Assembly: GCA_963726745.1 (NCBI GenBank)
Contig: CAVSDR010000002.1
Coordinates: forward strand, 256,001 to 320,000
DNA: 64,000 nt
Reading direction: 5' to 3'
Source: an uncultured Verrucomicrobiae bacterium
Lineage (GTDB): Bacteria > Verrucomicrobiota > Verrucomicrobiia > Chthoniobacterales > UBA10450
Each line of letters opens with the position of its first letter. Within the stretch, counting starts at the first letter, position 1. The notes below the pieces were generated by a model. The model was not told the origin of the DNA. It saw only the letters and a program-made list of their open reading frames with translations, and did not search any database. Below are positions 1-64,000 of this stretch, piece by piece. The position numbers were made by a program, and so were the translations under genes.

Positions 1-231
1 AGCGAAGCCAGAGAGTGGAATGAGTTCGTCCGTCCGTCGATTGCAGGCTGCATCACCTACAAGTTTGGGCCACCGGAAGCACAACTCGTTGGTGAGACAG
101 GTTTTGTTCGGATGATCATGCAAAGGCGCGAGAACACTCCCGGATTTTTTTTATTAAAATTGGGCGAAGACGTCCCGCAGGAACTCGTTTTGATCGAGAC
201 GTATCCCCAAGGAGGGGATTACGCCCGATAA
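1..231 (+). CDS. Hypothetical protein, 3' end only (runs in from the window edge)
   Basis: Frame +1 is open from base 1 to TAA at 229-231 (SEAREWNEF...GGDYAR*); lower GC than flanks; no motif recognised. Confidence 0.4.
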   Translation, partial: SEAREWNEFVRPSIAGCITYKFGPPEAQLVGETGFVRMIMQRRENTPGFFLLKLGEDVPQELVLIETYPQGGDYAR

Positions 232-279
232 AATAGAGAGGACGGACAAGGAGTCAGTCCTAAAATCCTGGTAGCGTCC

Positions 280-537
280 AGGCGTGCGAGACGCTGCCGT
301 GGCAGGGTAGCCGAGGCAGCGCAGGAATTCATCGCAGTCCTGCTAGCGTAATCCCAATTCCGCGACATCGGCCAGCCCAAGGCGCCCGGTGATCTCGGAA
401 AGGAGTTCGGCATCGGCAGGCTGGAACGCTGCTTCCATCATCGTCTGCTCAGCCCAGTGGACAAGTTCCGCTTCGCGGAGTTCGCCGTCCAGGTAGTCTG
501 CGATTTTTCCGGCCGTGATGTGACGAGTGATCTTCAT
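280..537 (-). pseudogene. Small conserved hypothetical protein interrupted by an in-frame TAG (probably TGG>TAG); 3' end approximate
   Basis: MKITRHITAGKIADYL...GLADVAELGLR*QDCDEFLRCLGY; protein-like sequence continues in frame past the TAG at 343-345; overlaps the vapC stop (ATGA). Confidence 0.5.
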
Positions 538-899
538 CTGGGAATCAGAATGACAGATCGACAGTTGAGACCCGGAACTCTGGCGAGGGCCTGATCGTTA
601 GTCCAAAGCGCGGTCCCGAATTCCATTGAGGTCGCACAGACAACGGCGTCTGGCAGCTTCAAATGCTGCTCCTTCCGGAGCGTCACCGCTCGGGCGCGAA
701 TGGGGGGAGTCAGTTCGCAAACAATGAGCTGCTTCAAGAACTTGCGAATCCGCTCCTCTTCCTCACGCGTGAGTGAGGGCCACGCGAGCAATTCCATCTC
801 GGTGATGACTGAGATCCCGTAATCGCCCATTGGGAGAGGCGTAGCCAAACGGCCGCCGAGCAAGTAAAGGGCGACGTTGGTATCGAGCAGGCCAGTCAT
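534..899 (-). CDS. vapC: PIN-domain VapC-family toxin
   Basis: LLDTNV N-terminus, SVITEMEL, LKLPDAVVCAT, LWTND acidic PIN residues; 121 aa. Confidence 0.9.
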   Translation of the reverse strand: MTGLLDTNVALYLLGGRLATPLPMGDYGISVITEMELLAWPSLTREEEERIRKFLKQLIVCELTPPIRARAVTLRKEQHLKLPDAVVCATSMEFGTALWTNDQALARVPGLNCRSVILIPR

Positions 900-1100
900 T
901 TACCACTCGCCGCGGACGCGCTGCTGCCAGGTAAGGGGGTCTTCGGACAAGCGGATCGCTCCGGCGAATTCGCGCAGGTCACTCGGGTTATTTTCGACCG
1001 AGCCGCCGTTCACGCGCGACGCCAGAAATGCGATCAGTTGCTTTTTCTGATCGAGCGGCAGCGCATCGGCCGCGGCTTCAATCTCTTGGAGCGTGCTCAT
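900..1100 (-). CDS. Putative antitoxin of the VapC toxin
   Basis: 66 aa MSTLQEIEAAADAL...DPLTWQQRVRGEW, abutting the vapC start; C-terminal R..W typical of VapB-type partners. Confidence 0.75.
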   Translation of the reverse strand: MSTLQEIEAAADALPLDQKKQLIAFLASRVNGGSVENNPSDLREFAGAIRLSEDPLTWQQRVRGEW

Positions 1101-1161
1101 GGGCAAACGATAGCATTCGACGTCTGCGCCTACGAGGATAACGATGGCGAGGAAAAGGTTC

Positions 1162-1210
1162 GTGCCTGCGGGGGCCGCAGGCACCAGCACGCCGGAGGCA
1201 TGCGCTACCC
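1162..1210. repeat. REP-like palindromic element (two adjacent hairpins)
   Basis: Perfect 10-bp stem GTGCCTGCGG-GGG-CCGCAGGCAC (1162-1184), then on the minus strand GTAG-C-GCATGCC-TCC-GGCGTGC, the GTAG+palindrome layout of REP elements. Confidence 0.5.
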
Positions 1211-1237
1211 GCACCGGATCACAACGCGTGGTGCGCC

Positions 1238-2181
1238 CTACTTCATCCGGTCGAAGGTTTTCTGGAGCAACGCGAGATCGGTGGGCTGGCCCAGCTTCTC
1301 GCGGGTTTGGTCGACCCACTTTTTCTCTAGGGCGTTTTTCGTCGGCCGGTCGTTTTGATAAAAAACGCCAAACACTCCCGGGAACGGTAACTTCGCCAGC
1401 TTGTAGGCGGCAATTTCGTCGGTGACTCGTGGCGGGCTTCGTCCTCGGGGGTGTTGTCGTATTTTTTCTCGTCGATCACCGGGAAGGCGCCGCCTTTCCG
1501 CGGGTTGGCCGGATCGAAGGCGCCGGGGAAGAATTCGACACACTCGCTGAGGCACTCGATGACGCTGAAGCCCTGGTGATCCATCGCGCGCTCGATCATC
1601 GAGATCATGTGGTTGACCTGGCTGGCGTGGGTGCGCGCGACGAAGGTGGCGCCGGCGGTGATGAGTTTGGTCATCGGGTTGACCGGGTGGTCGATCGCGC
1701 CTTGCGGGTCGGTTTTGCTCTTGAAGCCGATGGGGCTGGTGGGCGAGGTCTGCTTTTTGGTCAGGCCATAGACGAAGTTGTCCATGATGACGTAGGTCAG
1801 GTTGATGTTCTTGCGCGCGCCGTGCTCGAGGTGGTTGCCGCCGATGCTGAAGCCGTCGCCGTCGCCGCCGAAGAGGAAGACCTGGAGGTCGGGGCGCGAG
1901 AGGCTGACGCCGCTGGCCAGGGGGACGGCGCGGCCGTGGATGAAGTGGGCGCCGTAGCTATTGACGAAATAGGGGAAGCGCGAGGAGCAGCCGATGCCGG
2001 CGAGGGTGACGATCTTCTCGTGGTCGAGCTGGCGTTTCTCGAGGACTTTGTAGTAGCAGGCGAGGACGGCGAAGTCGCCGCAGCCGGGGCACCACGTGGG
2101 GTGATCGGCGGTGATGGCTTTCTTGGTGAGCTTCTCGCGTGCGGGAAGCTCGGCGGGTGCGGTCAGGGTGTCGGTGCTCAT
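1238..2181 (-). CDS. korB: 2-oxoacid:ferredoxin oxidoreductase beta subunit (one frameshift near 1430)
   Basis: WCPGCGD, GIGCSSR, GGDGDG TPP motif, DNFVYGLTKKQTSPT; C-terminus continues in ORF 1238..1555. Confidence 0.9.
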
Positions 2182-2210
2182 GATGAAGGATTCGTTAGGG
2201 GGCGCGGCGC

Positions 2211-4263
2211 TTATTTTTCCAATTCGGTCTCACGGGTTTCGTTTGTCCCGGAGGAAGCGCGGATGGCTTCGGTGCCGGGCTTCGTCGGCGTGTTGTCCTG
2301 GGCGCGGTCGCGCGCGGGGGAGACGGTGGCTTCGGCGCGTTCAGTGGTGGAGGCGACGCTGGCGGTGGCGCCCTGGCCGTTGCCATTTCCATTGCCCGTG
2401 AGGCGCGGGGCCGCGGCCGGCGGCGTGAAGCCGTCGCCTAATCCGGTCGAGGATTTCGCGGACGCGATAGGTCAGGCCGTCGGTCTTGCTCAGGCTGGTG
2501 ATCTTCGGGTCGCAATAGCGGGCGCGCAGGATGGTGGCGAGCTGGCCGTAGCCGTAGACGCCCTGGTCGTTCATCTCCACGACGACGATGCGGCTGAACT
2601 TGCTGAATATTTTCTCGAGACCGTTCGGGAGCGGATGGATGTGGCGCAGATGGATCGCGGCGATTCGGTGGCCGTGCTTGCGTCCGAGTTTCACGGCATC
2701 GTGGATCGGGCCGTAGGTGGAGCCCCAGCCGATGAGAAGCATCTCGCCCTCGGCTGTCGCCGTAGATGTCCGGCACGCGGCAATTCCTCGGCGAGCTTTT
2801 GCAATTTCACGCGCCGCTTTGCGGTCATGGCCATGTGCAGCTTCGGGCTGCCGGTCGGGTGGCCCATGCTCGTCGTGCTCCAGGCCGGTGACGAGCGGAT
2901 ATTTGCCGTCGAGGATGCGCGTGCCGGGCGGCGACGTGCTGGGTAATGGCGTCGAGCGGGTAGGGCTTGAAGGTCGCGCGCGGGGTGAGGTCGAGCTTAG
3001 GGTCAACCATCGATCTTCTCGAGCTTCGGCTCGTCGAAGGCCTCGATGCGCGTGGCGAGCGAGGTGTCGCTTAAGATGAAAACGGGCGTGCTGTATTTGC
3101 GCGCGATGCGCGCGGCTTCGAGCGCGATGTAGAAGCAATCCTCCACCGTCTGCGCGGCAAGGACGACGCGCGGACTGTCGCCGTGCCCGCCGAAGATCGC
3201 CTGGTGCAGGTCGCTTTGCTCCACGTTCGTCGGCAGACCGGTGCTCGGGCCGCCGCGTTGCACATTGATAATGATCAGCGGCATCTCCGCCATCGAGGCC
3301 CAGCCGATCGCTTCGGTCTTGAGCGAGATGCCGGGGCCGGCGCTGCCGGTGACCGCGAGATGGCCGGCTAACGAGAAGCCGAGCGCAGTCGAGACGGCCG
3401 CGAGTTCATCTTCCGACTGGACGAAGAGGCCGCCGTATTTCGGAAGCTCGCGCCGGAGGATTTCCATGACCGACGACCACGGGGTGATCGGGTAGCCGGC
3501 ACCGTAACGCACGCCCGCGGCGAGGAGGCCGTAGGCGAGCGCCTGGTTGCCGTCCATCGTGATCTGGTCGCGCGCGCCCGGCTTTTTCTCGACCTGCTCG
3601 AACTGGTAGAGCCGCTCGAGGACATTGCCGACCGGGTAATTGTAGCCGGCCTGGAATCCCATGAGCGCGGTGTTGACGATGCTCTCGTCTTTGCCGGCGA
3701 ACTTCTCGCCGATGAGCTTCTTCAGCTTGTCGACATCGAGGTGGAAAATCTTCGCGATCAACCCGAGGACAAACATGTTCTTGCCCTTGTCCTTCGCGGT
3801 CCCGCCGAGCGCCTCGACCGTGAGGCCGGTGATCGGCACGCCGACGTAAACGAAGCGGCGATCGTCGAGATCGGGCTCGACGTTGTCGGAGTCGTAAAGG
3901 AGAACGCCGCCCTCCTTCAGGAAGCTGATGTGGTCCTGGTAGCTGTGCTGATAGAAGGCGACCAGGAAGTCGGCTTCGTCGCCCGCGGAGAGGACTTCGC
4001 CCGTGCCGATGCGCACCTGGAAAATCGACGGCCCGCCGGAAATAGTCGACGGGATGGTCATGTAAGTCATGACGTCCTGGTCGCTCCGGCCGGCGAGCCG
4101 GGCGAGGAAGGCGCCGGCGGTCTGGATGCCGTCCTGCGAGTTGCCGGCGAGACGAATGACGGCGTCGTCGATGTGTTCCGCGCCGAAGATCGGCGCGGTC
4201 GTTAGGCGCAGGGGCGCCGGTGGAAGTTGCGGCAGGCTTGGCGACGGGATCGGTAGGGTTCAC
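2211..4263 (-). CDS. korA: 2-oxoacid:ferredoxin oxidoreductase alpha subunit (gamma-alpha fused; several frameshifts)
   Basis: IRLAGNSQDGIQ, YPITP, QSEDELAA, QRGGPSTGLPT, GWGSTYG spread across successive frames; directly upstream of korB. Confidence 0.88.
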
Positions 4264-4348
4264 GGCGTTTGGGTGGCCCTGAAAACTGCGGCAACCAGCG
4301 GGGTTTGGCCAGCGCAAATCCGGCGCGCGCGGCGGCGCATCTCCTCGG

Positions 4349-4828
4349 TCAGGCCGCGGTGGTGGCCATGACCACGTTGCTGTAGCGCGCGTCGTCCGAG
4401 ACATCCTCGCCGAACCAATCCGGCGGGACGAAGGCCTGGCAGCTCGCGAGATCGGGGAACTCCACCTCGACCACGACCACGCCCTCGTGCCGGCCGGAAT
4501 AGACATCGACTTCAGCCACGCGCTCGCCCAGCGGCATGTCGTAGCGCGTCTTGGTGAGGCGGCGGCCTTCCGTGCCCGGCCAAAGCGCGGCAAACTGCTC
4601 CGGCGAAAGGGCGATCTCGCGCTCCTCGCGTCCATCGGTCCGGTCGCGCTTGTAGGTCAGCGAACAGGCGTCGCCTTTCCGGCGCAATCGCACCTGCACC
4701 CCGCCGCGCTCGATCGCGAGATAGCCTTGCTCAATCGCGGCGTGCGGATGGCTCGCGAGGCCATCCGGCAGGCGACGCAGGAGAAACTTGCGCTCGATCT
4801 CGCGGGCTGGGGTGGCAGAGGCGGACAT
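4349..4828 (-). CDS. CYTH-domain protein
   Basis: EIERKFL ExExK motif, IEQGYL, VRLR, KTRY, EVEF, YSN. Confidence 0.9.
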   Translation of the reverse strand: MSASATPAREIERKFLLRRLPDGLASHPHAAIEQGYLAIERGGVQVRLRRKGDACSLTYKRDRTDGREEREIALSPEQFAALWPGTEGRRLTKTRYDMPLGERVAEVDVYSGRHEGVVVVEVEFPDLASCQAFVPPDWFGEDVSDDARYSNVVMATTAA

Positions 4829-4930
4829 GAAGCTTTGCTTAACGAATCCGGCGGCGATTGCACTCGCAATCTTGCGCCGGGAAGCTCACGTCGCACGACC
4901 GACGGCGCCGCGCGGCGCGATGCGGTTTGC

Positions 4931-5296
4931 ATGAACCAGATCATGCTCATCTCCGCCTACGTGCACGGCGGGCAATGGGTCTTTGATGACGCCGACCGCG
5001 ACCTGGTGAAAGAGCCGTTTGTTTGCGGTGCCGACCTGGTCATTGACCGGCTCTGCCTGAAGGCCGGCCTCCCGGAGCCGGTGCGGCGCGAGGGAAACCA
5101 GGCGACACTGCTCTTCTCCGCAGGCCCGTTTCCTGGCGCTTCGCGCTTGCGACTGCTGCGCCCGGAAGCGGGCGGGAATTGGTATAAGTCCGAGGAGTTC
5201 GGGATCGAGGGCTGGCTCTGTCCGGCGATGTTCCGGTTCTTCGCCGAAACACCGCCGGAGATCTACGCCATCGCAAAGCCACCCGGCGAGGCGTGA
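4931..5296 (+). CDS. Conserved hypothetical protein (DUF6717-like)
   Basis: WVFDD..LVKEPFV.GAD..ID, FSAGPFPG, GGNWY, EGWLCPAMFRFF..P..IY pattern. Confidence 0.7.
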   Translation: MNQIMLISAYVHGGQWVFDDADRDLVKEPFVCGADLVIDRLCLKAGLPEPVRREGNQATLLFSAGPFPGASRLRLLRPEAGGNWYKSEEFGIEGWLCPAMFRFFAETPPEIYAIAKPPGEA

Positions 5297-5309
5297 AGAA
5301 TTTAGCCAG

Positions 5310-5834
5310 CTAGTTCAAGCGAAAACGCGGCTCGGGATTTTCCGCCGGCCGGGCCGGGTCCAGGTTCATCGCCTTCTCCGGCTTCATCCCGACGAAGAGG
5401 ACCGCGGCCAGCGCCGGGATCGCGGCATCGACCACCGTGTGGTGCGCGCCGAGCAGATGGCGCGAAGTTTCCGGCGGCAGTTCGCTGCCCGGCGCGAGAT
5501 GGTGGCTGGTGTGGAAGCGCAGCTCGCCGTCGTCGCAGTCGAAGTCGAACGAGCCGATGGGCAGGGCAAAGTTCAACCGCGCGACCAGCTCGGCGCAGGC
5601 GCGGCGCCGGCTCTTCGGGGCGGTCAAGGGGAGCAACGAGAGGCAGGAGAAGCGGCCGTCGTCGTCCTCCATCGCCACGCACCGCCAGCGGCCGTGGCGG
5701 CCCTGGATGTAGAAGTCGATCACGCCCGCGTCGGTGTCCGTCGACCACCGGCATTGTTCCTCAGCAAGGACCTGCTGGAACGATTCCAAGGATTTTTTAA
5801 TCACGCGCCGAGGATAGCGGAAGGGGGCAGACAT
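5310..5834 (-). CDS. YbjN-domain protein
   Basis: AELVARLNFALPIGSFDFDCDDGELRF pattern of the YbjN family. Confidence 0.7.
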   Translation of the reverse strand: MSAPFRYPRRVIKKSLESFQQVLAEEQCRWSTDTDAGVIDFYIQGRHGRWRCVAMEDDDGRFSCLSLLPLTAPKSRRRACAELVARLNFALPIGSFDFDCDDGELRFHTSHHLAPGSELPPETSRHLLGAHHTVVDAAIPALAAVLFVGMKPEKAMNLDPARPAENPEPRFRLN

Positions 5835-5916
5835 CTGCTGACCCAGGGCGGAATTTTCTCTTTTTGAGAATTAGTCGGCAAGATCACCGGCTGCGGCGTG
5901 CCGGCGCATCCAAGAG

Positions 5917-5991
5917 TGGCTCCTGAGGTAGGACTCGAACCTACGACCAATCGGTTAACAGCCGATCGCTCTACCACTGAGCTACTCAGGA
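5917..5991 (-). tRNA. tRNA-Asn(GTT)
   Basis: TCCTGAGTAGCTCAGTGGTAGAGCGATCGGCT-GTT-AACCGATTGGTCGTAGGTTCGAGTCCTACCTCAGGAGCCA; full cloverleaf with encoded CCA. Confidence 0.97.
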
Positions 5992-6077
5992 TCGTTTCCG
6001 TCGATTGACGGGCGTATATCTTGACCACATGTCGGGCGGCGGCAAGTGCGTTTCTTTCGCTTGGTGCGCGGCGCGCT

Positions 6078-7335
6078 TTAGCGCATCTGGCCGGTGCCGC
6101 GGAGGAGGTATTTGTAGGTGGTTAATTCCTCCAAACCCATCGGGCCGCGGACGCCGATCTTGCCGGTGCTGATCCCCATCTCGGCGCCAAATCCGAACTC
6201 GCTCCCGTCGGTGAAACGCGTCGAGGCATTCCAGTAAACCGCGGCGGAATCGACCGCGCGCAGGAAGCTTTCGGCGGCGGCTTCATCGGCGGTAACGATG
6301 GCGTCGCTGTGGTGCGAGCCGTGCGTTTCGATGTGCTCGATCGCGGCCGCGAGGTCGTCCACCACGCGGACGGCGAGCTTCAACTCGAGGAACTCCGTGT
6401 CCCAATCGGCCGCGGTTGGCCCGGCGGAGCCGGGAATAGCCGGCAACTTCGAGCAGCCCGAAGGCGGTCTCGTCGCAGCGCAGTTCAAGCCCGGCCTGGG
6501 CGGCGCCGGGAGCGAAGCGCCGGAGGAAACTGCCGGCAATTTCACGATGCAGCAGGAGCGTCTCGGCAGCGTTGCAAACGCCCGGCCGCTGCGTCTTGGC
6601 GTTGAGCACGATCGCCTCGGCCATGGCCAGGTCGGCCGCGCGATCCACGAAGATCGCGCACAGGCCATGCGAGTGTTTGATCACCGGCATGCGCGCATGT
6701 TGCACCACGGTGTTGATCAAGGCCTCGCCGCCGCGCGGGACGATCACGTCAAGGTAGCGCTCCATCTCCGCGAGCAAACGGACCGCGGCCCGGTCCGTCC
6801 CCGCGACCAGCTGGATGCTGTCGTTAGGCGCGGCGGCCTGGAGCGCGGCGACAATCGCGGCGTTGGAAGCAGCGGCTTCGCTGCCGCCGCGGAGGATGAC
6901 CGCGTTACCCGTCTTGAGACAGAGCGCGGCCGCATCGCTGGTCACGTTCGGGCGCGACTCGTAGATCATGCCGACGACGCCGAGGGGGACGCGTTGTTTG
7001 CAAATGCGGAGGCCGTTTGGCCGGGTCCATTCGCGGATGATTTCGCCCACGGGATCGGGCAACGCCGCCGCGGTGCGGATGGCCTGCGCCATGGCCGCGA
7101 GGCGCGCGTCGTCGAGGCGGAGGCGGTCGATCAAAGCGCTGGCTAAATTCTGCGCCTCGGCGCGGGCGACATCCTCGGAATTAGCCGACAAGATGGCGGC
7201 GCGCTGCGCTTCCAAGGCATCGGCCATGGCCCGGAGCGCTTCGTTTTTTTCCGCAGTCGTTAGGCCGGCCAACGCCCGTGCGGCAGTGCGCGCCCGGCGT
7301 CCGAGATCGAGAATGTGCTCCGCGAGGTCCATCAA
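6078..7335 (-). CDS. proA: Glutamate-5-semialdehyde dehydrogenase (frameshift near 6420)
   Basis: [56 protein letters not shown]...RGPMGL. Confidence 0.93.
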
Positions 7336-8099
7336 CGGGGCAGGGGAAAGCGGGTGCCGACCGCCTGGCCGGCGACGGCCTGGGCGATCCGCTCGGGGTG
7401 CCGGCCATGGATGATCGTCGTGGGAATGCCGGCCGCGACCGCGAGCTGCACGGCCTGAAGTTTCGAGACCATGCCGCCGACGGAATGAGCGCCCTTGGCC
7501 GCGGAAGCAAAGCTCTTCACACGCTCGATGTCGCGCACCAGCGGGACCAAGCGGCCGGCGTCATCCATTAATCCATCGACCTGCGTGAGGATGAGCAGGA
7601 GGTCGGCGCGCGCGAGCATCGCGACCTCGGCGGAGAGCCGGTCGTTGTCGCCAAACTTCAATTCCTCGACCGCAATGGAGTCGTTCTCGTTGATGATCGG
7701 GATGATGTTGCCGGCTGCGAGCAGGCGTTCGAGCGTGCCTTTCGCGTTTGCGTGACGCATGCGGCTGTCGAGATCGCCGTGCGTCAGGAGCAGCTGCGCG
7801 ACATTGAGCCGATGCCGCGCGAAAGCGGTTTCGTAGGCGCGCATGAGCTTCGATTGTCCGACGGCGGCGGTGGCCTGGAGGGTGGCGAGTTCGCCGGGGC
7901 GCTCGGCGAGGTTCATCGCGCTCATCCCCGCGGCGACCGCGCCGCTGCTCACGAGCACGCATTGATGGCCCGCCCTAACGAGGGCTGCGACCGCGCCGCT
8001 CAGTTGCGCGAATTGCTTCAGGTCCAGGCCGCGGCCGGCGGGGCGCGTGAGAATGCCGGAGCCAAACTTCAGGACGATGCGTTTGCGGGTGCGCGCCAT
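7332..8099 (-). CDS. proB: Glutamate 5-kinase (short form without PUA domain)
   Basis: VLKFGSG, VSSGAVAAG, IINEND, FGDNDRLSA, GGMVSKL; overlaps proA start. Confidence 0.93.
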   Translation of the reverse strand: MARTRKRIVLKFGSGILTRPAGRGLDLKQFAQLSGAVAALVRAGHQCVLVSSGAVAAGMSAMNLAERPGELATLQATAAVGQSKLMRAYETAFARHRLNVAQLLLTHGDLDSRMRHANAKGTLERLLAAGNIIPIINENDSIAVEELKFGDNDRLSAEVAMLARADLLLILTQVDGLMDDAGRLVPLVRDIERVKSFASAAKGAHSVGGMVSKLQAVQLAVAAGIPTTIIHGRHPERIAQAVAGQAVGTRFPLPR

Positions 8100-8232
8100 G
8101 GGCGGCCTAGAAGACTGGAGAATGCCTGCGCGCACAAGCCTGCAACGGAAACTCGCCTTGTCCCCAAACCGCTTCACGAAAACGGCCAAACAACGCGGTC
8201 GTGCAAATCGCTGCTTAACGATAGGGTGCCGC

Positions 8233-9435
8233 GTGAACCGTCTCGAAACCCGCACGATCGCGCCGCAGAATGAAGCGCTCCGGCGTTTGCCGCCGTATGT
8301 CTTTGCTGAGCTCGACCGCCTGAAAGCGGCCGCGCGTGCGCGCGGGAAAACGCTGGTCGATCTCGGCATCGGCAGCCCGGATCTGCCGATCGCGCCGGCC
8401 GTGGTCGAGGCGCTCGCGGCCGCCGGACGCGATCCGCTGACGCATGGTTACCCAGCCTTCCGCGGCGCGCCGGCTTACTTCGAGGCGATCGCCGAGTTCA
8501 TGCAGGGGCGTTTCGGCGTGACGATTGACTCGACCGAGCAGGCGATGGCCCTGAGCGGGGCGAAGGAAGGGCTGGCGCAACTCACCCTGGCCATCTGCGC
8601 CCCCGGCGACCTGGTGCTCATCCCGGAAATCTACTATCCGGTTTACGCGCGCGCGGCCTGGCTCGCAGGTGCGGAAGTGCGCTGGGTGCCGATGCGGGCG
8701 GAGGATGGTTTTGTCGTCGACCTGGAGGCGATCGCGCCGGAAGACGCGCTTCGGGCGCGCTCGTTAGTCGTCAATTACCCGAACAATCCCACCGGCGCTC
8801 GCGTGGAGCGCGCTTTCTTCGAGCAAGCGGTCGAGTTTGCGCGGCAGCATCAGGTTTTGCTCGTGAGCGACCTGGCTTACAGCGAGCTGACTTTCGGCGG
8901 CACGCCCGCGCCGAGCGCGCTCGAATGCGATCCGGAGCACGAGGTCACGATCGAGTTTCATTCCTGCTCGAAGACGTTCGGGATGGCCGGGCTGCGGGTG
9001 GGCTTCGCCGTGGGCAACCGCGCCGCGATCGAGGCCCTGGCGGCTTACCGCACCAACGTCGGCTACGGCACGCCCACCGGCGCGCAACACGCCGCGGCTT
9101 ATGCCTTGAATCACCGCGAGACGCTCGTCCCGCCGACGGTCGCCGAATACCGCCAGCGCCGGGACAAAATGTCGGCTGTTTTTGCCGCGGCCGGCTGGCC
9201 GATCACGGTGCCCGACGCGGCGATGTATCTCTGGCTTCAGGTTCCGGAAGGGGTGGACGATTGGACCTGGGTGAAAACGCTGATCGATCTCGACGGCGTG
9301 GTCGTTACGCCTGGGGTCGCCTTTGGCCATGGCGGCCAGGGGTTCTTCCGCATCTCGCTCGTGCGCGATGCCGCCACGCTCGAACGCGCCGCTGCGCTGA
9401 TCACCGCCCGCGCCCGCAGCCTAACGAAAGCCTGA
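8233..9435 (+). CDS. PLP-dependent class I/II aminotransferase (LL-DAP aminotransferase/AlaC-like); start approximate
   Basis: [42 protein letters not shown]. Confidence 0.88.
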
Positions 9436-9439
9436 AATC

Positions 9440-11458
9440 ATGACCGACAAACTCCAGTCCGCCCGCAGCCGGCTCGACGAACTCGATGAACGCGTGGTCC
9501 ACGCGCTCGCCGAACGCCAGCGTTTGGTCGAGGAAGTGGCCGCGCTCAAAAGCGATCCGACCCTCCCCTTGCAGGATGCGACGCGCGAACACGACCTGCT
9601 CGCGCGCGTCGCCAAATTGGCCGAAGCGGAAAAGCTCGACGGCTATTTCGTGCAATCGCTCTACCGCCGCATCCTCGAGCATTCGGTTCGCTTCCAGGCC
9701 GCGCGCCAGGGCGAACCGGCGAGTGATTCCGCGCTCGTCGTCGCCTACCAGGGCATCGAGGGTTCCTACAGTCATGCGGCTTCGCGTGCGCATCTCGGCG
9801 CTTCGCCGCGCGAGGTGCGCTATCACGGCTACCGCTCGTTTGGCTCGGCCATGGATGCCGTCCGGCGCGGCGATGCCGAGCTCGCGATTCTGCCGATCGA
9901 GAACACGGTCGTCGGTTCGATCACCGAGACCTACGACTTGCTCAGCCGCGCCGATCTCCATCTCGTGGGCGAGGAGATTCACCGCGTGGAGCATTGCCTG
10001 CTCGCGCTCGAGAATGTGCCGCTCGGATTAATCCGCCGCATCGGTTCGCATCCGCAGGCGCTCGCGCAATGCAGCACCTTTCTGGAAGCGCTCGAAGATT
10101 GCCGGGTCGAGTTTGAAGAAGACACCGCCAGCGCCGCGATGCTCGTGGCCGAGAGCGGCGATCTCTCGCGCGGCGCGATCGCGAGCGAAGAAGCGGCCAC
10201 GCGCTACGGCTTGCAGGTTTTGAAGCGGAGCGTGGCCAACCAGAAGGAAGTCTTCACCCGCTTCGTCGTCATCGCGCGCCAGCCGCGCACGGCCGACCCG
10301 CGTTTGCCGCACAAGACCTCGCTCCTGGTGACGATCAAGCACGCGGAAGGTTCGCTCGCGCGCGGTCTCGATGTCCTCGCGCAACACGGAGTCAACCTGA
10401 CCAAGCTCGAGTCGCGCCCCAGCCCGGAGCGCAGCTGGCAATATCTCTTCTACATGGATTTCGAAGGTGGCTTGCACGAGCCGCAGGTCGCGCAGGCCAT
10501 GACCGAACTGGCGAAACATGCCGAAGCCGTGCGCGTTCTCGGATCGTATCCGCGCGCCGTCGCGGGCCAGCGCCACGAAGTGCAATACGTCGCGGCCGCG
10601 CGGAACAACGCCGCCGCGCCGAACTCCAAAACCGCCGCGCCGGCCGCGAAGGAAAACAAATCCTACCGGCTCGCGTCGCGCGCCAGCCAGAAGGGCGACA
10701 GCGTGGTCGAGATCAAGAACGCGCGCATCGGCGGCGACGCACCGTTCGTTCTCATCGCCGGTCCGTGCTCCGTGGAATCGCGCGAGCAAATCACCGCCTG
10801 CGCGCGCGCCTTGCACGAGGCCGGCGGACATCTGCTTCGCGGCGGCTGTTTCAAACCGCGCACTTCGCCCTACGATTTCCAAGGTCTCGGCTTCGAAGGC
10901 CTGACGATCATGCGCGAAGCCGCCGATGCCTACGGCCTCGCGATCATCACCGAAGTGGTTCACCCGGGCGATGTCGATGCGGTCGCGCGCGAAGCCGATG
11001 CGCTCCAGCTCGGCGCGCGCAACATGCAGAACTTTGCGCTGCTGAAAGCGGTCGGCCGGACGCGCCTGCCGGTCGTCCTGAAGCGCGGCCTGATGTCGTC
11101 GGTTGATGAATGGCTCGCGGCCGCGGAGTACATCATGAGCGAAGGCAACTCGCGCGTGATCCTCTGCGAACGCGGCATCCGCACCTTCGAAACCGCGACG
11201 CGCAACACGCTCGACCTTTCGGCTGTGCCCGTGCTTCAGGAGCGCACGCATCTCCCGATCATCGTCGACCCGAGCCATGCCGCCGGGCGGCGGGAATGGG
11301 TCGCGCCGTTGCTCCGGGCCGCGCGCGCCGTCGGCGCCAGCGGCGCAATGATTGAGTTCCATCCGGACCCGGAGACCGCCCTCTCCGATGGCCGGCAGTC
11401 GCTCGACTTCGAGCAGTTCGCCGCGCTCGCGACGGAGATCGCGCAGGCGAGGACCTAA
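9440..11458 (+). CDS. Chorismate mutase / prephenate dehydratase (ACT) / DAHP synthase I-beta fusion
   Basis: AroQ-like N-terminus (R..LDELD...LAER); [85 protein letters not shown]. Confidence 0.92.
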
Positions 11459-12069
11459 CGAGGGGTTTTCTCGCGCAGGAGCGCCGCCACCCGCGACGGC
11501 GGCGGCACGAGCACGGAGAGCATCCCGGCGGCCTGCGCCGCTTCCTGACCGATCAGCGTGTCCTCGAAGACGAGGCATTTCTCCGGGGGAACGCCGAGCT
11601 TCTGCGCCGCGACCAGGAAGGGATCAGGCGCGGGTTTTCCTTGGGGATAATCTTCCGCGCAGACGACCGCGGCGAACTTCTCGAGCAGGCCTAACGAGCG
11701 GAGGGTGCGCGTGACCACATGGCGATTCCCCCCGGAAGCGACCGCCATCGGCAAGCGCCCGCTGACCTCGTGGACGATGGCGACGACCGGCTCGATCGGT
11801 TTGATTCCTTCCAGGAGATCGAGGAAGACGATCTCTTTTTTGTGCGCCGTTTCCGCCGGCGGCATCGCGTGGCCATGACGCGCATTGAGCAACTCGACGA
11901 TCTGCACCGTAGGCATGCCGCCGAGTTCATAGAAGAGCGCCTCGGGGAACTCCGCCGCGTGTTCCCGCAGCACTTCGCGCCAGGCCCGGTAATGCAGCGG
12001 CATGGTGTCGGCCAGGGTGCCATCGCAATCGAAGATATAGGCGGCAAAATCACCCTGGGGGATTTCCAT
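11455..12069 (-). CDS. HAD-family phosphatase (beta-PGM/YqaB-like)
   Basis: [23 protein letters not shown]. Confidence 0.88.
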
Positions 12070-12175
12070 CGCGCGCAGGATCATGCAAAACCGCGGGCGC
12101 GTCGCTCGCAATTTACGCGCAAGCCCGCCGCGGGAGCCGTTTCTTTGGAAACTCAACCAACAAGGAGACCAGGGA

Positions 12176-13345
12176 ATGAAAGCAGTCGTGTGGCATGGCA
12201 AAGGGGATGTGCGGGTGGACAATGTGCCGGACCCGAAAATCGAGGAGCAGGGAGACGTGATCGTGAAGATCACCGCGACCGCGATCTGCGGCTCGGACTT
12301 GCATCTCTTCGATGGGTATCAACCGACGATGGAGTCGGGCGACATCCTCGGGCACGAACCGATGGGCGAAGTGGTCGAGGTCGGCCGCGAGGTGAAGAAT
12401 CTTCGGAAAGGCGACCGCGTGGTGGTGCCCTTCGTGATTGCCTGCGGCAAGTGTTGGTTCTGCGAACACACCTATTTTTCCTGCTGCGATACGACGAACC
12501 CAAACAAAAAGATCGCGGCCGAAGCGATGGGGCAATCGCCCGCGGGCTTGCTCGGCTTTTCGCACATGCTCGGCGGATTCTCCGGCGGCCAGGCGGAATA
12601 TCTGCGCGTGCCGCATGCGGATGTCGGGCCGGTGAAGATCGAGTCCGGTTTGCCCGATGAGAAAGTGCTGTTTCTTTCCGACATTTTTCCGACCGGCTAC
12701 ATGGCGGCGGAGAATGCCGAGATCGAGAAAGGAGACACGGTCGCGATCTGGGGCTGCGGCCCGGTCTCGCAGTTTGCCATCCGCAGCGCGTGGATGCTGG
12801 GCGCGGGGCGGGTGATTGCGATCGATCGCGTGCCGGAACGGCTGGCCCTGGCGCGTGAAGCGAATGCCGAGACGATCAACTTCGACGAGGAGGACGTTTA
12901 CGAGCGCCTGATGGAGATGACCAAGGGCCGCGGACCGGATCGCTGCATTGATGGCGTCGGCTGCGAAGCGCACGGGTCGGGCTCGTTCGATGCGGTGGTC
13001 GATAAAGCGAAGGCCGCAGTCATGCTCGGGACGGATCGCGCGCACGTCTTGCGGCAGGCGATCATGTGTTGCCGCAAACAGGGCACGATCTCCGTGCCTG
13101 GAGTCTACGTCGGGATGTTGGACAAGATTCCCTTCGGTGCCGCGATGAACAAAGGCCTGACCTTCAAGATGGGCCAGACGCACGTGCAGCGGTATCTGCG
13201 TCCGCTCCTGCAAAAGATCGAGGAGGGCGAGATCGACCCGTCGTTTGTGATCACGCACCGGCGGCCGATCGAGGAAGCGCCCGAGCTCTACAAGACCTTC
13301 CGGGACAAAAAAGACGGCTGCATCAAAGTGGTGCTGAAACCGTAA
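12176..13345 (+). CDS. Zn-dependent alcohol/formaldehyde dehydrogenase family (YbdR-like)
   Basis: ICGSDLH, GHEPMG, CGKCWFC......[17 protein letters not shown]-like AGGAG upstream. Confidence 0.9.
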
Positions 13346-13378
13346 AGCGAAGCGCCTCGCCACTTCGGAGAAATGAAG

Positions 13379-13455
13379 TGGTTGCGGGGGCGGGATTTGA
13401 ACCCGCGGCCTTCAGGTTATGAGCCTGACGAGCTACCAGACTGCTCCACCCCGCG
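13379..13455 (-). tRNA. Initiator tRNA-Met(CAT)
   Basis: CGCGGGGTGGAGCAGTCTGGTAGCTCGTCAGGCT-CAT-AACCTGAAGGCCGCGGGTTCAAATCCCGCCCCCGCAACCA; C1:A72 mismatch of tRNA-fMet. Confidence 0.97.
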
Positions 13456-13556
13456 TCCTTGAAGGCCCTAGTATGGGACGCGTCGGATTGATTGCAAATT
13501 GAAAGTCGGGCTCGCCTGCCGGTTGCGTGCGCGCACCGGCGGGCGCATCTCTCTGC

Positions 13557-14495
13557 GTGGCCGCACCGGCAGCAAAACATCGCCTTCTCGTGGGCACGGC
13601 GAGCTGGACCGATCCCGGCTTTGTCGAGTGCTGGTATCCGAAAGGGATGCCAGCGGCGGACCGGCTGGGCTGGTATGCGGAGCAATTCGAGATGGTGGAG
13701 GTGAACTCCTCTTTCTACGCGATCCCGGAGCCGCGGATGGTCGAGCGCTGGGCCGCGATCACGCCTAACGAGTTCATTTTTGACGTCAAGCTGCACCAGT
13801 TGCTCTCGCGCCATTCCGTGGCCGCGAAGTTTCTCCCGCGCGCGCTGCAAAAGCGGGCGGAGACGGATGGGAAGGGGAAGGTGCTGCTCGAGCCGGAGAT
13901 CGAGGCCGCGGTGGCCGCGGAATTCCTCCGTGCGCTCGAGCCATTGCGGGCGAGCGGGAAATTGGGCGCACTCCTCCTGCAGCTTTCGCCTGCGTTTTCT
14001 CCGCGGCAGCACTCGTTAGGGGAATTGCGTCCGCTCTTCGCCCAACTTGCCGGCTATCGGCTGGCGGTCGAGGTGCGGAACCGCGGCTGGGCCGAAGGGG
14101 AACGGCTGGCGGAGTTGCTCGAGTTCCTGCGCGAGCACGGCGCGGCCTTCGTCGCGGTGGATACACCGAAGGAAAAGCATTTCACGATCCTCCCGCCGGC
14201 GCTGAACGCGGTGACCACGCCCGACCTGGCTTACCTGCGCCTGCACGGGCGCGATCTGAAGGCGTACACCACCGGCAAAACCGTGGCCGCCCGTTTCCAC
14301 TACGACTATCGCGACGAAGAAATCGAGGAAGTCGCGGAGCGCGCGGGGAAGCTGGCGCACGAAGCGAAGGAGGTGCACGTGGTTTTCAATAATAACGCGC
14401 AGGATTTCGCGCCGCATGCGGCGTTGCGATTGCGTGCGGCGCTCGGCCAGATCGCGCGCGGGCCCGCGCGGCAGGCGGAGCTGTTCTCGAAATGA
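13557..14495 (+). CDS. DUF72 family protein; start approximate
   Basis: VGTASW, WYP, VEVNSSFYA, F.FDVK, LLLQL.P.F, AVEVR, YLRLHGR, Y.Y..EE, FNNN. Confidence 0.85.
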   Translation: MAAPAAKHRLLVGTASWTDPGFVECWYPKGMPAADRLGWYAEQFEMVEVNSSFYAIPEPRMVERWAAITPNEFIFDVKLHQLLSRHSVAAKFLPRALQKRAETDGKGKVLLEPEIEAAVAAEFLRALEPLRASGKLGALLLQLSPAFSPRQHSLGELRPLFAQLAGYRLAVEVRNRGWAEGERLAELLEFLREHGAAFVAVDTPKEKHFTILPPALNAVTTPDLAYLRLHGRDLKAYTTGKTVAARFHYDYRDEEIEEVAERAGKLAHEAKEVHVVFNNNAQDFAPHAALRLRAALGQIARGPARQAELFSK

Positions 14496-14998
14496 GCGAC
14501 CCGCGCCCAGGCCGCTGGTGGCCGCGATTCAAAGCCTGGTGGCGGGCGCATCATCATCGCCTGATGTCGATCGAGGCCTCGCCGCATGCGATCGCGCTCG
14601 GCCTGGCGATCGGGATTTACTTTGGCTTTACGCCGCTTTGGAGCTTGAAGACTTTGCTCTCGATCGGGATCGCCTGGCTCTTCAACAGCAACAAAATCGC
14701 GGCCGCCCTCGGCGTGACCCTGCACGATGTGATCCTGCCGTTTATGCCCGCGATTTTCCTGTGGGAATACAAGTGCGGCTACTACGTGCTCCATGGAACG
14801 ATGCCCGCGCGGATGCACCTGGGACAGATCACGCTCCAGCAGTATTTGCATTGGAATGTCTTCGTGAACTTGATCTGGCCGACGCTCGTGGGCTCGCTCC
14901 TCCTGGCGCTGCCGCCGACGGTCGTCTCTTACTTCCTGGTGCGCGCGCTCATTCGCCGGCGGCGGGCGCACCGCCCGCTGGAGAGCGTGGCGGAGTAA
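14492..14998 (+). CDS. DUF2062 family membrane protein
   Basis: SPHAIALGLAIG.YFGFTP and hydrophobic helices. Confidence 0.8.
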   Translation: MSDPRPGRWWPRFKAWWRAHHHRLMSIEASPHAIALGLAIGIYFGFTPLWSLKTLLSIGIAWLFNSNKIAAALGVTLHDVILPFMPAIFLWEYKCGYYVLHGTMPARMHLGQITLQQYLHWNVFVNLIWPTLVGSLLLALPPTVVSYFLVRALIRRRRAHRPLESVAE

Positions 14999-15100
14999 TT
15001 AGCCGCGCGGGCGGCACGGGAGTTGCATCACAGGCTGCAACGAATATGCCGGCTGTGTCCTTGCGACCAGCGGGTCGCCGAATCCAGCCCATCACCTAAT

Positions 15101-15778
15101 ATGAAATCCTTCCTCGCCCTCCTCTCCAGCAGCATGCTCCTGTGCTCCTGCGCCGACATGTACGTCTCGAACGCGCAGGTTAATGGCACCGCCCGCACCG
15201 GCGCGATCGACGCCAAGGACTACGCCTCCGCCGGCATTCACATGACCAGCTGCGGCGTCGGCGCGCATCACCCGCGCGCGATTTACATCCGCCCGTTCTG
15301 CGTGGACAACGCCACCTTCACCGGCGACGTGGCCCACAGCGACGGGGAAATGCCGATCCGCAAGGCGCTCACGCCGGTGGCCTTCTCCGCGATCCTGAAA
15401 GAGCAGCTCGAGAAAATCGCGCCCGCCCGCGTCCTCGAAGAAGACGAAAGCCCGCGCGTCGGCTGGCTGGTCGAGGGCGACTTTCGCACCGTCGATGGCG
15501 GCAGCCCTCTGGCCCGGTTCTTCTTCGGACAATTCGGCGCCGGCCGGTCCTTCATGGTCCTCCACGTGCGCGTGACCGATGTCAGCAGCGGCGCAGTCGC
15601 GTATGAATTCGATGTCTCCGGTGGCAGCCGCCTCCAGGGCAAGCTCGGCACGCTCCGCGCCAGTGGCCTCGGCCGCGCGGTCTCCTTCGACCTGCATAAT
15701 GCCGCCGAGCGCATCTACCTCGCGCTCGAACCGGACGCCTTCCGCTTCGGCGCCCGCAGCGGCCTCGCCCTGCGCTAG
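15101..15778 (+). CDS. Putative lipoprotein (DUF4410-like)
   Basis: Signal ending LLCSC; GWLVEG.F..VD.GS...R...G.FGAG pattern. Confidence 0.65.
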   Translation: MKSFLALLSSSMLLCSCADMYVSNAQVNGTARTGAIDAKDYASAGIHMTSCGVGAHHPRAIYIRPFCVDNATFTGDVAHSDGEMPIRKALTPVAFSAILKEQLEKIAPARVLEEDESPRVGWLVEGDFRTVDGGSPLARFFFGQFGAGRSFMVLHVRVTDVSSGAVAYEFDVSGGSRLQGKLGTLRASGLGRAVSFDLHNAAERIYLALEPDAFRFGARSGLALR

Positions 15779-15875
15779 TCCTTTCCCTTGAAGGGCGTCC
15801 CGGGCGACCGGGCGCTCTTCGTCCGGGGGGAATCGGCGGTTGCGATTGGAACCGCACCGAATAAGGTGCGCCGCC

Positions 15876-16826
15876 GTGCATCCTCTTCGCCAAAGTTCGC
15901 TCCGTTTCCTCACTCTCTGCTTCCTTCTGCTGGGCGCAGGCAGCGCTTTCGCCGCCCCGTCGTTCCTGATCGTCGATGGCAAAAGCGGCTACGTTTTGCA
16001 GGAGCGCGACTCGCGCCAGAAGCGGCAGGTCGGCAGTTTGACGAAAATAGCCACCGCGATGGTGGCGCTCGATTGGATGGAGCATCACGCGGGCGATCCA
16101 AACCAGCTCGCGACCATTCCGCCGGAAGCCTTCGGCAGCGGCGGCGAAAACCTCATCGGCTTCCAGCCGGGTGACCAGGTGGCCGTGCGCGACCTGCTTT
16201 ACGCGGCGCTGGTGCAATCCGACAACATCGCCGCCTACACCCTCGGCCATCATTTGGGCCAGGCGATCCAATCCGTGGTGCCGGCGGCGCCGGGCGGCAA
16301 TCCCGTGGCCACCTTCGTCGTGCAAATGAATGCGCTGGCTAAATCCTTGAAGATGGAGCGCACGCTTTTCGTGAATCCCAGCGGCGCGGATGCGAACACC
16401 AAGCCGCTTCCATATTCCACCGCGGCCGACATCGCCCGGCTCACGCGCTACGCGCTCAACAAGGCGGGCTTTCGCTTCTACGTTTCGCAGAAGCAACGGC
16501 AGATTTCCTTCACTAGCGGTGGCAAGAAAAAGGAATACCTCCTGAAGAACACCAACGAGCTCCTCGGCCAGAACGGCGTCGATGGTGTGAAGACCGGCCG
16601 GACGGCGCGCGCCGGCGATTGCCTCGTCCTTTCCGCGCAGCGCGAAGCCGAAGTGGTGAAGACGGGCGAGAATAGCGCCCAGGTCACGCCGCGCACCCTG
16701 GTCATCGTCCTGCTCGGGAGCACGAACCGCTTCGAGGAAGGCCGCCAGCTTCTGAACCTCGGCTGGCAGCTCTACGATCAATGGGCCGCCGGCGGGCGGA
16801 AGATCGAGCCGCAGAAAGTGCTCTAG
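15876..16826 (+). CDS. D-alanyl-D-alanine carboxypeptidase (peptidase S11); start approximate
   Basis: SLTK (SxxK), SDN (SxN), KTG triad; signal peptide. Confidence 0.88.
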   Translation: MHPLRQSSLRFLTLCFLLLGAGSAFAAPSFLIVDGKSGYVLQERDSRQKRQVGSLTKIATAMVALDWMEHHAGDPNQLATIPPEAFGSGGENLIGFQPGDQVAVRDLLYAALVQSDNIAAYTLGHHLGQAIQSVVPAAPGGNPVATFVVQMNALAKSLKMERTLFVNPSGADANTKPLPYSTAADIARLTRYALNKAGFRFYVSQKQRQISFTSGGKKKEYLLKNTNELLGQNGVDGVKTGRTARAGDCLVLSAQREAEVVKTGENSAQVTPRTLVIVLLGSTNRFEEGRQLLNLGWQLYDQWAAGGRKIEPQKVL

Positions 16827-16848
16827 CGAACGCCCCGGGCGCGCTGCC

Positions 16849-17925
16849 ATGAAACGACGCATCGGGGTCCTGACCAGCGGCGGCGATTGCCCTGGATTGA
16901 ACGCCGTCCTGCGGGGCGTGGCCATGGCCGCGGAGAAGCTCAACCTCGAGGTCCTCGGCTTCCTCGACGGCTTCGAGGGCCTGCTGCCGCCGGGTAATTT
17001 CGTCATCCTCGACCGCCGGACGACCAGCGGGATCATGCCGCGCGGCGGGACCATTCTCGGCACGACCAATCGCGGCCATTTCGTCGCCAAAGTCGGCGCG
17101 GGCAATCGCGCGGTGGTGGCCTCGGACGTGATCGCGGATGCGCGCCGCGTGCTCGAGCGCGAGCGGGTGGAAGCATTGATCATCGTCGGCGGCGACGGTT
17201 CGATGACGACCGCGCTGCAATTGCAGGAAGCGGGGATCAATTGCATCGGCGTGCCGAAGACGATCGATAACGACCTCGAAGCCACCGCCATGACCTTCGG
17301 CTTCGACTCCGCGGTGGCCTCGGTGGTCGATGCGCTCGATCGCCTGCACACCACCGCCACCAGTCACAAGCGGGTCATGGTCCTCGAAGTCATGGGTCGG
17401 CACGCGGGCTGGATCGCGCTCCACGGTGGCCTCGCCGGCGGGGCGCACGTCATCCTCATCCCCGAGATTCCGTTCCACTACGAGAGCATCATGGAAGCCC
17501 TGCGCGTGCGCGCAGGGAAGGGGAGCATCTACTCGTTAGTCGTGGTCGCGGAGGGGGCCTGCCCGGCCGACGGCCAGACCATCCGGCGGAAGATGCAGGG
17601 AGCGGAGGATCGCTTTGGCGGGATCGGCGATGTGGTCGCGGCGGAGATCGCTGCGCGCACCGACCAGGAAACGCGCTGCACCGTTCTCGGGCATCTGCAG
17701 CGCGGCGGCGCGCCGACCACGCTCGACCGCATCCTCGGCACCCGCTTCGGGGTGATGGCGGCGAAGCTGGCCGCGGAAGGAATTTTCGGCTCGATGGTCA
17801 GCTACCAGAACTACCAGGTGCGCCACGTCCCCATCGCCGATGCGGTCAATCGCCTGCGCCTGGTCGCGCCCGACAGTCAGATGGTGCAGACCGCGCGCGA
17901 CGTGGAGATTTCCTTCGGCGATTAG
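16849..17925 (+). CDS. pfkA: 6-phosphofructokinase
   Basis: TSGGDCPGLN, GGTILGT, GGDGS, PKTIDND, EVMGRHAG, LGHLQRGG, ISFGD end. Confidence 0.93.
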   Translation: MKRRIGVLTSGGDCPGLNAVLRGVAMAAEKLNLEVLGFLDGFEGLLPPGNFVILDRRTTSGIMPRGGTILGTTNRGHFVAKVGAGNRAVVASDVIADARRVLERERVEALIIVGGDGSMTTALQLQEAGINCIGVPKTIDNDLEATAMTFGFDSAVASVVDALDRLHTTATSHKRVMVLEVMGRHAGWIALHGGLAGGAHVILIPEIPFHYESIMEALRVRAGKGSIYSLVVVAEGACPADGQTIRRKMQGAEDRFGGIGDVVAAEIAARTDQETRCTVLGHLQRGGAPTTLDRILGTRFGVMAAKLAAEGIFGSMVSYQNYQVRHVPIADAVNRLRLVAPDSQMVQTARDVEISFGD

Positions 17926-17950
17926 CCAGCATCCTCTTAAGCTCGCGGGC

Positions 17951-18796
17951 ATGGACTACCGCGATGCCTTCCGTGTGAAACCCGGCAGCCGCCTGCGCCT
18001 GGCGAAGCGCGACCCGCGGGCCGATGGCGGCACCGACAAGAAAGCCGCGGCGCGCCGGCTCGAAAAACTCCAGCGCCGGATCGACGAGCTGCAGTTTCTC
18101 CTCTACGCGGAGAACCAGCGCGCGCTCCTCATTTGCCTGCAGGCGCCCGATGCCGGCGGCAAAGATGGCGTCATCCGCCATGTCTTCGCGGCGATGAATC
18201 CGCAGGGCTGCCGCGTGGTCCCGTTCAAGCAGCCCTCGACGGAAGAGCGGGCGCACGACTTCCTCTGGCGCATCGAGCGGCAGACGCCGCGCGCGGGTGA
18301 AGTGGTCGTCTTCAATCGCTCGCACTACGAAGACGTGCTCGTGGTGCGGGTGCATGGCCTGGTGCCGGAGAGCGTCTGGTCGCAGCGCTACGCGCAGATC
18401 AACGATTGGGAACGCCGCCTCGCTGCCAGCGGCACCACCATCCTGAAGTTCTTCCTGCACCTCAGCCCGGAGGAGCAGCTCGAGCGCTTCAAGGCGCGGC
18501 TCGATGACCCGACGCGCCACTGGAAGATTAGCGAGGCCGATTACTCCGAGCGGGAGCACTGGGACGCTTACCAAAAGGCTTACGAAGATGCGCTCAACCG
18601 CTGCAGCACCGCGGCCGCATCCTGGTTCGTCATTCCGTCGGACCGGAAATGGTTCCGCAATCTCGCGATCTCGGAAATTCTCGTGCAGACGCTGGAAGGC
18701 ATGGGCATGAAGACGCCGGAGCCGACGGTCGATCTCGAGGAGATCCGGGCGAAGTATCACGCCGCGAAAACGGCGGCTGCAGCCAACGGCGAATGA
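17951..18796 (+). CDS. ppk2: Polyphosphate kinase 2 family (class III-like)
   Basis: [40 protein letters not shown]. Confidence 0.92.
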
Positions 18797-19785
18797 AGCT
18801 TGCTGTCTTCAGCACCAAGGCCTACGACCGCACCTTTCTCGAGGCAGCGAATCACGCCCGGCACGAGCTGCATTTCTTCGAACCGCGCCTCGGCCTGGAG
18901 ACGGTGGTGCTCGCGCAAGGTTTCGGCGCGGTCTGCGTCTTCGTGAACGATGTGCTCGACGCCGCGGTCCTCGAGCGACTCGCGGCCGGAGGCACGCGGA
19001 TGATCGCGCTGCGTTGCGCCGGCTACAATAACGTCGACCTCGCCGCGGCCGCGCGCCTCGGCCTCCAGGTCGCACGCGTCCCGGGCTACTCGCCGCATGC
19101 GGTCGCGGAGCACACCCTTGCGCTCATCCTCGCGCTCAATCGCAAGCTGCACCGCGCTTTTAATCGCGTGCGCGAAGGGAATTTCTCCCTCGCCGGGCTC
19201 CTCGGATTTGACCTCTACGGCAAAACCGCCGGGATCGTCGGCACTGGCCGCATCGGCCTCAATGTCGCCCGGATCCTGCGCGGGATCGGCTGCCGGGTGC
19301 TCGCAGCCGACCCGCTGCCTAACGAGGAAGTGCGCGGGCTTCGGGGTGGAGTATGTCGAGCTCGCGGAACTTTTCGCGCAGGCCGACATCGTGACCCTGC
19401 ATTGCCCGCTTTTGCCGACGAATCGGCACCTGATCGATGCTGCGGCGCTCGCGCAGATGAAGCGCGGGGCGATGTTGATCAACACCAGCCGCGGCGGTCT
19501 GGTCGATACCCGCGCAGTCATCGCGGCACTCAAGAGCGGTCAGCTCGGCTATCTCGGCCTCGACGTTTACGAGGAGGAAGAGGCGATCTTTTTTGAGGAC
19601 CGCTCGGGCTCGATCCTGGACGACGACGTCTTCAGCCGGCTGCTGACTTTTCCGAACGTGCTGATCACTGGGCACCAGGCCTTCTTCACCCGCGAAGCGC
19701 TGGCCAACATCGCCGCGACCACGCTGGAAAACATCGACCGCTGCGCCGCGGGCGAGCCGTGCACCAACCTCGTGCCCGCTCCGGC

Positions 19786-19789
<4 letters not shown>
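18793..19789 (+). CDS. ldhA: D-lactate / 2-hydroxyacid dehydrogenase (frameshift near 19330)
   Basis: [51 protein letters not shown]. Confidence 0.9.
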
Positions 19790-21440
<1,651 letters not shown>

Positions 21441-21444
<4 letters not shown>

Positions 21445-22727
21445 TGGCCACCACCGGCCGGGAGATTCGCGGCCTTCCAATCCATCGCCATGCGGATGCG
21501 GGCGCGGCCGCTGGGATGATCGAAAAAGATCCATTCCTCGAGCGGCGATGGATCGAGCTTGCGGTAAGTCCCGAGCTTGAGCGAGACCGTCGCCATTGCG
21601 TCCGGCTCGCGGGCGGTATTGATCCCGAAGGCGTCGGCTTCGACTTCGGCCACGCGAGTGATCGTGTTGCTGATCGGCGTGAGCAGGAAAGAGAGCGTGC
21701 CGAAGATGAGCGCGAGTAAGGGCAGTCCGGCCGGGTCGGCGATGCCGCGCACGCCCCAACGCGGCCCCCAGCGATCGACCGCCCAGCCAAAAGCGACCCG
21801 CGCGATGGCAAAAAGAAGCAGCAAGATGACGGCAAAATTAACCAGCATCTTGGCCACGTGGTTGAGCACGTAGTGCCCCATCTCATGCGCCATCACGTGC
21901 CGGATTTCGGGGAGCGAACATTGCTTGAGCAGGTTGTCGTTCAGCGCGATCCGGGTGGTGCCGAGGAAACCGGCCACGTTCGCGCTCACGCGGTTCGACT
22001 GGCGGGAGGCGTCGACTTCGAAGACCTGTTTCACTGGAATCTGGTTGGCTCGCGCCATCGTCAGGATCGGCTCCGAAATGCGCGCATCCTCGAGCGGCCG
22101 GTATTTATTGAAAAGCGGTTCGATGAAGACCGGCGCCAGAAGCACGCCGACGAGGAGAAAGCACACGCCCACGGCGGTGCCCCAAACCCACCACGTGCGC
22201 GGCGCGCGCCGGAAGACCGCGTAGAGCGCCACCAGGAGCAGTGTCACGACGACCAGCGTGACCGTGAGCGCGGTCGCTTGTTCGGCCAACCAGGCGCCGA
22301 ACTTTTGCGTCGCCAGCCCGTAGGCATGTTCGCGGAAGAAGTGCTCGTAGACGTTTAACGGGAAGCCGACCGCGGTCGTGAGCAACAGATAAGCGAGGGC
22401 GTAGAGCGCGACTTGCAATGAGCGAGAGCGCGTCCGGCGTTCGGCAAAATCGCGCATCCGCGCGGAGAGCCCGGTGCTGAGAAGCGCGAGGGAGATTGCG
22501 GCGCCGAGCAGGTAATTCCAGAGGATGAGCCAGTAGCCGCCCTCGAAGTAGGCATCGGACGCGGCGCGCTTTTCCGGCGGGACGGTGTCGAGCCAGGCGC
22601 GGGTCGCCGCGGCTGGATCGGCGTGCGCCGGGATCGCCGGAGTCGCGGCCGGCGAGAGCTCCTGCGCAGGGGCGCCGACGGGCAGGACCAGGGAAATAAG
22701 CAGCAGGAGGAAGAACCAGCGTTTCAT
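21441..22727 (-). CDS. M48 (Ste24-like) membrane metallopeptidase
   Basis: HEMGH zincin motif, E.EAD, DHPS...RI; multiple TM helices. Confidence 0.9.
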
Positions 22728-22775
22728 CCGCCGGAGCGTAGGGGTTGCGCGCGAAAAGGGAAGCGCGCGCGTGCG

Positions 22776-23750
22776 CTAGACCAGCGCACCGCCGCAGCTC
22801 GAGCCAGCGCCGGCAGTGCAGCCGAAACAATGATCGCCGGTGAGAATCTCGCGGTGCTCGACCTCCGCGGGATCGAGGTCCCAGAGCGAAAGCGCGCGAT
22901 CGCCGTCGCGCCAGTGCAGCTTCAGCATCTGGTTGAAGTCGCAGTCAAAAACTTCGCCGGTCCAGCTGACGTTGATCGTGTTCCGGCACATCAAGCCGGC
23001 GACGGTCGCGGGATTGAAGGCGTCGTTCAAGAGCAGCATGTAATCGCCGAGCTTGTTGTTGTTCCGCAACCAGGAGGCGAAGCGCGCGACCGGCAGGTTC
23101 GTGATCGTAAATAGCTGGTTGAAGACGATCCCAAAGTGCTCGCGGAGCTCGCGCTTGTAGTCCGCTTCCAGTTCGGCTTGGGGCCCGGGGAGGACGGCGC
23201 CGTTGGGATTGAAGACGAGATGGAGTGGCAAGGCCGGATCGATCCCGTAGCCTAACGAGTTCAAGAGTTGCAGGCCCTTGATGCTGCCGTCAAAAACGCC
23301 GTCGCCGCGCTGCGCGTTCACGTTCTCCGGCGAGTAGCAGGGCATCGAGGCGATGATCTCGATCTGGTGTTGCGCGAGGAAGGCGGCGTAATCCTCAAAG
23401 CCGGGCTCGAGCAGGATGGTAAGATTGCAGCGGTCGATAATGTGCCGCGGCGGCGTAAGCGCTTTCAGCCGCTCGACGAAATACTTGAAGTCGGGAATCA
23501 TTTCCGGTGCGCCGCCGGTCAGGTCGACCGTGGGAATGTCGGTCTTCGCCAGCCAATCGATCACGCGATCGATCGTTGCGCGCGACATGATTTCCTTCCG
23601 CTTCGGCCCGGCGTTCACGTGGCAGTGAATGCAGGTGAGGTTGCACAGCTTGCCCACGTTGACCTGCAGGATCTCGGTGCGCGTGTGCCGCAGCGGCAGG
23701 CGATGCTCCGCGAGTTTGCGGGCGAAGGAATTTTCGGCGGTCAAGTTCAT
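22776..23750 (-). CDS. arsS: Arsenosugar-biosynthesis-type radical SAM protein (ArsS-like)
   Basis: LQVNVGKLCNLTCIHCHV (CX3CX2C), DLTGGAPE, C-terminal DCDFNQ...HCFGCTAGAGSSCGG. Confidence 0.85.
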   Translation of the reverse strand: MNLTAENSFARKLAEHRLPLRHTRTEILQVNVGKLCNLTCIHCHVNAGPKRKEIMSRATIDRVIDWLAKTDIPTVDLTGGAPEMIPDFKYFVERLKALTPPRHIIDRCNLTILLEPGFEDYAAFLAQHQIEIIASMPCYSPENVNAQRGDGVFDGSIKGLQLLNSLGYGIDPALPLHLVFNPNGAVLPGPQAELEADYKRELREHFGIVFNQLFTITNLPVARFASWLRNNNKLGDYMLLLNDAFNPATVAGLMCRNTINVSWTGEVFDCDFNQMLKLHWRDGDRALSLWDLDPAEVEHREILTGDHCFGCTAGAGSSCGGALV

Positions 23751-24865
23751 GCGAGGCGCAGGAGAGTATACGCGAGCGCGGCCAAAAGCGCAGCGCAGGG
23801 AAGGGTCACGATCCAGGAGAGGGCGATGTTGCGCATCACCCGCGGGTTACTCTGCGCGGTCGTGAGGCCGATGCCGAAAAGCGCGCCCACGGAGACATGC
23901 GTGGTCGAGACGGGAAGGCCGAAGAGGCTGGCTAAAATGACGAGCAAGCCGGTGGCCAGATTGGCCGCGAAGCCCTGGCCGTGATTCATCGCGGTGATTC
24001 GATGGCTCATGGTTTCGGCGATGCGGCGAGCATTAAGCAACCCGCCCAAGGCGATGGCGAGCGCGACCGCGAGGAAGCCCCAGCGCAGGTCGAGCGCCTG
24101 CAGGACGAGGAGCATGGCAACCATCTTCGGGGTGTCATTCAAGCCGCGCGCAAAACTGACCACGCCCGCGCTGAGGAAATGCGCCCCGTCCATCGCCGGC
24201 TGACCGCGGAGGCCGAGGAAATTGCCGGCATAACGTTCGCGGCAATCATCGAACTCGCCCACGCTCAGATTGACTGGGAACGGGCGCGAGCGCAGCGCCA
24301 GGATCGAGCCCGCCGGCTGGGCCACCACGCGTTCTTCGCGGCCAACGCAGACGCACCACTCCTTGCCCACGCCGAGGAGGACGCGCCCGGCATGCAAAAG
24401 GAAATAAAGCGCCGCGCCCAGTGCGATCGCCAGCACCGGGCCAAGCACGAGCGGAAGGAAGAAGCCTTTCCCGAGCGCGCTGAAATTGACCTGCCCGCCG
24501 ACCGCTACCAGCCCGCTGCCAACCAACGCGCCCGTGAGCGCATGCGTGGTGGAAATGGGAAACCCGAGCCGCGTCGCGAGGAGGACCGTGACCGCGGCCG
24601 CCAGGACCACCGCGAGCAAAAAAGCGGGCGAGGCCACAACGACGTCGGGCACGAGGCCTTTGCCGGAAAACTTCTTCAGCAATCCCTGCGCGAGAAAGAT
24701 GGACGCGAGCGAACCGGCAAAGGTGGTGACCGTGGCCCAGGCAATCGCGCTGCGGTAGCTGCAAGTGCGCGAGCCATAAAGGGAGGCCACGCCTTTGAAG
24801 TTATCGTTCGCCCCGTTGGACCAAGCGAGGAAGACGGTAGCGAGGAAGAGAGCGAGAGCGATCAT
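23747..24865 (-). CDS. PiT-family inorganic phosphate/oxyanion transporter
   Basis: NGANDN, PISTTHA..G, GLNDTPK, PVSTTHVSVG PiT signatures. Confidence 0.87.
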   Translation of the reverse strand: MIALALFLATVFLAWSNGANDNFKGVASLYGSRTCSYRSAIAWATVTTFAGSLASIFLAQGLLKKFSGKGLVPDVVVASPAFLLAVVLAAAVTVLLATRLGFPISTTHALTGALVGSGLVAVGGQVNFSALGKGFFLPLVLGPVLAIALGAALYFLLHAGRVLLGVGKEWCVCVGREERVVAQPAGSILALRSRPFPVNLSVGEFDDCRERYAGNFLGLRGQPAMDGAHFLSAGVVSFARGLNDTPKMVAMLLVLQALDLRWGFLAVALAIALGGLLNARRIAETMSHRITAMNHGQGFAANLATGLLVILASLFGLPVSTTHVSVGALFGIGLTTAQSNPRVMRNIALSWIVTLPCAALLAALAYTLLRLA

Positions 24866-25740
24866 ACGCGATAGCCGGTGCGAAAGAAGAGCCGATAGAT
24901 CGCGCCGCCGCAGAGGCCGCCGACGATCGGCGCGACAAGGTAAACCGTGAGCCAGCCGAGCCCATTGGCGGTGAAGGGCACGCCGCGCCAGCCAGCAAGC
25001 GAAGAGAAGAGGCGCGGCGCGAGGTCGCGCGCGGGATTGAGGCAGGCCATGGTCATCGGGCCGAGAAGCGAGATCAGGATCGTGACCGTGAGGCCGATGG
25101 TCGCGGCCGTGAGGAGTTGCGGGCGATTGGCGTTGCGCTCGTCGGTGACGCAAAAGATCACCAGCAGGAGAATGGCGGTGCCGACGACCTCGGCGGCGAA
25201 GGCGGCGCCGGGCGAGAGAATCGCGCGTGTCTCCGGCGTGAGTGCCTTGCCGCCGGGATTCGGGAAAAATTCGCCGAAGATCATGGCAGTGGCTTCGCTC
25301 CCGGCCTCGCCGCGGATGATGTTGTGCTTCGTTTCGTAGCTACGAATGGCGCCGCCGTAGAGCGCGAAGACCATGGCCGCAGCGGCGAAAGCGCCGACTA
25401 ATTGCACGCCGATATAAGGCAGGACGAGCCGCGCGGGGAAACGCGCGAAGGCGGCCGCAGCGATCGTAACCGCGGGGTTGAGATGCGCGCTGCTGAGCGA
25501 GCCGGTGAGATAAATCGCAGTCGCCACGCCCAACCCCCAGACGATCGCGACCTGAAAGACGCCCACCTGCGCGCCGGTCGTGACCGCGGCCGCGCCGCAA
25601 CCAAGACCGAAGAAGACGAGCAGGAAGGTGCCGAAGAACTCGCCGATGACCCATTTTGGAATGGGCGTCGCAGCGAGCTCGATCTCGGCCTCGGCGTGCG
25701 GCGGCGGCTCCGGTCGCGTCGCGCGAATGAACTCGGCCAT
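24862..25740 (-). CDS. MIP-family aquaglyceroporin
   Basis: GEFFGTF, AHLNPAVT, second NPARD motif. Confidence 0.92.
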   Translation of the reverse strand: MAEFIRATRPEPPPHAEAEIELAATPIPKWVIGEFFGTFLLVFFGLGCGAAAVTTGAQVGVFQVAIVWGLGVATAIYLTGSLSSAHLNPAVTIAAAAFARFPARLVLPYIGVQLVGAFAAAAMVFALYGGAIRSYETKHNIIRGEAGSEATAMIFGEFFPNPGGKALTPETRAILSPGAAFAAEVVGTAILLLVIFCVTDERNANRPQLLTAATIGLTVTILISLLGPMTMACLNPARDLAPRLFSSLAGWRGVPFTANGLGWLTVYLVAPIVGGLCGGAIYRLFFRTGYRV

Positions 25741-25753
25741 GTTGCCGGCTAAA

Positions 25754-26914
25754 TTAGCAGCAGCCGCCGGCGTCGCAGCACGAGCTCGCGTCCGTGGTGA
25801 CGGAATAATCCTGGCCCTTGGTCTCGCGCGGATGCCGGAGCGCGGTGCGGGTGCAGTCAAAGGGCTGGGCCTCCGCGAGCGGGATTTCGGTCATCGGCTC
25901 GATGAACTCGAACGACTGCGCGTAAGGCGCCTTGCGGTAGAGATTGAAGGTCTTGTCGCACACCGCGTAGCGCACGCCGCGCTCCATCCGGTGATTGTCG
26001 TCATCGAGCACTTCTCGGAAGGGACCACGATAAACGACCGCCTGGTTGCGCTCGAAACAGGGGCCCTGCTTGCCCTTGAAGGCTTCGATCGTGACCGAGC
26101 GAAACTCGATGCCTTCGACCGTTTGCCACGGCTGCGCGTCGCGCTTGAGAATCTGGATGCCGTAGAAGCCGGCCTCGCTGAACGCCTGGAGGAAGCCTTC
26201 CTCGGTGAGCGCGCCGGAGATGCAGCCGCTCCAAAGTTCTGCATCCTCCTGCAGACGCTCGGGCACTTCTTCGTCGGAAACGATATCGGAGATGACCGCG
26301 CGGCCGCCGCGGCGGAGGACGCGGAAGATTTCCTCGAAGAGCTGCCGCTTGGCCTTGGCCTCGACAAGATTGAGCACGCAGTTCGAGACGACCACATCGA
26401 CCGACTCCGTCGCGACCAGCGGAAATTTCACGCGCAATTCCTGCGCGAGTTCATCGGCGCGCAGAAAAGAAGCCGCGTCGGTGATGGGCGAGTTCTTGAG
26501 CTCGTCGTCTAATTTATCGAGATCGAGCGCGAGGTCCTGGATGCGGCCTTTGCGAAACTCGACATTGGCGTAGCCGAGGCGCTCGGCCACGATCGGCGCG
26601 TTCCGCCGCGCGACGCTGAGCATCTCATCGGTCATGTCGACCCCAATCACTTTGCCGGAAGAGCCGACCACTTGCGCGGCGATGAAGCAGATTTTCCCGG
26701 TGCCGCTGCCGAGATCGAGCACGGTTTCGCCGGCCTGCAGATACTTGCTCGGGTCGCCGCAGCCGTAATCGCGCTCGATCACTTCGGCGGGAATGATCTT
26801 GAGGAACTGCGGGTCGTAGTCGACCGGGCAGCAAAGCTTCGCTTCTGCGGCTTGCGCGCCGGCGGCGTAACGTTCGCGGACGGCGCTTTCGGGATTCAAT
26901 TTGGGGGTGCTCAT
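25754..26914 (-). CDS. arsM: Arsenite methyltransferase-like SAM-dependent methyltransferase
   Basis: LCCPVDYD, YGCGDP, LDLGSGTG, GVDMT.EML, VSNCVLNL, WSGCISGA, Cys-rich tail CCDAGGCC. Confidence 0.78.
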   Translation of the reverse strand: MSTPKLNPESAVRERYAAGAQAAEAKLCCPVDYDPQFLKIIPAEVIERDYGCGDPSKYLQAGETVLDLGSGTGKICFIAAQVVGSSGKVIGVDMTDEMLSVARRNAPIVAERLGYANVEFRKGRIQDLALDLDKLDDELKNSPITDAASFLRADELAQELRVKFPLVATESVDVVVSNCVLNLVEAKAKRQLFEEIFRVLRRGGRAVISDIVSDEEVPERLQEDAELWSGCISGALTEEGFLQAFSEAGFYGIQILKRDAQPWQTVEGIEFRSVTIEAFKGKQGPCFERNQAVVYRGPFREVLDDDNHRMERGVRYAVCDKTFNLYRKAPYAQSFEFIEPMTEIPLAEAQPFDCTRTALRHPRETKGQDYSVTTDASSCCDAGGCC

Positions 26915-27061
26915 AACTTTTTCGGCGCAGGCGCTCGCCTGTCCTAGCGGCTATCCGTCGTTGATACAAAAACGGATGCAACCGGGCGATAAGAGTTTTC
27001 ATCGCGCCGGGCGGCGCTGGAGGATTGCGCACCGCAGTTCGAGCGCTACTCTGCCGGGCAT

Positions 27062-27295
27062 ATGAACGCTCCTGACCCCGCTCCCACCACGCGCGCCCGC
27101 TCGATTTCGCCCGAAGCCTTGATCGGGACCGGGATCACGATCGCGATGGTTGGATTGCTTTTCCTCCTGCTCGGCTGGGCGCAATACATGCGCCTGGTGC
27201 ACGACGCGGCCATGATCCTCGGCGCGTTGGGCGCGGCGCTCGCGCTCCTCGGCGTGATCATCTGGATCAGCGGCGCAGCGAAGCAGCGGAATTAG
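27062..27295 (+). CDS. Small membrane protein (2 TM)
   Basis: 77 aa with two hydrophobic segments; fills the gap between flanking genes. Confidence 0.6.
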   Translation: MNAPDPAPTTRARSISPEALIGTGITIAMVGLLFLLLGWAQYMRLVHDAAMILGALGAALALLGVIIWISGAAKQRN

Positions 27296-27299
27296 CCAG

Positions 27300-28895
27300 C
27301 TAGCTGGGGGCGCCAAGTTTGTCGGTGCGCGCTTTCACGATTGCGCGGACGAGCTCGGCTGGATCGACTGGCTTGGTCAGGTATTGATCGAAGCCGCACT
27401 CGAGGGCGCGGGCGCGATCCTGCGCGCTGGCATAAGCGGTCAGGGCAATGATGGGCAGCAGCTGGCCGTTGTGTTGCTCGTGCGTGCGGAGCGTGCGCAC
27501 AAAGGCGTAGCCATCCACGCCCGGCATGGCGACATCGCTCACGATCACATCGGGATGCACCTCGGGCATGAGCGCGAGGGCATCGGCCACGGACTCGGCC
27601 ACGGTCACGGAGGCGCCGCATTTCGTCAGCGTGAGGGCGACGATCTCCCGCACACTCGCTTCGTCGTCCACCACCATCACGTGCACGCCGCGCAGGCAAT
27701 TTTCCGGGAAGTTCCGCTCCGTTGCCGCGAGCTCGCGGAGCGGTTTTGCCTGCCGGGTGTCGAGCGCCACGATCGGCAACAGGACGGTGAAAGTGCTGCC
27801 TCTTCCTTCGCCTTCGCTTGCGACTTCGATTTGCCCGCCATGCATCATGACGAGCTGATGCGCGATCGTGAGCCCAAGTCCGAGTCCGCCGTGATGGCGC
27901 GTGGAACTGCTGTCGCCCTGGCGGAAACGCTCGAAAATATGCGGCAATAAATCCGGGCCGATCCCTTTGCCGGTATCGGTCACCTGAATGACGGCGTGGG
28001 CGCGTTCGCGCACTGCGCGCAAGCGCACATGGCCGCCGCGCGGGGTGAACTTGACCGCGTTCGTGAGAAGATTCAGCACGACCTGCTGGAGGCGCATGGC
28101 GTCGGCCTCGACCAGGAGGTGATCCTCGTCGCCGAGCGCGATCTCGAGGCTCACGCCTTTCAAATCGGCCGAAGGACGAACCGCTTCGAGCGCCTCGCGG
28201 ACGACACTGATGAGGTCGAGCACGGTGCGGTCGAGGGTGAGCTTGTGATTGATGATGCGGGTAATATCGAGCACGTCCTCGATCAACCGCGCCTGGGACT
28301 CGGCGTTGCGCATGATCGAGTTGACCGCCTCCACTCGCTCCTCTTCGCTGAGGACGTTTTCCTGCATCAGGCGCGTCCAGCCGAAGACGGCATTCAAAGG
28401 CGTGCGCAGCTCGTGTGAGATCATGCCGAGGAACTGATCCTTGTGGCGGTTCTCGCGGCGCATGTCGTCGCGCGCCTGGCGGAGCGCTTCCGCGGCCAGC
28501 TTTTGCTCGTGGATATCGGTGCAGGTGCCGAACCAGTTCACGATCTCGCCCGCGTCATTCCGGAAAGGAAGCGAGCGTCCGAGGAACCAGCGATACTCGC
28601 CATCGCTCGCGCGCCGGAGGCGGAACTCGATTTCGTAGGGCAGGTCGGTGCGCATGGCTTCGTCCCAGGCGCTGTTGGCGCGCTCGCGATCTTCCGGATG
28701 GAGGAGATGATTCCACGCATCTTTCCCCGAGGTTTCCAGGGTGAGCCCGGTGTATTCGGTCCAGCGGCGATTATAAAACTCGTGCGAGCCATCGGGCCGC
28801 GCGACCCAGACGATTTGCGGCAGGTTGTCCGCCAGGGTGCGCAGGATCTCGAGTTCGCGCGGGAAGAGTTCAGCCTCGGTGGGCAGGTCGTTCAT
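27300..28895 (-). CDS. Hybrid sensor histidine kinase (PAS-HisKA-HATPase-REC)
   Basis: PAS (N.RW.EYTG, HPEDR, YRWF), SHELRTPL, NAVKFT, GGLGLGL, receiver VVDDE, SDVAMP, KP. Confidence 0.92.
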   Translation of the reverse strand: MNDLPTEAELFPRELEILRTLADNLPQIVWVARPDGSHEFYNRRWTEYTGLTLETSGKDAWNHLLHPEDRERANSAWDEAMRTDLPYEIEFRLRRASDGEYRWFLGRSLPFRNDAGEIVNWFGTCTDIHEQKLAAEALRQARDDMRRENRHKDQFLGMISHELRTPLNAVFGWTRLMQENVLSEEERVEAVNSIMRNAESQARLIEDVLDITRIINHKLTLDRTVLDLISVVREALEAVRPSADLKGVSLEIALGDEDHLLVEADAMRLQQVVLNLLTNAVKFTPRGGHVRLRAVRERAHAVIQVTDTGKGIGPDLLPHIFERFRQGDSSSTRHHGGLGLGLTIAHQLVMMHGGQIEVASEGEGRGSTFTVLLPIVALDTRQAKPLRELAATERNFPENCLRGVHVMVVDDEASVREIVALTLTKCGASVTVAESVADALALMPEVHPDVIVSDVAMPGVDGYAFVRTLRTHEQHNGQLLPIIALTAYASAQDRARALECGFDQYLTKPVDPAELVRAIVKARTDKLGAPS

Positions 28896-28981
28896 GGAGG
28901 GCGCGAGGGACACTTCGTCTTTTTGGGAGCACGAATTGTTCTTAAAAACCGCTCCGCCTGTCCACCGGGAAAGTGCGCCAA

Positions 28982-29548
28982 TCAATCCGCGCCGGAGACC
29001 TCGAGGGCATAACGGCGCCGGATGCTGGAGCCAAGTGCCCGAATATCGGCGCCGTAGACATGCACCGAGACGGCCGTCTCCTGGCCGGCATTGGCTACCC
29101 GATGAATGTCGCCCGGCGGGATCAGCGCGGCGACCGATCCGCCAGGATTTACCTGGTGGCCTCCGGGAAGCAGATGGAGGGTGCCATTTTCCCCAGCGAG
29201 AGTGTAAACCGTCTCGGACTCCTCGCCGCGATGCACTCCGACGACACACCAGGAAACGTGATCGTGGATCGGCGTTGACTGTCCCGGCAGCCAGACCAGG
29301 GCGACGACCGAAAAACTGCCGTCCTCTTCCACGTGGAGAACGTGCTGGCAATAATCGCAGGTCGTGGGCGCAAGTTCCGCCAGCGCGAGAAAATCCTCGC
29401 GACCCAGCAGCGGTCGAAGCAGGTCGGCCACCATTGTTCCGACCGCGTGGTCATCCAGCCCGCCCTGCACGGCGGACCGCACGTCTTCCACAAATTTGCG
29501 GAAGGCCGGCGTTTTTTCGCTGCGCGTTGCTTCGATCGTGACAGCCAT
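28982..29548 (-). CDS. Cysteine dioxygenase-family cupin
   Basis: W.PGQ.TPIHDH.SW, DIHRV.N, SVHVYG. Confidence 0.85.
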   Translation of the reverse strand: MAVTIEATRSEKTPAFRKFVEDVRSAVQGGLDDHAVGTMVADLLRPLLGREDFLALAELAPTTCDYCQHVLHVEEDGSFSVVALVWLPGQSTPIHDHVSWCVVGVHRGEESETVYTLAGENGTLHLLPGGHQVNPGGSVAALIPPGDIHRVANAGQETAVSVHVYGADIRALGSSIRRRYALEVSGAD

Positions 29549-29571
29549 TTGCTTTCTTCGACTCCCGAAAG

Positions 29572-29616
29572 TTCACTACCTCCGCCGCCGACGTTTGTCG
29601 ACGGCGGAGAAGTGAA
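29572..29616 (-). terminator. Long GC-rich hairpin, possible terminator of the 29641..31740 gene
   Basis: TTCACT..CTCCGCCG.CGAC-GTTT-GTCG.CGGCGGAG.AGTGAA imperfect inverted repeat; U-tract weak. Confidence 0.45.
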
Positions 29617-29640
29617 AGGCCGCGCGCGTGAAAGGGCTGG

Positions 29641-31740
29641 CTATTTTGTCTTCACGATGGTGGCCGAGGCCGTGCGGGTCAGCGCAGGCGAGCCGCCGGT
29701 GCCGGTGACGGTGAAGTTGTAAGTGCCTTTCGCGGTCGAGCTGGCCACGTTCACGCTCAAGGTTGAAGACGTGGTCGCCGGGTTCGGGCTGAACGAAGCA
29801 GTCACGCCCGGAGGCAGCGCCGAAACGCTCAAAGTAACCGGCGAATTGAAGCCATTACTCTGCGTAATCTGCACCGTGTAGGTGACCGTGCCGCCGCTGC
29901 GATTCACGCTGCGCGAGGAGGGGCTGATGGTGAGCGTGTAATTAGGTGCCGGCGTTGGTGTCGGCGTCGCACTTGGCGTTGCCGTCGGAGTCGGCGTGGC
30001 GCTTGGCGTTGCGGTCGGAGTGGGAGTCGGAGTCGGACTGCCGCTCGCGATCTTGAAACTGCCGATGCGGGTGCGCCAGTTGTACGTCCCCGTGGTCGCG
30101 TAGTATTCGCTCGTGAACCAGAAGGTGCTGTCGTCTACCGGATCGACCGTGAGCGAGGCATAGTCGCCCCAGCGGTTGCCGGTGCCGCTCTGGCTGCCGG
30201 TGCCGTCGTAAAGGTGCGTCTCGCCCTGCGTGAGGGTGTTCAAGGGATCATTGGCAAGACGTGCGTTGTAGCGCAGCTGCGGGTTGATCGATGAACTCGA
30301 AGCGCTGTAGGCGAGGGCAATGTTTCCCTGGCCATCCATGGCCGTGCTCGGGATCCAACGCCAGGTCGTGTCCGGTTGGTAGGTGCTCTCCTGGTAGACC
30401 TGCACCGGGCCCGCGGTCACGCCGCGAAGCTCGAACCAGCGAATGCCGGCCACGCCGTTCGCGCTCACCGTGTAGGCGCCCACGACCGCTTCATGATCGC
30501 CGAAGTTGCGATAGGCCAGGCGGAACATGAGACGATCGCCGCTGGCATCGAGATTATTCGCCGAGGTCACGCCAGCTTGCGGCACGCAGGCACGCGTGCT
30601 CGGGCAGAGCATGGTGAAGCCAGCGGCCGGCGGATTGGCAAAGGTGGTGAAGGTGGAGTTCGCCGGCGTGGTGAAGTCGGCGTGGAAATGATACGTCGTG
30701 TAGTTCGGGCTGGTCGATTGGCCTGGGAAACCGACGAACGTCGCGGGCGCACCGCTCGGCGGCAGCGTGGGACCATCGAGATCGGCCGGCAGGAACGGAT
30801 CGACCGTCCCGCCGAGCGGGGCCTTCGGACTAACGAAGGTAGCCGGCTGGTTAACCAGCATCTTGGCACGATCGAAAGCAAACGCCTGCGGCCCGAGATA
30901 GGAAGTGCCGGCGGCGTTGAAGACGTTCATGCTCATATAATAGCCGTCCGGCCACACGCTCAGGTGCGGGTAATCGTAGAAGTTTGAGCCGAGATGGAAG
31001 CCGTAGCGCGCGTAGGTCCCGGTTGCGTCCGCCGTCGTCGAGATGGCCACGCACTCGTCGGTGATCGCACCGTTTGAGGTTGCCTTGGCAAATTGGCTGA
31101 TCAGCCAGCGATCGGCCAGCCGGTCATACAGCACCACCGGATCCCCCGAGCCGCCGGTCTCGCAAGCGCCGCCAAAGCCGGTCCAAATCGAGGAGATGCT
31201 CTTCGGCCCGAGCACGGAAGCGCCCGTCACTTTATCGAAGACTTGATAGCCTTCGTTGACGATCTGGACGTACTGCGTTTTGCCCACGGCGCCGTTCGTA
31301 TCCGGCGGCGCGCAGCTGCAACCAACGCCAGGGAAGGGGATGCCATCGAAATTTTGAATTGGCGCGCTCAAGCTCGGCGCGAGGGCGTTGAGCACTGAGG
31401 CGCGCCCGACCTGCTCGTGCTGAATCACCGGGTCGGCCACGTCTTCGTGGCGCCGCGGGATTTGCGGGTTCTCATTCGCTTCGTGCTCCTCTTTATAAGA
31501 GCGGCGATTTGGATTCTCCGGGATGTCCCGCGCTGCCGGCGAGATGTCATTCTTGTAGGAAACCCCCACGTCCATCGGCGGACTCTCTCGTCGCTGGCTG
31601 GCCTCCTGGGCCAGGGCGTGGCTGGGGCCGAAGACGCCGAGACCGAGAAGCGCAAGCAGGCAGGCGCAACCCGCGAGCAACAAGGCGGCGAGCACGCGAA
31701 GATGGAAGAAGGCAGAACGCGACGAGGTTTTCTTTTTCAT
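29641..31740 (-). CDS. Secreted protein with large conserved domain, Pro/Thr linker and C-terminal Ig-like domain
   Basis: Long signal peptide; PPDTNGAVG, GDPVVLYD, RWGDY motifs; (PT)n linker; beta-rich tail. Confidence 0.8.
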   Translation of the reverse strand: MKKKTSSRSAFFHLRVLAALLLAGCACLLALLGLGVFGPSHALAQEASQRRESPPMDVGVSYKNDISPAARDIPENPNRRSYKEEHEANENPQIPRRHEDVADPVIQHEQVGRASVLNALAPSLSAPIQNFDGIPFPGVGCSCAPPDTNGAVGKTQYVQIVNEGYQVFDKVTGASVLGPKSISSIWTGFGGACETGGSGDPVVLYDRLADRWLISQFAKATSNGAITDECVAISTTADATGTYARYGFHLGSNFYDYPHLSVWPDGYYMSMNVFNAAGTSYLGPQAFAFDRAKMLVNQPATFVSPKAPLGGTVDPFLPADLDGPTLPPSGAPATFVGFPGQSTSPNYTTYHFHADFTTPANSTFTTFANPPAAGFTMLCPSTRACVPQAGVTSANNLDASGDRLMFRLAYRNFGDHEAVVGAYTVSANGVAGIRWFELRGVTAGPVQVYQESTYQPDTTWRWIPSTAMDGQGNIALAYSASSSSINPQLRYNARLANDPLNTLTQGETHLYDGTGSQSGTGNRWGDYASLTVDPVDDSTFWFTSEYYATTGTYNWRTRIGSFKIASGSPTPTPTPTATPSATPTPTATPSATPTPTPAPNYTLTISPSSRSVNRSGGTVTYTVQITQSNGFNSPVTLSVSALPPGVTASFSPNPATTSSTLSVNVASSTAKGTYNFTVTGTGGSPALTRTASATIVKTK

Positions 31741-31844
31741 AATAGAGAGAGAACTGGCTCCCGTTTCTACGCCCGTTTCTTACGTGAGTTGAGTTATTTT
31801 TCCGTAATCCTCTCCGCCCTCCGGCCGCGCGCGTAGAGTAGTGC

Positions 31845-32720
31845 ATGAATCCCGCTCTCCTCTGGCGTGCCACCCGCGCTTACTCGCTCCCGGCGAGTGT
31901 CGTTCCAGTCTCGTTAGGCACGGTGCTGGCCGCGCGCGGCTACGGGGCGCTCGGCGGCGGGGCCTTCCACGCCGGCACTTTTGCGCTCACTCTTCTGGGC
32001 GCGATCCTGGCGCACTTCGGCGCGAACGTGCTCAACGATTACTTCGACTTCGTGCAAGGCGTCGACACCCGCCCGGAGCACGGCAGCGGCGTGCTCACGA
32101 GCGGCGCGATGAGTGCGCGCGCTGCGCTCATCTACTCGTTAGTCCTGTTCGCCGGTGCGGCGCTTTGTGCGCTTCTGCTCCTGCGCACGCGCGCGCATAC
32201 GGTCGTGCCGCTGGCGTTCATCGGCTTGTTCTGCGCGGTGGCTTACCCGGCGTTTCTGAAGCGTTTTGGGCTCGGCGACCTGCTCATCATCGTGGCGTTT
32301 GGTTTCGGCCTTACACTCGGGGCCTACGCCGTGCAGGTGGGCGGAATCGACCTGCGCCAGGGGCTGCTGGTGGCGCTCTATTCGCTCCCGGTTTGCCTGC
32401 TGGTCGATGCCATCTTGCACGCTAATAACCTGCGCGATGCGGCCGATGATCGCGCCGCGCGCGTGCGCACCCTGGCGACGATGCTGGGGCCAAAGCTGGG
32501 CCGCGCGCTCCAGCTCGCGCTGCTCTTCGGGCCGCTCGCGTTCATCTTGCTGGCTGTGGCCCTGCGCTTTCTGCCGTGGTGGAGCTTGCTTGCGCTGTTG
32601 GCGACACCGCTGCTCCTGAAAGCCGCCCGCAGCGGCAGTGTGCCCGGGACGGCGCAGGCGCATCTCGTCTTTGGCCTGCTTTACACCGGCGCTTTCTTGC
32701 TCCCGGCGGGCGCTCGTTAG
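31845..32720 (+). CDS. menA: UbiA-family prenyltransferase (MenA-like)
   Basis: R..SLPAS..P, NVLNDYFDF..GVD, NNLRD...D. Confidence 0.8.
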   Translation: MNPALLWRATRAYSLPASVVPVSLGTVLAARGYGALGGGAFHAGTFALTLLGAILAHFGANVLNDYFDFVQGVDTRPEHGSGVLTSGAMSARAALIYSLVLFAGAALCALLLLRTRAHTVVPLAFIGLFCAVAYPAFLKRFGLGDLLIIVAFGFGLTLGAYAVQVGGIDLRQGLLVALYSLPVCLLVDAILHANNLRDAADDRAARVRTLATMLGPKLGRALQLALLFGPLAFILLAVALRFLPWWSLLALLATPLLLKAARSGSVPGTAQAHLVFGLLYTGAFLLPAGAR

Positions 32721-33565
32721 CCCACGGGCCCGAGCGGTTCCGCGCAACGCCGGCAAAACCGCGCCCGCACATCGGCCTCGGTGGTGCCGCAACGCGGGCA
32801 GGCGCGCGCATTCCGCAGTCGGCTGGCTTCGCGCAGCTCAAGCGAGAAAATGCCCGTGGGCACGGCGATGATTCCGTAGCCCATGATCATGATCAAGCTG
32901 GCCACGAACCGGCCCAGCGCGGTCTGCGGGGTAATGTCGCCGTAGCCCACGGTCGTGAGCGTGACGATCGCCCAGTAGACCCCGTGCGGGATGCTATCGA
33001 AGCCGTGCGCTTCGCCCTCGATCAAATACATCGCCGTGCCCATCAGGATCACGAGCGTGAAGACCGCGAAAATGAAGACCAAAATCTTCCGCTGGCTCGA
33101 GCGCAACGCGAGCATCAGCGTGTCCGTCTCCTCGAGGAAATGGGCCAGCTTGAGCACGCGGAAAACGCGCAGCAGACGGAGCACGCGCACCACGATGAGG
33201 TAATTCGCCGTCGTGAAAAGGCTGATGAAACTCGGGAGCACCGCGAGCAGATCGACCACGCCGTAGAAGCTCCAGGCGTAACGTCGCGGCCGCCGCACGC
33301 AGGCCAGGCGCGCGAAATATTCCACCGTGAAGAGCACCGTGAAGATCCACTCGAGCACCCGCAAGAGATGCCCGTAAGCCGCTTCCACCGCGTGCATGCT
33401 CTCGAGCATGACCACGCCCACGCTGCCCGCGATCGCGAAAAGCAGGACAATGTCGAAGGCTTTGCCGGCCGGCGTATCGCTCTCGAAGATGATCTCGAAG
33501 AGAACCCGCCGCCAGGGCGATGCGCCCGCTTCCGGTCGCCACTCGTTAGCCGCGGGCGTCGCCAT
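32717..33565 (-). CDS. Voltage-gated potassium channel family ion transporter
   Basis: S4 RVLRLLRVFRVLK; TLTTVGYGD filter; C-terminal CxxC...CxxC. Confidence 0.92.
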   Translation of the reverse strand: MATPAANEWRPEAGASPWRRVLFEIIFESDTPAGKAFDIVLLFAIAGSVGVVMLESMHAVEAAYGHLLRVLEWIFTVLFTVEYFARLACVRRPRRYAWSFYGVVDLLAVLPSFISLFTTANYLIVVRVLRLLRVFRVLKLAHFLEETDTLMLALRSSQRKILVFIFAVFTLVILMGTAMYLIEGEAHGFDSIPHGVYWAIVTLTTVGYGDITPQTALGRFVASLIMIMGYGIIAVPTGIFSLELREASRLRNARACPRCGTTEADVRARFCRRCAEPLGPVG

Positions 33566-33573
33566 CTCGTCGG

Positions 33574-34386
33574 CTAATCCAGCGGCCGCACAATGTAAGT
33601 CCCCACTTGCTTGTCGGCCTCGAGCTTGAGCAGGCCGCGCTTTTCCGCTTCCTGGAGGACGTCGTTGAACGCGCGGAAGCCGTGGGCCCGCTCGTCGAAG
33701 CCGGGATTGCGCCGCTTGATCGTCTGCTTGATCAGCGATCCGCGAATTTCGTAATCGTCGCCCCGTTCCGCGCGCAGCGCTTCGAGCGTCTGGCTGACTA
33801 ATTCCAGGGCGCGCTCTTCTGAGGGCCCATGCTCGACCGCCGCCGGCTCCGCTGGTTTCGCGACGACACTCTTGGCCGAGGTCCGGCGGCGCCGCGCCAC
33901 TGGTTCCACTCGCACGAGATCATCATAATAGATAAACTCATCGCAGTTATTAATGAAGAGATCGGAGGTGGAACTCTTCACCCCCACGCCGATCACCGTC
34001 TTGTCGTTCTCGCGCAGCTTGCTGACTAAAGGCGAGAAATCGGAGTCGCCGCTGATGACCACAAAGGTGTCGACGTGGCTCTTGGTGTAACAGAGATCGA
34101 GTGCGTCCACGACCATCCGGATGTCGGCTGAGTTCTTGCCCGACTGCCGCACGTGCGGGATTTCGATCAACTCAAAGGCCGCCTCGTGCAGGCCGCGTTT
34201 GAAATCCTTGTAGCGCGCGAAATCGCAGTAAGCCTTCTTGACCACGATGTGGCCCTTGAGCAGGAGACGCTCGAGCACCTTCCCGATCTCGAAGGCCGGG
34301 AACTGCGCATCCTGCGCGCCGCGGGCGATATTCTCGAGGTCGAGATAGACCGCCATGGTCGCGTCGGTGTGAGTGTGATTGGCCAT
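33574..34386 (-). CDS. NYN (LabA/DUF88) domain protein with C-terminal OST-HTH
   Basis: DLENI, KNSADIRMVVDA, SGDSDF.PL, CDEFIYY; P.FDER..GFR.F. Confidence 0.88.
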   Translation of the reverse strand: MANHTHTDATMAVYLDLENIARGAQDAQFPAFEIGKVLERLLLKGHIVVKKAYCDFARYKDFKRGLHEAAFELIEIPHVRQSGKNSADIRMVVDALDLCYTKSHVDTFVVISGDSDFSPLVSKLRENDKTVIGVGVKSSTSDLFINNCDEFIYYDDLVRVEPVARRRRTSAKSVVAKPAEPAAVEHGPSEERALELVSQTLEALRAERGDDYEIRGSLIKQTIKRRNPGFDERAHGFRAFNDVLQEAEKRGLLKLEADKQVGTYIVRPLD

Positions 34387-34447
34387 TACGCTGGCTAAAT
34401 TAGCTGCGCCCCGCGCCGCTGCCTAACGAAAAGAGACGCGGCGCTGC

Positions 34448-34690
34448 CTAGAACTCTTCCGGCGTTTGCTGCGCCGCGAGGAAGATCCCGAGCGCCAGCT
34501 CCGCCGCATAGACTGCGCGCGCGGTTTTCGGATGCGCCGCCAGCTCCTCGGTGGCCGCCTTGGCCAACTCCGGACCGACATGCCACAGGAGCGAATGCCA
34601 GCGCGGCTTGATCAATCCCATGACGCCATCACCGATCAAAAAAAGCGCGCCGGCCTGGACCAGCCGCCGCACTGCGAGGTTGTTTGTCAT
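34448..34690 (-). CDS. Small hypothetical membrane-associated protein
   Basis: 80 aa, IGDGV.GL..PR.H..LW; normal codon usage. Confidence 0.6.
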   Translation of the reverse strand: MTNNLAVRRLVQAGALFLIGDGVMGLIKPRWHSLLWHVGPELAKAATEELAAHPKTARAVYAAELALGIFLAAQQTPEEF

Positions 34691-34735
34691 CCGATCTATT
34701 TGCGCGCAGCCCGGAAAGATTCAAATACTTCAACC

Positions 34736-35252
34736 GTGAGCGCCCCGGCCAAAGTGATCCTCGAGACGGAACGCCTCCGGTTGCGCACGATGTCGACCAC
34801 GGACGCCGCGCTCATCCTTGAGCTCTTGAACGATCCCGCGTTCATCGAGTTCGTAGCCGATCGCGGCCTGCGCACGCTCGAAGATGCCGCGGCTTACATC
34901 GAGAGCCGGGTCTTGCCGAGTTACCAGCTCCACGGCTTCGGCTTCTACGTGGTCGAGCGAAAATCAGACGGCGAGCTCATCGGCATCTGCGGGCTTGGTC
35001 AAACGCGATGGGCTTGAGGATGTCGACCTGGGGTTTTCCATTCGGCGGGAATTTTGGGGCCAGGGCTACGCCACCGAAGCCGCGCGTGCGGTGCGCGACC
35101 TCGGCGCGTCCACCTTCCAGCTTCCGCGCATTGTAGGCCTGGTCTCGGAACGCAATGTCCGCTCCATCGCCGTGCTCGAAAAGCTCGGCTGGCGGCACCG
35201 AGAAACCGTCCAGCTTCCCGGGCAGCCGCACCCGAGCAGAGTCTTCGCTTGA
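34736..35252 (+). CDS. GNAT (RimJ/RimL) acetyltransferase (frameshift near 34995)
   Basis: LETERLRLR, IGICGL / VKRD.L.DVDLGF, WGQGYATEA, N.RS..VLEKLG. Confidence 0.85.
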
Positions 35253-35283
35253 GTTTCCAGGCCGCGCGCGCCTATTGAGCGCC

Positions 35284-36039
35284 GTGAGCAGCAGCCTGCG
35301 CCTCGGAGTGAATGTCGACCATGTCGCGACCCTGCGGCAGGCGCGCTATGCGGCCATGCCCGATTCACGCAACGCCGAGCCGGACCCGGTGACGATCGCG
35401 AGCATTTGCGAACACGCCGGCGCCCACGGGATTACCGCGCACCTGCGCGCCGACCGCCGCCACATGCAGGATCGCGATCTGGAACGCTTGCGCGCGAACG
35501 TGATGACCAAACTCAATTTCGAGATGGGAAACACGCCGGAGATTGTCGACTTCGCCCTGCGCATCGTGCCGGATGAAGTCTGCCTGGTGCCGGAGAAACG
35601 CGAGGAGGTTACGACCGAGGGCGGGCTCGACCTGGTGAAGCACGCGCGCGAGCTCGCACCGACCATCAAACGCCTGCATGCGGCCGGTATTCGCGTGAGC
35701 ATGTTCATTGACCCGGAACTCGCGCAGGTCGAGGCCGCGGTCTCGTTAGGCGCCGACATCGTGGAGCTGCACACCGGAAAATTAGCCAACGCTTTCACCG
35801 AGAAATTCGAGAAGCAGGAACTGGAACGCCTGCGCGAAGCCGCCGTGCGCGCCTTCAATTTCAACCTCCAGGTCAACGCCGGCCACGGGATCAACTACCG
35901 GAATATTGTCCGCATCCACAAGATCCCGCACCTGACCGAACTGAACATCGGCCACTCGATCGTGGCGCGAGCCGTCTTCACCGGCTTCGAGGCGGCGGTC
36001 AAGGAGATGCTCGCGGCGATGGAGGGCTACAAGGGGTGA
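35284..36039 (+). CDS. pdxJ: Pyridoxine 5'-phosphate synthase
   Basis: LGVNVDHVATLR.AR, HLR.DRRH, LVPEKREE.TTEGGL, ELHTG, AGHG, ELNIGH. Confidence 0.95.
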   Translation: MSSSLRLGVNVDHVATLRQARYAAMPDSRNAEPDPVTIASICEHAGAHGITAHLRADRRHMQDRDLERLRANVMTKLNFEMGNTPEIVDFALRIVPDEVCLVPEKREEVTTEGGLDLVKHARELAPTIKRLHAAGIRVSMFIDPELAQVEAAVSLGADIVELHTGKLANAFTEKFEKQELERLREAAVRAFNFNLQVNAGHGINYRNIVRIHKIPHLTELNIGHSIVARAVFTGFEAAVKEMLAAMEGYKG

Positions 36040-36422
36040 GCGTCCTCGGCATCGGCGTCGATATCGTGGAAACCGTCCGCATCGAGCATTCCCTCGAGCG
36101 TTTCGGCGAGCGCTTCCTCCACCGCATTTTTACTGAAGGCGAGATCGCCTATTGCCAGTCGATGAAGTATCCCGCGCGCCATTTCGCCGCCCGCTTCGCG
36201 GCCAAGGAAGCGGTCTCGAAAGCTTTTGGCACCGGCATTGGGAAGGCGATGGGCTGGCGCGACATCGACGTGCACCGCAAGGAAAGCGGCGAGCCGTTCG
36301 TGGTCCTCGAAGGCGGCGCCAAAGCGCTGGCGGCGGAGCGCCATGTCTCCGCGGTCTGGATCAGCCTCAGCCACACCGATCATCACGCCACCGCGATGAT
36401 CGTGCTCGAGCGCTCGGCTTGA
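36036..36422 (+). CDS. acpS: Holo-ACP synthase
   Basis: GIGVDIV, FAAKEA..KA.GTG, ISLSH. Confidence 0.95.
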   Translation: MSVLGIGVDIVETVRIEHSLERFGERFLHRIFTEGEIAYCQSMKYPARHFAARFAAKEAVSKAFGTGIGKAMGWRDIDVHRKESGEPFVVLEGGAKALAAERHVSAVWISLSHTDHHATAMIVLERSA

Positions 36423-36426
36423 CTCG

Positions 36427-37029
36427 TTAGGCGCGCCGACGGCGCAGCCGGGCGAGGCCGAGCGCGCCGCACCCGATGGCCAGGAGCGCCAGGCTCGAGC
36501 CCAGCTCCGGCGCGGCCGCCGGCAGGAGGAAGCCCCGAATTTCACCGCTCGGAAACACGCTCGTGTGAATATTCAGGTAGGCCTTGCCGGCGATAATCGC
36601 GGCCACAAAGGCGTTCTCCGCGCCCGCGGCGGTGCCGCCGTTGGCGGTCACATAGGCCGGGTTCCAGGTGCTCGATTGACTCATGTCGAAGGTATTGCTG
36701 TAGCTGCCGCTGGTGACGCCGGTGGGGAAACCGGAAAAGGTCGGCGTCTGCGTGGCGACGCCGGCGGTCCCGGTGCCGGGGGTCGCAGTCGCGGCATGGA
36801 TGTGCGCCGCGGTGGTCGTGCCCGAGAGATTGCTGAAGGAAAACTGCACCTGCAGCATGTGCGTCGCCGGATTGATCGTCACCGTGGTGAAGCCGGTCCC
36901 GACGGAGGCATTGGGAGGCGACTCCGCTGGACCGGAGAGGAAGGCGGTGAAGACCTGGGCTTCACTGCGCGAGACGTAGCAGAGGAGGGCGAGCGCGAGG
37001 GGCGCCGCCAGGGAAGTGCGAAGTTTCAT
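36427..37029 (-). CDS. CHRD-domain protein with PEP-CTERM/VPDSG-like sorting tail
   Basis: LSG..E.PP, AAHIH, AYLNIHT..FP.GEIRG; tail APELGSSLALL...RLRRRRA. Confidence 0.85.
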   Translation of the reverse strand: MKLRTSLAAPLALALLCYVSRSEAQVFTAFLSGPAESPPNASVGTGFTTVTINPATHMLQVQFSFSNLSGTTTAAHIHAATATPGTGTAGVATQTPTFSGFPTGVTSGSYSNTFDMSQSSTWNPAYVTANGGTAAGAENAFVAAIIAGKAYLNIHTSVFPSGEIRGFLLPAAAPELGSSLALLAIGCGALGLARLRRRRA

Positions 37030-37093
37030 CTGGGAGAGAGTCCTTTCGTGGTGGGAGGTTGCTGGCCTTCATACCAAGACCGCCGGCGCCACC

Positions 37094-38749
37094 TCAAGAC
37101 TTATCGTTAGGCCGCGGAGCCACTCGGAGCAGGACCACTCCATGACCGGGGACGGTGCTTTCAAAGAAGTCCGCGAAAACCCCGAGGTCCTGCTGTCGCC
37201 AAAGGTCGCGCACTGCCGGCGCGCCGGTCAGTCCGAGGCTGGACCAGGTCACCCGGACGGTCGTCGGCTGCGTGCCGCGATTAAAAAGGCCCACCGCCCA
37301 CGAGCCATCAGCCAGCACTTTGGCAAAAATATCCGTCTGCCAGCCGCCGCCCACGCGCGTGGCCTGTTTGCCGAGCGCATCCTGGTCGACCTCGAGCACC
37401 TCGTCATTCGTCAGCAGGCCGAGGGTAAAGGGATCCAGCTTCTCGAGGTCGCAACCGAGCAGAAGCGGTCCGCCAAGCAGACACCAAAGGCTCATGTGCG
37501 CATATTGCTCATCGGAGGAGAGCCGTGTTGGCCGCATCTCCTTGCCCCAACCGAGCGTCCCGAGCACGAGCATGTCGGCATCGTTGTAATGCCCGGGACG
37601 TTGCCAGCGCGCCCAACGATCGCGCGTGAATCCGGAGCGCACCACGTCCCGCCACGAATCCTTCACATCACCCGAAGTCCGCCAGGCCTGGGCCAGCGGG
37701 GCGATCTCCCCGGCCAGCGAAAACGGCGTGTTATTGGCTACGCTCAAGACAATGTCGCGCCCGGCACTGGCAAGGGCGCGGGCCATCTCCGCGGTATGTG
37801 GCCGGTCCACCGGCACCCAATCATACTTCACGTAATCGACGCCCCAGGCGCTCCATTGCCGCACATCCTGAGTGACGAAGGACACCTGGCCAAAGGTCCG
37901 CAACTTCCGCGTGATCGCTTCCATCCAGCGCTCGCGGCGCCATCGGGTCAGCGGCTGGAGCCAGGAAAATTTAGCCAGCCACATCTCCGGTTCCCGGGGG
38001 AAACGGAACTTGAAAAATTGGTTGTGCTGCCCGCGCTCGATCCAGTCGTAGTGGCCGTCGGCGGTATCCGCGCTCGAGCCGATCTGCCCGTAGAAACTTG
38101 TCCGCCAAGGCGTCGAGTAAATCCCGAGCTTCAGGCCTAACGAATGCAAATCCGCTGCCAGCTTTCCGATGTCGGTGAACTTCGCGTTTGGCTGGATGGC
38201 GTTAAAAGGGCCGCCGCGCACCCCTTGCCAACCATCGTCGATGTTCACGTAGGTCCACCCATGATCGCGCAGCCCGCTGCGCACCAGCGCCTGCGCCGCC
38301 GCGCGCACTTTCTCCTCGGTGACGGTCCCGCCCCAGGCGTTCCAACTGTTCCAGCCCATCGGCGGCGTAAGGGCGATCTCGTCGCCCACCACGATCGTGA
38401 GCGTGCGCTCGGCGGTGCCGCGGGCGTTGCGCGCGCGCAGCAGAACCTCGTGCCGCCCGGCATCTGCGAGTTGTCCGGTGATCAAGCCGCTCTCCGGGTC
38501 TAACGAAAGGTTAGACGGCAAGTTCACCGCCTCGAATTGCATCGGCCGCTCGCCGCTGGCCGCGATCTGGAAGAGGAAAGGGGATCCCGGGCGCACGCCG
38601 AAAACTCGCGCGCCATGGATCCGCGGCGCGGGCGGCGCGGGCGGCGTGAGGATGGGAAACGCGTCCGGCTTTTCGGCCGGGCCGCACGCCGTCGCGCCGA
38701 GGCAAAACGCGGCCAGCACCAGCCGCGCGCAGTTGCGTTTCCCCTTCAT
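37094..38749 (-). CDS. GH27 alpha-galactosidase with N-terminal Ig-like domain, probable lipoprotein
   Basis: TPPMGWNSWN, NIDDGWQ, WGVDYVKYDW, WRTSGD, NDADML; lipobox-like ATAC. Confidence 0.9.
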   Translation of the reverse strand: MKGKRNCARLVLAAFCLGATACGPAEKPDAFPILTPPAPPAPRIHGARVFGVRPGSPFLFQIAASGERPMQFEAVNLPSNLSLDPESGLITGQLADAGRHEVLLRARNARGTAERTLTIVVGDEIALTPPMGWNSWNAWGGTVTEEKVRAAAQALVRSGLRDHGWTYVNIDDGWQGVRGGPFNAIQPNAKFTDIGKLAADLHSLGLKLGIYSTPWRTSFYGQIGSSADTADGHYDWIERGQHNQFFKFRFPREPEMWLAKFSWLQPLTRWRRERWMEAITRKLRTFGQVSFVTQDVRQWSAWGVDYVKYDWVPVDRPHTAEMARALASAGRDIVLSVANNTPFSLAGEIAPLAQAWRTSGDVKDSWRDVVRSGFTRDRWARWQRPGHYNDADMLVLGTLGWGKEMRPTRLSSDEQYAHMSLWCLLGGPLLLGCDLEKLDPFTLGLLTNDEVLEVDQDALGKQATRVGGGWQTDIFAKVLADGSWAVGLFNRGTQPTTVRVTWSSLGLTGAPAVRDLWRQQDLGVFADFFESTVPGHGVVLLRVAPRPNDKS

Positions 38750-38769
38750 TCTTCGAATCTCTCGGCTCG

Positions 38770-40301
38770 ATGCCGAAGACTTTTTATCTCACGACTGCGA
38801 TCGATTACACCAATGGCGCGCCGCACATCGGGCACGCCTACGAGAAGGTGTTGGCCGACGTGCTCGCCCGCTTCCATCGCCTCCAGGGCGAGGAGGTTTT
38901 CTTTCTCACGGGAGTCGATCAACACGGCCAGAAGGTGCAGCAATCGGCCGAAAAAGCAGGCGTCCCGCCGCAGGAATTTGTCGACGAGCTCACGGCAAAG
39001 TTTCTCGCGCTCTGGGAAAAACTCGACGTGCGCTACGACCGTTGGGCCGCCACGACCGACCCGCTGCACCGGGCGTGCGTGCAAGGGAATTCTCCAGCGC
39101 CTCTTCGACGAAGGCCAGATCTACAAGGACAAGCAGGACGGCTTCTACAGCGTGCGGCAGGAGCAATTTCTGACCGACAAGGAGCGCGGGCCGGACGGCG
39201 AATTCGGTCCCGAGTGGGGCGAGGTCGAGCAGCGGACCGAGGAAAACTACTACTTCAAACTCGCGGAGCACAGGGACTGGCTGCTCGCATATCTCCGCGC
39301 GCCATCCGGACTGTGTCACGCCCGACTTCCGCCAGACCGAGCTGATCAACGCGGTCGAGAAATTAGGCGGCGACCTCTGCATTTCGCGGCCGAAATCACG
39401 GCTGAGCTGGGGGATCGAGCTGCCCTTCGACCGCGACTACGTGAACTACGTCTGGTTCGACGCGCTCACGAATTACATCAGCTTCATCGGCTACGATCCG
39501 GCGCAGCGAGAGTTTGCGCAGCAGCCAGCGGAGTTCCGGGAGAAATGGCCCGCGCTGCACATCATCGGCAAGGACATCCTGATCCCGGCGCACGGGATTT
39601 ACTGGCCGATCATGCTCCACGCGCTCGGCTTCCCCGATGAGCAAATGCCGAAGTTCCTCGTGCACGGCTGGTGGAACATCAGCGGCGCAAAGATGAGCAA
39701 GTCGTTAGGCAACGTGATCGATCCCGATGAACTGGCGGATAAATACAGCCCGGAGGCCCTGCGCTATTATTTAACCAGCGACATCGTCACCGGGAAGGAC
39801 GCGGATTTCTCCGAGGAACGCCTGACTACCCGCTTCAATTCCGAGCTCGCAAATTCGTTAGGCAACCTGCTCAACCGCGGCCTGGCGATGATCTGGAAGT
39901 TTCGCGAAGGCCAGCTCGTGCGCGCGGCGGTGCCGGGCGAAGAATTGAACCCGGGCCCGGAAACGATGGTCACGGCGCTGCGGCTGGCGGGCGATTGCAA
40001 CGAGCGGATCGACAGTGAAAAGCCGTGGGTGCTCGCGAAAGATCCGGAGAAGCAGGCTCAGCTCGACGCCTTGCTTTACCGCCTGGCCGATTCGCTCCGG
40101 CTGATCGCGATTCTCATTTCGCCGGTGCTGCCAAAAGCAGCGCACGGCATTTTCGACCAGCTCAACTGGAAGATGGAACAGGCCGGGCAGGAGGCGCGCT
40201 TCTCGTTAGGCGATGCGGTCTGGGGTCAGCTGCCGGACGGCCACCAGGTGAGCAAACCGACGCCGCTTTTCCCGCGGATTGAAATCAAGCCACCGGCCTA
40301 A
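38770..40301 (+). CDS. metG: Methionyl-tRNA synthetase, short form (frameshifts near 39085 and 39300)
   Basis: YLTTAIDY.NG.PHIGH, YVWFDAL.NY, GKDI, KMSKSLGN. Confidence 0.93.
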
Positions 40302-40660
40302 CGAATCCCGGTGTCGCAGGTCCATTCGACCGCGGTCATCTTGCCGGCAGTGACCTCGACCTCGAACGGCCCGTAGCGCCCGATGCGTGCCGCCGGTCCC
40401 TTGCGTGCGACTGTGTAATGGCCGGGCGGAACGGTCACGCGAAACGCGCCCTGCGCATCGGTGGTGAAAGCGGCCACAGTTTTCTCGCCCTGCTGCACGA
40501 CGAACTCCACCCGGCTGAGCGGCGCGCTGTCCGGCACCCCGAGGCGGCTCGGTCCGCCCCGCGCCGGGCTCACGGAAATGACGCCGGCGATCCCGGTTTC
40601 GTCGGGCGCGGCCTGCAGGAGGGCGCAGGCGAGCAAGCTCAGGAAAAAGAACGTGCGCAT
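40298..40660 (-). CDS. Secreted carboxypeptidase-regulatory-like (beta-sandwich) domain protein
   Basis: Signal peptide; TTDAQG.FRV..PPG.Y; ends DTGIR. Confidence 0.65.
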   Translation of the reverse strand: MRTFFFLSLLACALLQAAPDETGIAGVISVSPARGGPSRLGVPDSAPLSRVEFVVQQGEKTVAAFTTDAQGAFRVTVPPGHYTVARKGPAARIGRYGPFEVEVTAGKMTAVEWTCDTGIR

Positions 40661-40682
40661 GGCGAGAGCATGCCGCGAAAAG

Positions 40683-41894
40683 TCACTGCGTGCACTCTTC
40701 AAACGCGGCCGGTTCGCCGCGCAGATGCGCCAGCGCTTCACCCGCGAGATGGAGCGACCCGGCGATTAAAACCGGGCGCGCCATCTTGCTGGCTAAATCG
40801 ATCGCAGCGCCCGTCGAGTCCGCGAGCGTGGACGGGATTTCCGGGGAAATCTCGGCGACGATCCGCGCCAGTGCCGCCGGCGGCAGCGCCCGCGGGCCGC
40901 GGAATTGCGGGAGAAAAATTGCGGCCGTGATGCCGGCTAATTCTCGAAAAATCGCGGCCGCATCCTTGTCGGTGAAGACACCGAGGATGAGCGCGGCCTG
41001 TTCGCCCGGGAACTCTTCCCGCCAGGTCTGCGCGAGCACGCGCGCGCCCGCGGGATTGTGCGCGCCATCGATCACGGTGCGCGCGGCAAAGCGCTGAAAG
41101 CGCGCCGGCCAGGCGACGTTCGCGAGGCCGCGGCCGAGCGTGGGAAGATCGATCGCAATCTCTGCGGCGGAGAGCGCCGCTGCTGCGAGGGCGGCATTTT
41201 CGCGCTGGTGTTTTCCTGGGAGCGACGAGTCCAGGGCCCCGCGGACGAAAGTCAGCGGCGCGCCGCGTTCCGCCGCCGTTTGCCGTATGACAGCAGCCGC
41301 TTCCGGCAATTGCGGCGCGGAGACGACCGGGATGCCCGGCTTGATGATGCCGGCTTTCTCGCGCGCGATTTCGCGGAGGGTGGAGCCGAGCCATTTCTGG
41401 TGATCGAGCGCGATCGGCGTGAGCACGGAGACGATGGGCGTGACCGCGTTGGTCGCATCGAGGCGGCCGCCCATGCCGGTCTCGAGGACCGCAAAAGCGC
41501 ACGCGCGTTCCGCGAAATGAAGCAGGCCGAGCGCGGTCGCGATTTCAAAAAATGTCGGGTGCGGATCCCACTCGGCCACGAGCGCGCGGATGCGCGTGAG
41601 ACCGCGCGCGACCTCCGTTTCCGCGATCATCTCGCCGTCTACCTGGATGCGTTCGCGGAAGGTGACGAGGTGCGGCGAAGTGAAGCGGCCGGTGCGATGG
41701 CCGGCCGCGCGGAGAATGGCATCGAGCATCGCGCAGACGGAGCCTTTGCCGTTCGTCCCGGCGACGTGGAGGATGCGCTGGCCCGCCGCAGGCAGCTCGA
41801 GCGCGCGCAGCAGGCGCTGGATGTTTTCCAGGCCGAGCTTGATTCCGAAAAGCTGCGTCCCGAAAAGCCAGGCGAGCGCCTCGCGATAGTTCAC
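40683..41894 (-). CDS. folC: Folylpolyglutamate/dihydrofolate synthase
   Basis: HVAGTNGKGS, FTSPHL..FRERI, ETGMGGRLDATN, EKAGIIK, DGAHN. Confidence 0.95.
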   Translation of the reverse strand: MNYREALAWLFGTQLFGIKLGLENIQRLLRALELPAAGQRILHVAGTNGKGSVCAMLDAILRAAGHRTGRFTSPHLVTFRERIQVDGEMIAETEVARGLTRIRALVAEWDPHPTFFEIATALGLLHFAERACAFAVLETGMGGRLDATNAVTPIVSVLTPIALDHQKWLGSTLREIAREKAGIIKPGIPVVSAPQLPEAAAVIRQTAAERGAPLTFVRGALDSSLPGKHQRENAALAAAALSAAEIAIDLPTLGRGLANVAWPARFQRFAARTVIDGAHNPAGARVLAQTWREEFPGEQAALILGVFTDKDAAAIFRELAGITAAIFLPQFRGPRALPPAALARIVAEISPEIPSTLADSTGAAIDLASKMARPVLIAGSLHLAGEALAHLRGEPAAFEECTQ

Positions 41895-42775
41895 GAAGCG
41901 TCGGCGGTGGCCGCGGGCGCGTCCTCGACGTTCGCGGCCGGGGCAAAATAGCCGAGCAATTGCCCGAGCTGCGCGCGCATCCGCTTGCGGTGCACGATCA
42001 AGTCAATCAAGCCATGCTCCTCGAGGAACTCGGCGGTCTGGAAACCGGAGGGTAAATCCTGGTGCGTAGTTTCCTTGATCACGCGGGGCCCGGCGAAACC
42101 GACCATCGCCCGCGGCTCGGCCATGATGATGTCGCCTAACGAGGCAAAGCTCGCCATCACGCCGGCGGTGGTGGGATTAGTCAGCACACTGATGTAGGGC
42201 AAGCCTTCGCAGGCGTGGCGGGCGAGGGCGCCGCTGGTCTTGGCCATCTGCATGAGGCTGAGCATGCCTTCATACATGCGCGCGCCGCCGGAGGCGGAAA
42301 CGATGATGACCGCAGCGCGATGGGCCGTGCCCCATTCGATGATGCGGGTGATGCGCTCACCCACGACCGAGCCCATGGTCGCGGCCAGGAAGCTGAAATC
42401 CATCACCGCGATGGCGACCGGGTAGCCTTCGATCGCGCCGTGACCGCTCAGGACCGCATCGGTCAGGCCGGTGCTGGCCTGGTATTTCTTCAAGCGATCC
42501 TCGTAGCTGGCCATGCCCTGGAAGCGGAGGGTGTCGATCGAGCGCAGGTTGCTGTCGTGCTCCTCGAAGCTGCCGGGATCGAGCAGGTTTTCGATCCGGT
42601 CCTTGGCCGTGAGTGAGAAATGGTAATCGCACCGCGGGCAAACGCGCAGGTTCTGCGTGAGCTCGATCTCGTGCACGACTTCGTTGCAGCCGGGACATTT
42701 CTGCCAAAGGCCTTGCGGCATCTCGCGCCGGCGGCGGCTCTCGGTTTTCAGGTCGGGACGCTTGAAGATGGCCAT
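41891..42775 (-). CDS. accD: Acetyl-CoA carboxylase carboxyltransferase beta subunit
   Basis: W.KCPGC...CPRC zinc finger, SGGARM.EG, FAGPRVI, FQTAEFL. Confidence 0.95.
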   Translation of the reverse strand: MAIFKRPDLKTESRRRREMPQGLWQKCPGCNEVVHEIELTQNLRVCPRCDYHFSLTAKDRIENLLDPGSFEEHDSNLRSIDTLRFQGMASYEDRLKKYQASTGLTDAVLSGHGAIEGYPVAIAVMDFSFLAATMGSVVGERITRIIEWGTAHRAAVIIVSASGGARMYEGMLSLMQMAKTSGALARHACEGLPYISVLTNPTTAGVMASFASLGDIIMAEPRAMVGFAGPRVIKETTHQDLPSGFQTAEFLEEHGLIDLIVHRKRMRAQLGQLLGYFAPAANVEDAPAATADAS

Positions 42776-42790
42776 GGATTCTTGGATTCG

Positions 42791-43519
42791 TTAGGCGCGG
42801 GCGGCGGTCGCGGCATGGACCGAGAGCGCGCCCGCTTTCCGGAGCACGCGGGCGCATTCGCTCAAGGTCGAGCCGGTCGTTAGAACATCATCGATCACGA
42901 GCACGCGCAACCCTCGCACGTCCGCCTTTTTTCGTAAACGAAACGCATCGCGCAAGTTTTCCATGCGCGCGCTGCGATCGAAAACCGTCTGCGTGGTGGT
43001 AAAGCGGATGCGCTCGAGCACCGGCGCGAGCGGGAGCTGGCGGCGCGCGCAGAGGAGCTCGGCCAGAAGCGCGGCCTGATTGAAGCCGCGTTCGCGTTCC
43101 CGCGCGGGATGCAGCGGCACCGGCACCACGAGATCAAAACGGCGGCCGCGCAGTCGCGGGTCATCGAGCGTCTCGCAGAGCCAGTCGGCGACTGGATGCC
43201 GCAGATGGAGCGCGTGTCCGTATTTGAATTGGTGGACCAGCTTCCGCACCAGGCCGCGGCTGCGGTAGGCTGCGACCGCGCATTCGAAATGGAGACGGCG
43301 ACCGGCGCAATTCGCGCAGGAAAACGTCTGCGTGATCTCGCCGGCAAACGGCTCCGAGCAGGTGGCGCAGAACGGCGGCGTGATCCGCGGCGCCTTCGCT
43401 TGGCAGCCCGCGCAGAGATATTCTCCAGCCGCGATCGGCCGGAGGCATTCCTCGCAAAGGCTAGGGTAAAAGAGGGAGGCGAGAGCTTCCAGCGGACAGA
43501 CGAGTGCGCGCGTGAACAT
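42791..43519 (-). CDS. comF: ComF family protein (double zinc ribbon + PRTase)
   Basis: CxxC clusters, PVPLH..R.RERGFNQ, IDDVLTTGST. Confidence 0.88.
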   Translation of the reverse strand: MFTRALVCPLEALASLFYPSLCEECLRPIAAGEYLCAGCQAKAPRITPPFCATCSEPFAGEITQTFSCANCAGRRLHFECAVAAYRSRGLVRKLVHQFKYGHALHLRHPVADWLCETLDDPRLRGRRFDLVVPVPLHPARERERGFNQAALLAELLCARRQLPLAPVLERIRFTTTQTVFDRSARMENLRDAFRLRKKADVRGLRVLVIDDVLTTGSTLSECARVLRKAGALSVHAATAARA

Positions 43520-44357
43520 GCCAGAGGTGCAGGAGCAGCCAGCTAAGCAGCGCCACCGCCAGCGGAGCAATCCCAATCAGCAGGCTCTTGCCGATCCACG
43601 GGAGCGCGACGAACTCGCGCCGGGCGATTTTGTTGAAGAGCGCGCTGGCAAAAATCCAGCCGCCGTGCAGCCCGATCGGCAGCCAGAGCGAGCGCGTGCG
43701 CAGGCGCGCATCGGCCAGGATCCAGGCGAGCAGAAAAAGCGTGGTGAAACCGGCCAGGACGAGGAGCGGCTCCTGGAACTGCGAAAAGGCGTGGCCGATC
43801 GAGACCAGACCGGAATTCCACGCGACGACGGGCGAAGTCTGCTCGGGCGCTTTCAGGAAATGCAGGATCGAGAAAAGCGCTGAGCTAAAGAAAGTGGCGA
43901 GCATGGGCGTCGTCGTGCGCAAGAGCGCGCCGAGGATGAGCCCGCGGAAAAGCGGCTCCTCGATGAACGGAACGACGACAGCCGACAAGGTGCGCGAGAG
44001 AATTTCCCCGATGGGAAAATGCCCGCGCAGGCTGTAAACCCCCAGCGAGATCAGGAGCCCGCCCAGGCCGAGCAGGGGAACCGCAGCGATCCCGAAGCCG
44101 GCGCCCAAGTCGCGCCAGCGGCGGGGATTTTTCTCCAAACCCAGCTCGCCGAGGCTCCGGATTTTAAGCGACCGAAGCAGCGGCCAGAAGAGCAGCAGCG
44201 CCCAGACGAGGAGCGCGCGATGGAAGAATGTCTCGAAGTCGTAGCGCGCGAGGAAAGCGAAGCGATCGTGCGTGAGCCAGTAGATCCAGGGCGCGGTCAA
44301 AGCCCCGAGCAGCAAGGTGGCAACGAAATAGCCGAGCAGGCGGGCTGCGTCTTTCAA
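43461..44357 (-). CDS. CPBP (CAAX/Abi) intramembrane metalloprotease
   Basis: EEPLFRG, FSILH, SLW.PIGLH. Confidence 0.85.
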   Translation of the reverse strand: MKDAARLLGYFVATLLLGALTAPWIYWLTHDRFAFLARYDFETFFHRALLVWALLLFWPLLRSLKIRSLGELGLEKNPRRWRDLGAGFGIAAVPLLGLGGLLISLGVYSLRGHFPIGEILSRTLSAVVVPFIEEPLFRGLILGALLRTTTPMLATFFSSALFSILHFLKAPEQTSPVVAWNSGLVSIGHAFSQFQEPLLVLAGFTTLFLLAWILADARLRTRSLWLPIGLHGGWIFASALFNKIARREFVALPWIGKSLLIGIAPLAVALLSWLLLHLWHVHARTRLSAGSSRLPLLP

Positions 44358-44382
44358 GATTCTATTGTAGGGTGGCGCGCCG

Positions 44383-44640
44383 ATGCCTCAACACGTTTGG
44401 AAAGAGAAGGACGCCGAAGGTCGCAAGCGCGAGGTGCGCGTCACCAAGTTCGGCGGCGAATGGAAGTTCCAGGCCAAGTATCTCGACGAGGGGATCTGGA
44501 CCTACTACGACCGGCCGCTCCCGGACGACCTGACTTACCTGCGCGATCTCATTTTCCGAAAATACCAGCGCCGCCGTGCTTCCTCGGAGGACGTGGAGGC
44601 GATCGATCGGCTGCTGCAGATCTATGCCGCCGAAGGCTAA
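44383..44640 (+). CDS. Conserved hypothetical protein
   Basis: 85 aa charged/aromatic protein (WKE...G.KREVR, WTYYD.P, RKYQRRR); overlaps bioA start. Confidence 0.7.
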   Translation: MPQHVWKEKDAEGRKREVRVTKFGGEWKFQAKYLDEGIWTYYDRPLPDDLTYLRDLIFRKYQRRRASSEDVEAIDRLLQIYAAEG

Positions 44641-45935
44641 GTGGGAAACGGCAGCCCTGCGCGCGGCGGATCAGCGGCACGTCTGGCATCCGTTTACCGC
44701 GATGACGGAGTGGTGCGCGCCGGAGCACGAGCCGATCGTGCTCGTGCGAGGCGAGGGGGCGCTGCTTTGGGACAGCGAGGGACGGGAATACCTCGACGGG
44801 AATTCCTCCATCTGGACGAACATCCACGGGCATAATCATCCGCGCATCAACGCGGCGATTAGACAGCAACTTGAGCGCGTGGCGCACACGTCCTTTCTCG
44901 GGTTCAGCAATCCGCCCGCGATCCAGCTCGCGGAGAAAATCGTGGGTCTTTTCCCGCCGGAAACCCTGAGCCGCGTCTTCTTTTCCGACGACGGTTCGAC
45001 CGCGATGGAGGCCGCCTTGCGGATGGTGGAGCAATATTGGCAGCTGGAAGGCGAACCGCGCGGGGAGTTGGTTGCCTTCCGGCAGGGATACCACGGCGAT
45101 ACCGCCGGCGCCGCCAGCCTTGGCGCGCACCGGATGTTCCGGGAGAATCGCACCGCGTGGCGGTTTCCGGTCAGGCAAGTCGCGAGCGTGGCGGAACTGG
45201 ACGGATTTACCGAAGACGAGCGCGCGCGGCGTGGCGGCGGTGGTGATCGAGCCGCTGGTCCAGGGTGCCGCCGGGATGAGACTTTGGCCAAAGGGGATGT
45301 TGCGGGACCTGCGGGCCTGGTGCGACCGGGCTGGGGCCCTGCTGGTGCACGATGAAGTGCTAACGGGATTTGGGCGGACGGGCACGATGTTCGCGGGGGA
45401 ACAGGAGAACGTCACTCCGGATATTTGTATTCTCGGTAAAGCGCTGACTGGAGGCTATCTTCCGTTGGCATTAACTCTCACCACGGAGAAAGTATTCGCG
45501 CCCTTTCTGCGCCGTTCTGGCGCGGAATCGACGCTCTTTTATGGTCACAGCTATAGCGGAAATGCGCTCGGGGCTGCGGCGGCACTCGCGAGCTTGCAAA
45601 TCTTTCAGGAGGAGAAAGTGCTGGCTAATTTGCAGGGGAAAATCCGCCTGTTGGAGTCGGGACTGGCGGCATTGGCCAAGCTTCCAGAGGTGACGGAAAC
45701 GCGGCAGTGCGGCTTCATTTCCGCGGTCGAGCTCGCCGGCGACGCGGCGGACGCTCGCGCGGTTTGCGTGGCCGCCCGCGCCTTTGGTTTGCTCACCCGG
45801 CCGATTCAAAACAGCGTCGTTCTGCTCCCGCCATTCTGCATCACGGAGGAGCAGTTGCGGCAAGCGACAACGGCAATTGGCCGGGCGATCGCGCAGGTGT
45901 TTGCGGCCGCGCCGCGGGAGGCGGTGAGCGTCTAG
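44624..45935 (+). CDS. bioA: 7,8-diaminopelargonate aminotransferase (frameshift near 45225)
   Basis: VWHPFT, YLDG.SS.W...HGH, FFSDDGS, YHGDT, EPLVQGA, DEV.TGFGRTG, K.LTGGYLPL. Confidence 0.9.
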
Positions 45936-45937
45936 CG

Positions 45938-46678
45938 ATGGCCAGGCGGATGCGATTGGATACGCTGCTGGTCGAGCGCGGACTTTGCCCGAGCCGCGAA
46001 CAGGCGCAGCGCGCGGTCATGGCCGGGCAGGTGCGCACGGGCGACCGGGTGCTCTTGAAGTCGTCGGTTTTGCTCGAGCCGACCGCGGATTTAATCGTGG
46101 CTGCGCCGCCGAAATACGTCGGGCGCGGCGGCTTCAAGCTGGAAGGGGCGCTGGAGCATTTCGCGATTGATCCTGCTGGCAAAATCGCCCTCGACATCGG
46201 CGCGTCCACGGGCGGCTTTACCGATTGCCTGCTGCAACGCGGGGCGGCCAAGGTCTACGCGATCGACGTGGGCCACGGCCAGCTCGCCTGGAAAATCCGG
46301 AATGACCCGCGCGTGGTCGTGCGCGAAAACCTGAACGCGCGCCACCTGAGCGCGGACGATATTCCGGAGCCGATCGATCTCTGCGTAATCGATGTCTCGT
46401 TTATTTCCCTGACTTTGATCTTGCCGCGCGCCTTCGAGTTGTTAACTCCAAGCGGAGTGGTCCTGGCGCTGATCAAACCGCAATTTGAGCTGCAATCGGC
46501 CGACGTCGGTCGCGGCGGGATCGTGAGCGACCCGGCACTGCACGGGAAAGCACAGCGGAAGATCGAGGAATTCGTCCGCGCCGCGGGCGAGGAAGTGGTG
46601 GGGCTGGTGCCGTCGCGGATCACGGGAATGGATGGGAACCAGGAGTTTTTTTTATGCGTCCGCAAAGCATCGGCCTGA
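45938..46678 (+). CDS. tlyA: TlyA-family rRNA methyltransferase
   Basis: S4 RLD.LLV.RGL..SRE, YV.RGG.KL, DIGASTGGFTD.LLQ, DVSFISL, KPQFE. Confidence 0.93.
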   Translation: MARRMRLDTLLVERGLCPSREQAQRAVMAGQVRTGDRVLLKSSVLLEPTADLIVAAPPKYVGRGGFKLEGALEHFAIDPAGKIALDIGASTGGFTDCLLQRGAAKVYAIDVGHGQLAWKIRNDPRVVVRENLNARHLSADDIPEPIDLCVIDVSFISLTLILPRAFELLTPSGVVLALIKPQFELQSADVGRGGIVSDPALHGKAQRKIEEFVRAAGEEVVGLVPSRITGMDGNQEFFLCVRKASA

Positions 46679-47523
46679 TCGCGCACACGGGAAAGCCGGG
46701 GGCGGCGGAGCTGGTCCGAGCGGTCATGGAGGAATTTGCCCAAGTCGGGCTCCCGGTGCTGCTTGAGAAAGAAACGGCGCGCCTTGCTGGGCTCGCGTCG
46801 GAGTATTCAACGAGCGATCTCGGGCGCAAGACCGACCTGCTCGTGGTCCTCGGCGGCGACGGCACGATCTTGAACGCCGTGGGGCAATTAGGCGACGAGA
46901 TCAAACCGATCTTTGGGATCAACATCGGCTCGCTCGGCTTCCTGACCTGCGCCGCCTCGAGCGCCTATCGCGAGGCGGTCGCAAGCATCGCCGCCGGGCG
47001 GATCGAATTTAGCCAGCGCGCTCTACTCGACGTGCAGCTCGACCCGGTGGGGCCGGCAAAGGACCGCGTACTGCGCTGCTTGAACGATGCAGTCTTCAGC
47101 CGTGGCGAGATCTCGCGCCTCATCCGGCTGGTCGTGCGGGTGGATGGCGAGGCGCTCACAGAATTTAACGCCGACGGCTTGATCCTGGCCACGCCCACGG
47201 GCTCCACCGCTTACTCGCTCAGCGCCGGCGGACCGATTCTGGCGCCCAATTCCGGTGCGTTTGTGATCACCCCGATTTGCCCGCATACGCTCTCGAACCG
47301 TTCGATCATCGTGCCGGATTCCGCGGTCATCGAAGTGGAGGCGGCGGAGCGGGATTACCCGGTTTTCCTTACGGTCGACGGCCGGGAGCCGGTGCACGTC
47401 GAGCGCGGCTCAGTCGTGACTGTCCGTAAAGCGGCGCAATCGCTTCCGCTGGCGGCCTTGCCCGGCGTTTCCTTCTTCAGCGTCGTCCGGCAGAAACTGA
47501 AGTGGCGCGGGAGCAACGTTTAG
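46654..47523 (+). CDS. nadK: NAD kinase
   Basis: LGGDGT, N.G.LGFL, ND, DGLI.ATPTGSTAYSLSAGGP. Confidence 0.95.
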   Translation: MRPQSIGLIAHTGKPGAAELVRAVMEEFAQVGLPVLLEKETARLAGLASEYSTSDLGRKTDLLVVLGGDGTILNAVGQLGDEIKPIFGINIGSLGFLTCAASSAYREAVASIAAGRIEFSQRALLDVQLDPVGPAKDRVLRCLNDAVFSRGEISRLIRLVVRVDGEALTEFNADGLILATPTGSTAYSLSAGGPILAPNSGAFVITPICPHTLSNRSIIVPDSAVIEVEAAERDYPVFLTVDGREPVHVERGSVVTVRKAAQSLPLAALPGVSFFSVVRQKLKWRGSNV

Positions 47524-47543
47524 CCAGCGCTTTCACTGGACGG

Positions 47544-47580
47544 AAAAAGGGCCAGCCGAACAATCCGCTCAGCTGGCCCT
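47544..47580 (-). terminator. Rho-independent terminator-like hairpin
   Basis: AGGGCCAGC...GCTGGCCCT stem next to an A5 tract (U-tract on minus), downstream of 47619..48032. Confidence 0.6.
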
Positions 47581-47618
47581 CGATTCGAACGGAGCGCCAC
47601 GGCTCCGTAGCGGGAAAG

Positions 47619-48032
47619 TTACTTCACTTTCTTATACTGCATCGCCGCGCCCGTCGGGCCGGTCATCTCCATGGTGTCGCCGCTGATTTTGACCGGGAAG
47701 GTCTGTTCGCCCATGGCCGCCATGGCGCCTTCAAAGGTCACTTTCACGTGACCCGCGTCGGGCATCGAGTAGGTGCCGGTGACAACGTCGCCGCTGGAGA
47801 GCTTCTCGGTCATTTTGCCGTCCGCGCCGTAGGTGATGGTCTCTGCGCCGTCGGCGTCCTGCCAGGTGCCCACGAGGGCGTTTGCGCCTTTGGCGGGAGC
47901 GCCTGCTTTGGCGGTGCCGGTGGTCTTCTCGGCCGAAGGCGTTGGCGTGGCGTCGGCCTTATCGGATTTTGAGCACGAGGCGAGGGTGGCCAGCGTTGCC
48001 GCGGCCAAGGTGAGAGTGGTGAGTTTGTTCAT
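47619..48032 (-). CDS. Lipoprotein, beta-rich domain
   Basis: Lipobox LASC, Ala/Thr/Pro linker, LVGTW...G.Y. Confidence 0.75.
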   Translation of the reverse strand: MNKLTTLTLAAATLATLASCSKSDKADATPTPSAEKTTGTAKAGAPAKGANALVGTWQDADGAETITYGADGKMTEKLSSGDVVTGTYSMPDAGHVKVTFEGAMAAMGEQTFPVKISGDTMEMTGPTGAAMQYKKVK

Positions 48033-48221
48033 CGAAGTGGATCCTGCTGTCTAATTGGTGGTGATGTGGTGCCCTGGCACGTGGAGGCGCGAACAGGGAA
48101 CCGCGCATACACAGCATAAACGGCCCCAGCGCAAGTCACTAAGGCGGTTCGCTGCGAGAATTTCCTTCTGGGAGCGAATCGCTGTCCTCCCACGGCACGA
48201 CGGGTGCTCCCCAAGGACGCG

Positions 48222-49019
48222 ATGAGTTTTGTAAGAGTCCGTCAATTCGTGGCCATGATGACCTTTGCCGCAGGGGCGCAGTTCGCGCCCGTGGCCAAAG
48301 GGAGCGTCATTTTCCGTTACGATTTCCCCGGCACACCCGGAAACGGAGCCGTCTCCGCACAAACTTCGCCGCAGCCAGCTGGCGCCGTCTTCAGCGATTT
48401 CGTGCGGGTGAACCTGACGCCAGATCCAAACGCTTACGCAAACGAATTTACCTCGATCGGCTACGCCCATCCGACGCTCGACCTGACGCAATACGCCGGA
48501 TTCAGCATCAACGCTCAGCCCGGGCAGACCCTGAACCTAACCAGCCTGACCTTCGACACGATGCATCACGCGTCGGGACCCACGAAGGAATACATTTACC
48601 TTTATCTGAATGGCGACTTTTCCACGTCCTATGCCAGCCAGTTCTTTAGTGGCACCACCACCGTGGACTTTATATTCACCGCGCTGACCTCGGCAGATAA
48701 TGTGACCCGCGTCGATTTCCGTTTCTATGGCTACAACGCCGGCAAACCAGAAGGCTCCAACGGCCTGGGGAACGTGATCATCAATGGGGATTTCGGCATC
48801 GCTCCGGTACCCGAAGTTTCCGCTCTCGTCCCGCTGGTGGCCCTTGGAATCGCCATTGCCTTACACGCAAACCGCCGGCGGTTAGCTCCTTCGCGAAAGC
48901 TCGCTAAGACACTCTCCGGAAGCGATCGCCGCGATTCGGCGTGCGCGTTTGTCGACGCGGCGAGACCGCCACCTCCGAAACGGCGGCGCCGGCGGATAGT
49001 CTCAACGACGAAGCGCTGA
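48222..49019 (+). CDS. PEP-CTERM-type surface protein
   Basis: Signal peptide; beta-rich body; VPEVSALVPLVALGIAIALHANRRR; lower GC. Confidence 0.7.
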   Translation: MSFVRVRQFVAMMTFAAGAQFAPVAKGSVIFRYDFPGTPGNGAVSAQTSPQPAGAVFSDFVRVNLTPDPNAYANEFTSIGYAHPTLDLTQYAGFSINAQPGQTLNLTSLTFDTMHHASGPTKEYIYLYLNGDFSTSYASQFFSGTTTVDFIFTALTSADNVTRVDFRFYGYNAGKPEGSNGLGNVIINGDFGIAPVPEVSALVPLVALGIAIALHANRRRLAPSRKLAKTLSGSDRRDSACAFVDAARPPPPKRRRRRIVSTTKR

Positions 49020-49319
49020 TCGTCGGGCTGGCGTCGTTGTTTAAGCGGCCCACAACGACCGCGTGTGACCTGGCAGGGGATTCAATTAATGACAGCTGCG
49101 CACACACTCTTTGGATTTCATATGACATATATTGTATGACGTTATCGGACAGGGTTCTGAGCGACCCACTTTTCTGTCAAAACACTTCCTAAATAGCGGT
49201 AGCAGCCGCTTCACCCGTCTATAGCGGGCGTAGGCAACAAAGATCACAAAACAGACTGAAAATTTCTCGTCACAACTACAAGTATCTCATTTCGAACAAC
49301 TTACTGGAGTGCAGTAGCG

Positions 49320-49347
49320 TTGACGGATCAGCTCAGAGCTTTACAAT
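49320..49347 (+). promoter_or_regulatory. Sigma70-like promoter
   Basis: TTGACG-N16-TACAAT downstream of an AT-rich tract, 7 nt before the tRNA-like element. Confidence 0.65.
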
Positions 49348-49354
49348 TGGAGCC

Positions 49355-49456
49355 GACCGCCGTGGTAGAAAGGAAAGCATACCACCGCTAAAGCCTGACG
49401 TTGGCCGACGCCAGCTAGGTGGAGATACAGGTTCAAATCCTGTCGGTGAGTCGTCA
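49355..49456 (+). ncRNA. tRNA-like RNA or tRNA pseudogene with expanded anticodon loop
   Basis: Acceptor-like GACCGCCG/CGGTG(A)GTC, D-loop with GG, CCACC/GGTGG stem around 31 nt, AGAT, perfect T-arm ACAGG-TTCAAAT-CCTGT, 3' G-TCA. Confidence 0.6.
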
Positions 49457-49472
49457 AGCTTCATCTCGTCCG

Positions 49473-49961
49473 GTGACCTCCCAGTCCTCATCCGTCTGCT
49501 TTCCGAGTGATAGCTTCATCCTGCGAGCGCCGGATTCCCCGATTGAATGGGAGCGCTATTTCGACCTTCGTTGGCGAATCTTGCGGGAGCCTTGGCAGCA
49601 ACCTCGCGGCAGCGAGCGCGACGCCTTGGAGGATTCCGCGACGCAACGCGCACTTTGGACGCCGGACGCGGTGCCCGTGGCGATCGGCCGGGTGCATTTG
49701 AACGGCGCGACCGAAGCTCAGGTTCGCTATATGGCGGTCGAGCCCGCGTTTGCCTGCCGCGGCCTGGGATCAAGAGTCCTCCGTGCCCTCGAGTCGGCGG
49801 CGATCGACCTTGGCGCCCAGACCGTGATTCTCAATTCGCGCCGCGGCGCACAGGGTTTTTACGAGCGGCACGGCTATGCAGTGGAAGGTCCGGCAGAGAC
49901 CATGTTCGGTAGGATTGAGCACGTCCGAATGCAGAAAAACCTCCGCCGCAAAGCGGTTTAG
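49473..49961 (+). CDS. GNAT acetyltransferase (YiiD-like); start approximate
   Basis: YF.LRW.ILR.PW.QP.GSE.D, QVRYMAV, GLGS, A.GFYERHGY. Confidence 0.85.
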   Translation: MTSQSSSVCFPSDSFILRAPDSPIEWERYFDLRWRILREPWQQPRGSERDALEDSATQRALWTPDAVPVAIGRVHLNGATEAQVRYMAVEPAFACRGLGSRVLRALESAAIDLGAQTVILNSRRGAQGFYERHGYAVEGPAETMFGRIEHVRMQKNLRRKAV

Positions 49962-50028
49962 GCGACATTTTGTCAGATTGTCGGAATTTGCGAAAACCAT
50001 CCGGCCCGGTTGGGACGTAGATTGAACA

Positions 50029-50160
50029 ATGAAAAACTACCTCATGCCCTTGGCTCTGCTCACCCTGACCGCCATCCTGGCCGGTTGCGCCGCAGATACC
50101 ACCACGACGACGACCACGACCCGGACCGATCGCACAAAGACCTCGATGTACGCCCGCTAG
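50029..50160 (+). CDS. 43-aa Thr-rich lipoprotein (below the ORF-track cutoff)
   Basis: MKNYLMPLALLTLTAILAG-C-AADTTTTTTTTRTDRTKTSMYAR*; canonical LAGC lipobox. Confidence 0.7.
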   Translation: MKNYLMPLALLTLTAILAGCAADTTTTTTTTRTDRTKTSMYAR

Positions 50161-50199
50161 GCGCCACCTCCGAGTTTTCCCCCGCAAAGCCGCGGCTGC

Positions 50200-51447
50200 C
50201 TACGGTCGCGGTTTTGCGGGAGCCGATCCGGCAAAGTTGGTGAGCTTGAAGGTCTGGTGCGTCAGCCGCGCCGCGTTGTCGGCGTCTTTCTCGGCAATGA
50301 CCACGGTGATTTTGATCTCAGAGGTCGAGATCAATTCAATATTCACCTTGCCCTGCCCGAGGCATTCGAAAAGCCGAGCCGCGACCCCGGAATGCGAGCG
50401 CATGCCAATGCCGACGACGCTCAGCTTGGCCATGTCGCCCTGAGAAATCAGCCGTTTCGCGCCGATTTCCCGCGCCACTGGCTCCAGGAGCGCCTCGACG
50501 CGGGCGCGATCGTCTTCGTGGACGGTGAAGGAAATATCGGTCGTGTTCCGGTCCGAGGCGCTTTGCACGATCACGTCCACGGAAATATTAGCCGACGAGA
50601 CGGCGCTGAAGATTCTCCCAGCCGCGCCCGGCGTATCCGGCACGTCGTCGAGCGTCACCTTGGCCTGCTTCCGCTCGATGCTGACGCCGCGAATGACGAC
50701 GTCCTCCATGTGCGCGGTCTCTTCCTTGGCGATCGTGCCCGGGTTGCGGTTGAAGCTCGAGCGCACCTCAAACGGGATGCCGAACTTTTTCGCAAACTCG
50801 ACCGCGCGCGATTGCATGACCTTGGAGCCCGAACCGGCCATCTCCAGAAGCTCGTCGTAGGCGATTTCGTCGAGCTTGCTCGCGTCTTGCACCACCCGCG
50901 GATCGCAGGTGAACACGCCGTCGACATCAGTGTAAATCTGGCAAGCCTCGGCGTTGAGCGCGCCTGCCAAGGCGATCGCGGTCAAGTCCGAGCCGCCGCG
51001 GCCGAGCGTAGTGGTTTCGCCCTCGATCGTCTGCCCCTGGAACCCGGCGACCACGACCACGAAGCCGTCGGAGAGCAGCTCGTGGATCGCCTTTGGGTTG
51101 ATGTTCGCGATCTTCGCCTTCGTGTGGTGGCGATCGGTCACGATCCCGGCCTGCGCGCCGGTGAGCGAGATCGCTTTCCCGCCGAGCGCATTTACCGCCA
51201 TGGCCACGAGCGCAATCGAGGCATGCTCGCCGGTGGCGAGGAGCACGTCCATCTCGCGCTCGAGCGGCTGCGCCGAGATCTGGCGCGCTAATTTCACCAG
51301 CCCATCAGTCACGCCCGCCATTGCCGAGATGACTGCGACCACGCGGTGGCCTTCGCGCTGTGTCTCCAGGAGACGCTCCGCCACTTTCCGGATGCGTTCC
51401 GGATTACCGACGGACGTGCCGCCGAATTTTTGGACGATCAAAGGCAT
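50200..51447 (-). CDS. lysC: Aspartate kinase
   Basis: VQKFGGTSV, TTLGRGGSD, YTDVDG..T.DPR, two ACT domains, STSEIK. Confidence 0.95.
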   Translation of the reverse strand: MPLIVQKFGGTSVGNPERIRKVAERLLETQREGHRVVAVISAMAGVTDGLVKLARQISAQPLEREMDVLLATGEHASIALVAMAVNALGGKAISLTGAQAGIVTDRHHTKAKIANINPKAIHELLSDGFVVVVAGFQGQTIEGETTTLGRGGSDLTAIALAGALNAEACQIYTDVDGVFTCDPRVVQDASKLDEIAYDELLEMAGSGSKVMQSRAVEFAKKFGIPFEVRSSFNRNPGTIAKEETAHMEDVVIRGVSIERKQAKVTLDDVPDTPGAAGRIFSAVSSANISVDVIVQSASDRNTTDISFTVHEDDRARVEALLEPVAREIGAKRLISQGDMAKLSVVGIGMRSHSGVAARLFECLGQGKVNIELISTSEIKITVVIAEKDADNAARLTHQTFKLTNFAGSAPAKPRP

Positions 51448-51510
51448 GATGAGGCGCGCGGGATTTGGACCTTATATCGGCGCGAGTGGCAACCGTTTTT
51501 CGTGAACCAG

Positions 51511-52599
51511 CTAGAATCCGATCGCGCGCAGGACAGCCGCTTCCTCGGCGGCTACGGGCGGCGCCGCGGCGCAACGGATCGCCTCCGGATCCTTCAGGCC
51601 GTGCCCGGTGACCGTGCAGACGATCCGGCTCCCCTCCCCGATTTGGCCTAACGAGTAAACCGGCGCGCGCGCCGGGTCGCAGCATTTCAAGAGTCCGGCA
51701 ATCGAAGCCGCGCTCGCCGGCTCCACGAAAATTCCCTCTGCGCTTGCCAGCCAGGCCTGCGCCTCCAGAATTTCCGCGTCGCTCACGATATCGATCGCGC
51801 CCTGCGAATCCCGCAGCGCCTCCTTCGCCTGCTCCCAGCTCGCGGGATGGCCAATGCGGATCGCGGTCGCGAGCGTCTCCGGTTTGTCGATCACGCGGTC
51901 GTGAAAAATCGGCGCCGAACCGGCCGCCTGGAAACCGAGCATCACCGGCCGCCTGGTCGCGCGGCCGAGCTCAGCAAACTCGCGATAGCCCGCCCAATAC
52001 GCCGTGATGTTGCCCGCGTTGCCCACCGGCAGCAGGTGAAACTCCGGCGCGTCGCCGAGCTCTTCCACAATCTCGAAAGCCGCGCTCTTTTGCCCGGCGA
52101 TCCGGTCGGGGTTGATGGAATTGACAATCGCAAATTCCGGCCGCTTCCCGAGTTCGCGCACGATGCGCAAAGCGTCGTCAAAGTTCCCCTCGATCGCCAC
52201 CACCTTCGCGCCGTAGGCGAAGGCCTGGACCATCTTCCCGCTGGCGATTTTGCCGGCCGGCAAAATCACCGCGCAACGAATCCCCGCGCGCGCGGCATAC
52301 GCCGCCGCGGAAGCGGAAGTGTTCCCGGTCGAGGCGCAAACGACCGCCTCGGTCCCCTGCTCGACCGCTCGCGAGACGGCCACGGTCATTCCGCGATCCT
52401 TGAACGAGCACGTCGGGTTGAGCCCTTCGTATTTCACGAAGACCTCGCAGCCGCGTCCGACTTTAGCCGACAACTTGGGGCACGGGATCAACGGCGTGTC
52501 CCCTTCGCCTAACGAGACGATCGGCGTCCGCTCCGTCACTGGGAGATGCGGGCGCCAGCGCGCGATCACTCCGCGGGCGGGTTCGGGGGTCGGCTGCAT
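51511..52599 (-). CDS. thrC: Threonine synthase
   Basis: EG.TPL, EGLNPT.SFKDRG, CASTGNTS, PVGNAGN, TGHGLKDP. Confidence 0.95.
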   Translation of the reverse strand: MQPTPEPARGVIARWRPHLPVTERTPIVSLGEGDTPLIPCPKLSAKVGRGCEVFVKYEGLNPTCSFKDRGMTVAVSRAVEQGTEAVVCASTGNTSASAAAYAARAGIRCAVILPAGKIASGKMVQAFAYGAKVVAIEGNFDDALRIVRELGKRPEFAIVNSINPDRIAGQKSAAFEIVEELGDAPEFHLLPVGNAGNITAYWAGYREFAELGRATRRPVMLGFQAAGSAPIFHDRVIDKPETLATAIRIGHPASWEQAKEALRDSQGAIDIVSDAEILEAQAWLASAEGIFVEPASAASIAGLLKCCDPARAPVYSLGQIGEGSRIVCTVTGHGLKDPEAIRCAAAPPVAAEEAAVLRAIGF

Positions 52600-52699
52600 G
52601 CGCGGGCATTATACAGAGAATGCCTGCGCTGCCAGTTGAGAGTTGCGCGGGCTGCGGCGAGAATCCCGCCTGCGGCCGACCACGCCCGCCTTTCATCTT

Positions 52700-55600
52700 A
52701 TGCCTACGCTCTCCAAGGAAGACAAACTGCGCCTCCTCACCATCCTGCTCGAAAGCCGCCACGGCGACCTGCGCGAACAAAATTTGAATCGCCAGGGCAA
52801 GGGGCATTTCCACGTTTCCGGGATGGGCCACGAAGGCCTGGCCGCGCTCGGCGTGGCCATGACCGAAGGCGATTACGTCTGTCCCTACTACCGCGATCGC
52901 GGTCTGGTCCTCGGTCGCGGAGTCGCCTCCGCGCAGCTTGCGCTCGATTATTTCGCGAAGCGCAAAGGCCAAAGCCACGGCCGCCAGATGCCGTCGCATT
53001 ACAGCTACGCCGACCGCGGGATCTGGAGCGTCCCCACGCCGACCGGCGCGCAATTGCTCCCTGCCTGTGGCATCGCCTGGGGCATTCAGTTGGATAAAAA
53101 ACCGAACGTGGTCGTGACCACCATCGGTGACGCGGCTACGCGCCAGGGCGATTTCTACGAGGCGGTCTGCTTCGCCAAGGAGCGCAAGCTCCCGGTGCTT
53201 TTCGTGGTCGAGGATAACAAATACGGCATCAGCAGCCCCACGCGCAAAATCACTCCGCGCGCGCTCGACGTCCTCCAGCCGACCGATTGGCAGGAAGTGG
53301 ACGGGAGCGACGTGCAGAAAATCTACGACGCCGGCGTGGCCGCCTTTGAGAAGATGCGCACCGGCGGCGGGCCGTCGTTTTTCTGGGTGCAGATGGAGCG
53401 GCTCTCCAGCCACACCAGCTCGGATGATCACAAGCTCTACCGCAGCGCCGAGGAAATCGCCGCGCTCGAGAAGGGCGACCCGCTGCGCGCCTGGAGCGAG
53501 CGCCTAATTGCCGAAGGCGTGATCTCGCAGGCTGATTACGAGGCGCTCGACAAGGAGATCAAGGAGCGCGTGCGCAAGGAATTCAACGAAGCCGAGCGCG
53601 CCGAGGATCCGCGGGCGGACGAGCTCGAGCTGCAGGTCACCGGCGAGCTTCCCGACCTCGACGAGGAGGTTTTGCCGCCCGGCAAATACCGCATCGGCGA
53701 CACGGTCAATCGCACCCTTCATCGCGGCCTCACGAGCAGCAAAGACCGGATCATTTTCGGCGAGGACGTGGAGGACCCGAAGGGCGGCGTCTTCCGTCTG
53801 ACCCAGAAGTTGTCGACTGAATTTCCCGCGCAGGTCTTCAACTCCCCGCTGGCCGAGTCGACCATCGTCGGCGTTGCCTGCGGCCTCGCTTCCTACGGCA
53901 AGCGCCCGGTCTTCGAGCTGCAGTTCATCGACTTTATCGGGCCGGCCTGGAACCAGGTGGTGACCAATCTCTCCAATCTCCGTTGGCGCTCCTTCGGCAC
54001 CTGGAAATGCCCGCTCGTGATCTACGCTCCCTACGGCGCCTACCTCCCCGGCGGAAGCCTATGGCACAGCCAGGCGAACGAGGCCGCGCTCGCGCATTTC
54101 CCGGGGATCAACGTCGCCATCCCGAGCACGCCCGAGGACGCCGCCGGCCTCCTTTGGACCGCGATGCATTGCGAAGATCCGACCTTTGTTCTCATCCCGA
54201 AGCATCTCCTTTGGGCGGAACACGAATCCACCGAGCCCGTCCGCAGCGTCCCGCTCGGGGTTGCGCGCAAGCGGCACGCCGGCTCCGAAGTCACCCTCGT
54301 CGCCTGGGGCAACACGGTCGAGAAATCGCTCGAGGCGCTCGAGCAGATCGGGCACGACGTGAGCATCGACTTGTTAGACCTGCGCTCGATCGTTCCGTGG
54401 GATCGCGCTGCCGTCGAGGAATCCGTCCGCCGCACCGGCCGCCTCGTGGTCGTGCAGGAAGACAGCGAAAATTGCAGCGTCGGCCAGATGATCATCTCGC
54501 ACATCGCGGCGCAGCCGGAGATCTGGAATGAACTCGTTAGTCCGCCGATTTTAGTCAGCAAGAAGAACGTTATGATCGGCTACAACCCGATCTATGAATA
54601 CGCCGCCCTGCCCGACGTGGAGCGCATCGTCGCCGCGATCCGCCGCGCCATGGCGACCAAGTCCGAGCGTGCCGCGTTGGCCGCCGCGCCGCTCGCATCC
54701 GATGCCGTCGCCGTCGAAGCGAAAACCGCCGCTGCTTCCCCGGCCCCGCGCAAAACAGCCGGCAACACCACCCACAAAATCGTCGTCCCGATCATGGGCG
54801 AAGGCATCCGCAACGCCAAGGTCGTGACCTTGCTGAAGCAGCCCGGCGATTCGATCGAGCTCGACGATCCGCTCTGCGAAGTCGAAACCGACAAGGCGGT
54901 TTACCCGATCGAGTCCTCCTTCGCCGGGACCATGGGCGAGTGGAACACCGAAGTCGGCGCGACCGTCGATATCGGCGAGGAAATAGGCAGCATTCTCGGG
55001 AGCGGCGACTCGTTAGCCGACCAGATGGAGGCCGCCGCCGAAGTCTCGAGCAACGGCCACGCCGAGGTCGCGCCGGTTAAGCGCACGCCTTCCCGCCAGC
55101 CCGCCGCGATCGAGCCCGCGCTTTCGCCCACGATTGTTCGACGCCTCGGCCGCGTGGTCCCGGCAAATTTGCAGATCGACGCCCGCTGGGATGCGATCAG
55201 CGCCGCGCGCCAGGCCGCGAAAAAAGCCGACGCCAAGAGCGCGGCCACGCCCTCGGTCATGCTCGCCTGGGCGGTCGTGCGCGCGATGGAGAAACATGCG
55301 CCCTTCCGCCGCGTGATGCTCGAGGACGACAGCATCGTCGAGCACGCGGAATTCGATCTCGGCATTGCGGTTTCGCTGGAAAACGATCGCCTCGCCACCG
55401 CGGTGATCTCGAAGGCGAACCAGCTCGACTGGCCCGACTTCGTTCAGCGCTACAACGAGACCGTAAACGAAACCCGTGGCGGCCGCGTCGATGCGGTCAA
55501 CGCCCCGCTCGTGATCAGCAGCCTTGGCGCCTTTGGCGTGCGCGCGGCCGCGCCGATCGTGGTCCCGCCCTCGGTCGGCACGCTCTTCGTCGGCTCGGCC

Positions 55601-55766
55601 CACCAGGAGCTTTCCGGCGACGGGAAAAAGGACGGCCGCACGGAAGTGATCACGCTCTCGCTCACCTTCGACCACCGGGTGGTCAACGGCGCCGGCGCGG
55701 CCAACTTCGTGCACGACGATCAAGCAGGAGATCGAGAAGTTCGAGCTCCCGACCGTCGCCGCCTAA
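52700..55766 (+). CDS. 2-oxoacid dehydrogenase single-chain fusion E1alpha-E1beta-lipoyl-E2 (terminal frameshift near 55715)
   Basis: PYYRD, GDAATRQGDFYE...EDN.YGIS, HTSSDD; GEDV..KGGVF, PLAE; lipoyl EVETDKA; E2 SLTFDHRVVNG; shifted frame ends IKQEIEKFELPTVAA*. Confidence 0.88.
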
Positions 55767-55786
55767 CGAGCAGCTTTCAGCTTTCC

Positions 55787-55945
55787 CTATTCGGCCTTGG
55801 GCGGAGCGTGCTCTTCGCTCTTGCTCAATTTGTCGCCTGCTTCCTGCGGAACCGAGGGCCGATTCGTCGGGCTGATGAATTCCTCCTGCGGCGCGTCGGT
55901 CGTGGCTGCGGTGACGTGTTTCTCGTCGTCTTTGTGGTCGCTCAT
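55787..55945 (-). CDS. 52-aa acidic hypothetical protein
   Basis: MSDHKDDEKH...EEHAPPKAE*; AAGGG before ATG; fills the intergenic gap. Confidence 0.5.
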   Translation of the reverse strand: MSDHKDDEKHVTAATTDAPQEEFISPTNRPSVPQEAGDKLSKSEEHAPPKAE

Positions 55946-55978
55946 GCCCTTGAATCGTTTCCCGCCGGCGCTCCGGGT

Positions 55979-56655
55979 CTAGACTTCGGAAGTCCAGCTC
56001 TTCGAGAGTCGCGCGCCGGGCACCTGCGGGAGGATGTTGTAGTGCGAGGTGTCGTTAAAGAGCGTCAGCCGCGCGCGCGACGGATCCTTGAAATCGACGA
56101 TCGTGAGCGAGGCCGGCTCGAGGTCGAGATTGTCGCGGTAACGCCGCGGATCGAAGCCCAACAAAGTGCTGACTAAAAGCCGGATGGTCGCCTTGTGCGA
56201 GACCACCGCGACCACTTCCCCCGGATGCGCACGCACGATCTCGAGCAACACCGGGAGCGCCCGGGCGGTGACCGCGAGCCCGCTTTCACCGCCGGCCGGG
56301 CGCGAAGGAAAAGGGGTCGCGCTCCCATTCCGCCGTCTCTTCCGGGAAACGTTCCTCCACCTCCTGCCGGGTGAGCTGCTCCCAGCGGCCATGAGAAATT
56401 TCTCGCAAGCCGTCGCGCAACTGCACTTCCAAACCATGCGGCTGGGCGACGATCTGCGCGGTCTCGACTGCACGACCAAGCCCCGAGGCATAGACCGCCG
56501 CGAGCCGCGTTCCCTTCAGGCGCTCCGCCAGCGCCCGCGCCTGGGTCGCGGCCGAGCTCGGCCAGCGCGACGTCGGTTGCGCCCGCGAAACGGTCCTCCG
56601 CGCTCAGCACCGTGGCGCCATGGCGGATGAGGAAGATGCGTGTAGCCGCACTCAT
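55979..56655 (-). CDS. Histidine phosphatase (phosphoglycerate mutase) family (several frameshifts)
   Basis: IFLIRHG.T, GGESG, VVSHKATIR, FNDTSH. Confidence 0.82.
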
Positions 56656-57823
56656 TGCTTGGTCGTTGGCAAACTCCGCGGCGGCGCGACCGGCGCGCGT
56701 CCCCGTGGCGAAACAGCCTTGAAGAAGATAACCGCCGGTCGGCGCTTCCCAATCAATCATCTCGCCGGCTACGAAAACGCCGGGGAGTTTTGCGAGCATG
56801 AGGTTGCTGTCTAATTCCGCCCAGCGCACTCCGCCGGCGGAGGAAATCGCTTCCGCGATCGGTCGAGGTTTCGTTAGGCGAAGCGGGAAATCCTTGATCC
56901 GCGCGAGCAGTTTCTCGCGGTCGGCCAACTCGTCGGCAAAATAAGTTTCCAGCAACGCTGTCGCTGCCGGACTCATCTTCAAGGCCACCGGCCAAGGCTC
57001 CGAGCGCGTTGTCAGTCGCTCACGCAGCGCTTCCGAGGACAGTTGCGGTTTCAGGTCAAGCCGCAGCTCCGGTTGCGCCATCGCGCGCAAGATGGGCGTG
57101 AGCCGGTAGACCGCGCCGCCTTCGATCCCGTAGCGCGTGATCAGGAGCTCGCCGGAAATCGAATCGTCGCCGGCTTTCACCAGCAGATTCTTTAATGGCA
57201 TCCCTTCGGCGCGCGCCCGCAACGCTTCCGGCCAATCGATTTCCCAGCCGCAATTCGTCGGCTCAAGCGGTGCGATCTCGATGCCTAATTTCTCCAGGAG
57301 CGCGGTCCACGCGCCATCCGAACCGGTCTCCGGCCAGGAAGCGCCGCCGAGCGCCAGCACCACGGCGCGGGCCACGACTTCCGCGCCATTGGCAAAGCGC
57401 ACCCGCCATTCCTCCCCCGCCCGCTCGAGGCCTGCGAGCTGCATCCCGGTGCGAAATTCCACCCCGCGTTCACGCAACCGCTGGGTCCACGCGCGCAAGC
57501 AGGCCGGCGGCTTTCTGCCCTTCCGGAAAAACGCGTCCGCTGGTGCCGACATACGTGGCCACGCCCAGCTCTGCCGCCCAGGCGCGCAATTCATCGGGAC
57601 CAAACTCCGCGAGGAGATCGCGCCAGCGCTCGGCTTCCGCGCCGTAACGGGCGGGGAAATTCTCCACCGGCTCGCTGTGGGTCATGTTCAAACCGCCACG
57701 CCCGGCGACGAGGATCTTTTTCCCGACCGCGCTCTCCTTCTCACAAAGGATCACCGTCGCGCCGCCGGCGCCGGCCACCTCGGCCGCGCGCAAACCGGCC
57801 GGTCCGCCGCCAACGATGACCAC
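56652..57823 (-). CDS. HI0933/BaiN-like flavoprotein oxidoreductase (frameshift near 57500)
   Basis: VGGGPAGL, KILVAGRGGLN, G.SGRVFP, ALGGASWP..GSDG, AISSAGGV, GEMIDWEAPTGGYLLQ. Confidence 0.87.
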
Positions 57824-57829
57824 CGGGCG

Positions 57830-57993
57830 GTCAGGTTCAAGCCGCCACGACCAGCAACGAGGAGCTTTTTCCCAACCGCGGATTGCCCTTCGCAGAGAAG
57901 AATATTCGCCCCCGCCGCCCGCGCCACCTCCGCCGCACGCAGCCCCGACGGGCCGCCGCCGACCACAATCAGAGAAGGACCATGCGCTGACAT
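57830..57993 (-). pseudogene. Diverged duplicate of the HI0933-like N-terminus (about 54 codons)
   Basis: MSAHGPSLIVVGGGPSGLRAAEVA...GKKLLVAGRGGLNLT, joined out of frame to the second copy. Confidence 0.7.
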
Positions 57994-58226
57994 GGCGAGC
58001 ACTCTAAACCAAAACGCATTGACCTCGGATGGATTTTCTCTACACCGGGCGCGTCGATTGGCTGCTTCACGGGCGGCATGGGAGGCAGTTCGTCGTCTCT
58101 ATGATCGCGCCCCCTCTGCTGCATCGGCTCTCCGCAAATTTTCGCGAACTCCGAGGGCGGATTTCCGTAGAACATGGTGCAGCAGCCGCGCGCTCGCCCC
58201 ACCTGCCACCGCCCCGGACCTTTCCG

Positions 58227-61200
58227 ATGACCAACCCCCGACTCAGACCATCCCCTCCACCATGCACCCCAAAACTTCTCCCGCGTTCGTGCTTCCGCGC
58301 ACGATGGTTGGCACGCTCGGGGGTTCCGGCACCGTGGGTGCCAGCGGGCTGTTGCTCTGGACCGGCGGCACGATGAGCGGGAGCGGAGTGACCAACGCGA
58401 ACGGCGGCATGACGATCAACAGCAGCGGAGCCAATTTGTTTCTGGACAGCCGCACGCTCAATAATGCCGCCGGGCAAACCGCCACCTGGACGGGGGACGC
58501 CAATTTCGGCGGCGACATCCGCTTTCAAAACGGCGCGACTTCAACAACAACGGCACTTTCCTGGCCCAGAGCGACCAATACCTCTACGACTTTTCGGGCA
58601 CCGGAGCGTTCAACAACGCCGGCACCTTTACCCGCAACAACAACCCGGGCACGCTCACCCTCTACAACCTCGCTTTCAACAACACCGGCACAGTGAATGT
58701 CCAGACTGGCACGCTCGCTTTGCAGGGCGGCGACGGCGGCAACACCACCGGCGCTTTCAACATCAGCTCAGGAGCTGTCCTCAACTTCGCCAGCGACTTT
58801 ACCCTCGCCGCGGCCTCCGCCGTCAGCGGCGCCGGTGGGATAAACTTTTCCAATGGCACGACCAATATTGCAGGCACCTACAACGTAACCGGCACGAGTA
58901 GCTTCTCAGGCGCGACGGTCAACTTTAACAGCGCCATCAGCAGCCTCGGGACTGGTCCGCTCAATATCAGCAGCGGAGCGGTTAACTTTAATTCCAACAA
59001 CATCACCGTCGCGGCCATCAACCTCTCCGGCGGAACGCTCGGCGGGACTGTGGCGAGTGTGACCGCCAGCGGCCTCTTGAGCTGGACCGGCGGCACGATG
59101 AGCGGGAGCGGAGTGACCAACGCGAACGGCGGCATGACGATCAACAGCAGCGGAGCGAATTTGTTTCTGGACAGCCGCACGCTCAACAATGCGGCGGACA
59201 AACCGCGACCTGGACGGGGGACGCCAATTTCGGCGGCGACATCCGCTTTCAAAACGGCGCGATCTTCAACAACAACGGCACTTTCCTGGCCCAGAGCGAC
59301 CAATACCTCTACGACTTTTCGGGCACCGGAGCGTTCAACAACGCCGGCACCTTTACCCGCAACAACAACCCGGGCACGCTCACCCTCTACAACCTCGCTT
59401 TCAACAACACCGGCACAGTGAATGTCCAGACCGGCACCCTCGATCTGCAGTCTGCGAATGTAACTCAATATGCCGGGTACGCGCTCACAGCCGGCGTTTG
59501 GTCCATTAGCGCGGGCGCGCAGCTTAAACTCCCTGCGACCGGCAGTGGCGTGGTCACGAATCAAGCGGACGTGACCCTGAGTGGGAGCGGGAGCGCGCTC
59601 ATGGCGGGGTCACCCAGCGCCACGCTGGAGGGCACGATTGCGAGCAGCAGCGGCGCGCTCCGTATCCTCGCCAATCGCAGTTTCACCGCCGCCAATGATT
59701 TCAGTACAAGCGGCGTGGTCAGCTCGGCGGCGGCACCCTTGACGCGACCAGTCTGGCGGTGGCCGCCTCCGGTGAACTCTTCGGATTTGGGACGGTCGCA
59801 ATCCGGCCGACCAACTCTGGTCTGATCCGTTCCGCTGGCGGGACGCTGGCGTTTTCCAATGGCATCCTGGGAGGAAGTGGCACGGTGCAAATCGACGCGG
59901 CAAGCACGGTGAACTTGAGCAGCGGCGCGGCCGCTGGAAGTAACGCGGACTTTCTCGTGCACAACGGAACGACGGCGGGCAGCTTAAACTTGGGTAGTAA
60001 GACTTTTACTGCCGCGGTCGACTATACCAATGCGGGCTTCGGCACCGGCAACACTTTCGATCCGCGCGCCAGAGTCACTGGGACCGGGGGAATTTTAGCC
60101 TCGGGCGGCACCGGCCAGACGGTCTCGGGAACCGGGATCACTGGTGGCACCTCGGCGACTCCGGCGCTCGCTTTCGGCAAGGTGCATGTGGGCAGCACGA
60201 ATACCCTCAACTATCAGATCAACAATACCGGTGCCAGCGGATCGAAGTTGCGCGGCGCCATCCAGACAACCGTCAATGGGGGCAATATCACCGATGCCCG
60301 TTTGAGTGGCGCGGGGGTGACTCCGGCGAATTTCGGCCCGGTCTCGCCGGCCGCGAACACCGGAAATCTGGCCGGTCGTCTTCACCCCAGGAAGTGCTGG
60401 CGCGCTGACTTCGCAGACGGTTCGCCTCATGAATAATTTCGACAACGTAACCAATCAAACCCTCTCCATGACTGGTTCGGCCTATCGCTATGGCGACGGC
60501 TAGCGCACACGCCCCGGAGCCGATGCCATTTCGGCAAATTTTCATGTCGGCGACACCGTGCCCCTGCAAGGCCTTGACCATGAGCGAACACGGCGGCGAA
60601 CGACGGATTTTTCGGAAGCGCTTGAATGCCAGCATTGGCAGCCCGACTGGCGGCAGTGACGACCAACGGCGGCTCGTTCACGCTCCTCGGGTCCTGGCGC
60701 TTCCAACAACGGCACCCTCGCGGTCGGCTTGAGCACCGCCTCTGCCGGTTCGAAGAACGGCACGGCCACGATCAGCCTAACGAGTGATGGCACCGGGAGC
60801 AGCGGTCTGGGCACGACAGCGCTGGCCGCACAGACGGTCAATGTCACCGGGAGTGTCTATCGCCTCGCGCAGGCTTCGCTCCCGGGCGGGACGACGATCG
60901 ACTTCGGCACCGTCCATCTGGGCGAAAGTCAGCAGCGCACCGCCTCAGTCAGCAATGCGGCGGCGGCCGATGGCTTCTCGGAAACGCTCGACGGCAACTT
61001 CTCCGGGTCCACCGGCAGCGTGTCCACCGCGGGTTCATTCGTCGGGCTCGCCGCCGGGAGTTCCAGCAATGCGCCGGTGGTCACGCTGGACACCGCCACG
61101 ACCGGCGCCAAGACGGGAACGGCCACGCTTGCCTTCACTTCCAACGGCGCCGGGACCAGCGGCCTCGCCAGCACCACTTTGGCTTCGCAAACGCTGAACC

Positions 61201-61817
61201 TTTCCGGCCAGGTGAATAATTTCGCCGCCCCCCAGTTCCTCTTCGATTCCGGCGCGGCCACCTTGAGCGGCAGCGGGACGGCTTACACCCTGGAGTTTGG
61301 CCGCCGCACCATCGGCGAGACGCTGCCCTCGGCTGTGGTGAAAGTCCGCAACAACGCCGCGGCGCCTTCCGACACGCTGGCGGGGTCGTTCACTCTGACC
61401 GCACCGCATTTTAATCTCGCGGGCTTCAGCAGCTTTGCCGGGATCGCCGCCGGCCAGGATTTGGCCAACCTGAGCACGACCCTGCAGACGGCGGCGCTGG
61501 GTGATTTCTCCGAGACGATCACCCTTAATCCGCGGAGCCAAAATGGCAGCGGCTACGACGGCGCGCTCCCGAGCGTCATCCTGACCTTGCACGGAGTGGT
61601 CGCGCTGCCGCCAGCGCTGAAGATCAAATTGAGCGGGAGCAACGTCATCCTCTCCTGGCCTCTGGCGGAGCAGAGCTGGACGCTCAAGCGCACGACCGAT
61701 GTGCGTGGCACCGCTTGGAGCACGGTCGCGCAATCGATCATCGATACCGCCCAGGAACACACCGTGACCTTAGCGCGCGCAACGGAGCCGGGGCTTTTCT
61801 TCCGGCTGGAAAAATAG
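58227..61817 (+). CDS. Large Gly/Thr/Asn-rich surface protein (beta-helix-like repeats + Ig-like repeats), multiply frameshifted and probably internally deleted
   Basis: Successive frames give WTGGTMSGSG, FNN.GT.NVQ.GTL, FG.VH.G, ADGFSE.L, SG.V repeats; ends PGLFFRLEK*. Confidence 0.72.
58357..59431 (+). repeat. About 350-bp near-identical direct repeat (58357-58706 and 59082-59431)
   Basis: Both copies run from CTGGACCGGCGGCACGATGAGCGGGAGC to GTGAATGTCCAGAC with only a few differences. Confidence 0.9.
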
Positions 61818-62026
61818 CTAAGCGGCGTTTTGATGCCGCAGGCGCGGAAGGCGCACCAGCCGCGGAGCGCCTCGAAGAGGGTGAAAACTCCCGACAAGAT
61901 CAAGACCACGCTCAGCCAGCGGACATCATTCCAGAGAAACCACGCGCCGAGAAAAAACGTCACCGCGAGGGTTGCGCGCATGGCGCGGCCGGCGCCGTTG
62001 ATGTTGGGAGCGAGGGAGCTTTTCAT
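61818..62026 (-). CDS. DUF2892/YgaP-like small membrane protein (stop probably displaced by an indel)
   Basis: PNI..GR..R, two TM helices, FEA.RGWC..RACGIKT. Confidence 0.7.
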
Positions 62027-62082
62027 CGCGAGGGATACGACCGCGAAGATGAAATCGATGCCGCCTTGAGGCAAGCTCCGGT

Positions 62083-63141
62083 GTGCCTGCCGCCGCGCCA
62101 CCTCGCGCCATCATCCATCTCGACATGGACTGCTTTTACGCGGCCATCGAGGTGCGCGACCGGCCGGAGCTGCGCGGGAAACCGGTGGGCGTGGGCGGGC
62201 GCGGCCAGCGCGGCGTCCTTACGACCTGCAACTACGAGGCGCGGAAGTTTGGGGTGCATTCAGCCATGCCGACGTTCATGGCGCTGCAACGCTGCCCGAA
62301 GTTGATCATGGTCCCGACCCGCTTCGACATCTACAAGCGCGACTCGCAGATCATCCGCGAGATCCTCCATCGCTTCTCGCCGCTGGTCGAGCCGCTCTCG
62401 CTCGACGAGGCCTACCTCGACGTGAGCGCGCATCCCGGCGCGCCGGGACCGCTCGCGGAGGTGATCCGCGCGCTCATTTTCCGGAAGACCAAACTGACCG
62501 CGTCCGCCGGGATCGGGCCGAACAAGTTGATCGCAAAAATAGCCAGCGACTTGAACAAGCCGAACGGCCAATTCGAGGTCCGCGCGGAGGACGTGCCCGA
62601 GTTTATCCGCGAGCTGCCGGTGCGGAAACTCTGGGGCATCGGCGCGGTCACGGAACAAAAGCTCGAGCGCCTCGGCGTGACCACCTGCGCGGAGCTGCAG
62701 CGCTTTTCGCGCGCGCAATTAATCGACCACTTCGGAAAGTTCGGCCTCGAACTTTACGACCAGTGTCGCGGGCTCGACGACCGCGCAGTGCACCCGGATC
62801 GCGAGCGGAAATCGCTCAGCAACGAGGAGACGTTTTCGGTCAACCTGCATTCGTTAGGCGACTGCGAGGAGAAATTGCCGGAGCTCTACGAGGAACTGGC
62901 GGCGGAGTTGCAGCGGAAGGCGGCCGACCGGGTAATCACGAAGATTTTTGTGAAGCTCAAGTTCACCGACTTCAAGCGGACCACGGTGGAACGCGCCGGG
63001 CGGAATCCGAGCTACGAGGAGTTCCGCTCGCTCCTCGCCGAAGGCTGGGCGCGCACCGGGAAAAGCGTGCGCCTGCTCGGGCTCGGCGTGCGCTTTGCCG
63101 CCACGGAAGAGGCGGAAGCGGAGCAGCTGGCGCTGCTCTAG
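62083..63141 (+). CDS. dinB: DNA polymerase IV
   Basis: IIHLDMDCFYA, CNYEARKFG, SLDEAYLD, KIASD.NKP, VRLLG. Confidence 0.95.
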   Translation: MPAAAPPRAIIHLDMDCFYAAIEVRDRPELRGKPVGVGGRGQRGVLTTCNYEARKFGVHSAMPTFMALQRCPKLIMVPTRFDIYKRDSQIIREILHRFSPLVEPLSLDEAYLDVSAHPGAPGPLAEVIRALIFRKTKLTASAGIGPNKLIAKIASDLNKPNGQFEVRAEDVPEFIRELPVRKLWGIGAVTEQKLERLGVTTCAELQRFSRAQLIDHFGKFGLELYDQCRGLDDRAVHPDRERKSLSNEETFSVNLHSLGDCEEKLPELYEELAAELQRKAADRVITKIFVKLKFTDFKRTTVERAGRNPSYEEFRSLLAEGWARTGKSVRLLGLGVRFAATEEAEAEQLALL

Positions 63142-63201
63142 GCGCAGGCGCGATTGCTTGCGCCCGCGGGGTTCCCGGCCAGCGTATCGCTTCCTCTATC
63201 C

Positions 63202-64000
63202 ATGGAATCGAAACTCTTTGCTCCGCTCCGCCTGCGCGACGTCACCCTGCCCAATCGCATCGGCGTTTCGCCGATGTGCCAGTATTCCAGCCAGGACGGC
63301 TTCGCGAACGACTGGCATCTCGTCCATCTCGGCGCGCGTGCGGTCGGCGGTGCGGGTTTGATTCTGAGCGAAGCCGCGGCGGTCACGCCGGAAGGCCGGA
63401 TCAGCCCGCAGGATCTCGGGATTTGGAAAGACGAGCACGTCGAAATGCTCGCGCGCATCTTCCGTTTTCTTTCCGCCAATGGCTCGATTCCCGGCGTGCA
63501 ACTGGCCCACGCGGGACGCAAGGCAAGCACCTCTCCGCCGTGGAGCGGCGGCGAGGCGGTGAGCGAGGAAGACGGCGGTTGGCGGCCGATCTTTGCGCCG
63601 AGCGCGCTCCCGTTTGCCGAGGGCGACATCGTCCCGGAAGCGCTCGACCAGGCCGGGATCGCGCGAGTGGTCACGGCTTTCGCCGATGGCGCTCGGCGCG
63701 CCCTCCAGGCCGGTGCGCAGGTGGTCGAGGTCCATGCCGCGCATGGCTACTTGATCCACGAGTTTCTCTCGCCCTTGAGCAATCGGCGCACGGATGAATA
63801 TGGCGGCTCGTTAGGCAACCGCATGCGCCTGGCGCGCGAGGTCGTCGAGGCCGTGCGGCGGGTGTGGCCGGAGCATCTCCCGCTCTTCGTCCGCATCTCG
63901 GCGACCGACTGGGCCGAGGGCGGCTGGGACATCGATCAATCCGTCGCGCTCGCGCAGGAACTGAAGCCGCTCGGCGTGGACCTGATCGATTGCTCGACCG
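63202..64000 (+). CDS. NADH:flavin oxidoreductase (old yellow enzyme, YqjM/NamA-like), 3' truncated by the window
   Basis: NRIGVSPMCQYS, EGRISP.DLGIW, QLAHAGRKAS, HAAHGYL.HEFLSP.SN.RTD.YGGS. Confidence 0.92.
   Translation, partial: MESKLFAPLRLRDVTLPNRIGVSPMCQYSSQDGFANDWHLVHLGARAVGGAGLILSEAAAVTPEGRISPQDLGIWKDEHVEMLARIFRFLSANGSIPGVQLAHAGRKASTSPPWSGGEAVSEEDGGWRPIFAPSALPFAEGDIVPEALDQAGIARVVTAFADGARRALQAGAQVVEVHAAHGYLIHEFLSPLSNRRTDEYGGSLGNRMRLAREVVEAVRRVWPEHLPLFVRISATDWAEGGWDIDQSVALAQELKPLGVDLIDCST

Follow-up and report, generated by a model that had tools for sequence, protein, structure and literature searches.

The window (the whole stretch of DNA analysed, 64,000 nucleotides) carries 45 exact copies of the heptamer CTAACGA when both strands are counted, 20 on the plus (+) and 25 on the minus (-) strand. 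Every one of the 44 copies listed in a first-pass annotation was found, together with one that it had missed, GACTAACGAT at 595-601(-). This copy lies outside the called genes, as do CCCTAACGAA at 2192-2198(-), GCCTAACGAC at 4199-4205(-), CCCTAACGAG at 7975-7981(+), GCCTAACGAG at 11691-11697(+), GCCTAACGAA at 34423-34429(+) and 42788-42794(-), and TTCTAACGAC at 42877-42883(-), which has poor flanks and is the last before a gap of 8.8 kb. Other copies supply stop codons. The TAA of ORF 9440-11458(+) lies in ACCTAACGAG at 11455-11461(+), that of the methionyl-tRNA synthetase (MetRS) ORF 39441-40301(+) in GCCTAACGAA at 40298-40304(+), and the TAG of ORF 31845-32720(+) in GGCTAACGAG at 32714-32720(-). 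At 19786-19792(+), a single GCCTAACGAG provides the stops of two convergent genes (TAA for ORF 19097-19789(+), TAG for ORF 19786-21759(-)), and another at 36424-36430(-) overlaps the stop end of ORF 36427-37029(-).

Within coding sequence, the commonest reading is Ser-Leu-Gly (SLG), spelled TCG-TTA-GGC. It is encoded by GCCTAACGAG at 23252-23258(+) in ORF 22776-23750(-), 31911-31917(-) in the UbiA-family ORF 31845-32720(+), 35743-35749(-) in the PdxJ ORF 35155-36039(+), 40203-40209(-) in ORF 39441-40301(+), 42136-42142(+) in the AccD-like ORF 41891-42775(-), 51648-51654(+) and 52509-52515(+) in the PLP-enzyme ORF 51511-52599(-), and 63808-63814(-) in ORF 63154-64272(+), which extends past the window. 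The same codons occur with GCCTAACGAA at 38137-38143(+) in the alpha-galactosidase-like ORF 37094-38749(-), 39855-39861(-) in the MetRS C-terminal ORF 39441-40301(+) and 62851-62857(-) in the DinB/Y-family polymerase ORF 62083-63141(+), and with GCCTAACGAC at 39702-39708(-), where they spell SLG inside the KMSKSLGN motif of MetRS. SLG is spelled TCG-TTA-GGG by CCCTAACGAG at 14013-14019(-) in ORF 13527-14495(+). In the same frame, TCG-TTA-GTC (SLV) is contributed by GACTAACGAG at 8761-8767(-) in the aminotransferase ORF 8047-9435(+), 17533-17539(-) in the phosphofructokinase ORF 16849-17925(+), 21420-21426(+) in the amidohydrolase ORF 19786-21759(-) and 32136-32142(-) in ORF 31845-32720(+); TCG-TTA-GCC (SLA) by GGCTAACGAG at 3368-3374(+) in the pyruvate:ferredoxin oxidoreductase-like ORF 3003-4070(-) and 55010-55016(-) in ORF 52643-56176(+), a 2-oxoacid dehydrogenase fusion of 1,177 aa; and TCG-TTA-GAC (SLD) by GTCTAACGAA at 38500-38506(+) in ORF 37094-38749(-).

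A second frame gives PND (CCT-AAC-GAC, GCCTAACGAC at 6821-6827(-), ORF 6283-7335(-); CCT-AAC-GAT, GCCTAACGAT at 37104-37110(-), ORF 37094-38749(-)), PNE (CCT-AAC-GAG, GCCTAACGAG at 13765-13771(+), ORF 13527-14495(+)) and ANE (GCT-AAC-GAG, GGCTAACGAG at 33543-33549(-), ion-channel ORF 32717-33565(-)). Another yields LTT (CTA-ACG-ACT, GCCTAACGAC at 7257-7263(-), ORF 6283-7335(-)), LTK (CTA-ACG-AAA, GCCTAACGAA at 9421-9427(+), ORF 8047-9435(+), and 56871-56877(-), ORF 56173-57603(-)), LTR (CTA-ACG-AGG, GCCTAACGAG at 19319-19325(+), ORF 19097-19789(+)) and LTS (CTA-ACG-AGC, GCCTAACGAG at 55763-55769(+), ORF 52643-56176(+); CTA-ACG-AGT, GCCTAACGAG at 60777-60783(+), ORF 60729-61817(+)). The last gives FVS (TTC-GTT-AGT, GACTAACGAA at 30830-30836(+), ORF 29641-31740(-)) and LVS (CTC-GTT-AGT, GACTAACGAG at 54534-54540(-), ORF 52643-56176(+)).

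In 100 dinucleotide-preserving shuffles of the window the mean count was 2.74 (sd 1.6, largest 8), and none of the 100 reached 45. The excess is thus about 16-fold; the over-representation first reported is real, while its size, put at tenfold, was too low. The genome as a whole (G000, 3.41 Mb, of an uncultured soil bacterium) has 2,025 copies, or 1 per 1.7 kb, divided between the orientations as 1,034 and 991, in agreement with the equal frequencies seen initially, and there is no replication-strand skew. The flanks of these 2,025 copies bear out the extended consensus GCCTAACGAG (G-C-CTAACGA-G-T), with G at -2 in 1,755, C at -1 in 1,514, G at +7 in 1,293 and T at +8 in 886. The logo is non-palindromic and 10-12 nt long, with no conservation in the flanks beyond it. 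The full 10-mer occurs 820 times (1 per 4 kb) against 6.1 expected from an order-3 Markov model, and the enrichment ranges from 28- to 134-fold. The excess persists under a codon-aware null, with 1,401 copies inside genes against 127 in synonymous shuffles and 93 in codon-order shuffles. The constraint on the word acts at the DNA level. Single-mismatch neighbours of the core do not exceed expectation (94 found against about 156 expected), several transition neighbours being at 0-0.2 times expectation, which fits near-sites having been turned into sites.

The genome uses the word in four reading frames, and as the stop codon in 295 of 2,790 called genes. Rare codons were said to be imposed by it, and this holds; besides the MetRS example, 628 of the 2,873 TTA codons in the genome sit in TCG-TTA-G. 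Genome-wide, TCGTTAGG encodes 462 of 747 SLG tripeptides (62%), and CCTAACGAG 145 of 237 PNE tripeptides. Relative to shuffled proteins, PNE is 2.8 times and SLG 1.6 times commoner, and so the word has raised the frequency of peptides that fit it. Copies in this genome are evenly spaced, distances below 100 bp having 0.35 times the random frequency; the related genome G013 shows the same to a moderate degree (0.58 times), but the relative G043 does not (1.23 times). Close pairs are under-represented overall, and only 10 opposite-orientation pairs within 60 bp occur among the 2,025 copies. The gap remarked on earlier at 42.9-51.6 kb is real (42884-51647); housekeeping genes lie in it, and a second word (see below) occurs there four times. 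With 22 gaps in the genome at least as long, it is unremarkable. Low GC marks the longest stretches without the word, and word density rises and falls with local GC (rho 0.53), a pattern to be expected if the word is missing from imported DNA.

At sites encoding identical peptides, 19 of 25 compared with word-rich G043 share the 7-mer unchanged (control 0.305), and 3 of 8 compared with word-poor G002 (control 0.378). In these alignments, silent-site retention, a check proposed with the original observation, holds only between word-rich genomes. G043, at 56% GC, has the same extended logo. Among soil Chthoniobacterales (Verrucomicrobiota), genera that are rich throughout include g34 (10/10 genomes), g15 (5/5), g27 (5/5) and g35 (4/4), with other genera at background; the range is family-wide, with decay in some lineages. 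Twelve other families of the order show no enrichment (0-14 copies of the 10-mer). Two further, unrelated words were found. One is private to this species, where it sits beside the CTAACGA word without avoiding it; about a dozen genera carry the other, AAGATCGACA, in abundance, and in g35 it coexists with CTAACGA, both words being numerous there. The letters of this third word include GATC and TCGA, and those of the second GCCGGC, all of which we take to be typical methyltransferase targets.

No reader of the word was found among the competence genes and methyltransferases examined. The genome has ComEC, DprA, three secretins and a fragmentary ComEA-type HHH match. ComEC and ComEA-type HHH proteins each occur in 33 of 34 genomes, word-poor and word-rich alike, and so do not explain the differences in the word. 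The methyltransferases tested do not track it either: 5 of 5 genomes examined for the N4/N6 enzyme, rich and poor, have it; of 33 other genomes, only G013 and G039 have orthologs of the C5 enzyme; and two HsdM-like genes are sporadic. A search for Vsr found none. D12 Dam-class enzymes, in 23 of 121 genomes, do not match the GATC-containing word (1/4 in g35, 0/4 in g31). Literature searches found no description of the CTAACGA word, which the first-pass annotation had not recognized as a described motif, and no report of natural transformation in the group that bears it.

That the word is an artefact of base calling or assembly, arising where a long-read assembly meets modified sites, can practically be dismissed. 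Indel errors do occur in the assembly (the reading frames of rpoB and MetRS are broken, and at 39088 a public contig is one base shorter), but assemblies of 410-450 contigs and of 7-10 contigs carry the word equally often, and these counts contradict the artefact. The encoded residues also match those of orthologs, CTA Leu aligning with CTG, CTC or TTG Leu in G002, so that the misread base once considered is not borne out; copies are not enriched at frameshift-like junctions (5 zones, 3.3 expected), and the sparse public contigs list no alternative base at word positions. A polar signal on the chromosome, comparable to Chi or KOPS, is extremely improbable, even though the density of the 10-mer, 1 per 4 kb, is close to that of Chi in E. 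coli. It is contradicted by the orientation counts, which are nearly balanced in each 100-kb bin under either sign of GC skew, and stand at 674 forward to 625 reverse on the two long contigs where the skew stays negative. Chi-like protection without polarity, by which a nuclease or defence system would spare DNA bearing the word in either orientation, is quite improbable; known Chi sites are, to our knowledge, all polar. The word is lineage-restricted, dense in native DNA and sparse in low-GC stretches, as such a self marker might be, and no word-rich contig was seen among 236 viral loci pulled by four 14-letter forms, but that scan covered only about 7.6% of the extended forms of the word, and the viral collection may lack phages of this family. 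No system that might act in this way was identified.

The word might instead be a functionless by-product, in which sequence-specific repair or gene conversion resolves mismatches towards it wherever selection on the protein allows. This would agree with the depleted single-mismatch neighbours, the near saturation of permissive peptide sites, the use in stop codons, the random spacing in G043, and the rapid origin of about a thousand private second-word sites in one species. It is nevertheless unlikely: a purely local process should not make copies avoid one another at short range, as they do in G000 and G013, no Vsr-type nuclease was found, and very-short-patch repair in E. coli gives an enrichment far below 28- to 134-fold. 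Moreover, sites absent from relatives differ on average by 3.7 of 8 nt in a comparison with G038, and single-mismatch correction alone is insufficient for such multi-position differences. Possible, though rather doubtful, is a word of the HIP1 kind, recognized, as a target or as its wider context, by a conserved DNA methyltransferase or some other protein that binds DNA, and selected for a chromosomal role, such as organizing the nucleoid or labelling self DNA once it has entered, rather than for uptake at the cell surface. Each word acts as a module of its own, arising, coexisting with others and decaying (the private word; AAGATCGACA in g35), resembling the alternative HIPs of cyanobacteria, which the available text of Elhai (2015) ties to methyltransferases. 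Conservation at silent positions points the same way, being the argument for a selected role of HIP1 in the corresponding part of Xu (2018), as do the methylase-like motifs of the second and third words; the even spacing in G000 and G013 would also suit a structural role. Against this, the CTAACGA word is not palindromic, none of the methyltransferases tested tracks it, no Vsr was found, and the Dam-class enzymes do not follow the GATC-containing word.

The explanation that we tentatively prefer, as plausible but far from assured, is that GCCTAACGAG is a self-DNA tag of the lineage, similar to the DUS and USS and acting in natural transformation. A sequence-specific protein would read the word on double-stranded DNA in either orientation; DNA of word-carrying kin would be preferentially taken up or recombined, and over generations this bias could turn near-matches into perfect copies where the protein code tolerates them, which purifying selection may then hold. 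We infer both the place of the reader in the transformation machinery and the biased uptake or recombination. Such a molecular drive has been proposed for DUS and USS. All tests run agree with the class of signal suggested at the outset (an uptake sequence, a HIP1-like word, or a site that an abundant protein binds or modifies). The word resembles the tags by which Neisseria and Haemophilus recognize their own DNA, in abundance, form and family-level range. Also in favour of the self tag are the constraint at the DNA level, the lineage-dependent conservation, the depleted single-mismatch neighbours, the even spacing in G000 and G013, the low GC of the long gaps and the presence of general DNA-uptake genes. 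Against the self tag stand the near absence of inverted-repeat pairs, the lack of even spacing in G043 and the lack of a reader among the genes examined, and the coexistence of unrelated words in G000 and in g35 is not predicted by a single uptake receptor. In Haemophilus, single-mismatch variants of the uptake-sequence core are enriched, whereas those of CTAACGA are depleted.

For comparison with this putative tag, Findlay and Redfield (2009) tabulate 1,471, 765 and 1,892 uptake sequences for three genomes of competent bacteria, 65%, 49% and 34.5% of them in ORFs. The proteome shift seen here (PNE, SLG) resembles the roughly twofold rise of fitting peptides that the same source, as far as its available text goes, reports. 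About half of all DUS and USS lie in terminators according to the accessible portion of a 2025 preprint, unlike the CTAACGA word with its few inverted pairs. HIP1, the other known hyper-abundant word, is itself now reported, in the text at hand, as enhancing natural transformation.

The heptamer CTAACGA, core of the first word GCCTAACGAG (also written GCCTAACGA / TCGTTAGGC), is present in 45 copies in the window (plus strand, 20; minus strand, 25), whereas dinucleotide-preserving shuffles of the window give a mean of 2.74 copies and a maximum of 8. The 44 copies listed in the first-pass annotation are all present, its total being short by one (595-601 had been missed). In the source genome of the window (G000; 3,406,779 bases, 7 contigs, ∼64% G+C) there are 2,025 core copies, 1,034 of CTAACGA and 991 of TCGTTAG, a density of 1 per 1.7 kb, and sub-words of this heptamer lead both the 6-mer and the 7-mer rankings when a maximal-order Markov model is used for scoring. 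The excess also persists under an order-3 Markov model, a type of null proposed with the original observation: GCCTAACGAG is present in 820 copies against 6.1 expected, and CCTAACGA in 1,514 against 54. The logo of the 2,025 aligned copies reads G(87%) C(75%) CTAACGA G(64%) T(44%) n n T/A. It is asymmetric, i.e. non-palindromic, and its information content is at background past positions -2 and +11, with weak preferences only at +8 and +11. As nothing is conserved outside the logo, the first word is a unit of 10-12 nt and not a fragment of a longer repeat; conserved flanks or a hairpin would be expected of REP/MITE-type repeats, and conserved flanks are absent here. Single-mismatch variants of GCCTAACGAG at positions 1, 2, 8 (to A) and 10 likewise show enrichment. 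As for dialects of the word, G to A at position 8 is the sole variant seen. Variants at positions 3-7 and 9 are depleted (94 copies vs ∼156 expected), several transitions occurring at 0-0.2 times expectation. This indicates that near-sites of the core undergo removal, and fits an active conversion of near-matches to matches.

Gene calls for G000 rest on a simple model of codon usage and comprise 2,790 genes that cover 85% of the genome; they are approximate, and imperfect because the assembly has frameshifts. By these calls, 1,394 of the 2,025 copies are intragenic, 109 end a gene by TAG, 144 straddle a gene edge (mostly with a TAA stop) and 378 are intergenic. Called genes contain about three quarters of the copies, and the intergenic bias of REP/MITE-type repeats is absent. 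The intragenic copies are read as TCG-TTA-G (627), CTA-ACG-A (291), xCT-AAC-GAx (286) and xTC-GTT-AGx (190). A codon-aware null had been named beforehand as the main way in which the enrichment might vanish, but it stays: 1,401 in-gene copies are observed, against 127 (sd ∼12) when synonymous codons are shuffled within each gene and 93 when codon order is shuffled. The first-pass annotation was also right that the word imposes rare codons, since 22% of the TTA and 20% of the CTA codons of the genome fall in it. Ser-Leu-Gly tripeptides are spelled TCGTTAGG in 462 of 747 cases and Pro-Asn-Glu tripeptides CCTAACGAG in 145 of 237, and compared with residue-shuffled proteins the two tripeptides are 1.6-fold and 2.8-fold more frequent, respectively. 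Among the 2,790 called genes, 183 TAA and 112 TAG stops lie inside the first word, and a single copy at window 19786-19792 provides the stop codons for two convergent genes. Gene calling and codon-based inference are affected, as the word skews codon usage, stop choice and tripeptide frequencies. Overall stop usage by these approximate calls is TAG 980, TGA 923 and TAA 887, a profile that is unusual at 64% G+C; 387 of the TAA and TAG stops in G000 lie within either the first word or a second word (see below).

Along the chromosome, forward and reverse copies are near equal in all 100-kb bins, whatever the GC skew, so that the strand-skew check suggested earlier reveals no replication-linked skew, and a Chi- or KOPS-like polarity is excluded. 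The Chi and KOPS octamers resemble the first word in being short words in excess in the core genome. They show a strong skew with replication direction, whereas the first word is unskewed and its enrichment far higher. Inverted pairs within 60 bp number 10 among the 2,025 copies (6 convergent and 4 divergent), which is not the pairing typical of the DUS and USS uptake sequences of Neisseriaceae and Pasteurellaceae. Close pairs are depleted overall in G000, to 0.35 times random below 100 bp and 0.55 times at 100–200 bp, with an excess at 0.3–2 kb. Below 100 bp, avoidance is weaker in the relative G013 (0.58 times random) and absent in another, G043 (1.23 times). Being strong in the first of these genomes, moderate in the second and absent in the third, even spacing is suggestive, but neither general nor decisive. 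The longest word-free gaps in G000 are of low G+C (0.58–0.62) and density of the word follows local G+C (rho 0.53), as expected if imported DNA lacks the word. The word-free stretch noticed at 42.9–51.6 kb of the window is a real gap of 8.8 kb, but it is 1 of 22 gaps of that size or longer and therefore not exceptional, and it holds ordinary housekeeping genes. Cumulative GC skew reaches its maximum at window ∼44000-48000, where the skew turns from plus to minus; for this reason, this stretch or its vicinity may contain the replication terminus.

Conservation of the sites at orthologous synonymous positions, another check put forward at the outset, is above background in a word-rich relative, i.e. 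one with the word far above control. In 172 ortholog-like alignments of G000 with the word-rich G043, the word is at the same position at 23 of 71 G000 sites, and at sites with an identical covering tripeptide, 19 of 25 7-mers are identical as well (ordinary 7-mers, 30.5%). The corresponding value for the word-poor G002 is 3 of 8 (control, 37.8%), and this difference indicates DNA-level constraint only where the word is still abundant. In 73 alignments with G038 (75% nucleotide identity), first-word sites are shared in 5 of 24 cases; at unshared sites 3.7 of 8 positions differ on average, about twice background and usually with amino-acid changes. G038 is the apparent closest relative by one protein only, that of the ORF at window 9440-11458, a multi-domain fusion whose identities are for that reason a poor guide to relatedness.

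Several genes in the assemblies are split. The rpoB gene is split in the few-contig assemblies G000, G002, G042, G043 and G014 and intact in fragmented ones; in G000 it is divided over two reading frames at ∼305114 of contig C4. In the window, the genes for MetRS (38537-40301), a subunit of pyruvate:ferredoxin oxidoreductase (POR; 3003-4635) and a 2-hydroxyacid dehydrogenase (18649-19789) each appear broken across two frames, and one base is missing in a public contig at window 39088. Splits in these four genes are most likely long-read indel errors rather than pseudogenes. The first word is independent of assembly errors. Its copies at frameshift-like junctions number 5, against 3.3 expected, its abundance is alike in assemblies of 410–450 contigs and of 7–10 contigs, and the residues it encodes match those of orthologs, e.g. 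CTA Leu opposite CTG, CTC or TTG Leu in G002. The contigs from public reads, which come from one run only with a small share of the window (0.18 of the sampled words), list no other base at word positions, but are short, sparse and too thin to argue either way.

For a protein of the window, the closest relative with a name is a Chthoniobacterales MAG (Verrucomicrobiota). In the 12 other families of the order that were sampled there are 0–14 copies of the 10-mer, at or under control. Within the genus, CCTAACGA varies from 176 to 2,840 copies among 34 genomes, against controls of 80–255. Three of these genomes (G001, G008 and G034) are unpublished, as is G050 of the family; for the former, only their own counts depend on them. 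On an RpoB tree, made by a quick search at low resolution (27 rows from 26 of the 34 genomes), word-rich genomes (∼15 times control) are interspersed among word-poor ones, which fits an old word with several decays. The tree omits the eight genomes without an rpoB match (G009, G010, G011, G012, G032, G034, G036 and G038), and the long branch of G014 is an artefact. In a family sample of 121 genomes from 30 genera, each genome 80% complete or better, no fewer than 8 genera are rich in the word. All sampled members are word-rich in g34 (10/10), g15 (5/5), g27 (5/5) and g35 (4/4), and g16 and g28 are also rich, while the word is near background in g18, g19, g25 and g42 and under control in g32 and g41. 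In G043, with 56% G+C, the extended logo is the same as in G000. A supposed dialect of the word in G002, CCTACTTC, was rejected, as it stems from a heptamer repeated in tandem locally, on a single contig, and is not dispersed. Tandem (CCTACTT)n arrays are present on the minus strand of a 46-kb contig of that genome (L088, G002:C1) at ∼2360-2400, 6140-6230 and 10450-10470. In G000, GTTGGCGTTG / TTGGCGTTGG is strongly over-represented (178 and 158 copies vs ∼5 expected) and has the look of a hexamer-periodic repeat.

Two further words are dispersed in genomes of this family. The second, approximately SAWnnYGCYGGCTAAWTT, occurs in G000 in 958 copies as GYYGGCTAAW; copies in genes number 702, against 29 under synonymous shuffles. 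It is found on every contig and does not avoid the first word, the positions of the two being independent. Its 10-nt starts in the window are 5301, 7138, 7180, 16334, 17921, 19897, 21379, 23927, 25744, 27291, 33569, 34390, 35781, 37970, 40788, 40932, 45620, 47008, 47519, 50587 and 52462. The form TGCYGGCTAAW is present in 339 copies in G000, gives a weak signal in G015 (60 copies), and stays at background level in all remaining genomes (32 from the genus, 119 from the family sample); the second word is private to the G000 species. The third, AAGATCGACA, was met by sampling word-poor genera (stretches L190-L209; genomes G074 and G073). Per genome, its core AGATCGACA reaches 2,894–4,941 copies in g35 and 2,807 in g17, and it is abundant in g20, g22, g24, g26, g31, g38, g39, g41 and g42, relative to a baseline of 40–110 copies in word-poor genomes. 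This baseline replaces the reverse-sequence control, which is too low because it contains CTAG. G000 has 60 copies only. Since the first and the third word are both abundant in g35, these are independent systems and not mutually exclusive dialects. Both AAGATCGACA and GYYGGCTAAW are unrelated in sequence to the first word, and each can coexist with it. A speculative and somewhat unlikely generalization is that genome words are modular, with at least three unrelated ones (GCCTAACGAG, AAGATCGACA and the G000-private GYYGGCTAAW) arising, coexisting and decaying independently. Such behavior would imply interchangeable readers tied to a drive of such strength that about a thousand sites could be rewritten, and tripeptide usage shifted, within the lifetime of one species.

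A reader or writer of the first word was sought among genes of uptake and methylation, and in phages. G000 has the uptake genes ComEC and DprA, three secretins and a fragmentary ComEA-type match. Proteins of the ComEC and ComEA type are found in 33 of the 34 genomes of the genus, regardless of word abundance, and, being near-universal, such competence genes are uninformative as discriminators. Methyltransferases find no support as writers, from either four G000 enzymes or the D12 family: an N4/N6 enzyme is present in 5 of 5 rich and poor genomes tested, orthologs of a C5 enzyme are limited to G013 and G039, and two HsdM-like genes are sporadic, none of them tracking the word. The D12 Dam-class enzymes, present in 23 of 121 family genomes, do not follow the third word, which contains GATC, and Vsr was not found. 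One HsdM-like gene (G000:C6:57-1458, at the contig start) encodes a protein 95–99% identical to that of G015:C16:487-1456, far above what is usual between these genomes, which suggests that the two have a mobile type I system in common, shared recently; G015 is the only other genome with second-word enrichment. Four 14-letter forms of the word (∼7.6% of the extended forms) retrieved 236 viral loci with a total of 2.96 Mb. No locus was clearly enriched; L439 ranked first with 7 copies against 3.8 expected, a number that 16 of the 200 shuffles also attained. The negative is a weak one, as phages of the soil Chthoniobacterales family may be missing from the collection. None of the tests on ComEC/ComEA-type proteins, methyltransferases, Vsr and phages points to the machinery.

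The footprint of the first word is like that of DUS/USS: a non-palindromic 10-12-mer in thousands of copies and both orientations, with DNA-level constraint, a shifted proteome, a family-wide range and sparseness in DNA of foreign appearance. It is unlike them on three counts, namely the near lack of inverted-repeat terminator pairs, the depletion of near-sites, and the coexistence of unrelated words. On the match in footprint, a self-DNA tag acting in natural transformation is chosen as the most likely mechanism, though tentatively and at under even confidence. To our knowledge, sequence-specific DNA self-recognition has been shown in two proteobacterial families only. The neisserial DUS (10-12 nt; ComP minor pilin; PMC3630211 and PMC3868556) are likewise non-palindromic, lie on both strands inside and between genes, are family-wide with lineage differences and sparse in imported-looking DNA, and occur with general uptake genes. 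The first word differs in its unrelated sequence, its phylum and its near lack of inverted-repeat terminator pairs, while about half of DUS/USS are in terminators according to a preprint; and where DUS dialects differ by one to few letters, words of the sister genera here are unrelated and able to coexist with the first word. As described by Findlay and Redfield 2009 (PMC2817400), the USS of Pasteurellaceae are also mostly in coding sequence, raise the frequency of the tripeptides they encode (here ∼1.6–2.8-fold over shuffled proteins), prefer poorly conserved positions, are absent where the DNA has no homologs or its composition is foreign, and are evenly spaced, as in two of the three genomes tested here. 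Unlike USS, the first word has depleted single-mismatch variants of its core, lacks AT-rich flanking segments, and spans more than 20-fold in abundance within one genus.

A methylation or structural role like that considered for the cyanobacterial HIP1 (GCGATCGC) is possible but unlikely. Papers on HIP1 (PMC4390886, PMC5861425, PMC13756078, 10.1101/2024.09.10.611283) describe a word at least 15-fold over-represented, as is the first word, conserved within and between ORFs (conservation beyond background being found here too), and rare or replaced in exceptional lineages. Its function is debated there: Elhai 2015 (PMC4390886) links HIP1 to methyltransferases, Xu 2018 treats it as a selected chromosome-structure signal, and Kamoku and Nielsen 2024 and Rodriguez-Cruz et al. 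2026 have recently tied it to natural transformation, as an enhancer. HIP1 is a palindromic octamer with the range of a phylum, while the first word is not palindromic, is confined to one family, and has no tracking methyltransferase among those tested. A repair drive without function, with which the removal of near-sites might also agree, is a more improbable alternative.

The self-DNA tag, if such it is, would have wider meaning. No description of the first word or of any Verrucomicrobiota uptake sequence was found in the literature (supplementary files lay outside the search), nor any report of natural transformation in this group, and a recent preprint names only DUS (Neisseriaceae) and USS (Pasteurellaceae) as DNA uptake enhancing sequences. 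If the readers were transformation machinery, the family would offer the first instance of one genome with several self-recognition tags, and the first such instance outside the Proteobacteria. The Chthoniobacterales are among the world's most abundant soil bacteria and the majority are uncultured; a family-wide self tag would suggest frequent kin-biased DNA exchange in soil, and the word would be a marker separating native from imported DNA in metagenome bins. As sister species differ by gains and losses of such tags, these bacteria would be a natural experiment in which comparative genomics could reveal the reader.

Two genes of the window encode multi-domain proteins. The ORF at 9440-11458 (plus strand) encodes a protein of 672 aa in which chorismate mutase, prephenate dehydratase and DAHP synthase are fused, and on this domain content its identification as MetRS was rejected. 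Full-length matches in the genus are found only in G038, G031 and G043, the others matching the DAHP synthase part alone. The ORF at 52643-56176 (plus strand) encodes a single polypeptide of 1,177 aa that combines four parts of a 2-oxoacid dehydrogenase complex (E1 alpha, E1 beta, lipoyl domain and E2 catalytic domain), an unusual all-in-one architecture.

Follow-up and report, generated by a model that had tools for sequence, protein, structure and literature searches.

The 64-kb stretch of DNA analysed here (the window), part of the genome of an uncultured soil bacterium (G000), raises the question of why one sequence word recurs along it and what reads that word. A preliminary description had recorded a 9-mer 12 times, and every copy was recovered within 0-2 bases of the place given. 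For the broader pattern GYYGRCTAA, all 28 sites listed were found, and two more, at 3363 and 55013, had been overlooked, making 30 in total; A or T followed in 28 of the 30, as claimed. With C, G or A substituted for the T, the pattern was found 11, 16 and 16 times in the window, compared to 30 with the T itself. The statement that most CTAA/TTAG tetramers belong to one of two motifs also stands, since 73 of the 114 CTAA tetramers fitted the two patterns proposed.

A long asymmetric word in the window and the genome

The 9-mers were found to form the centre of a longer, asymmetric word of 16-19 bp, designated word B, with the approximate consensus SAWNKY-GYYGN-CTAWW-TY. No prior description of it was found in the open-access literature. 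The excess reported for the 9-mer was real (479 copies genome-wide, where an order-4 Markov model predicts 41 even though the word is built into it), but the pattern had been drawn too short and too strictly, as the base preceding CTA is unconstrained in G000 and a T-Y tail follows downstream. Nor is CTAA invariant, as CTAT is tolerated in G000, and a related unpublished genome, G093, accepts G for the first A.

In 1,669 of 2,022 cores the S-A element stood exactly 4 bases from the core, and these 1,669 are the strict copies of B genome-wide; other spacings yielded only 46-333 copies. A matrix of the word gave 2,309 sites, compared to 25 with the reversed matrix; refinement by EM drifted to background and was dropped. 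The total is about 1,700-2,300 copies, mostly within genes, at a density of approximately 0.5-0.7 per kb on both strands. Information content was approximately 21 bits across the 16-19 positions, and tolerance of single-base changes was graded, with a 69-fold enrichment for the consensus and approximately 1-24-fold for off-consensus bases.

The window was scanned at a matrix threshold of 12 bits, with gene calls made in this analysis. Of the 48 copies, 32 fell within called genes, 10 straddled a gene end and 6 were intergenic. The span and selected copies are given below.

2427..62553, both strands: span of the 48 copies of word B of at least 12 bits
5298..5316, minus strand: word B, 23.6 bits; shares bases with the stop codon of gene 5310-5804
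5867..5885, minus strand: word B, 23.9 bits; intergenic, just beyond the tRNA at 5920-5991
7132..7150, plus strand: word B, 25.0 bits; antisense within a presumed proA-like gene; encodes Asn-Leu-Ala-Ser with a rare Leu codon
7177..7195, minus strand: word B, 25.2 bits; sense, in the same presumed proA-like gene
16328..16346, plus strand: word B, 22.4 bits; within a gene
21373..21391, plus strand: word B, 24.4 bits; within a gene
25738..25756, plus strand: word B, 24.5 bits; contains the first dyad (25748), whose other half matches poorly
27288..27306, minus strand: word B, 20.8 bits; overlaps a stop codon
34384..34402, plus strand: word B, 20.6 bits; contains the second dyad (34394), whose other half matches poorly
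35778..35796, minus strand: word B, 25.3 bits; within a gene
37967..37985, minus strand: word B, 23.7 bits; within a gene
40782..40800, plus strand: word B, 24.4 bits; within a gene
44855..44873, minus strand: word B, 20.7 bits; T before CTA, missed by the earlier pattern
45614..45632, plus strand: word B, 25.7 bits; highest-scoring copy of the window
47005..47023, minus strand: word B, 23.0 bits; within a gene
55013..55021, minus strand: hybrid matching the B core and word A simultaneously
56800..56818, plus strand: word B, 23.6 bits; beyond the span described earlier
62535..62553, minus strand: word B, 25.6 bits; CTAT-type variant, beyond the span described earlier

Independence from codons, strand and mutation

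In coding DNA, strict copies of B numbered 1,260, compared to 21 after synonymous shuffling, and this 60-fold excess rejected codon pairs as the source of the word. The 9-mer behaved similarly (354 vs 20 with synonymous codon shuffles). B occupied five of the six reading frames, was strand-neutral and did not follow GC skew, which served as a proxy for replication direction (r = -0.08, 31 bins). Words A and B together contained 43% of all TTA codons. In foreign-looking DNA (low-GC islands and low-GC3 genes), B was rare, at 0.08-0.10 per kb compared to 0.41-0.49 per kb.

Decay of C to T had been considered too weak to generate the excess, and the counts agreed: the C form occurred 54 times compared to 57.7 expected, leaving no precursor pool, while the T form occurred 1,241 times compared to 18. 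Random flanks of CTAA genome-wide, the other finding named at the time as one that would refute the motif, were tested for and not observed.

Gain of sites in the lineage of G000

In gap-free codon alignments with relatives, from which gapped places were excluded, the B core was retained at 7 of 222 orthologous places, and the places differed through scattered point changes. B was acquired site by site in the lineage of G000, at tolerant codons and at stop codons. The flanks of the sites were mutually unrelated, barring assembly duplicates and paralogues.

These observations bear on whether a mobile element left B behind or targets it, B then being a transposon end, recombinase site or repeat. 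That AP2-type domains often derive from integrases and homing nucleases, as the available part of PMC4117751 states, would fit such an origin, as would a tandem AP2-like family that moves among the genomes of the family (68 of 325 at E 0.01). It is, however, largely refuted by the unrelated flanks and, within the gap-free alignments, by the point changes; furthermore, none of 140 viral and genome loci among the matches listed was B-rich (at most three matrix hits per 10 kb). A mobile element is therefore considered highly unlikely.

Self-avoidance and fixed-offset pairs

Copies of B avoided each other, with 177 pairs at 25-300 bp compared to 288 +/- 18 expected (lowest of 500 draws, 240). Word A likewise avoided its own copies, while B-A pairs were not reduced. 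The exception to self-avoidance was tail-to-tail pairs at a fixed offset: 12 partners were found at offset 14 (1.6 expected) and 18 at offset 15 (0.8 expected). Of 29 pairs at offsets 8-23, 22 were of this kind, and 17 of the 22 were inside called genes. The excess was partly due to flank preference, since approximately 3.8 pairs rather than 2.4 were expected after correction by hand; the corresponding figures in G093 were 15/118 vs 5.3%. In G093, B sites tiled head-to-tail at 15 bp in 26 of 68 direct pairs. The two dyads previously pointed out at 25748 and 34394 were both present, but each has one good half and lies outside the 22 true tail-to-tail pairs. About two of the 22 resembled terminators, and inverted pairs were rare after genes. 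No convincing helical-phase or kb-scale periodicity was detected at spacings up to 4 kb. The pair excess is small, at 22 pairs among approximately 1,700 B sites.

The spacing is relevant to neutral drive, whereby a protein would bind B but sites would accumulate through mutation shielding or a bias in repair or gene conversion, and not through benefit. Sites did fall where proteins were already tolerant (relatives differed from one another at 28.9% at B sites vs 19.0% in flanks), and, as above, individual sites were not kept between species. A duplicated haplotype, a single and weak polymorphism test, gave no conservation signal, with 2 differences in 90 informative B positions vs 2.4 expected. 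Shielding alone would not obviously produce self-avoidance over 300 bp, and residue changes specific to G000 were slightly raised at B sites, albeit on small numbers (16/114 vs 48/500). Neutral drive is regarded as an improbable explanation.

Patchy occurrence among relatives

Of the 325 family genomes, four showed enrichment of B, namely G000 and three of its 324 relatives (G011, G015 and G093). Judged by genus labels rather than a tree, this presence is patchy: one genus contributes 3 of its 30 genomes and a second genus 1 of its 26. The left half of the word was weak in G000, strict in G093 and not seen in G011 and G015.

Word A, a heptamer, is family-wide, unlike B. Its likely reader is P0001, an AP2-like protein of 121 residues with a basic Lys/Ala tail. 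Word A was located directly after the -10-like box of P0001 in 29 of 30 loci; the remaining locus has a version of it that differs by one base. P0001 was present in 105 of 115 family genomes, in which word A exceeded its reversed control approximately 2-74-fold; in the 10 genomes without P0001 the ratio was 0.5-2.6, and below 1.75 in nine of them. Loss of P0001 tracks loss of word A. Three separate losses underlie this correlation, and that in G306 may be an assembly gap. Relatives of P0001 matched Pfam AP2, while P0001 itself had no Pfam match; its structure model predicted the three-strand-plus-helix order, and the fold match to AP2 structures was weak (E 0.74; top match, PDB 6sy0).

The preliminary description had offered either two specificities or two dialects of one recognition system. 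Two specificities are supported, as self-avoidance is separate for A and B, their ranges differ (family-wide vs 4/325), and G093 carries a B dialect but neither word A nor P0001. Most relatives show the reverse, having A and P0001 without B. The CTAA does stand in register in both words, and 229 full sites genome-wide match the B core and word A together; given the genomes that hold one word alone, the synonymous shuffles and the missing C precursors, it is scarcely credible that A and B are dialects of one system or that B arose as an artefact of codons or of mutation.

Search for the reader of word B

A second AP2-like gene was not found in G000 (94.7% complete) with three profiles and a direct query. 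No promoter carried stacked copies of B or a copy at the operator position, and screens for promoter overlap, clusters and dyads were also empty. A screen for promoters with B shared between G000 and one third of G093 returned 38 genes compared to 34 expected. No candidate emerged among Lys/Ala-tailed, small basic or internally repeated proteins.

Several individual candidates were rejected or found no support. The promoter of the single HU/IHF gene lacked the word. A winged-helix-like pair, so labelled by eye, was present in 34 of 34 genus genomes, and a 77-residue gene with B just past its start in both G000 and G093 was present in 31 of 34, with no match in G015. Pfam HTH_17 and HTH_3 had no match in G093. 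The tandem AP2-like protein of G093 had relatives in all 26 genomes of its genus, the closest of them in B-poor genomes, and was absent from G000, G011 and G015; it may read B for G093 alone.

Alternatively, B could be recognised by a DNA methylase or by a subunit of a restriction-modification system, with methyl-directed repair making the sites, as has been suggested for HIP1. Two fixed bases of B, an A and a T, stand 11 bases apart, and bipartite methylase sites carry fixed bases in such a two-part layout; patchy spread would also match mobile restriction genes. The B 'spacer' is, however, conserved and holds much of the information, tolerance is graded rather than all-or-none, and C>T decay is excluded. 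A heuristic motif scan returned only two plausible DNA methylase genes, neither of the C5 type. Overall, a methylase target appears very unlikely.

A putative second chromosome-coating protein

On balance, the sequence evidence leans towards B being the site of a second, putative sequence-specific protein that coats the chromosome and contacts neighbouring copies of itself. Presumably an intracellular protein reads B. Its gene was likely taken up sideways and sporadically, with the specificity drifting afterwards. Selection likely fixed single-base changes towards the word; it would have been weak, favouring a bound site every one to two kb, and a second nearby site would add little gain. Word A with P0001 would be the model case within the same genome, bearing on B by analogy and not as proof.

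The main rival is a DNA uptake signal, in which a surface receptor would prefer fragments containing B, and biased uptake with recombination would spread the word. Density, occurrence on both strands, tolerant codons, scarcity in foreign DNA and dialects are as for DUS/USS in the available excerpts of PMC2817400 and PMC3630211, and self-avoidance is likewise shown by uptake tags in the former. G000 has ComEC and DprA, along with a ComF-like gene and some ten prepilin-like genes; ComEC and DprA say little, since they also matched in 10-11 of 14 control genomes. DUS dialects track the species tree, according to the accessible text of PMC3630211, whereas B is patchy. Fixed-offset pairs within genes would not be expected from an uptake receptor, terminator-like pairs are rare, and the sister word A suggests an intracellular reader. 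An uptake signal is therefore rated as unlikely, though less so than the other alternatives.

If a coating protein does read B, a broader possibility, held more tentatively, is that these soil Verrucomicrobia have swappable, sequence-addressed chromatin, in which small DNA-binding genes of mobile elements turned into chromosome coats. Each coat would write thousands of its own sites into host genes; a lineage might stack the B coat on the first or retain B alone, as in G093; and the words would tag native DNA as self and record past coat proteins. Two independent genome-wide words coexist in one genome. The reader of A is a concrete, expressible candidate with a conserved operator and natural losses, and B comes and goes between genera with an altered left half and fixed neighbour geometry. 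Should B be read by a cytoplasmic protein, one acquired gene can drive thousands of proteome changes. This would provide a testable route to the old question of why genome-wide words accumulate, and would reveal a new means by which bacteria of a major soil lineage arrange their chromosome or mark it as self.

Comparison with known systems

Genome-wide words in coding DNA are known as uptake tags in two proteobacterial families, and as HIP1. DUS and USS often form inverted pairs that act as terminators. B differs in that such pairs are rare and fixed-offset pairs occur within genes; it is also patchy rather than tree-congruent, and stacked on a second independent word. In the available excerpts of PMC2817400 and PMC3630211, USS (Pasteurellaceae) and DUS (Neisseriaceae) resemble B in being non-palindromic, at about one per 1-2 kb on both strands, within genes at tolerant codons, rare in newly acquired genes and divided into species dialects.

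HIP1 has a matching methylase, and none was seen for B by the motif heuristic. HIP1 is an 8-bp palindrome with periodic spacing at tens of kb, compared to the asymmetric 16-19 bp of B. KOPS is a strand-biased octamer, like Chi and AIMS; B has no strand bias or GC-skew link and is twice the octamer length. The accessible sections of PMC5861425 describe HIP1 of cyanobacteria as hyper-abundant within genes, with a proposed chromosome-wide role, a reader that is unknown and a function still open, and also name Chi and AIMS. B shares with HIP1 the hyper-abundance within genes, and with Chi, KOPS and AIMS the non-palindromic form and the genome-wide occurrence in coding DNA.

Among AP2-domain proteins (PF00847), P0001 is a remote relative and the likely reader of word A; no AP2-type gene tracking B was found. 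Stand-alone bacterial AP2 proteins are predicted transcription factors, and not genome-wide coats, in the available part of PMC4117751. A DNA-binding gene that tracks its word and bears it as operator was found for A (P0001) and none for B. Plasmodium SIP2 (PDB 6sy0) binds two half-sites by tandem AP2 domains, and the two-part B would suit such a two-domain reader. Of the features of a chromosome-coat site, B itself displays both the long graded site and the fixed neighbour geometry.

A longer second word in the genome

The preliminary description had reported a 9-mer present 12 times in the window as part of a family, GYYGRCTAA, nearly always followed by A or T. The recount returned the same 12 copies at the same places and 30 copies of the family, with A or T next in 28. 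Two dyads had also been described; both were present, each with just one good half. Throughout the source genome (G000), the 9-mer occurred 479 times against 41 expected from an order-4 Markov model. Once the flanks were aligned, the 9-mers proved to be the middle of a longer word (word B), approximately SAWNKY-GYYGN-CTAWW-TY, with an information content of about 21 bits. The S-A element lay exactly four bases off the core in 1,669 of 2,022 cores, compared with 46-333 at other distances. At a threshold of at least 12 bits, the word B matrix gave 2,309 sites genome-wide (48 in the window) versus 25 with the reversed matrix. When one position at a time was released and compared with synonymous shuffles, the consensus stood at 69-fold and the off-consensus bases at about 1-24-fold, a graded tolerance that has the appearance of a protein binding preference.

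Codon usage was ruled out as the source of word B, as 1,260 strict copies in coding DNA fell to 21 after synonymous codon shuffling and five of the six frames were used. The view that C>T decay is too weak to give the excess also held, since the C form that decay needs was not in excess (54 copies versus 57.7 expected; T form, 1,241 versus 18). The phenomenon is real and large. Word B or the heptamer CTAACGA (word A) contained 1,249 of the 2,909 TTA codons and 337 of the 1,354 CTA codons, and word B supplied the stop codon at 203 of 3,124 gene ends.

Genome and assembly

The genome comprised 3.41 Mb in seven contigs (C1-C7), with 64% GC and 94.7% completeness, and its 3,124 genes were called with our own hexamer model. 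The window corresponds to C2:256001-320000. Homologous proteins carried the labels Verrucomicrobiota and Chthoniobacterales, and we take the 16S gene to be of the same origin. The assembly contains frameshift-like breaks. In addition, a 12.8 kb stretch of C6 is duplicated on C1 at 97% identity (C1:1-12776 and the C6 end, probably two strain haplotypes), which adds about nine sites to the word B counts. The following features were observed in the window:

6078-7335, 28920 and 39088: frameshift-broken genes, e.g. a proA-like gene; at the latter two, short indels in run X1 contigs suggest assembly errors
42791-43576, minus strand: ComF/GntX-like gene (E 2.5e-29, under the curated cut-off)
343-1214, minus strand: small VapC-like toxin gene (weak match), probably forming a toxin-antitoxin cluster with adjoining small genes

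Distribution and pairing of word B sites

Both strands were used equally, and no link with GC skew was found in G000. Genes contained 0.45 sites per kb overall and 0.08-0.10 where GC3 was low, whereas intergenic DNA contained 0.54-0.93. The longest gap was an island (C7:66393-84736; 18 kb, 58% GC) that also lacks word A and is a marker of recent acquisition.

Pairs of word B sites 25-300 bp apart were depleted (177 versus 288 +/- 18). Word A copies likewise shunned one another, with no mutual avoidance between the two words. At close range, tail-to-tail partners were in excess at offsets 14 (12 versus 1.6) and 15 (18 versus 0.8); with a hand correction for flank preference, the combined expectation rises to about 3.8, compared with 30 observed. 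Between offsets 8 and 23, such partners made up 22 of the 29 pairs, and called genes contained 17 of these 22. Near-perfect tail-to-tail pairs followed gene ends at two places:

C6:236421-236450: pair with a T run after it, which could double as a terminator
C2:133106-133136: second such pair

Gain of sites

Eight relatives, represented by 559 gene matches in about 0.9 Mb of their DNA, were compared at 222 orthologous places, and the core was kept at only 7 of these. Residue differences reached 39% in sites versus 28% in flanks, and G000-only residue changes 16/114 versus 48/500. Relatives also differed more from one another at word B places (28.9% versus 19.0%), and sites were therefore gained mostly where proteins tolerate change. 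Similar gain is reported for uptake sequences (PMC2817400). Word B sites would have been written into tolerant codons by weak selection; neutral drive at bound sites is, in our estimation, quite improbable.

Word B among relatives

Among the 34 genus genomes, the full word was strongly enriched only in G000 (1,669 versus 21), followed by G011 (150 versus 45) and G015 (120 versus 57); the other 31 reached at most 1.75-fold. Of 325 family genomes, only these three and G093, from another genus, exceeded the reversed control more than twofold for the core; the next three were near 1 and most were below 0.7. At 27 sites in G011 and 49 in G015 the core was present and no left half was seen. G093 used a dialect, approximately WGAKCGB-GYYGN-CTRW (359 versus 32 genome-wide), whose matrix gave 808 sites versus 11 in the 771 kb read. 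Its sites tiled head-to-tail at 15 bp in 26 of 68 direct pairs, an excess due partly to flank preference (15/118 versus 5.3%). All G093 results come from one unpublished genome; G001, G008, G042 and others counted in the tallies are also unpublished, as are two of the 30 loci described below.

Word A and its candidate reader

Word A was enriched throughout the genus and family. Its candidate reader, P0001 (121 residues, Lys/Ala tail), is encoded outside the window at C6:137354-137719 (locus L065). Word A stood just after the -10-like box of the gene in 29 of 30 loci (L065-L094), with a one-base variant in the remaining locus. The P0001 stop codon in G000 also lies within a copy of word A. Of the 115 family genomes with a completeness of at least 92%, 105 carried P0001; the word A to control ratio was about 2-74 in these and 0.5-2.6 in the other ten (nine below 1.75). 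The ten represent three distinct losses among non-independent kin, and one of these losses may be a gap in the assembly. Word A density varies about 30-fold among carriers, suggesting differences in expression, affinity or age. In G093 the gene was gone, its two flanking genes were adjacent and word A was at control level (62 versus 72).

P0001 had no match in Pfam. Of 27 relatives scanned, nine matched AP2 at E <0.001, four of them over the cut-off, and a score of 0.91 was obtained for an Atlas cluster in which 10% of the members are AP2. A single-sequence model gave a strand-strand-helix order at moderate confidence; its top fold match was an AP2 structure (E 0.74, non-significant).

G093 carries word B but lacks P0001, and most relatives carry P0001 but lack word B, so word B needs a reader of its own, distinct from P0001. 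Of the two options first proposed, two specificities or two dialects of one system, the former is retained and the latter abandoned. Sites combining both words numbered 229, about the product of two independent enrichments by our own estimate.

Search for a reader of word B

Searches by family, promoter, shared genes and protein make-up found no reader, which may lie in an assembly gap, have another fold or not be self-regulating. A tandem AP2-like family was not supported as the reader, being absent from G000, G011 and G015 and not tracking word B. It belongs to the core genes of G093's genus, occurs sporadically in other genomes and may read a third word in that genus. The loci of this family and of one other set of genes were as follows:

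L099:1510-1989 of G093, and L100 of G017: tandem AP2-like family, in 26/26 genomes of the genus without P0001
C2:186135-186497 and C3:581021-581347 of G000: small paralogous winged-helix-like pair with Ala/Lys tails, in 34/34 genus genomes

Interpretation and comparison with known systems

On balance, we lean towards word B being the site of a second sequence-specific, cooperative DNA-coating protein, its gene acquired sideways and its sites, presumably beneficial when bound, written by weak selection. An uptake tag would have several features in common with word B, and competence genes are present in G000; given the patchy distribution, the pair geometry within genes and the intracellular reader implied for word A, this explanation is unlikely. 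In all likelihood, word B adds to word A a second address for protein binding.

In the open-access literature, neither word nor an AP2-type chromosome coat was found described; stand-alone AP2 proteins of bacteria figure in PMC4117751 as predicted transcription factors. Compared with uptake tags (PMC2817400 and PMC3630211) and HIP1 (PMC5861425), word B resembles both in its genome behaviour, yet fails tests of membership in either class.
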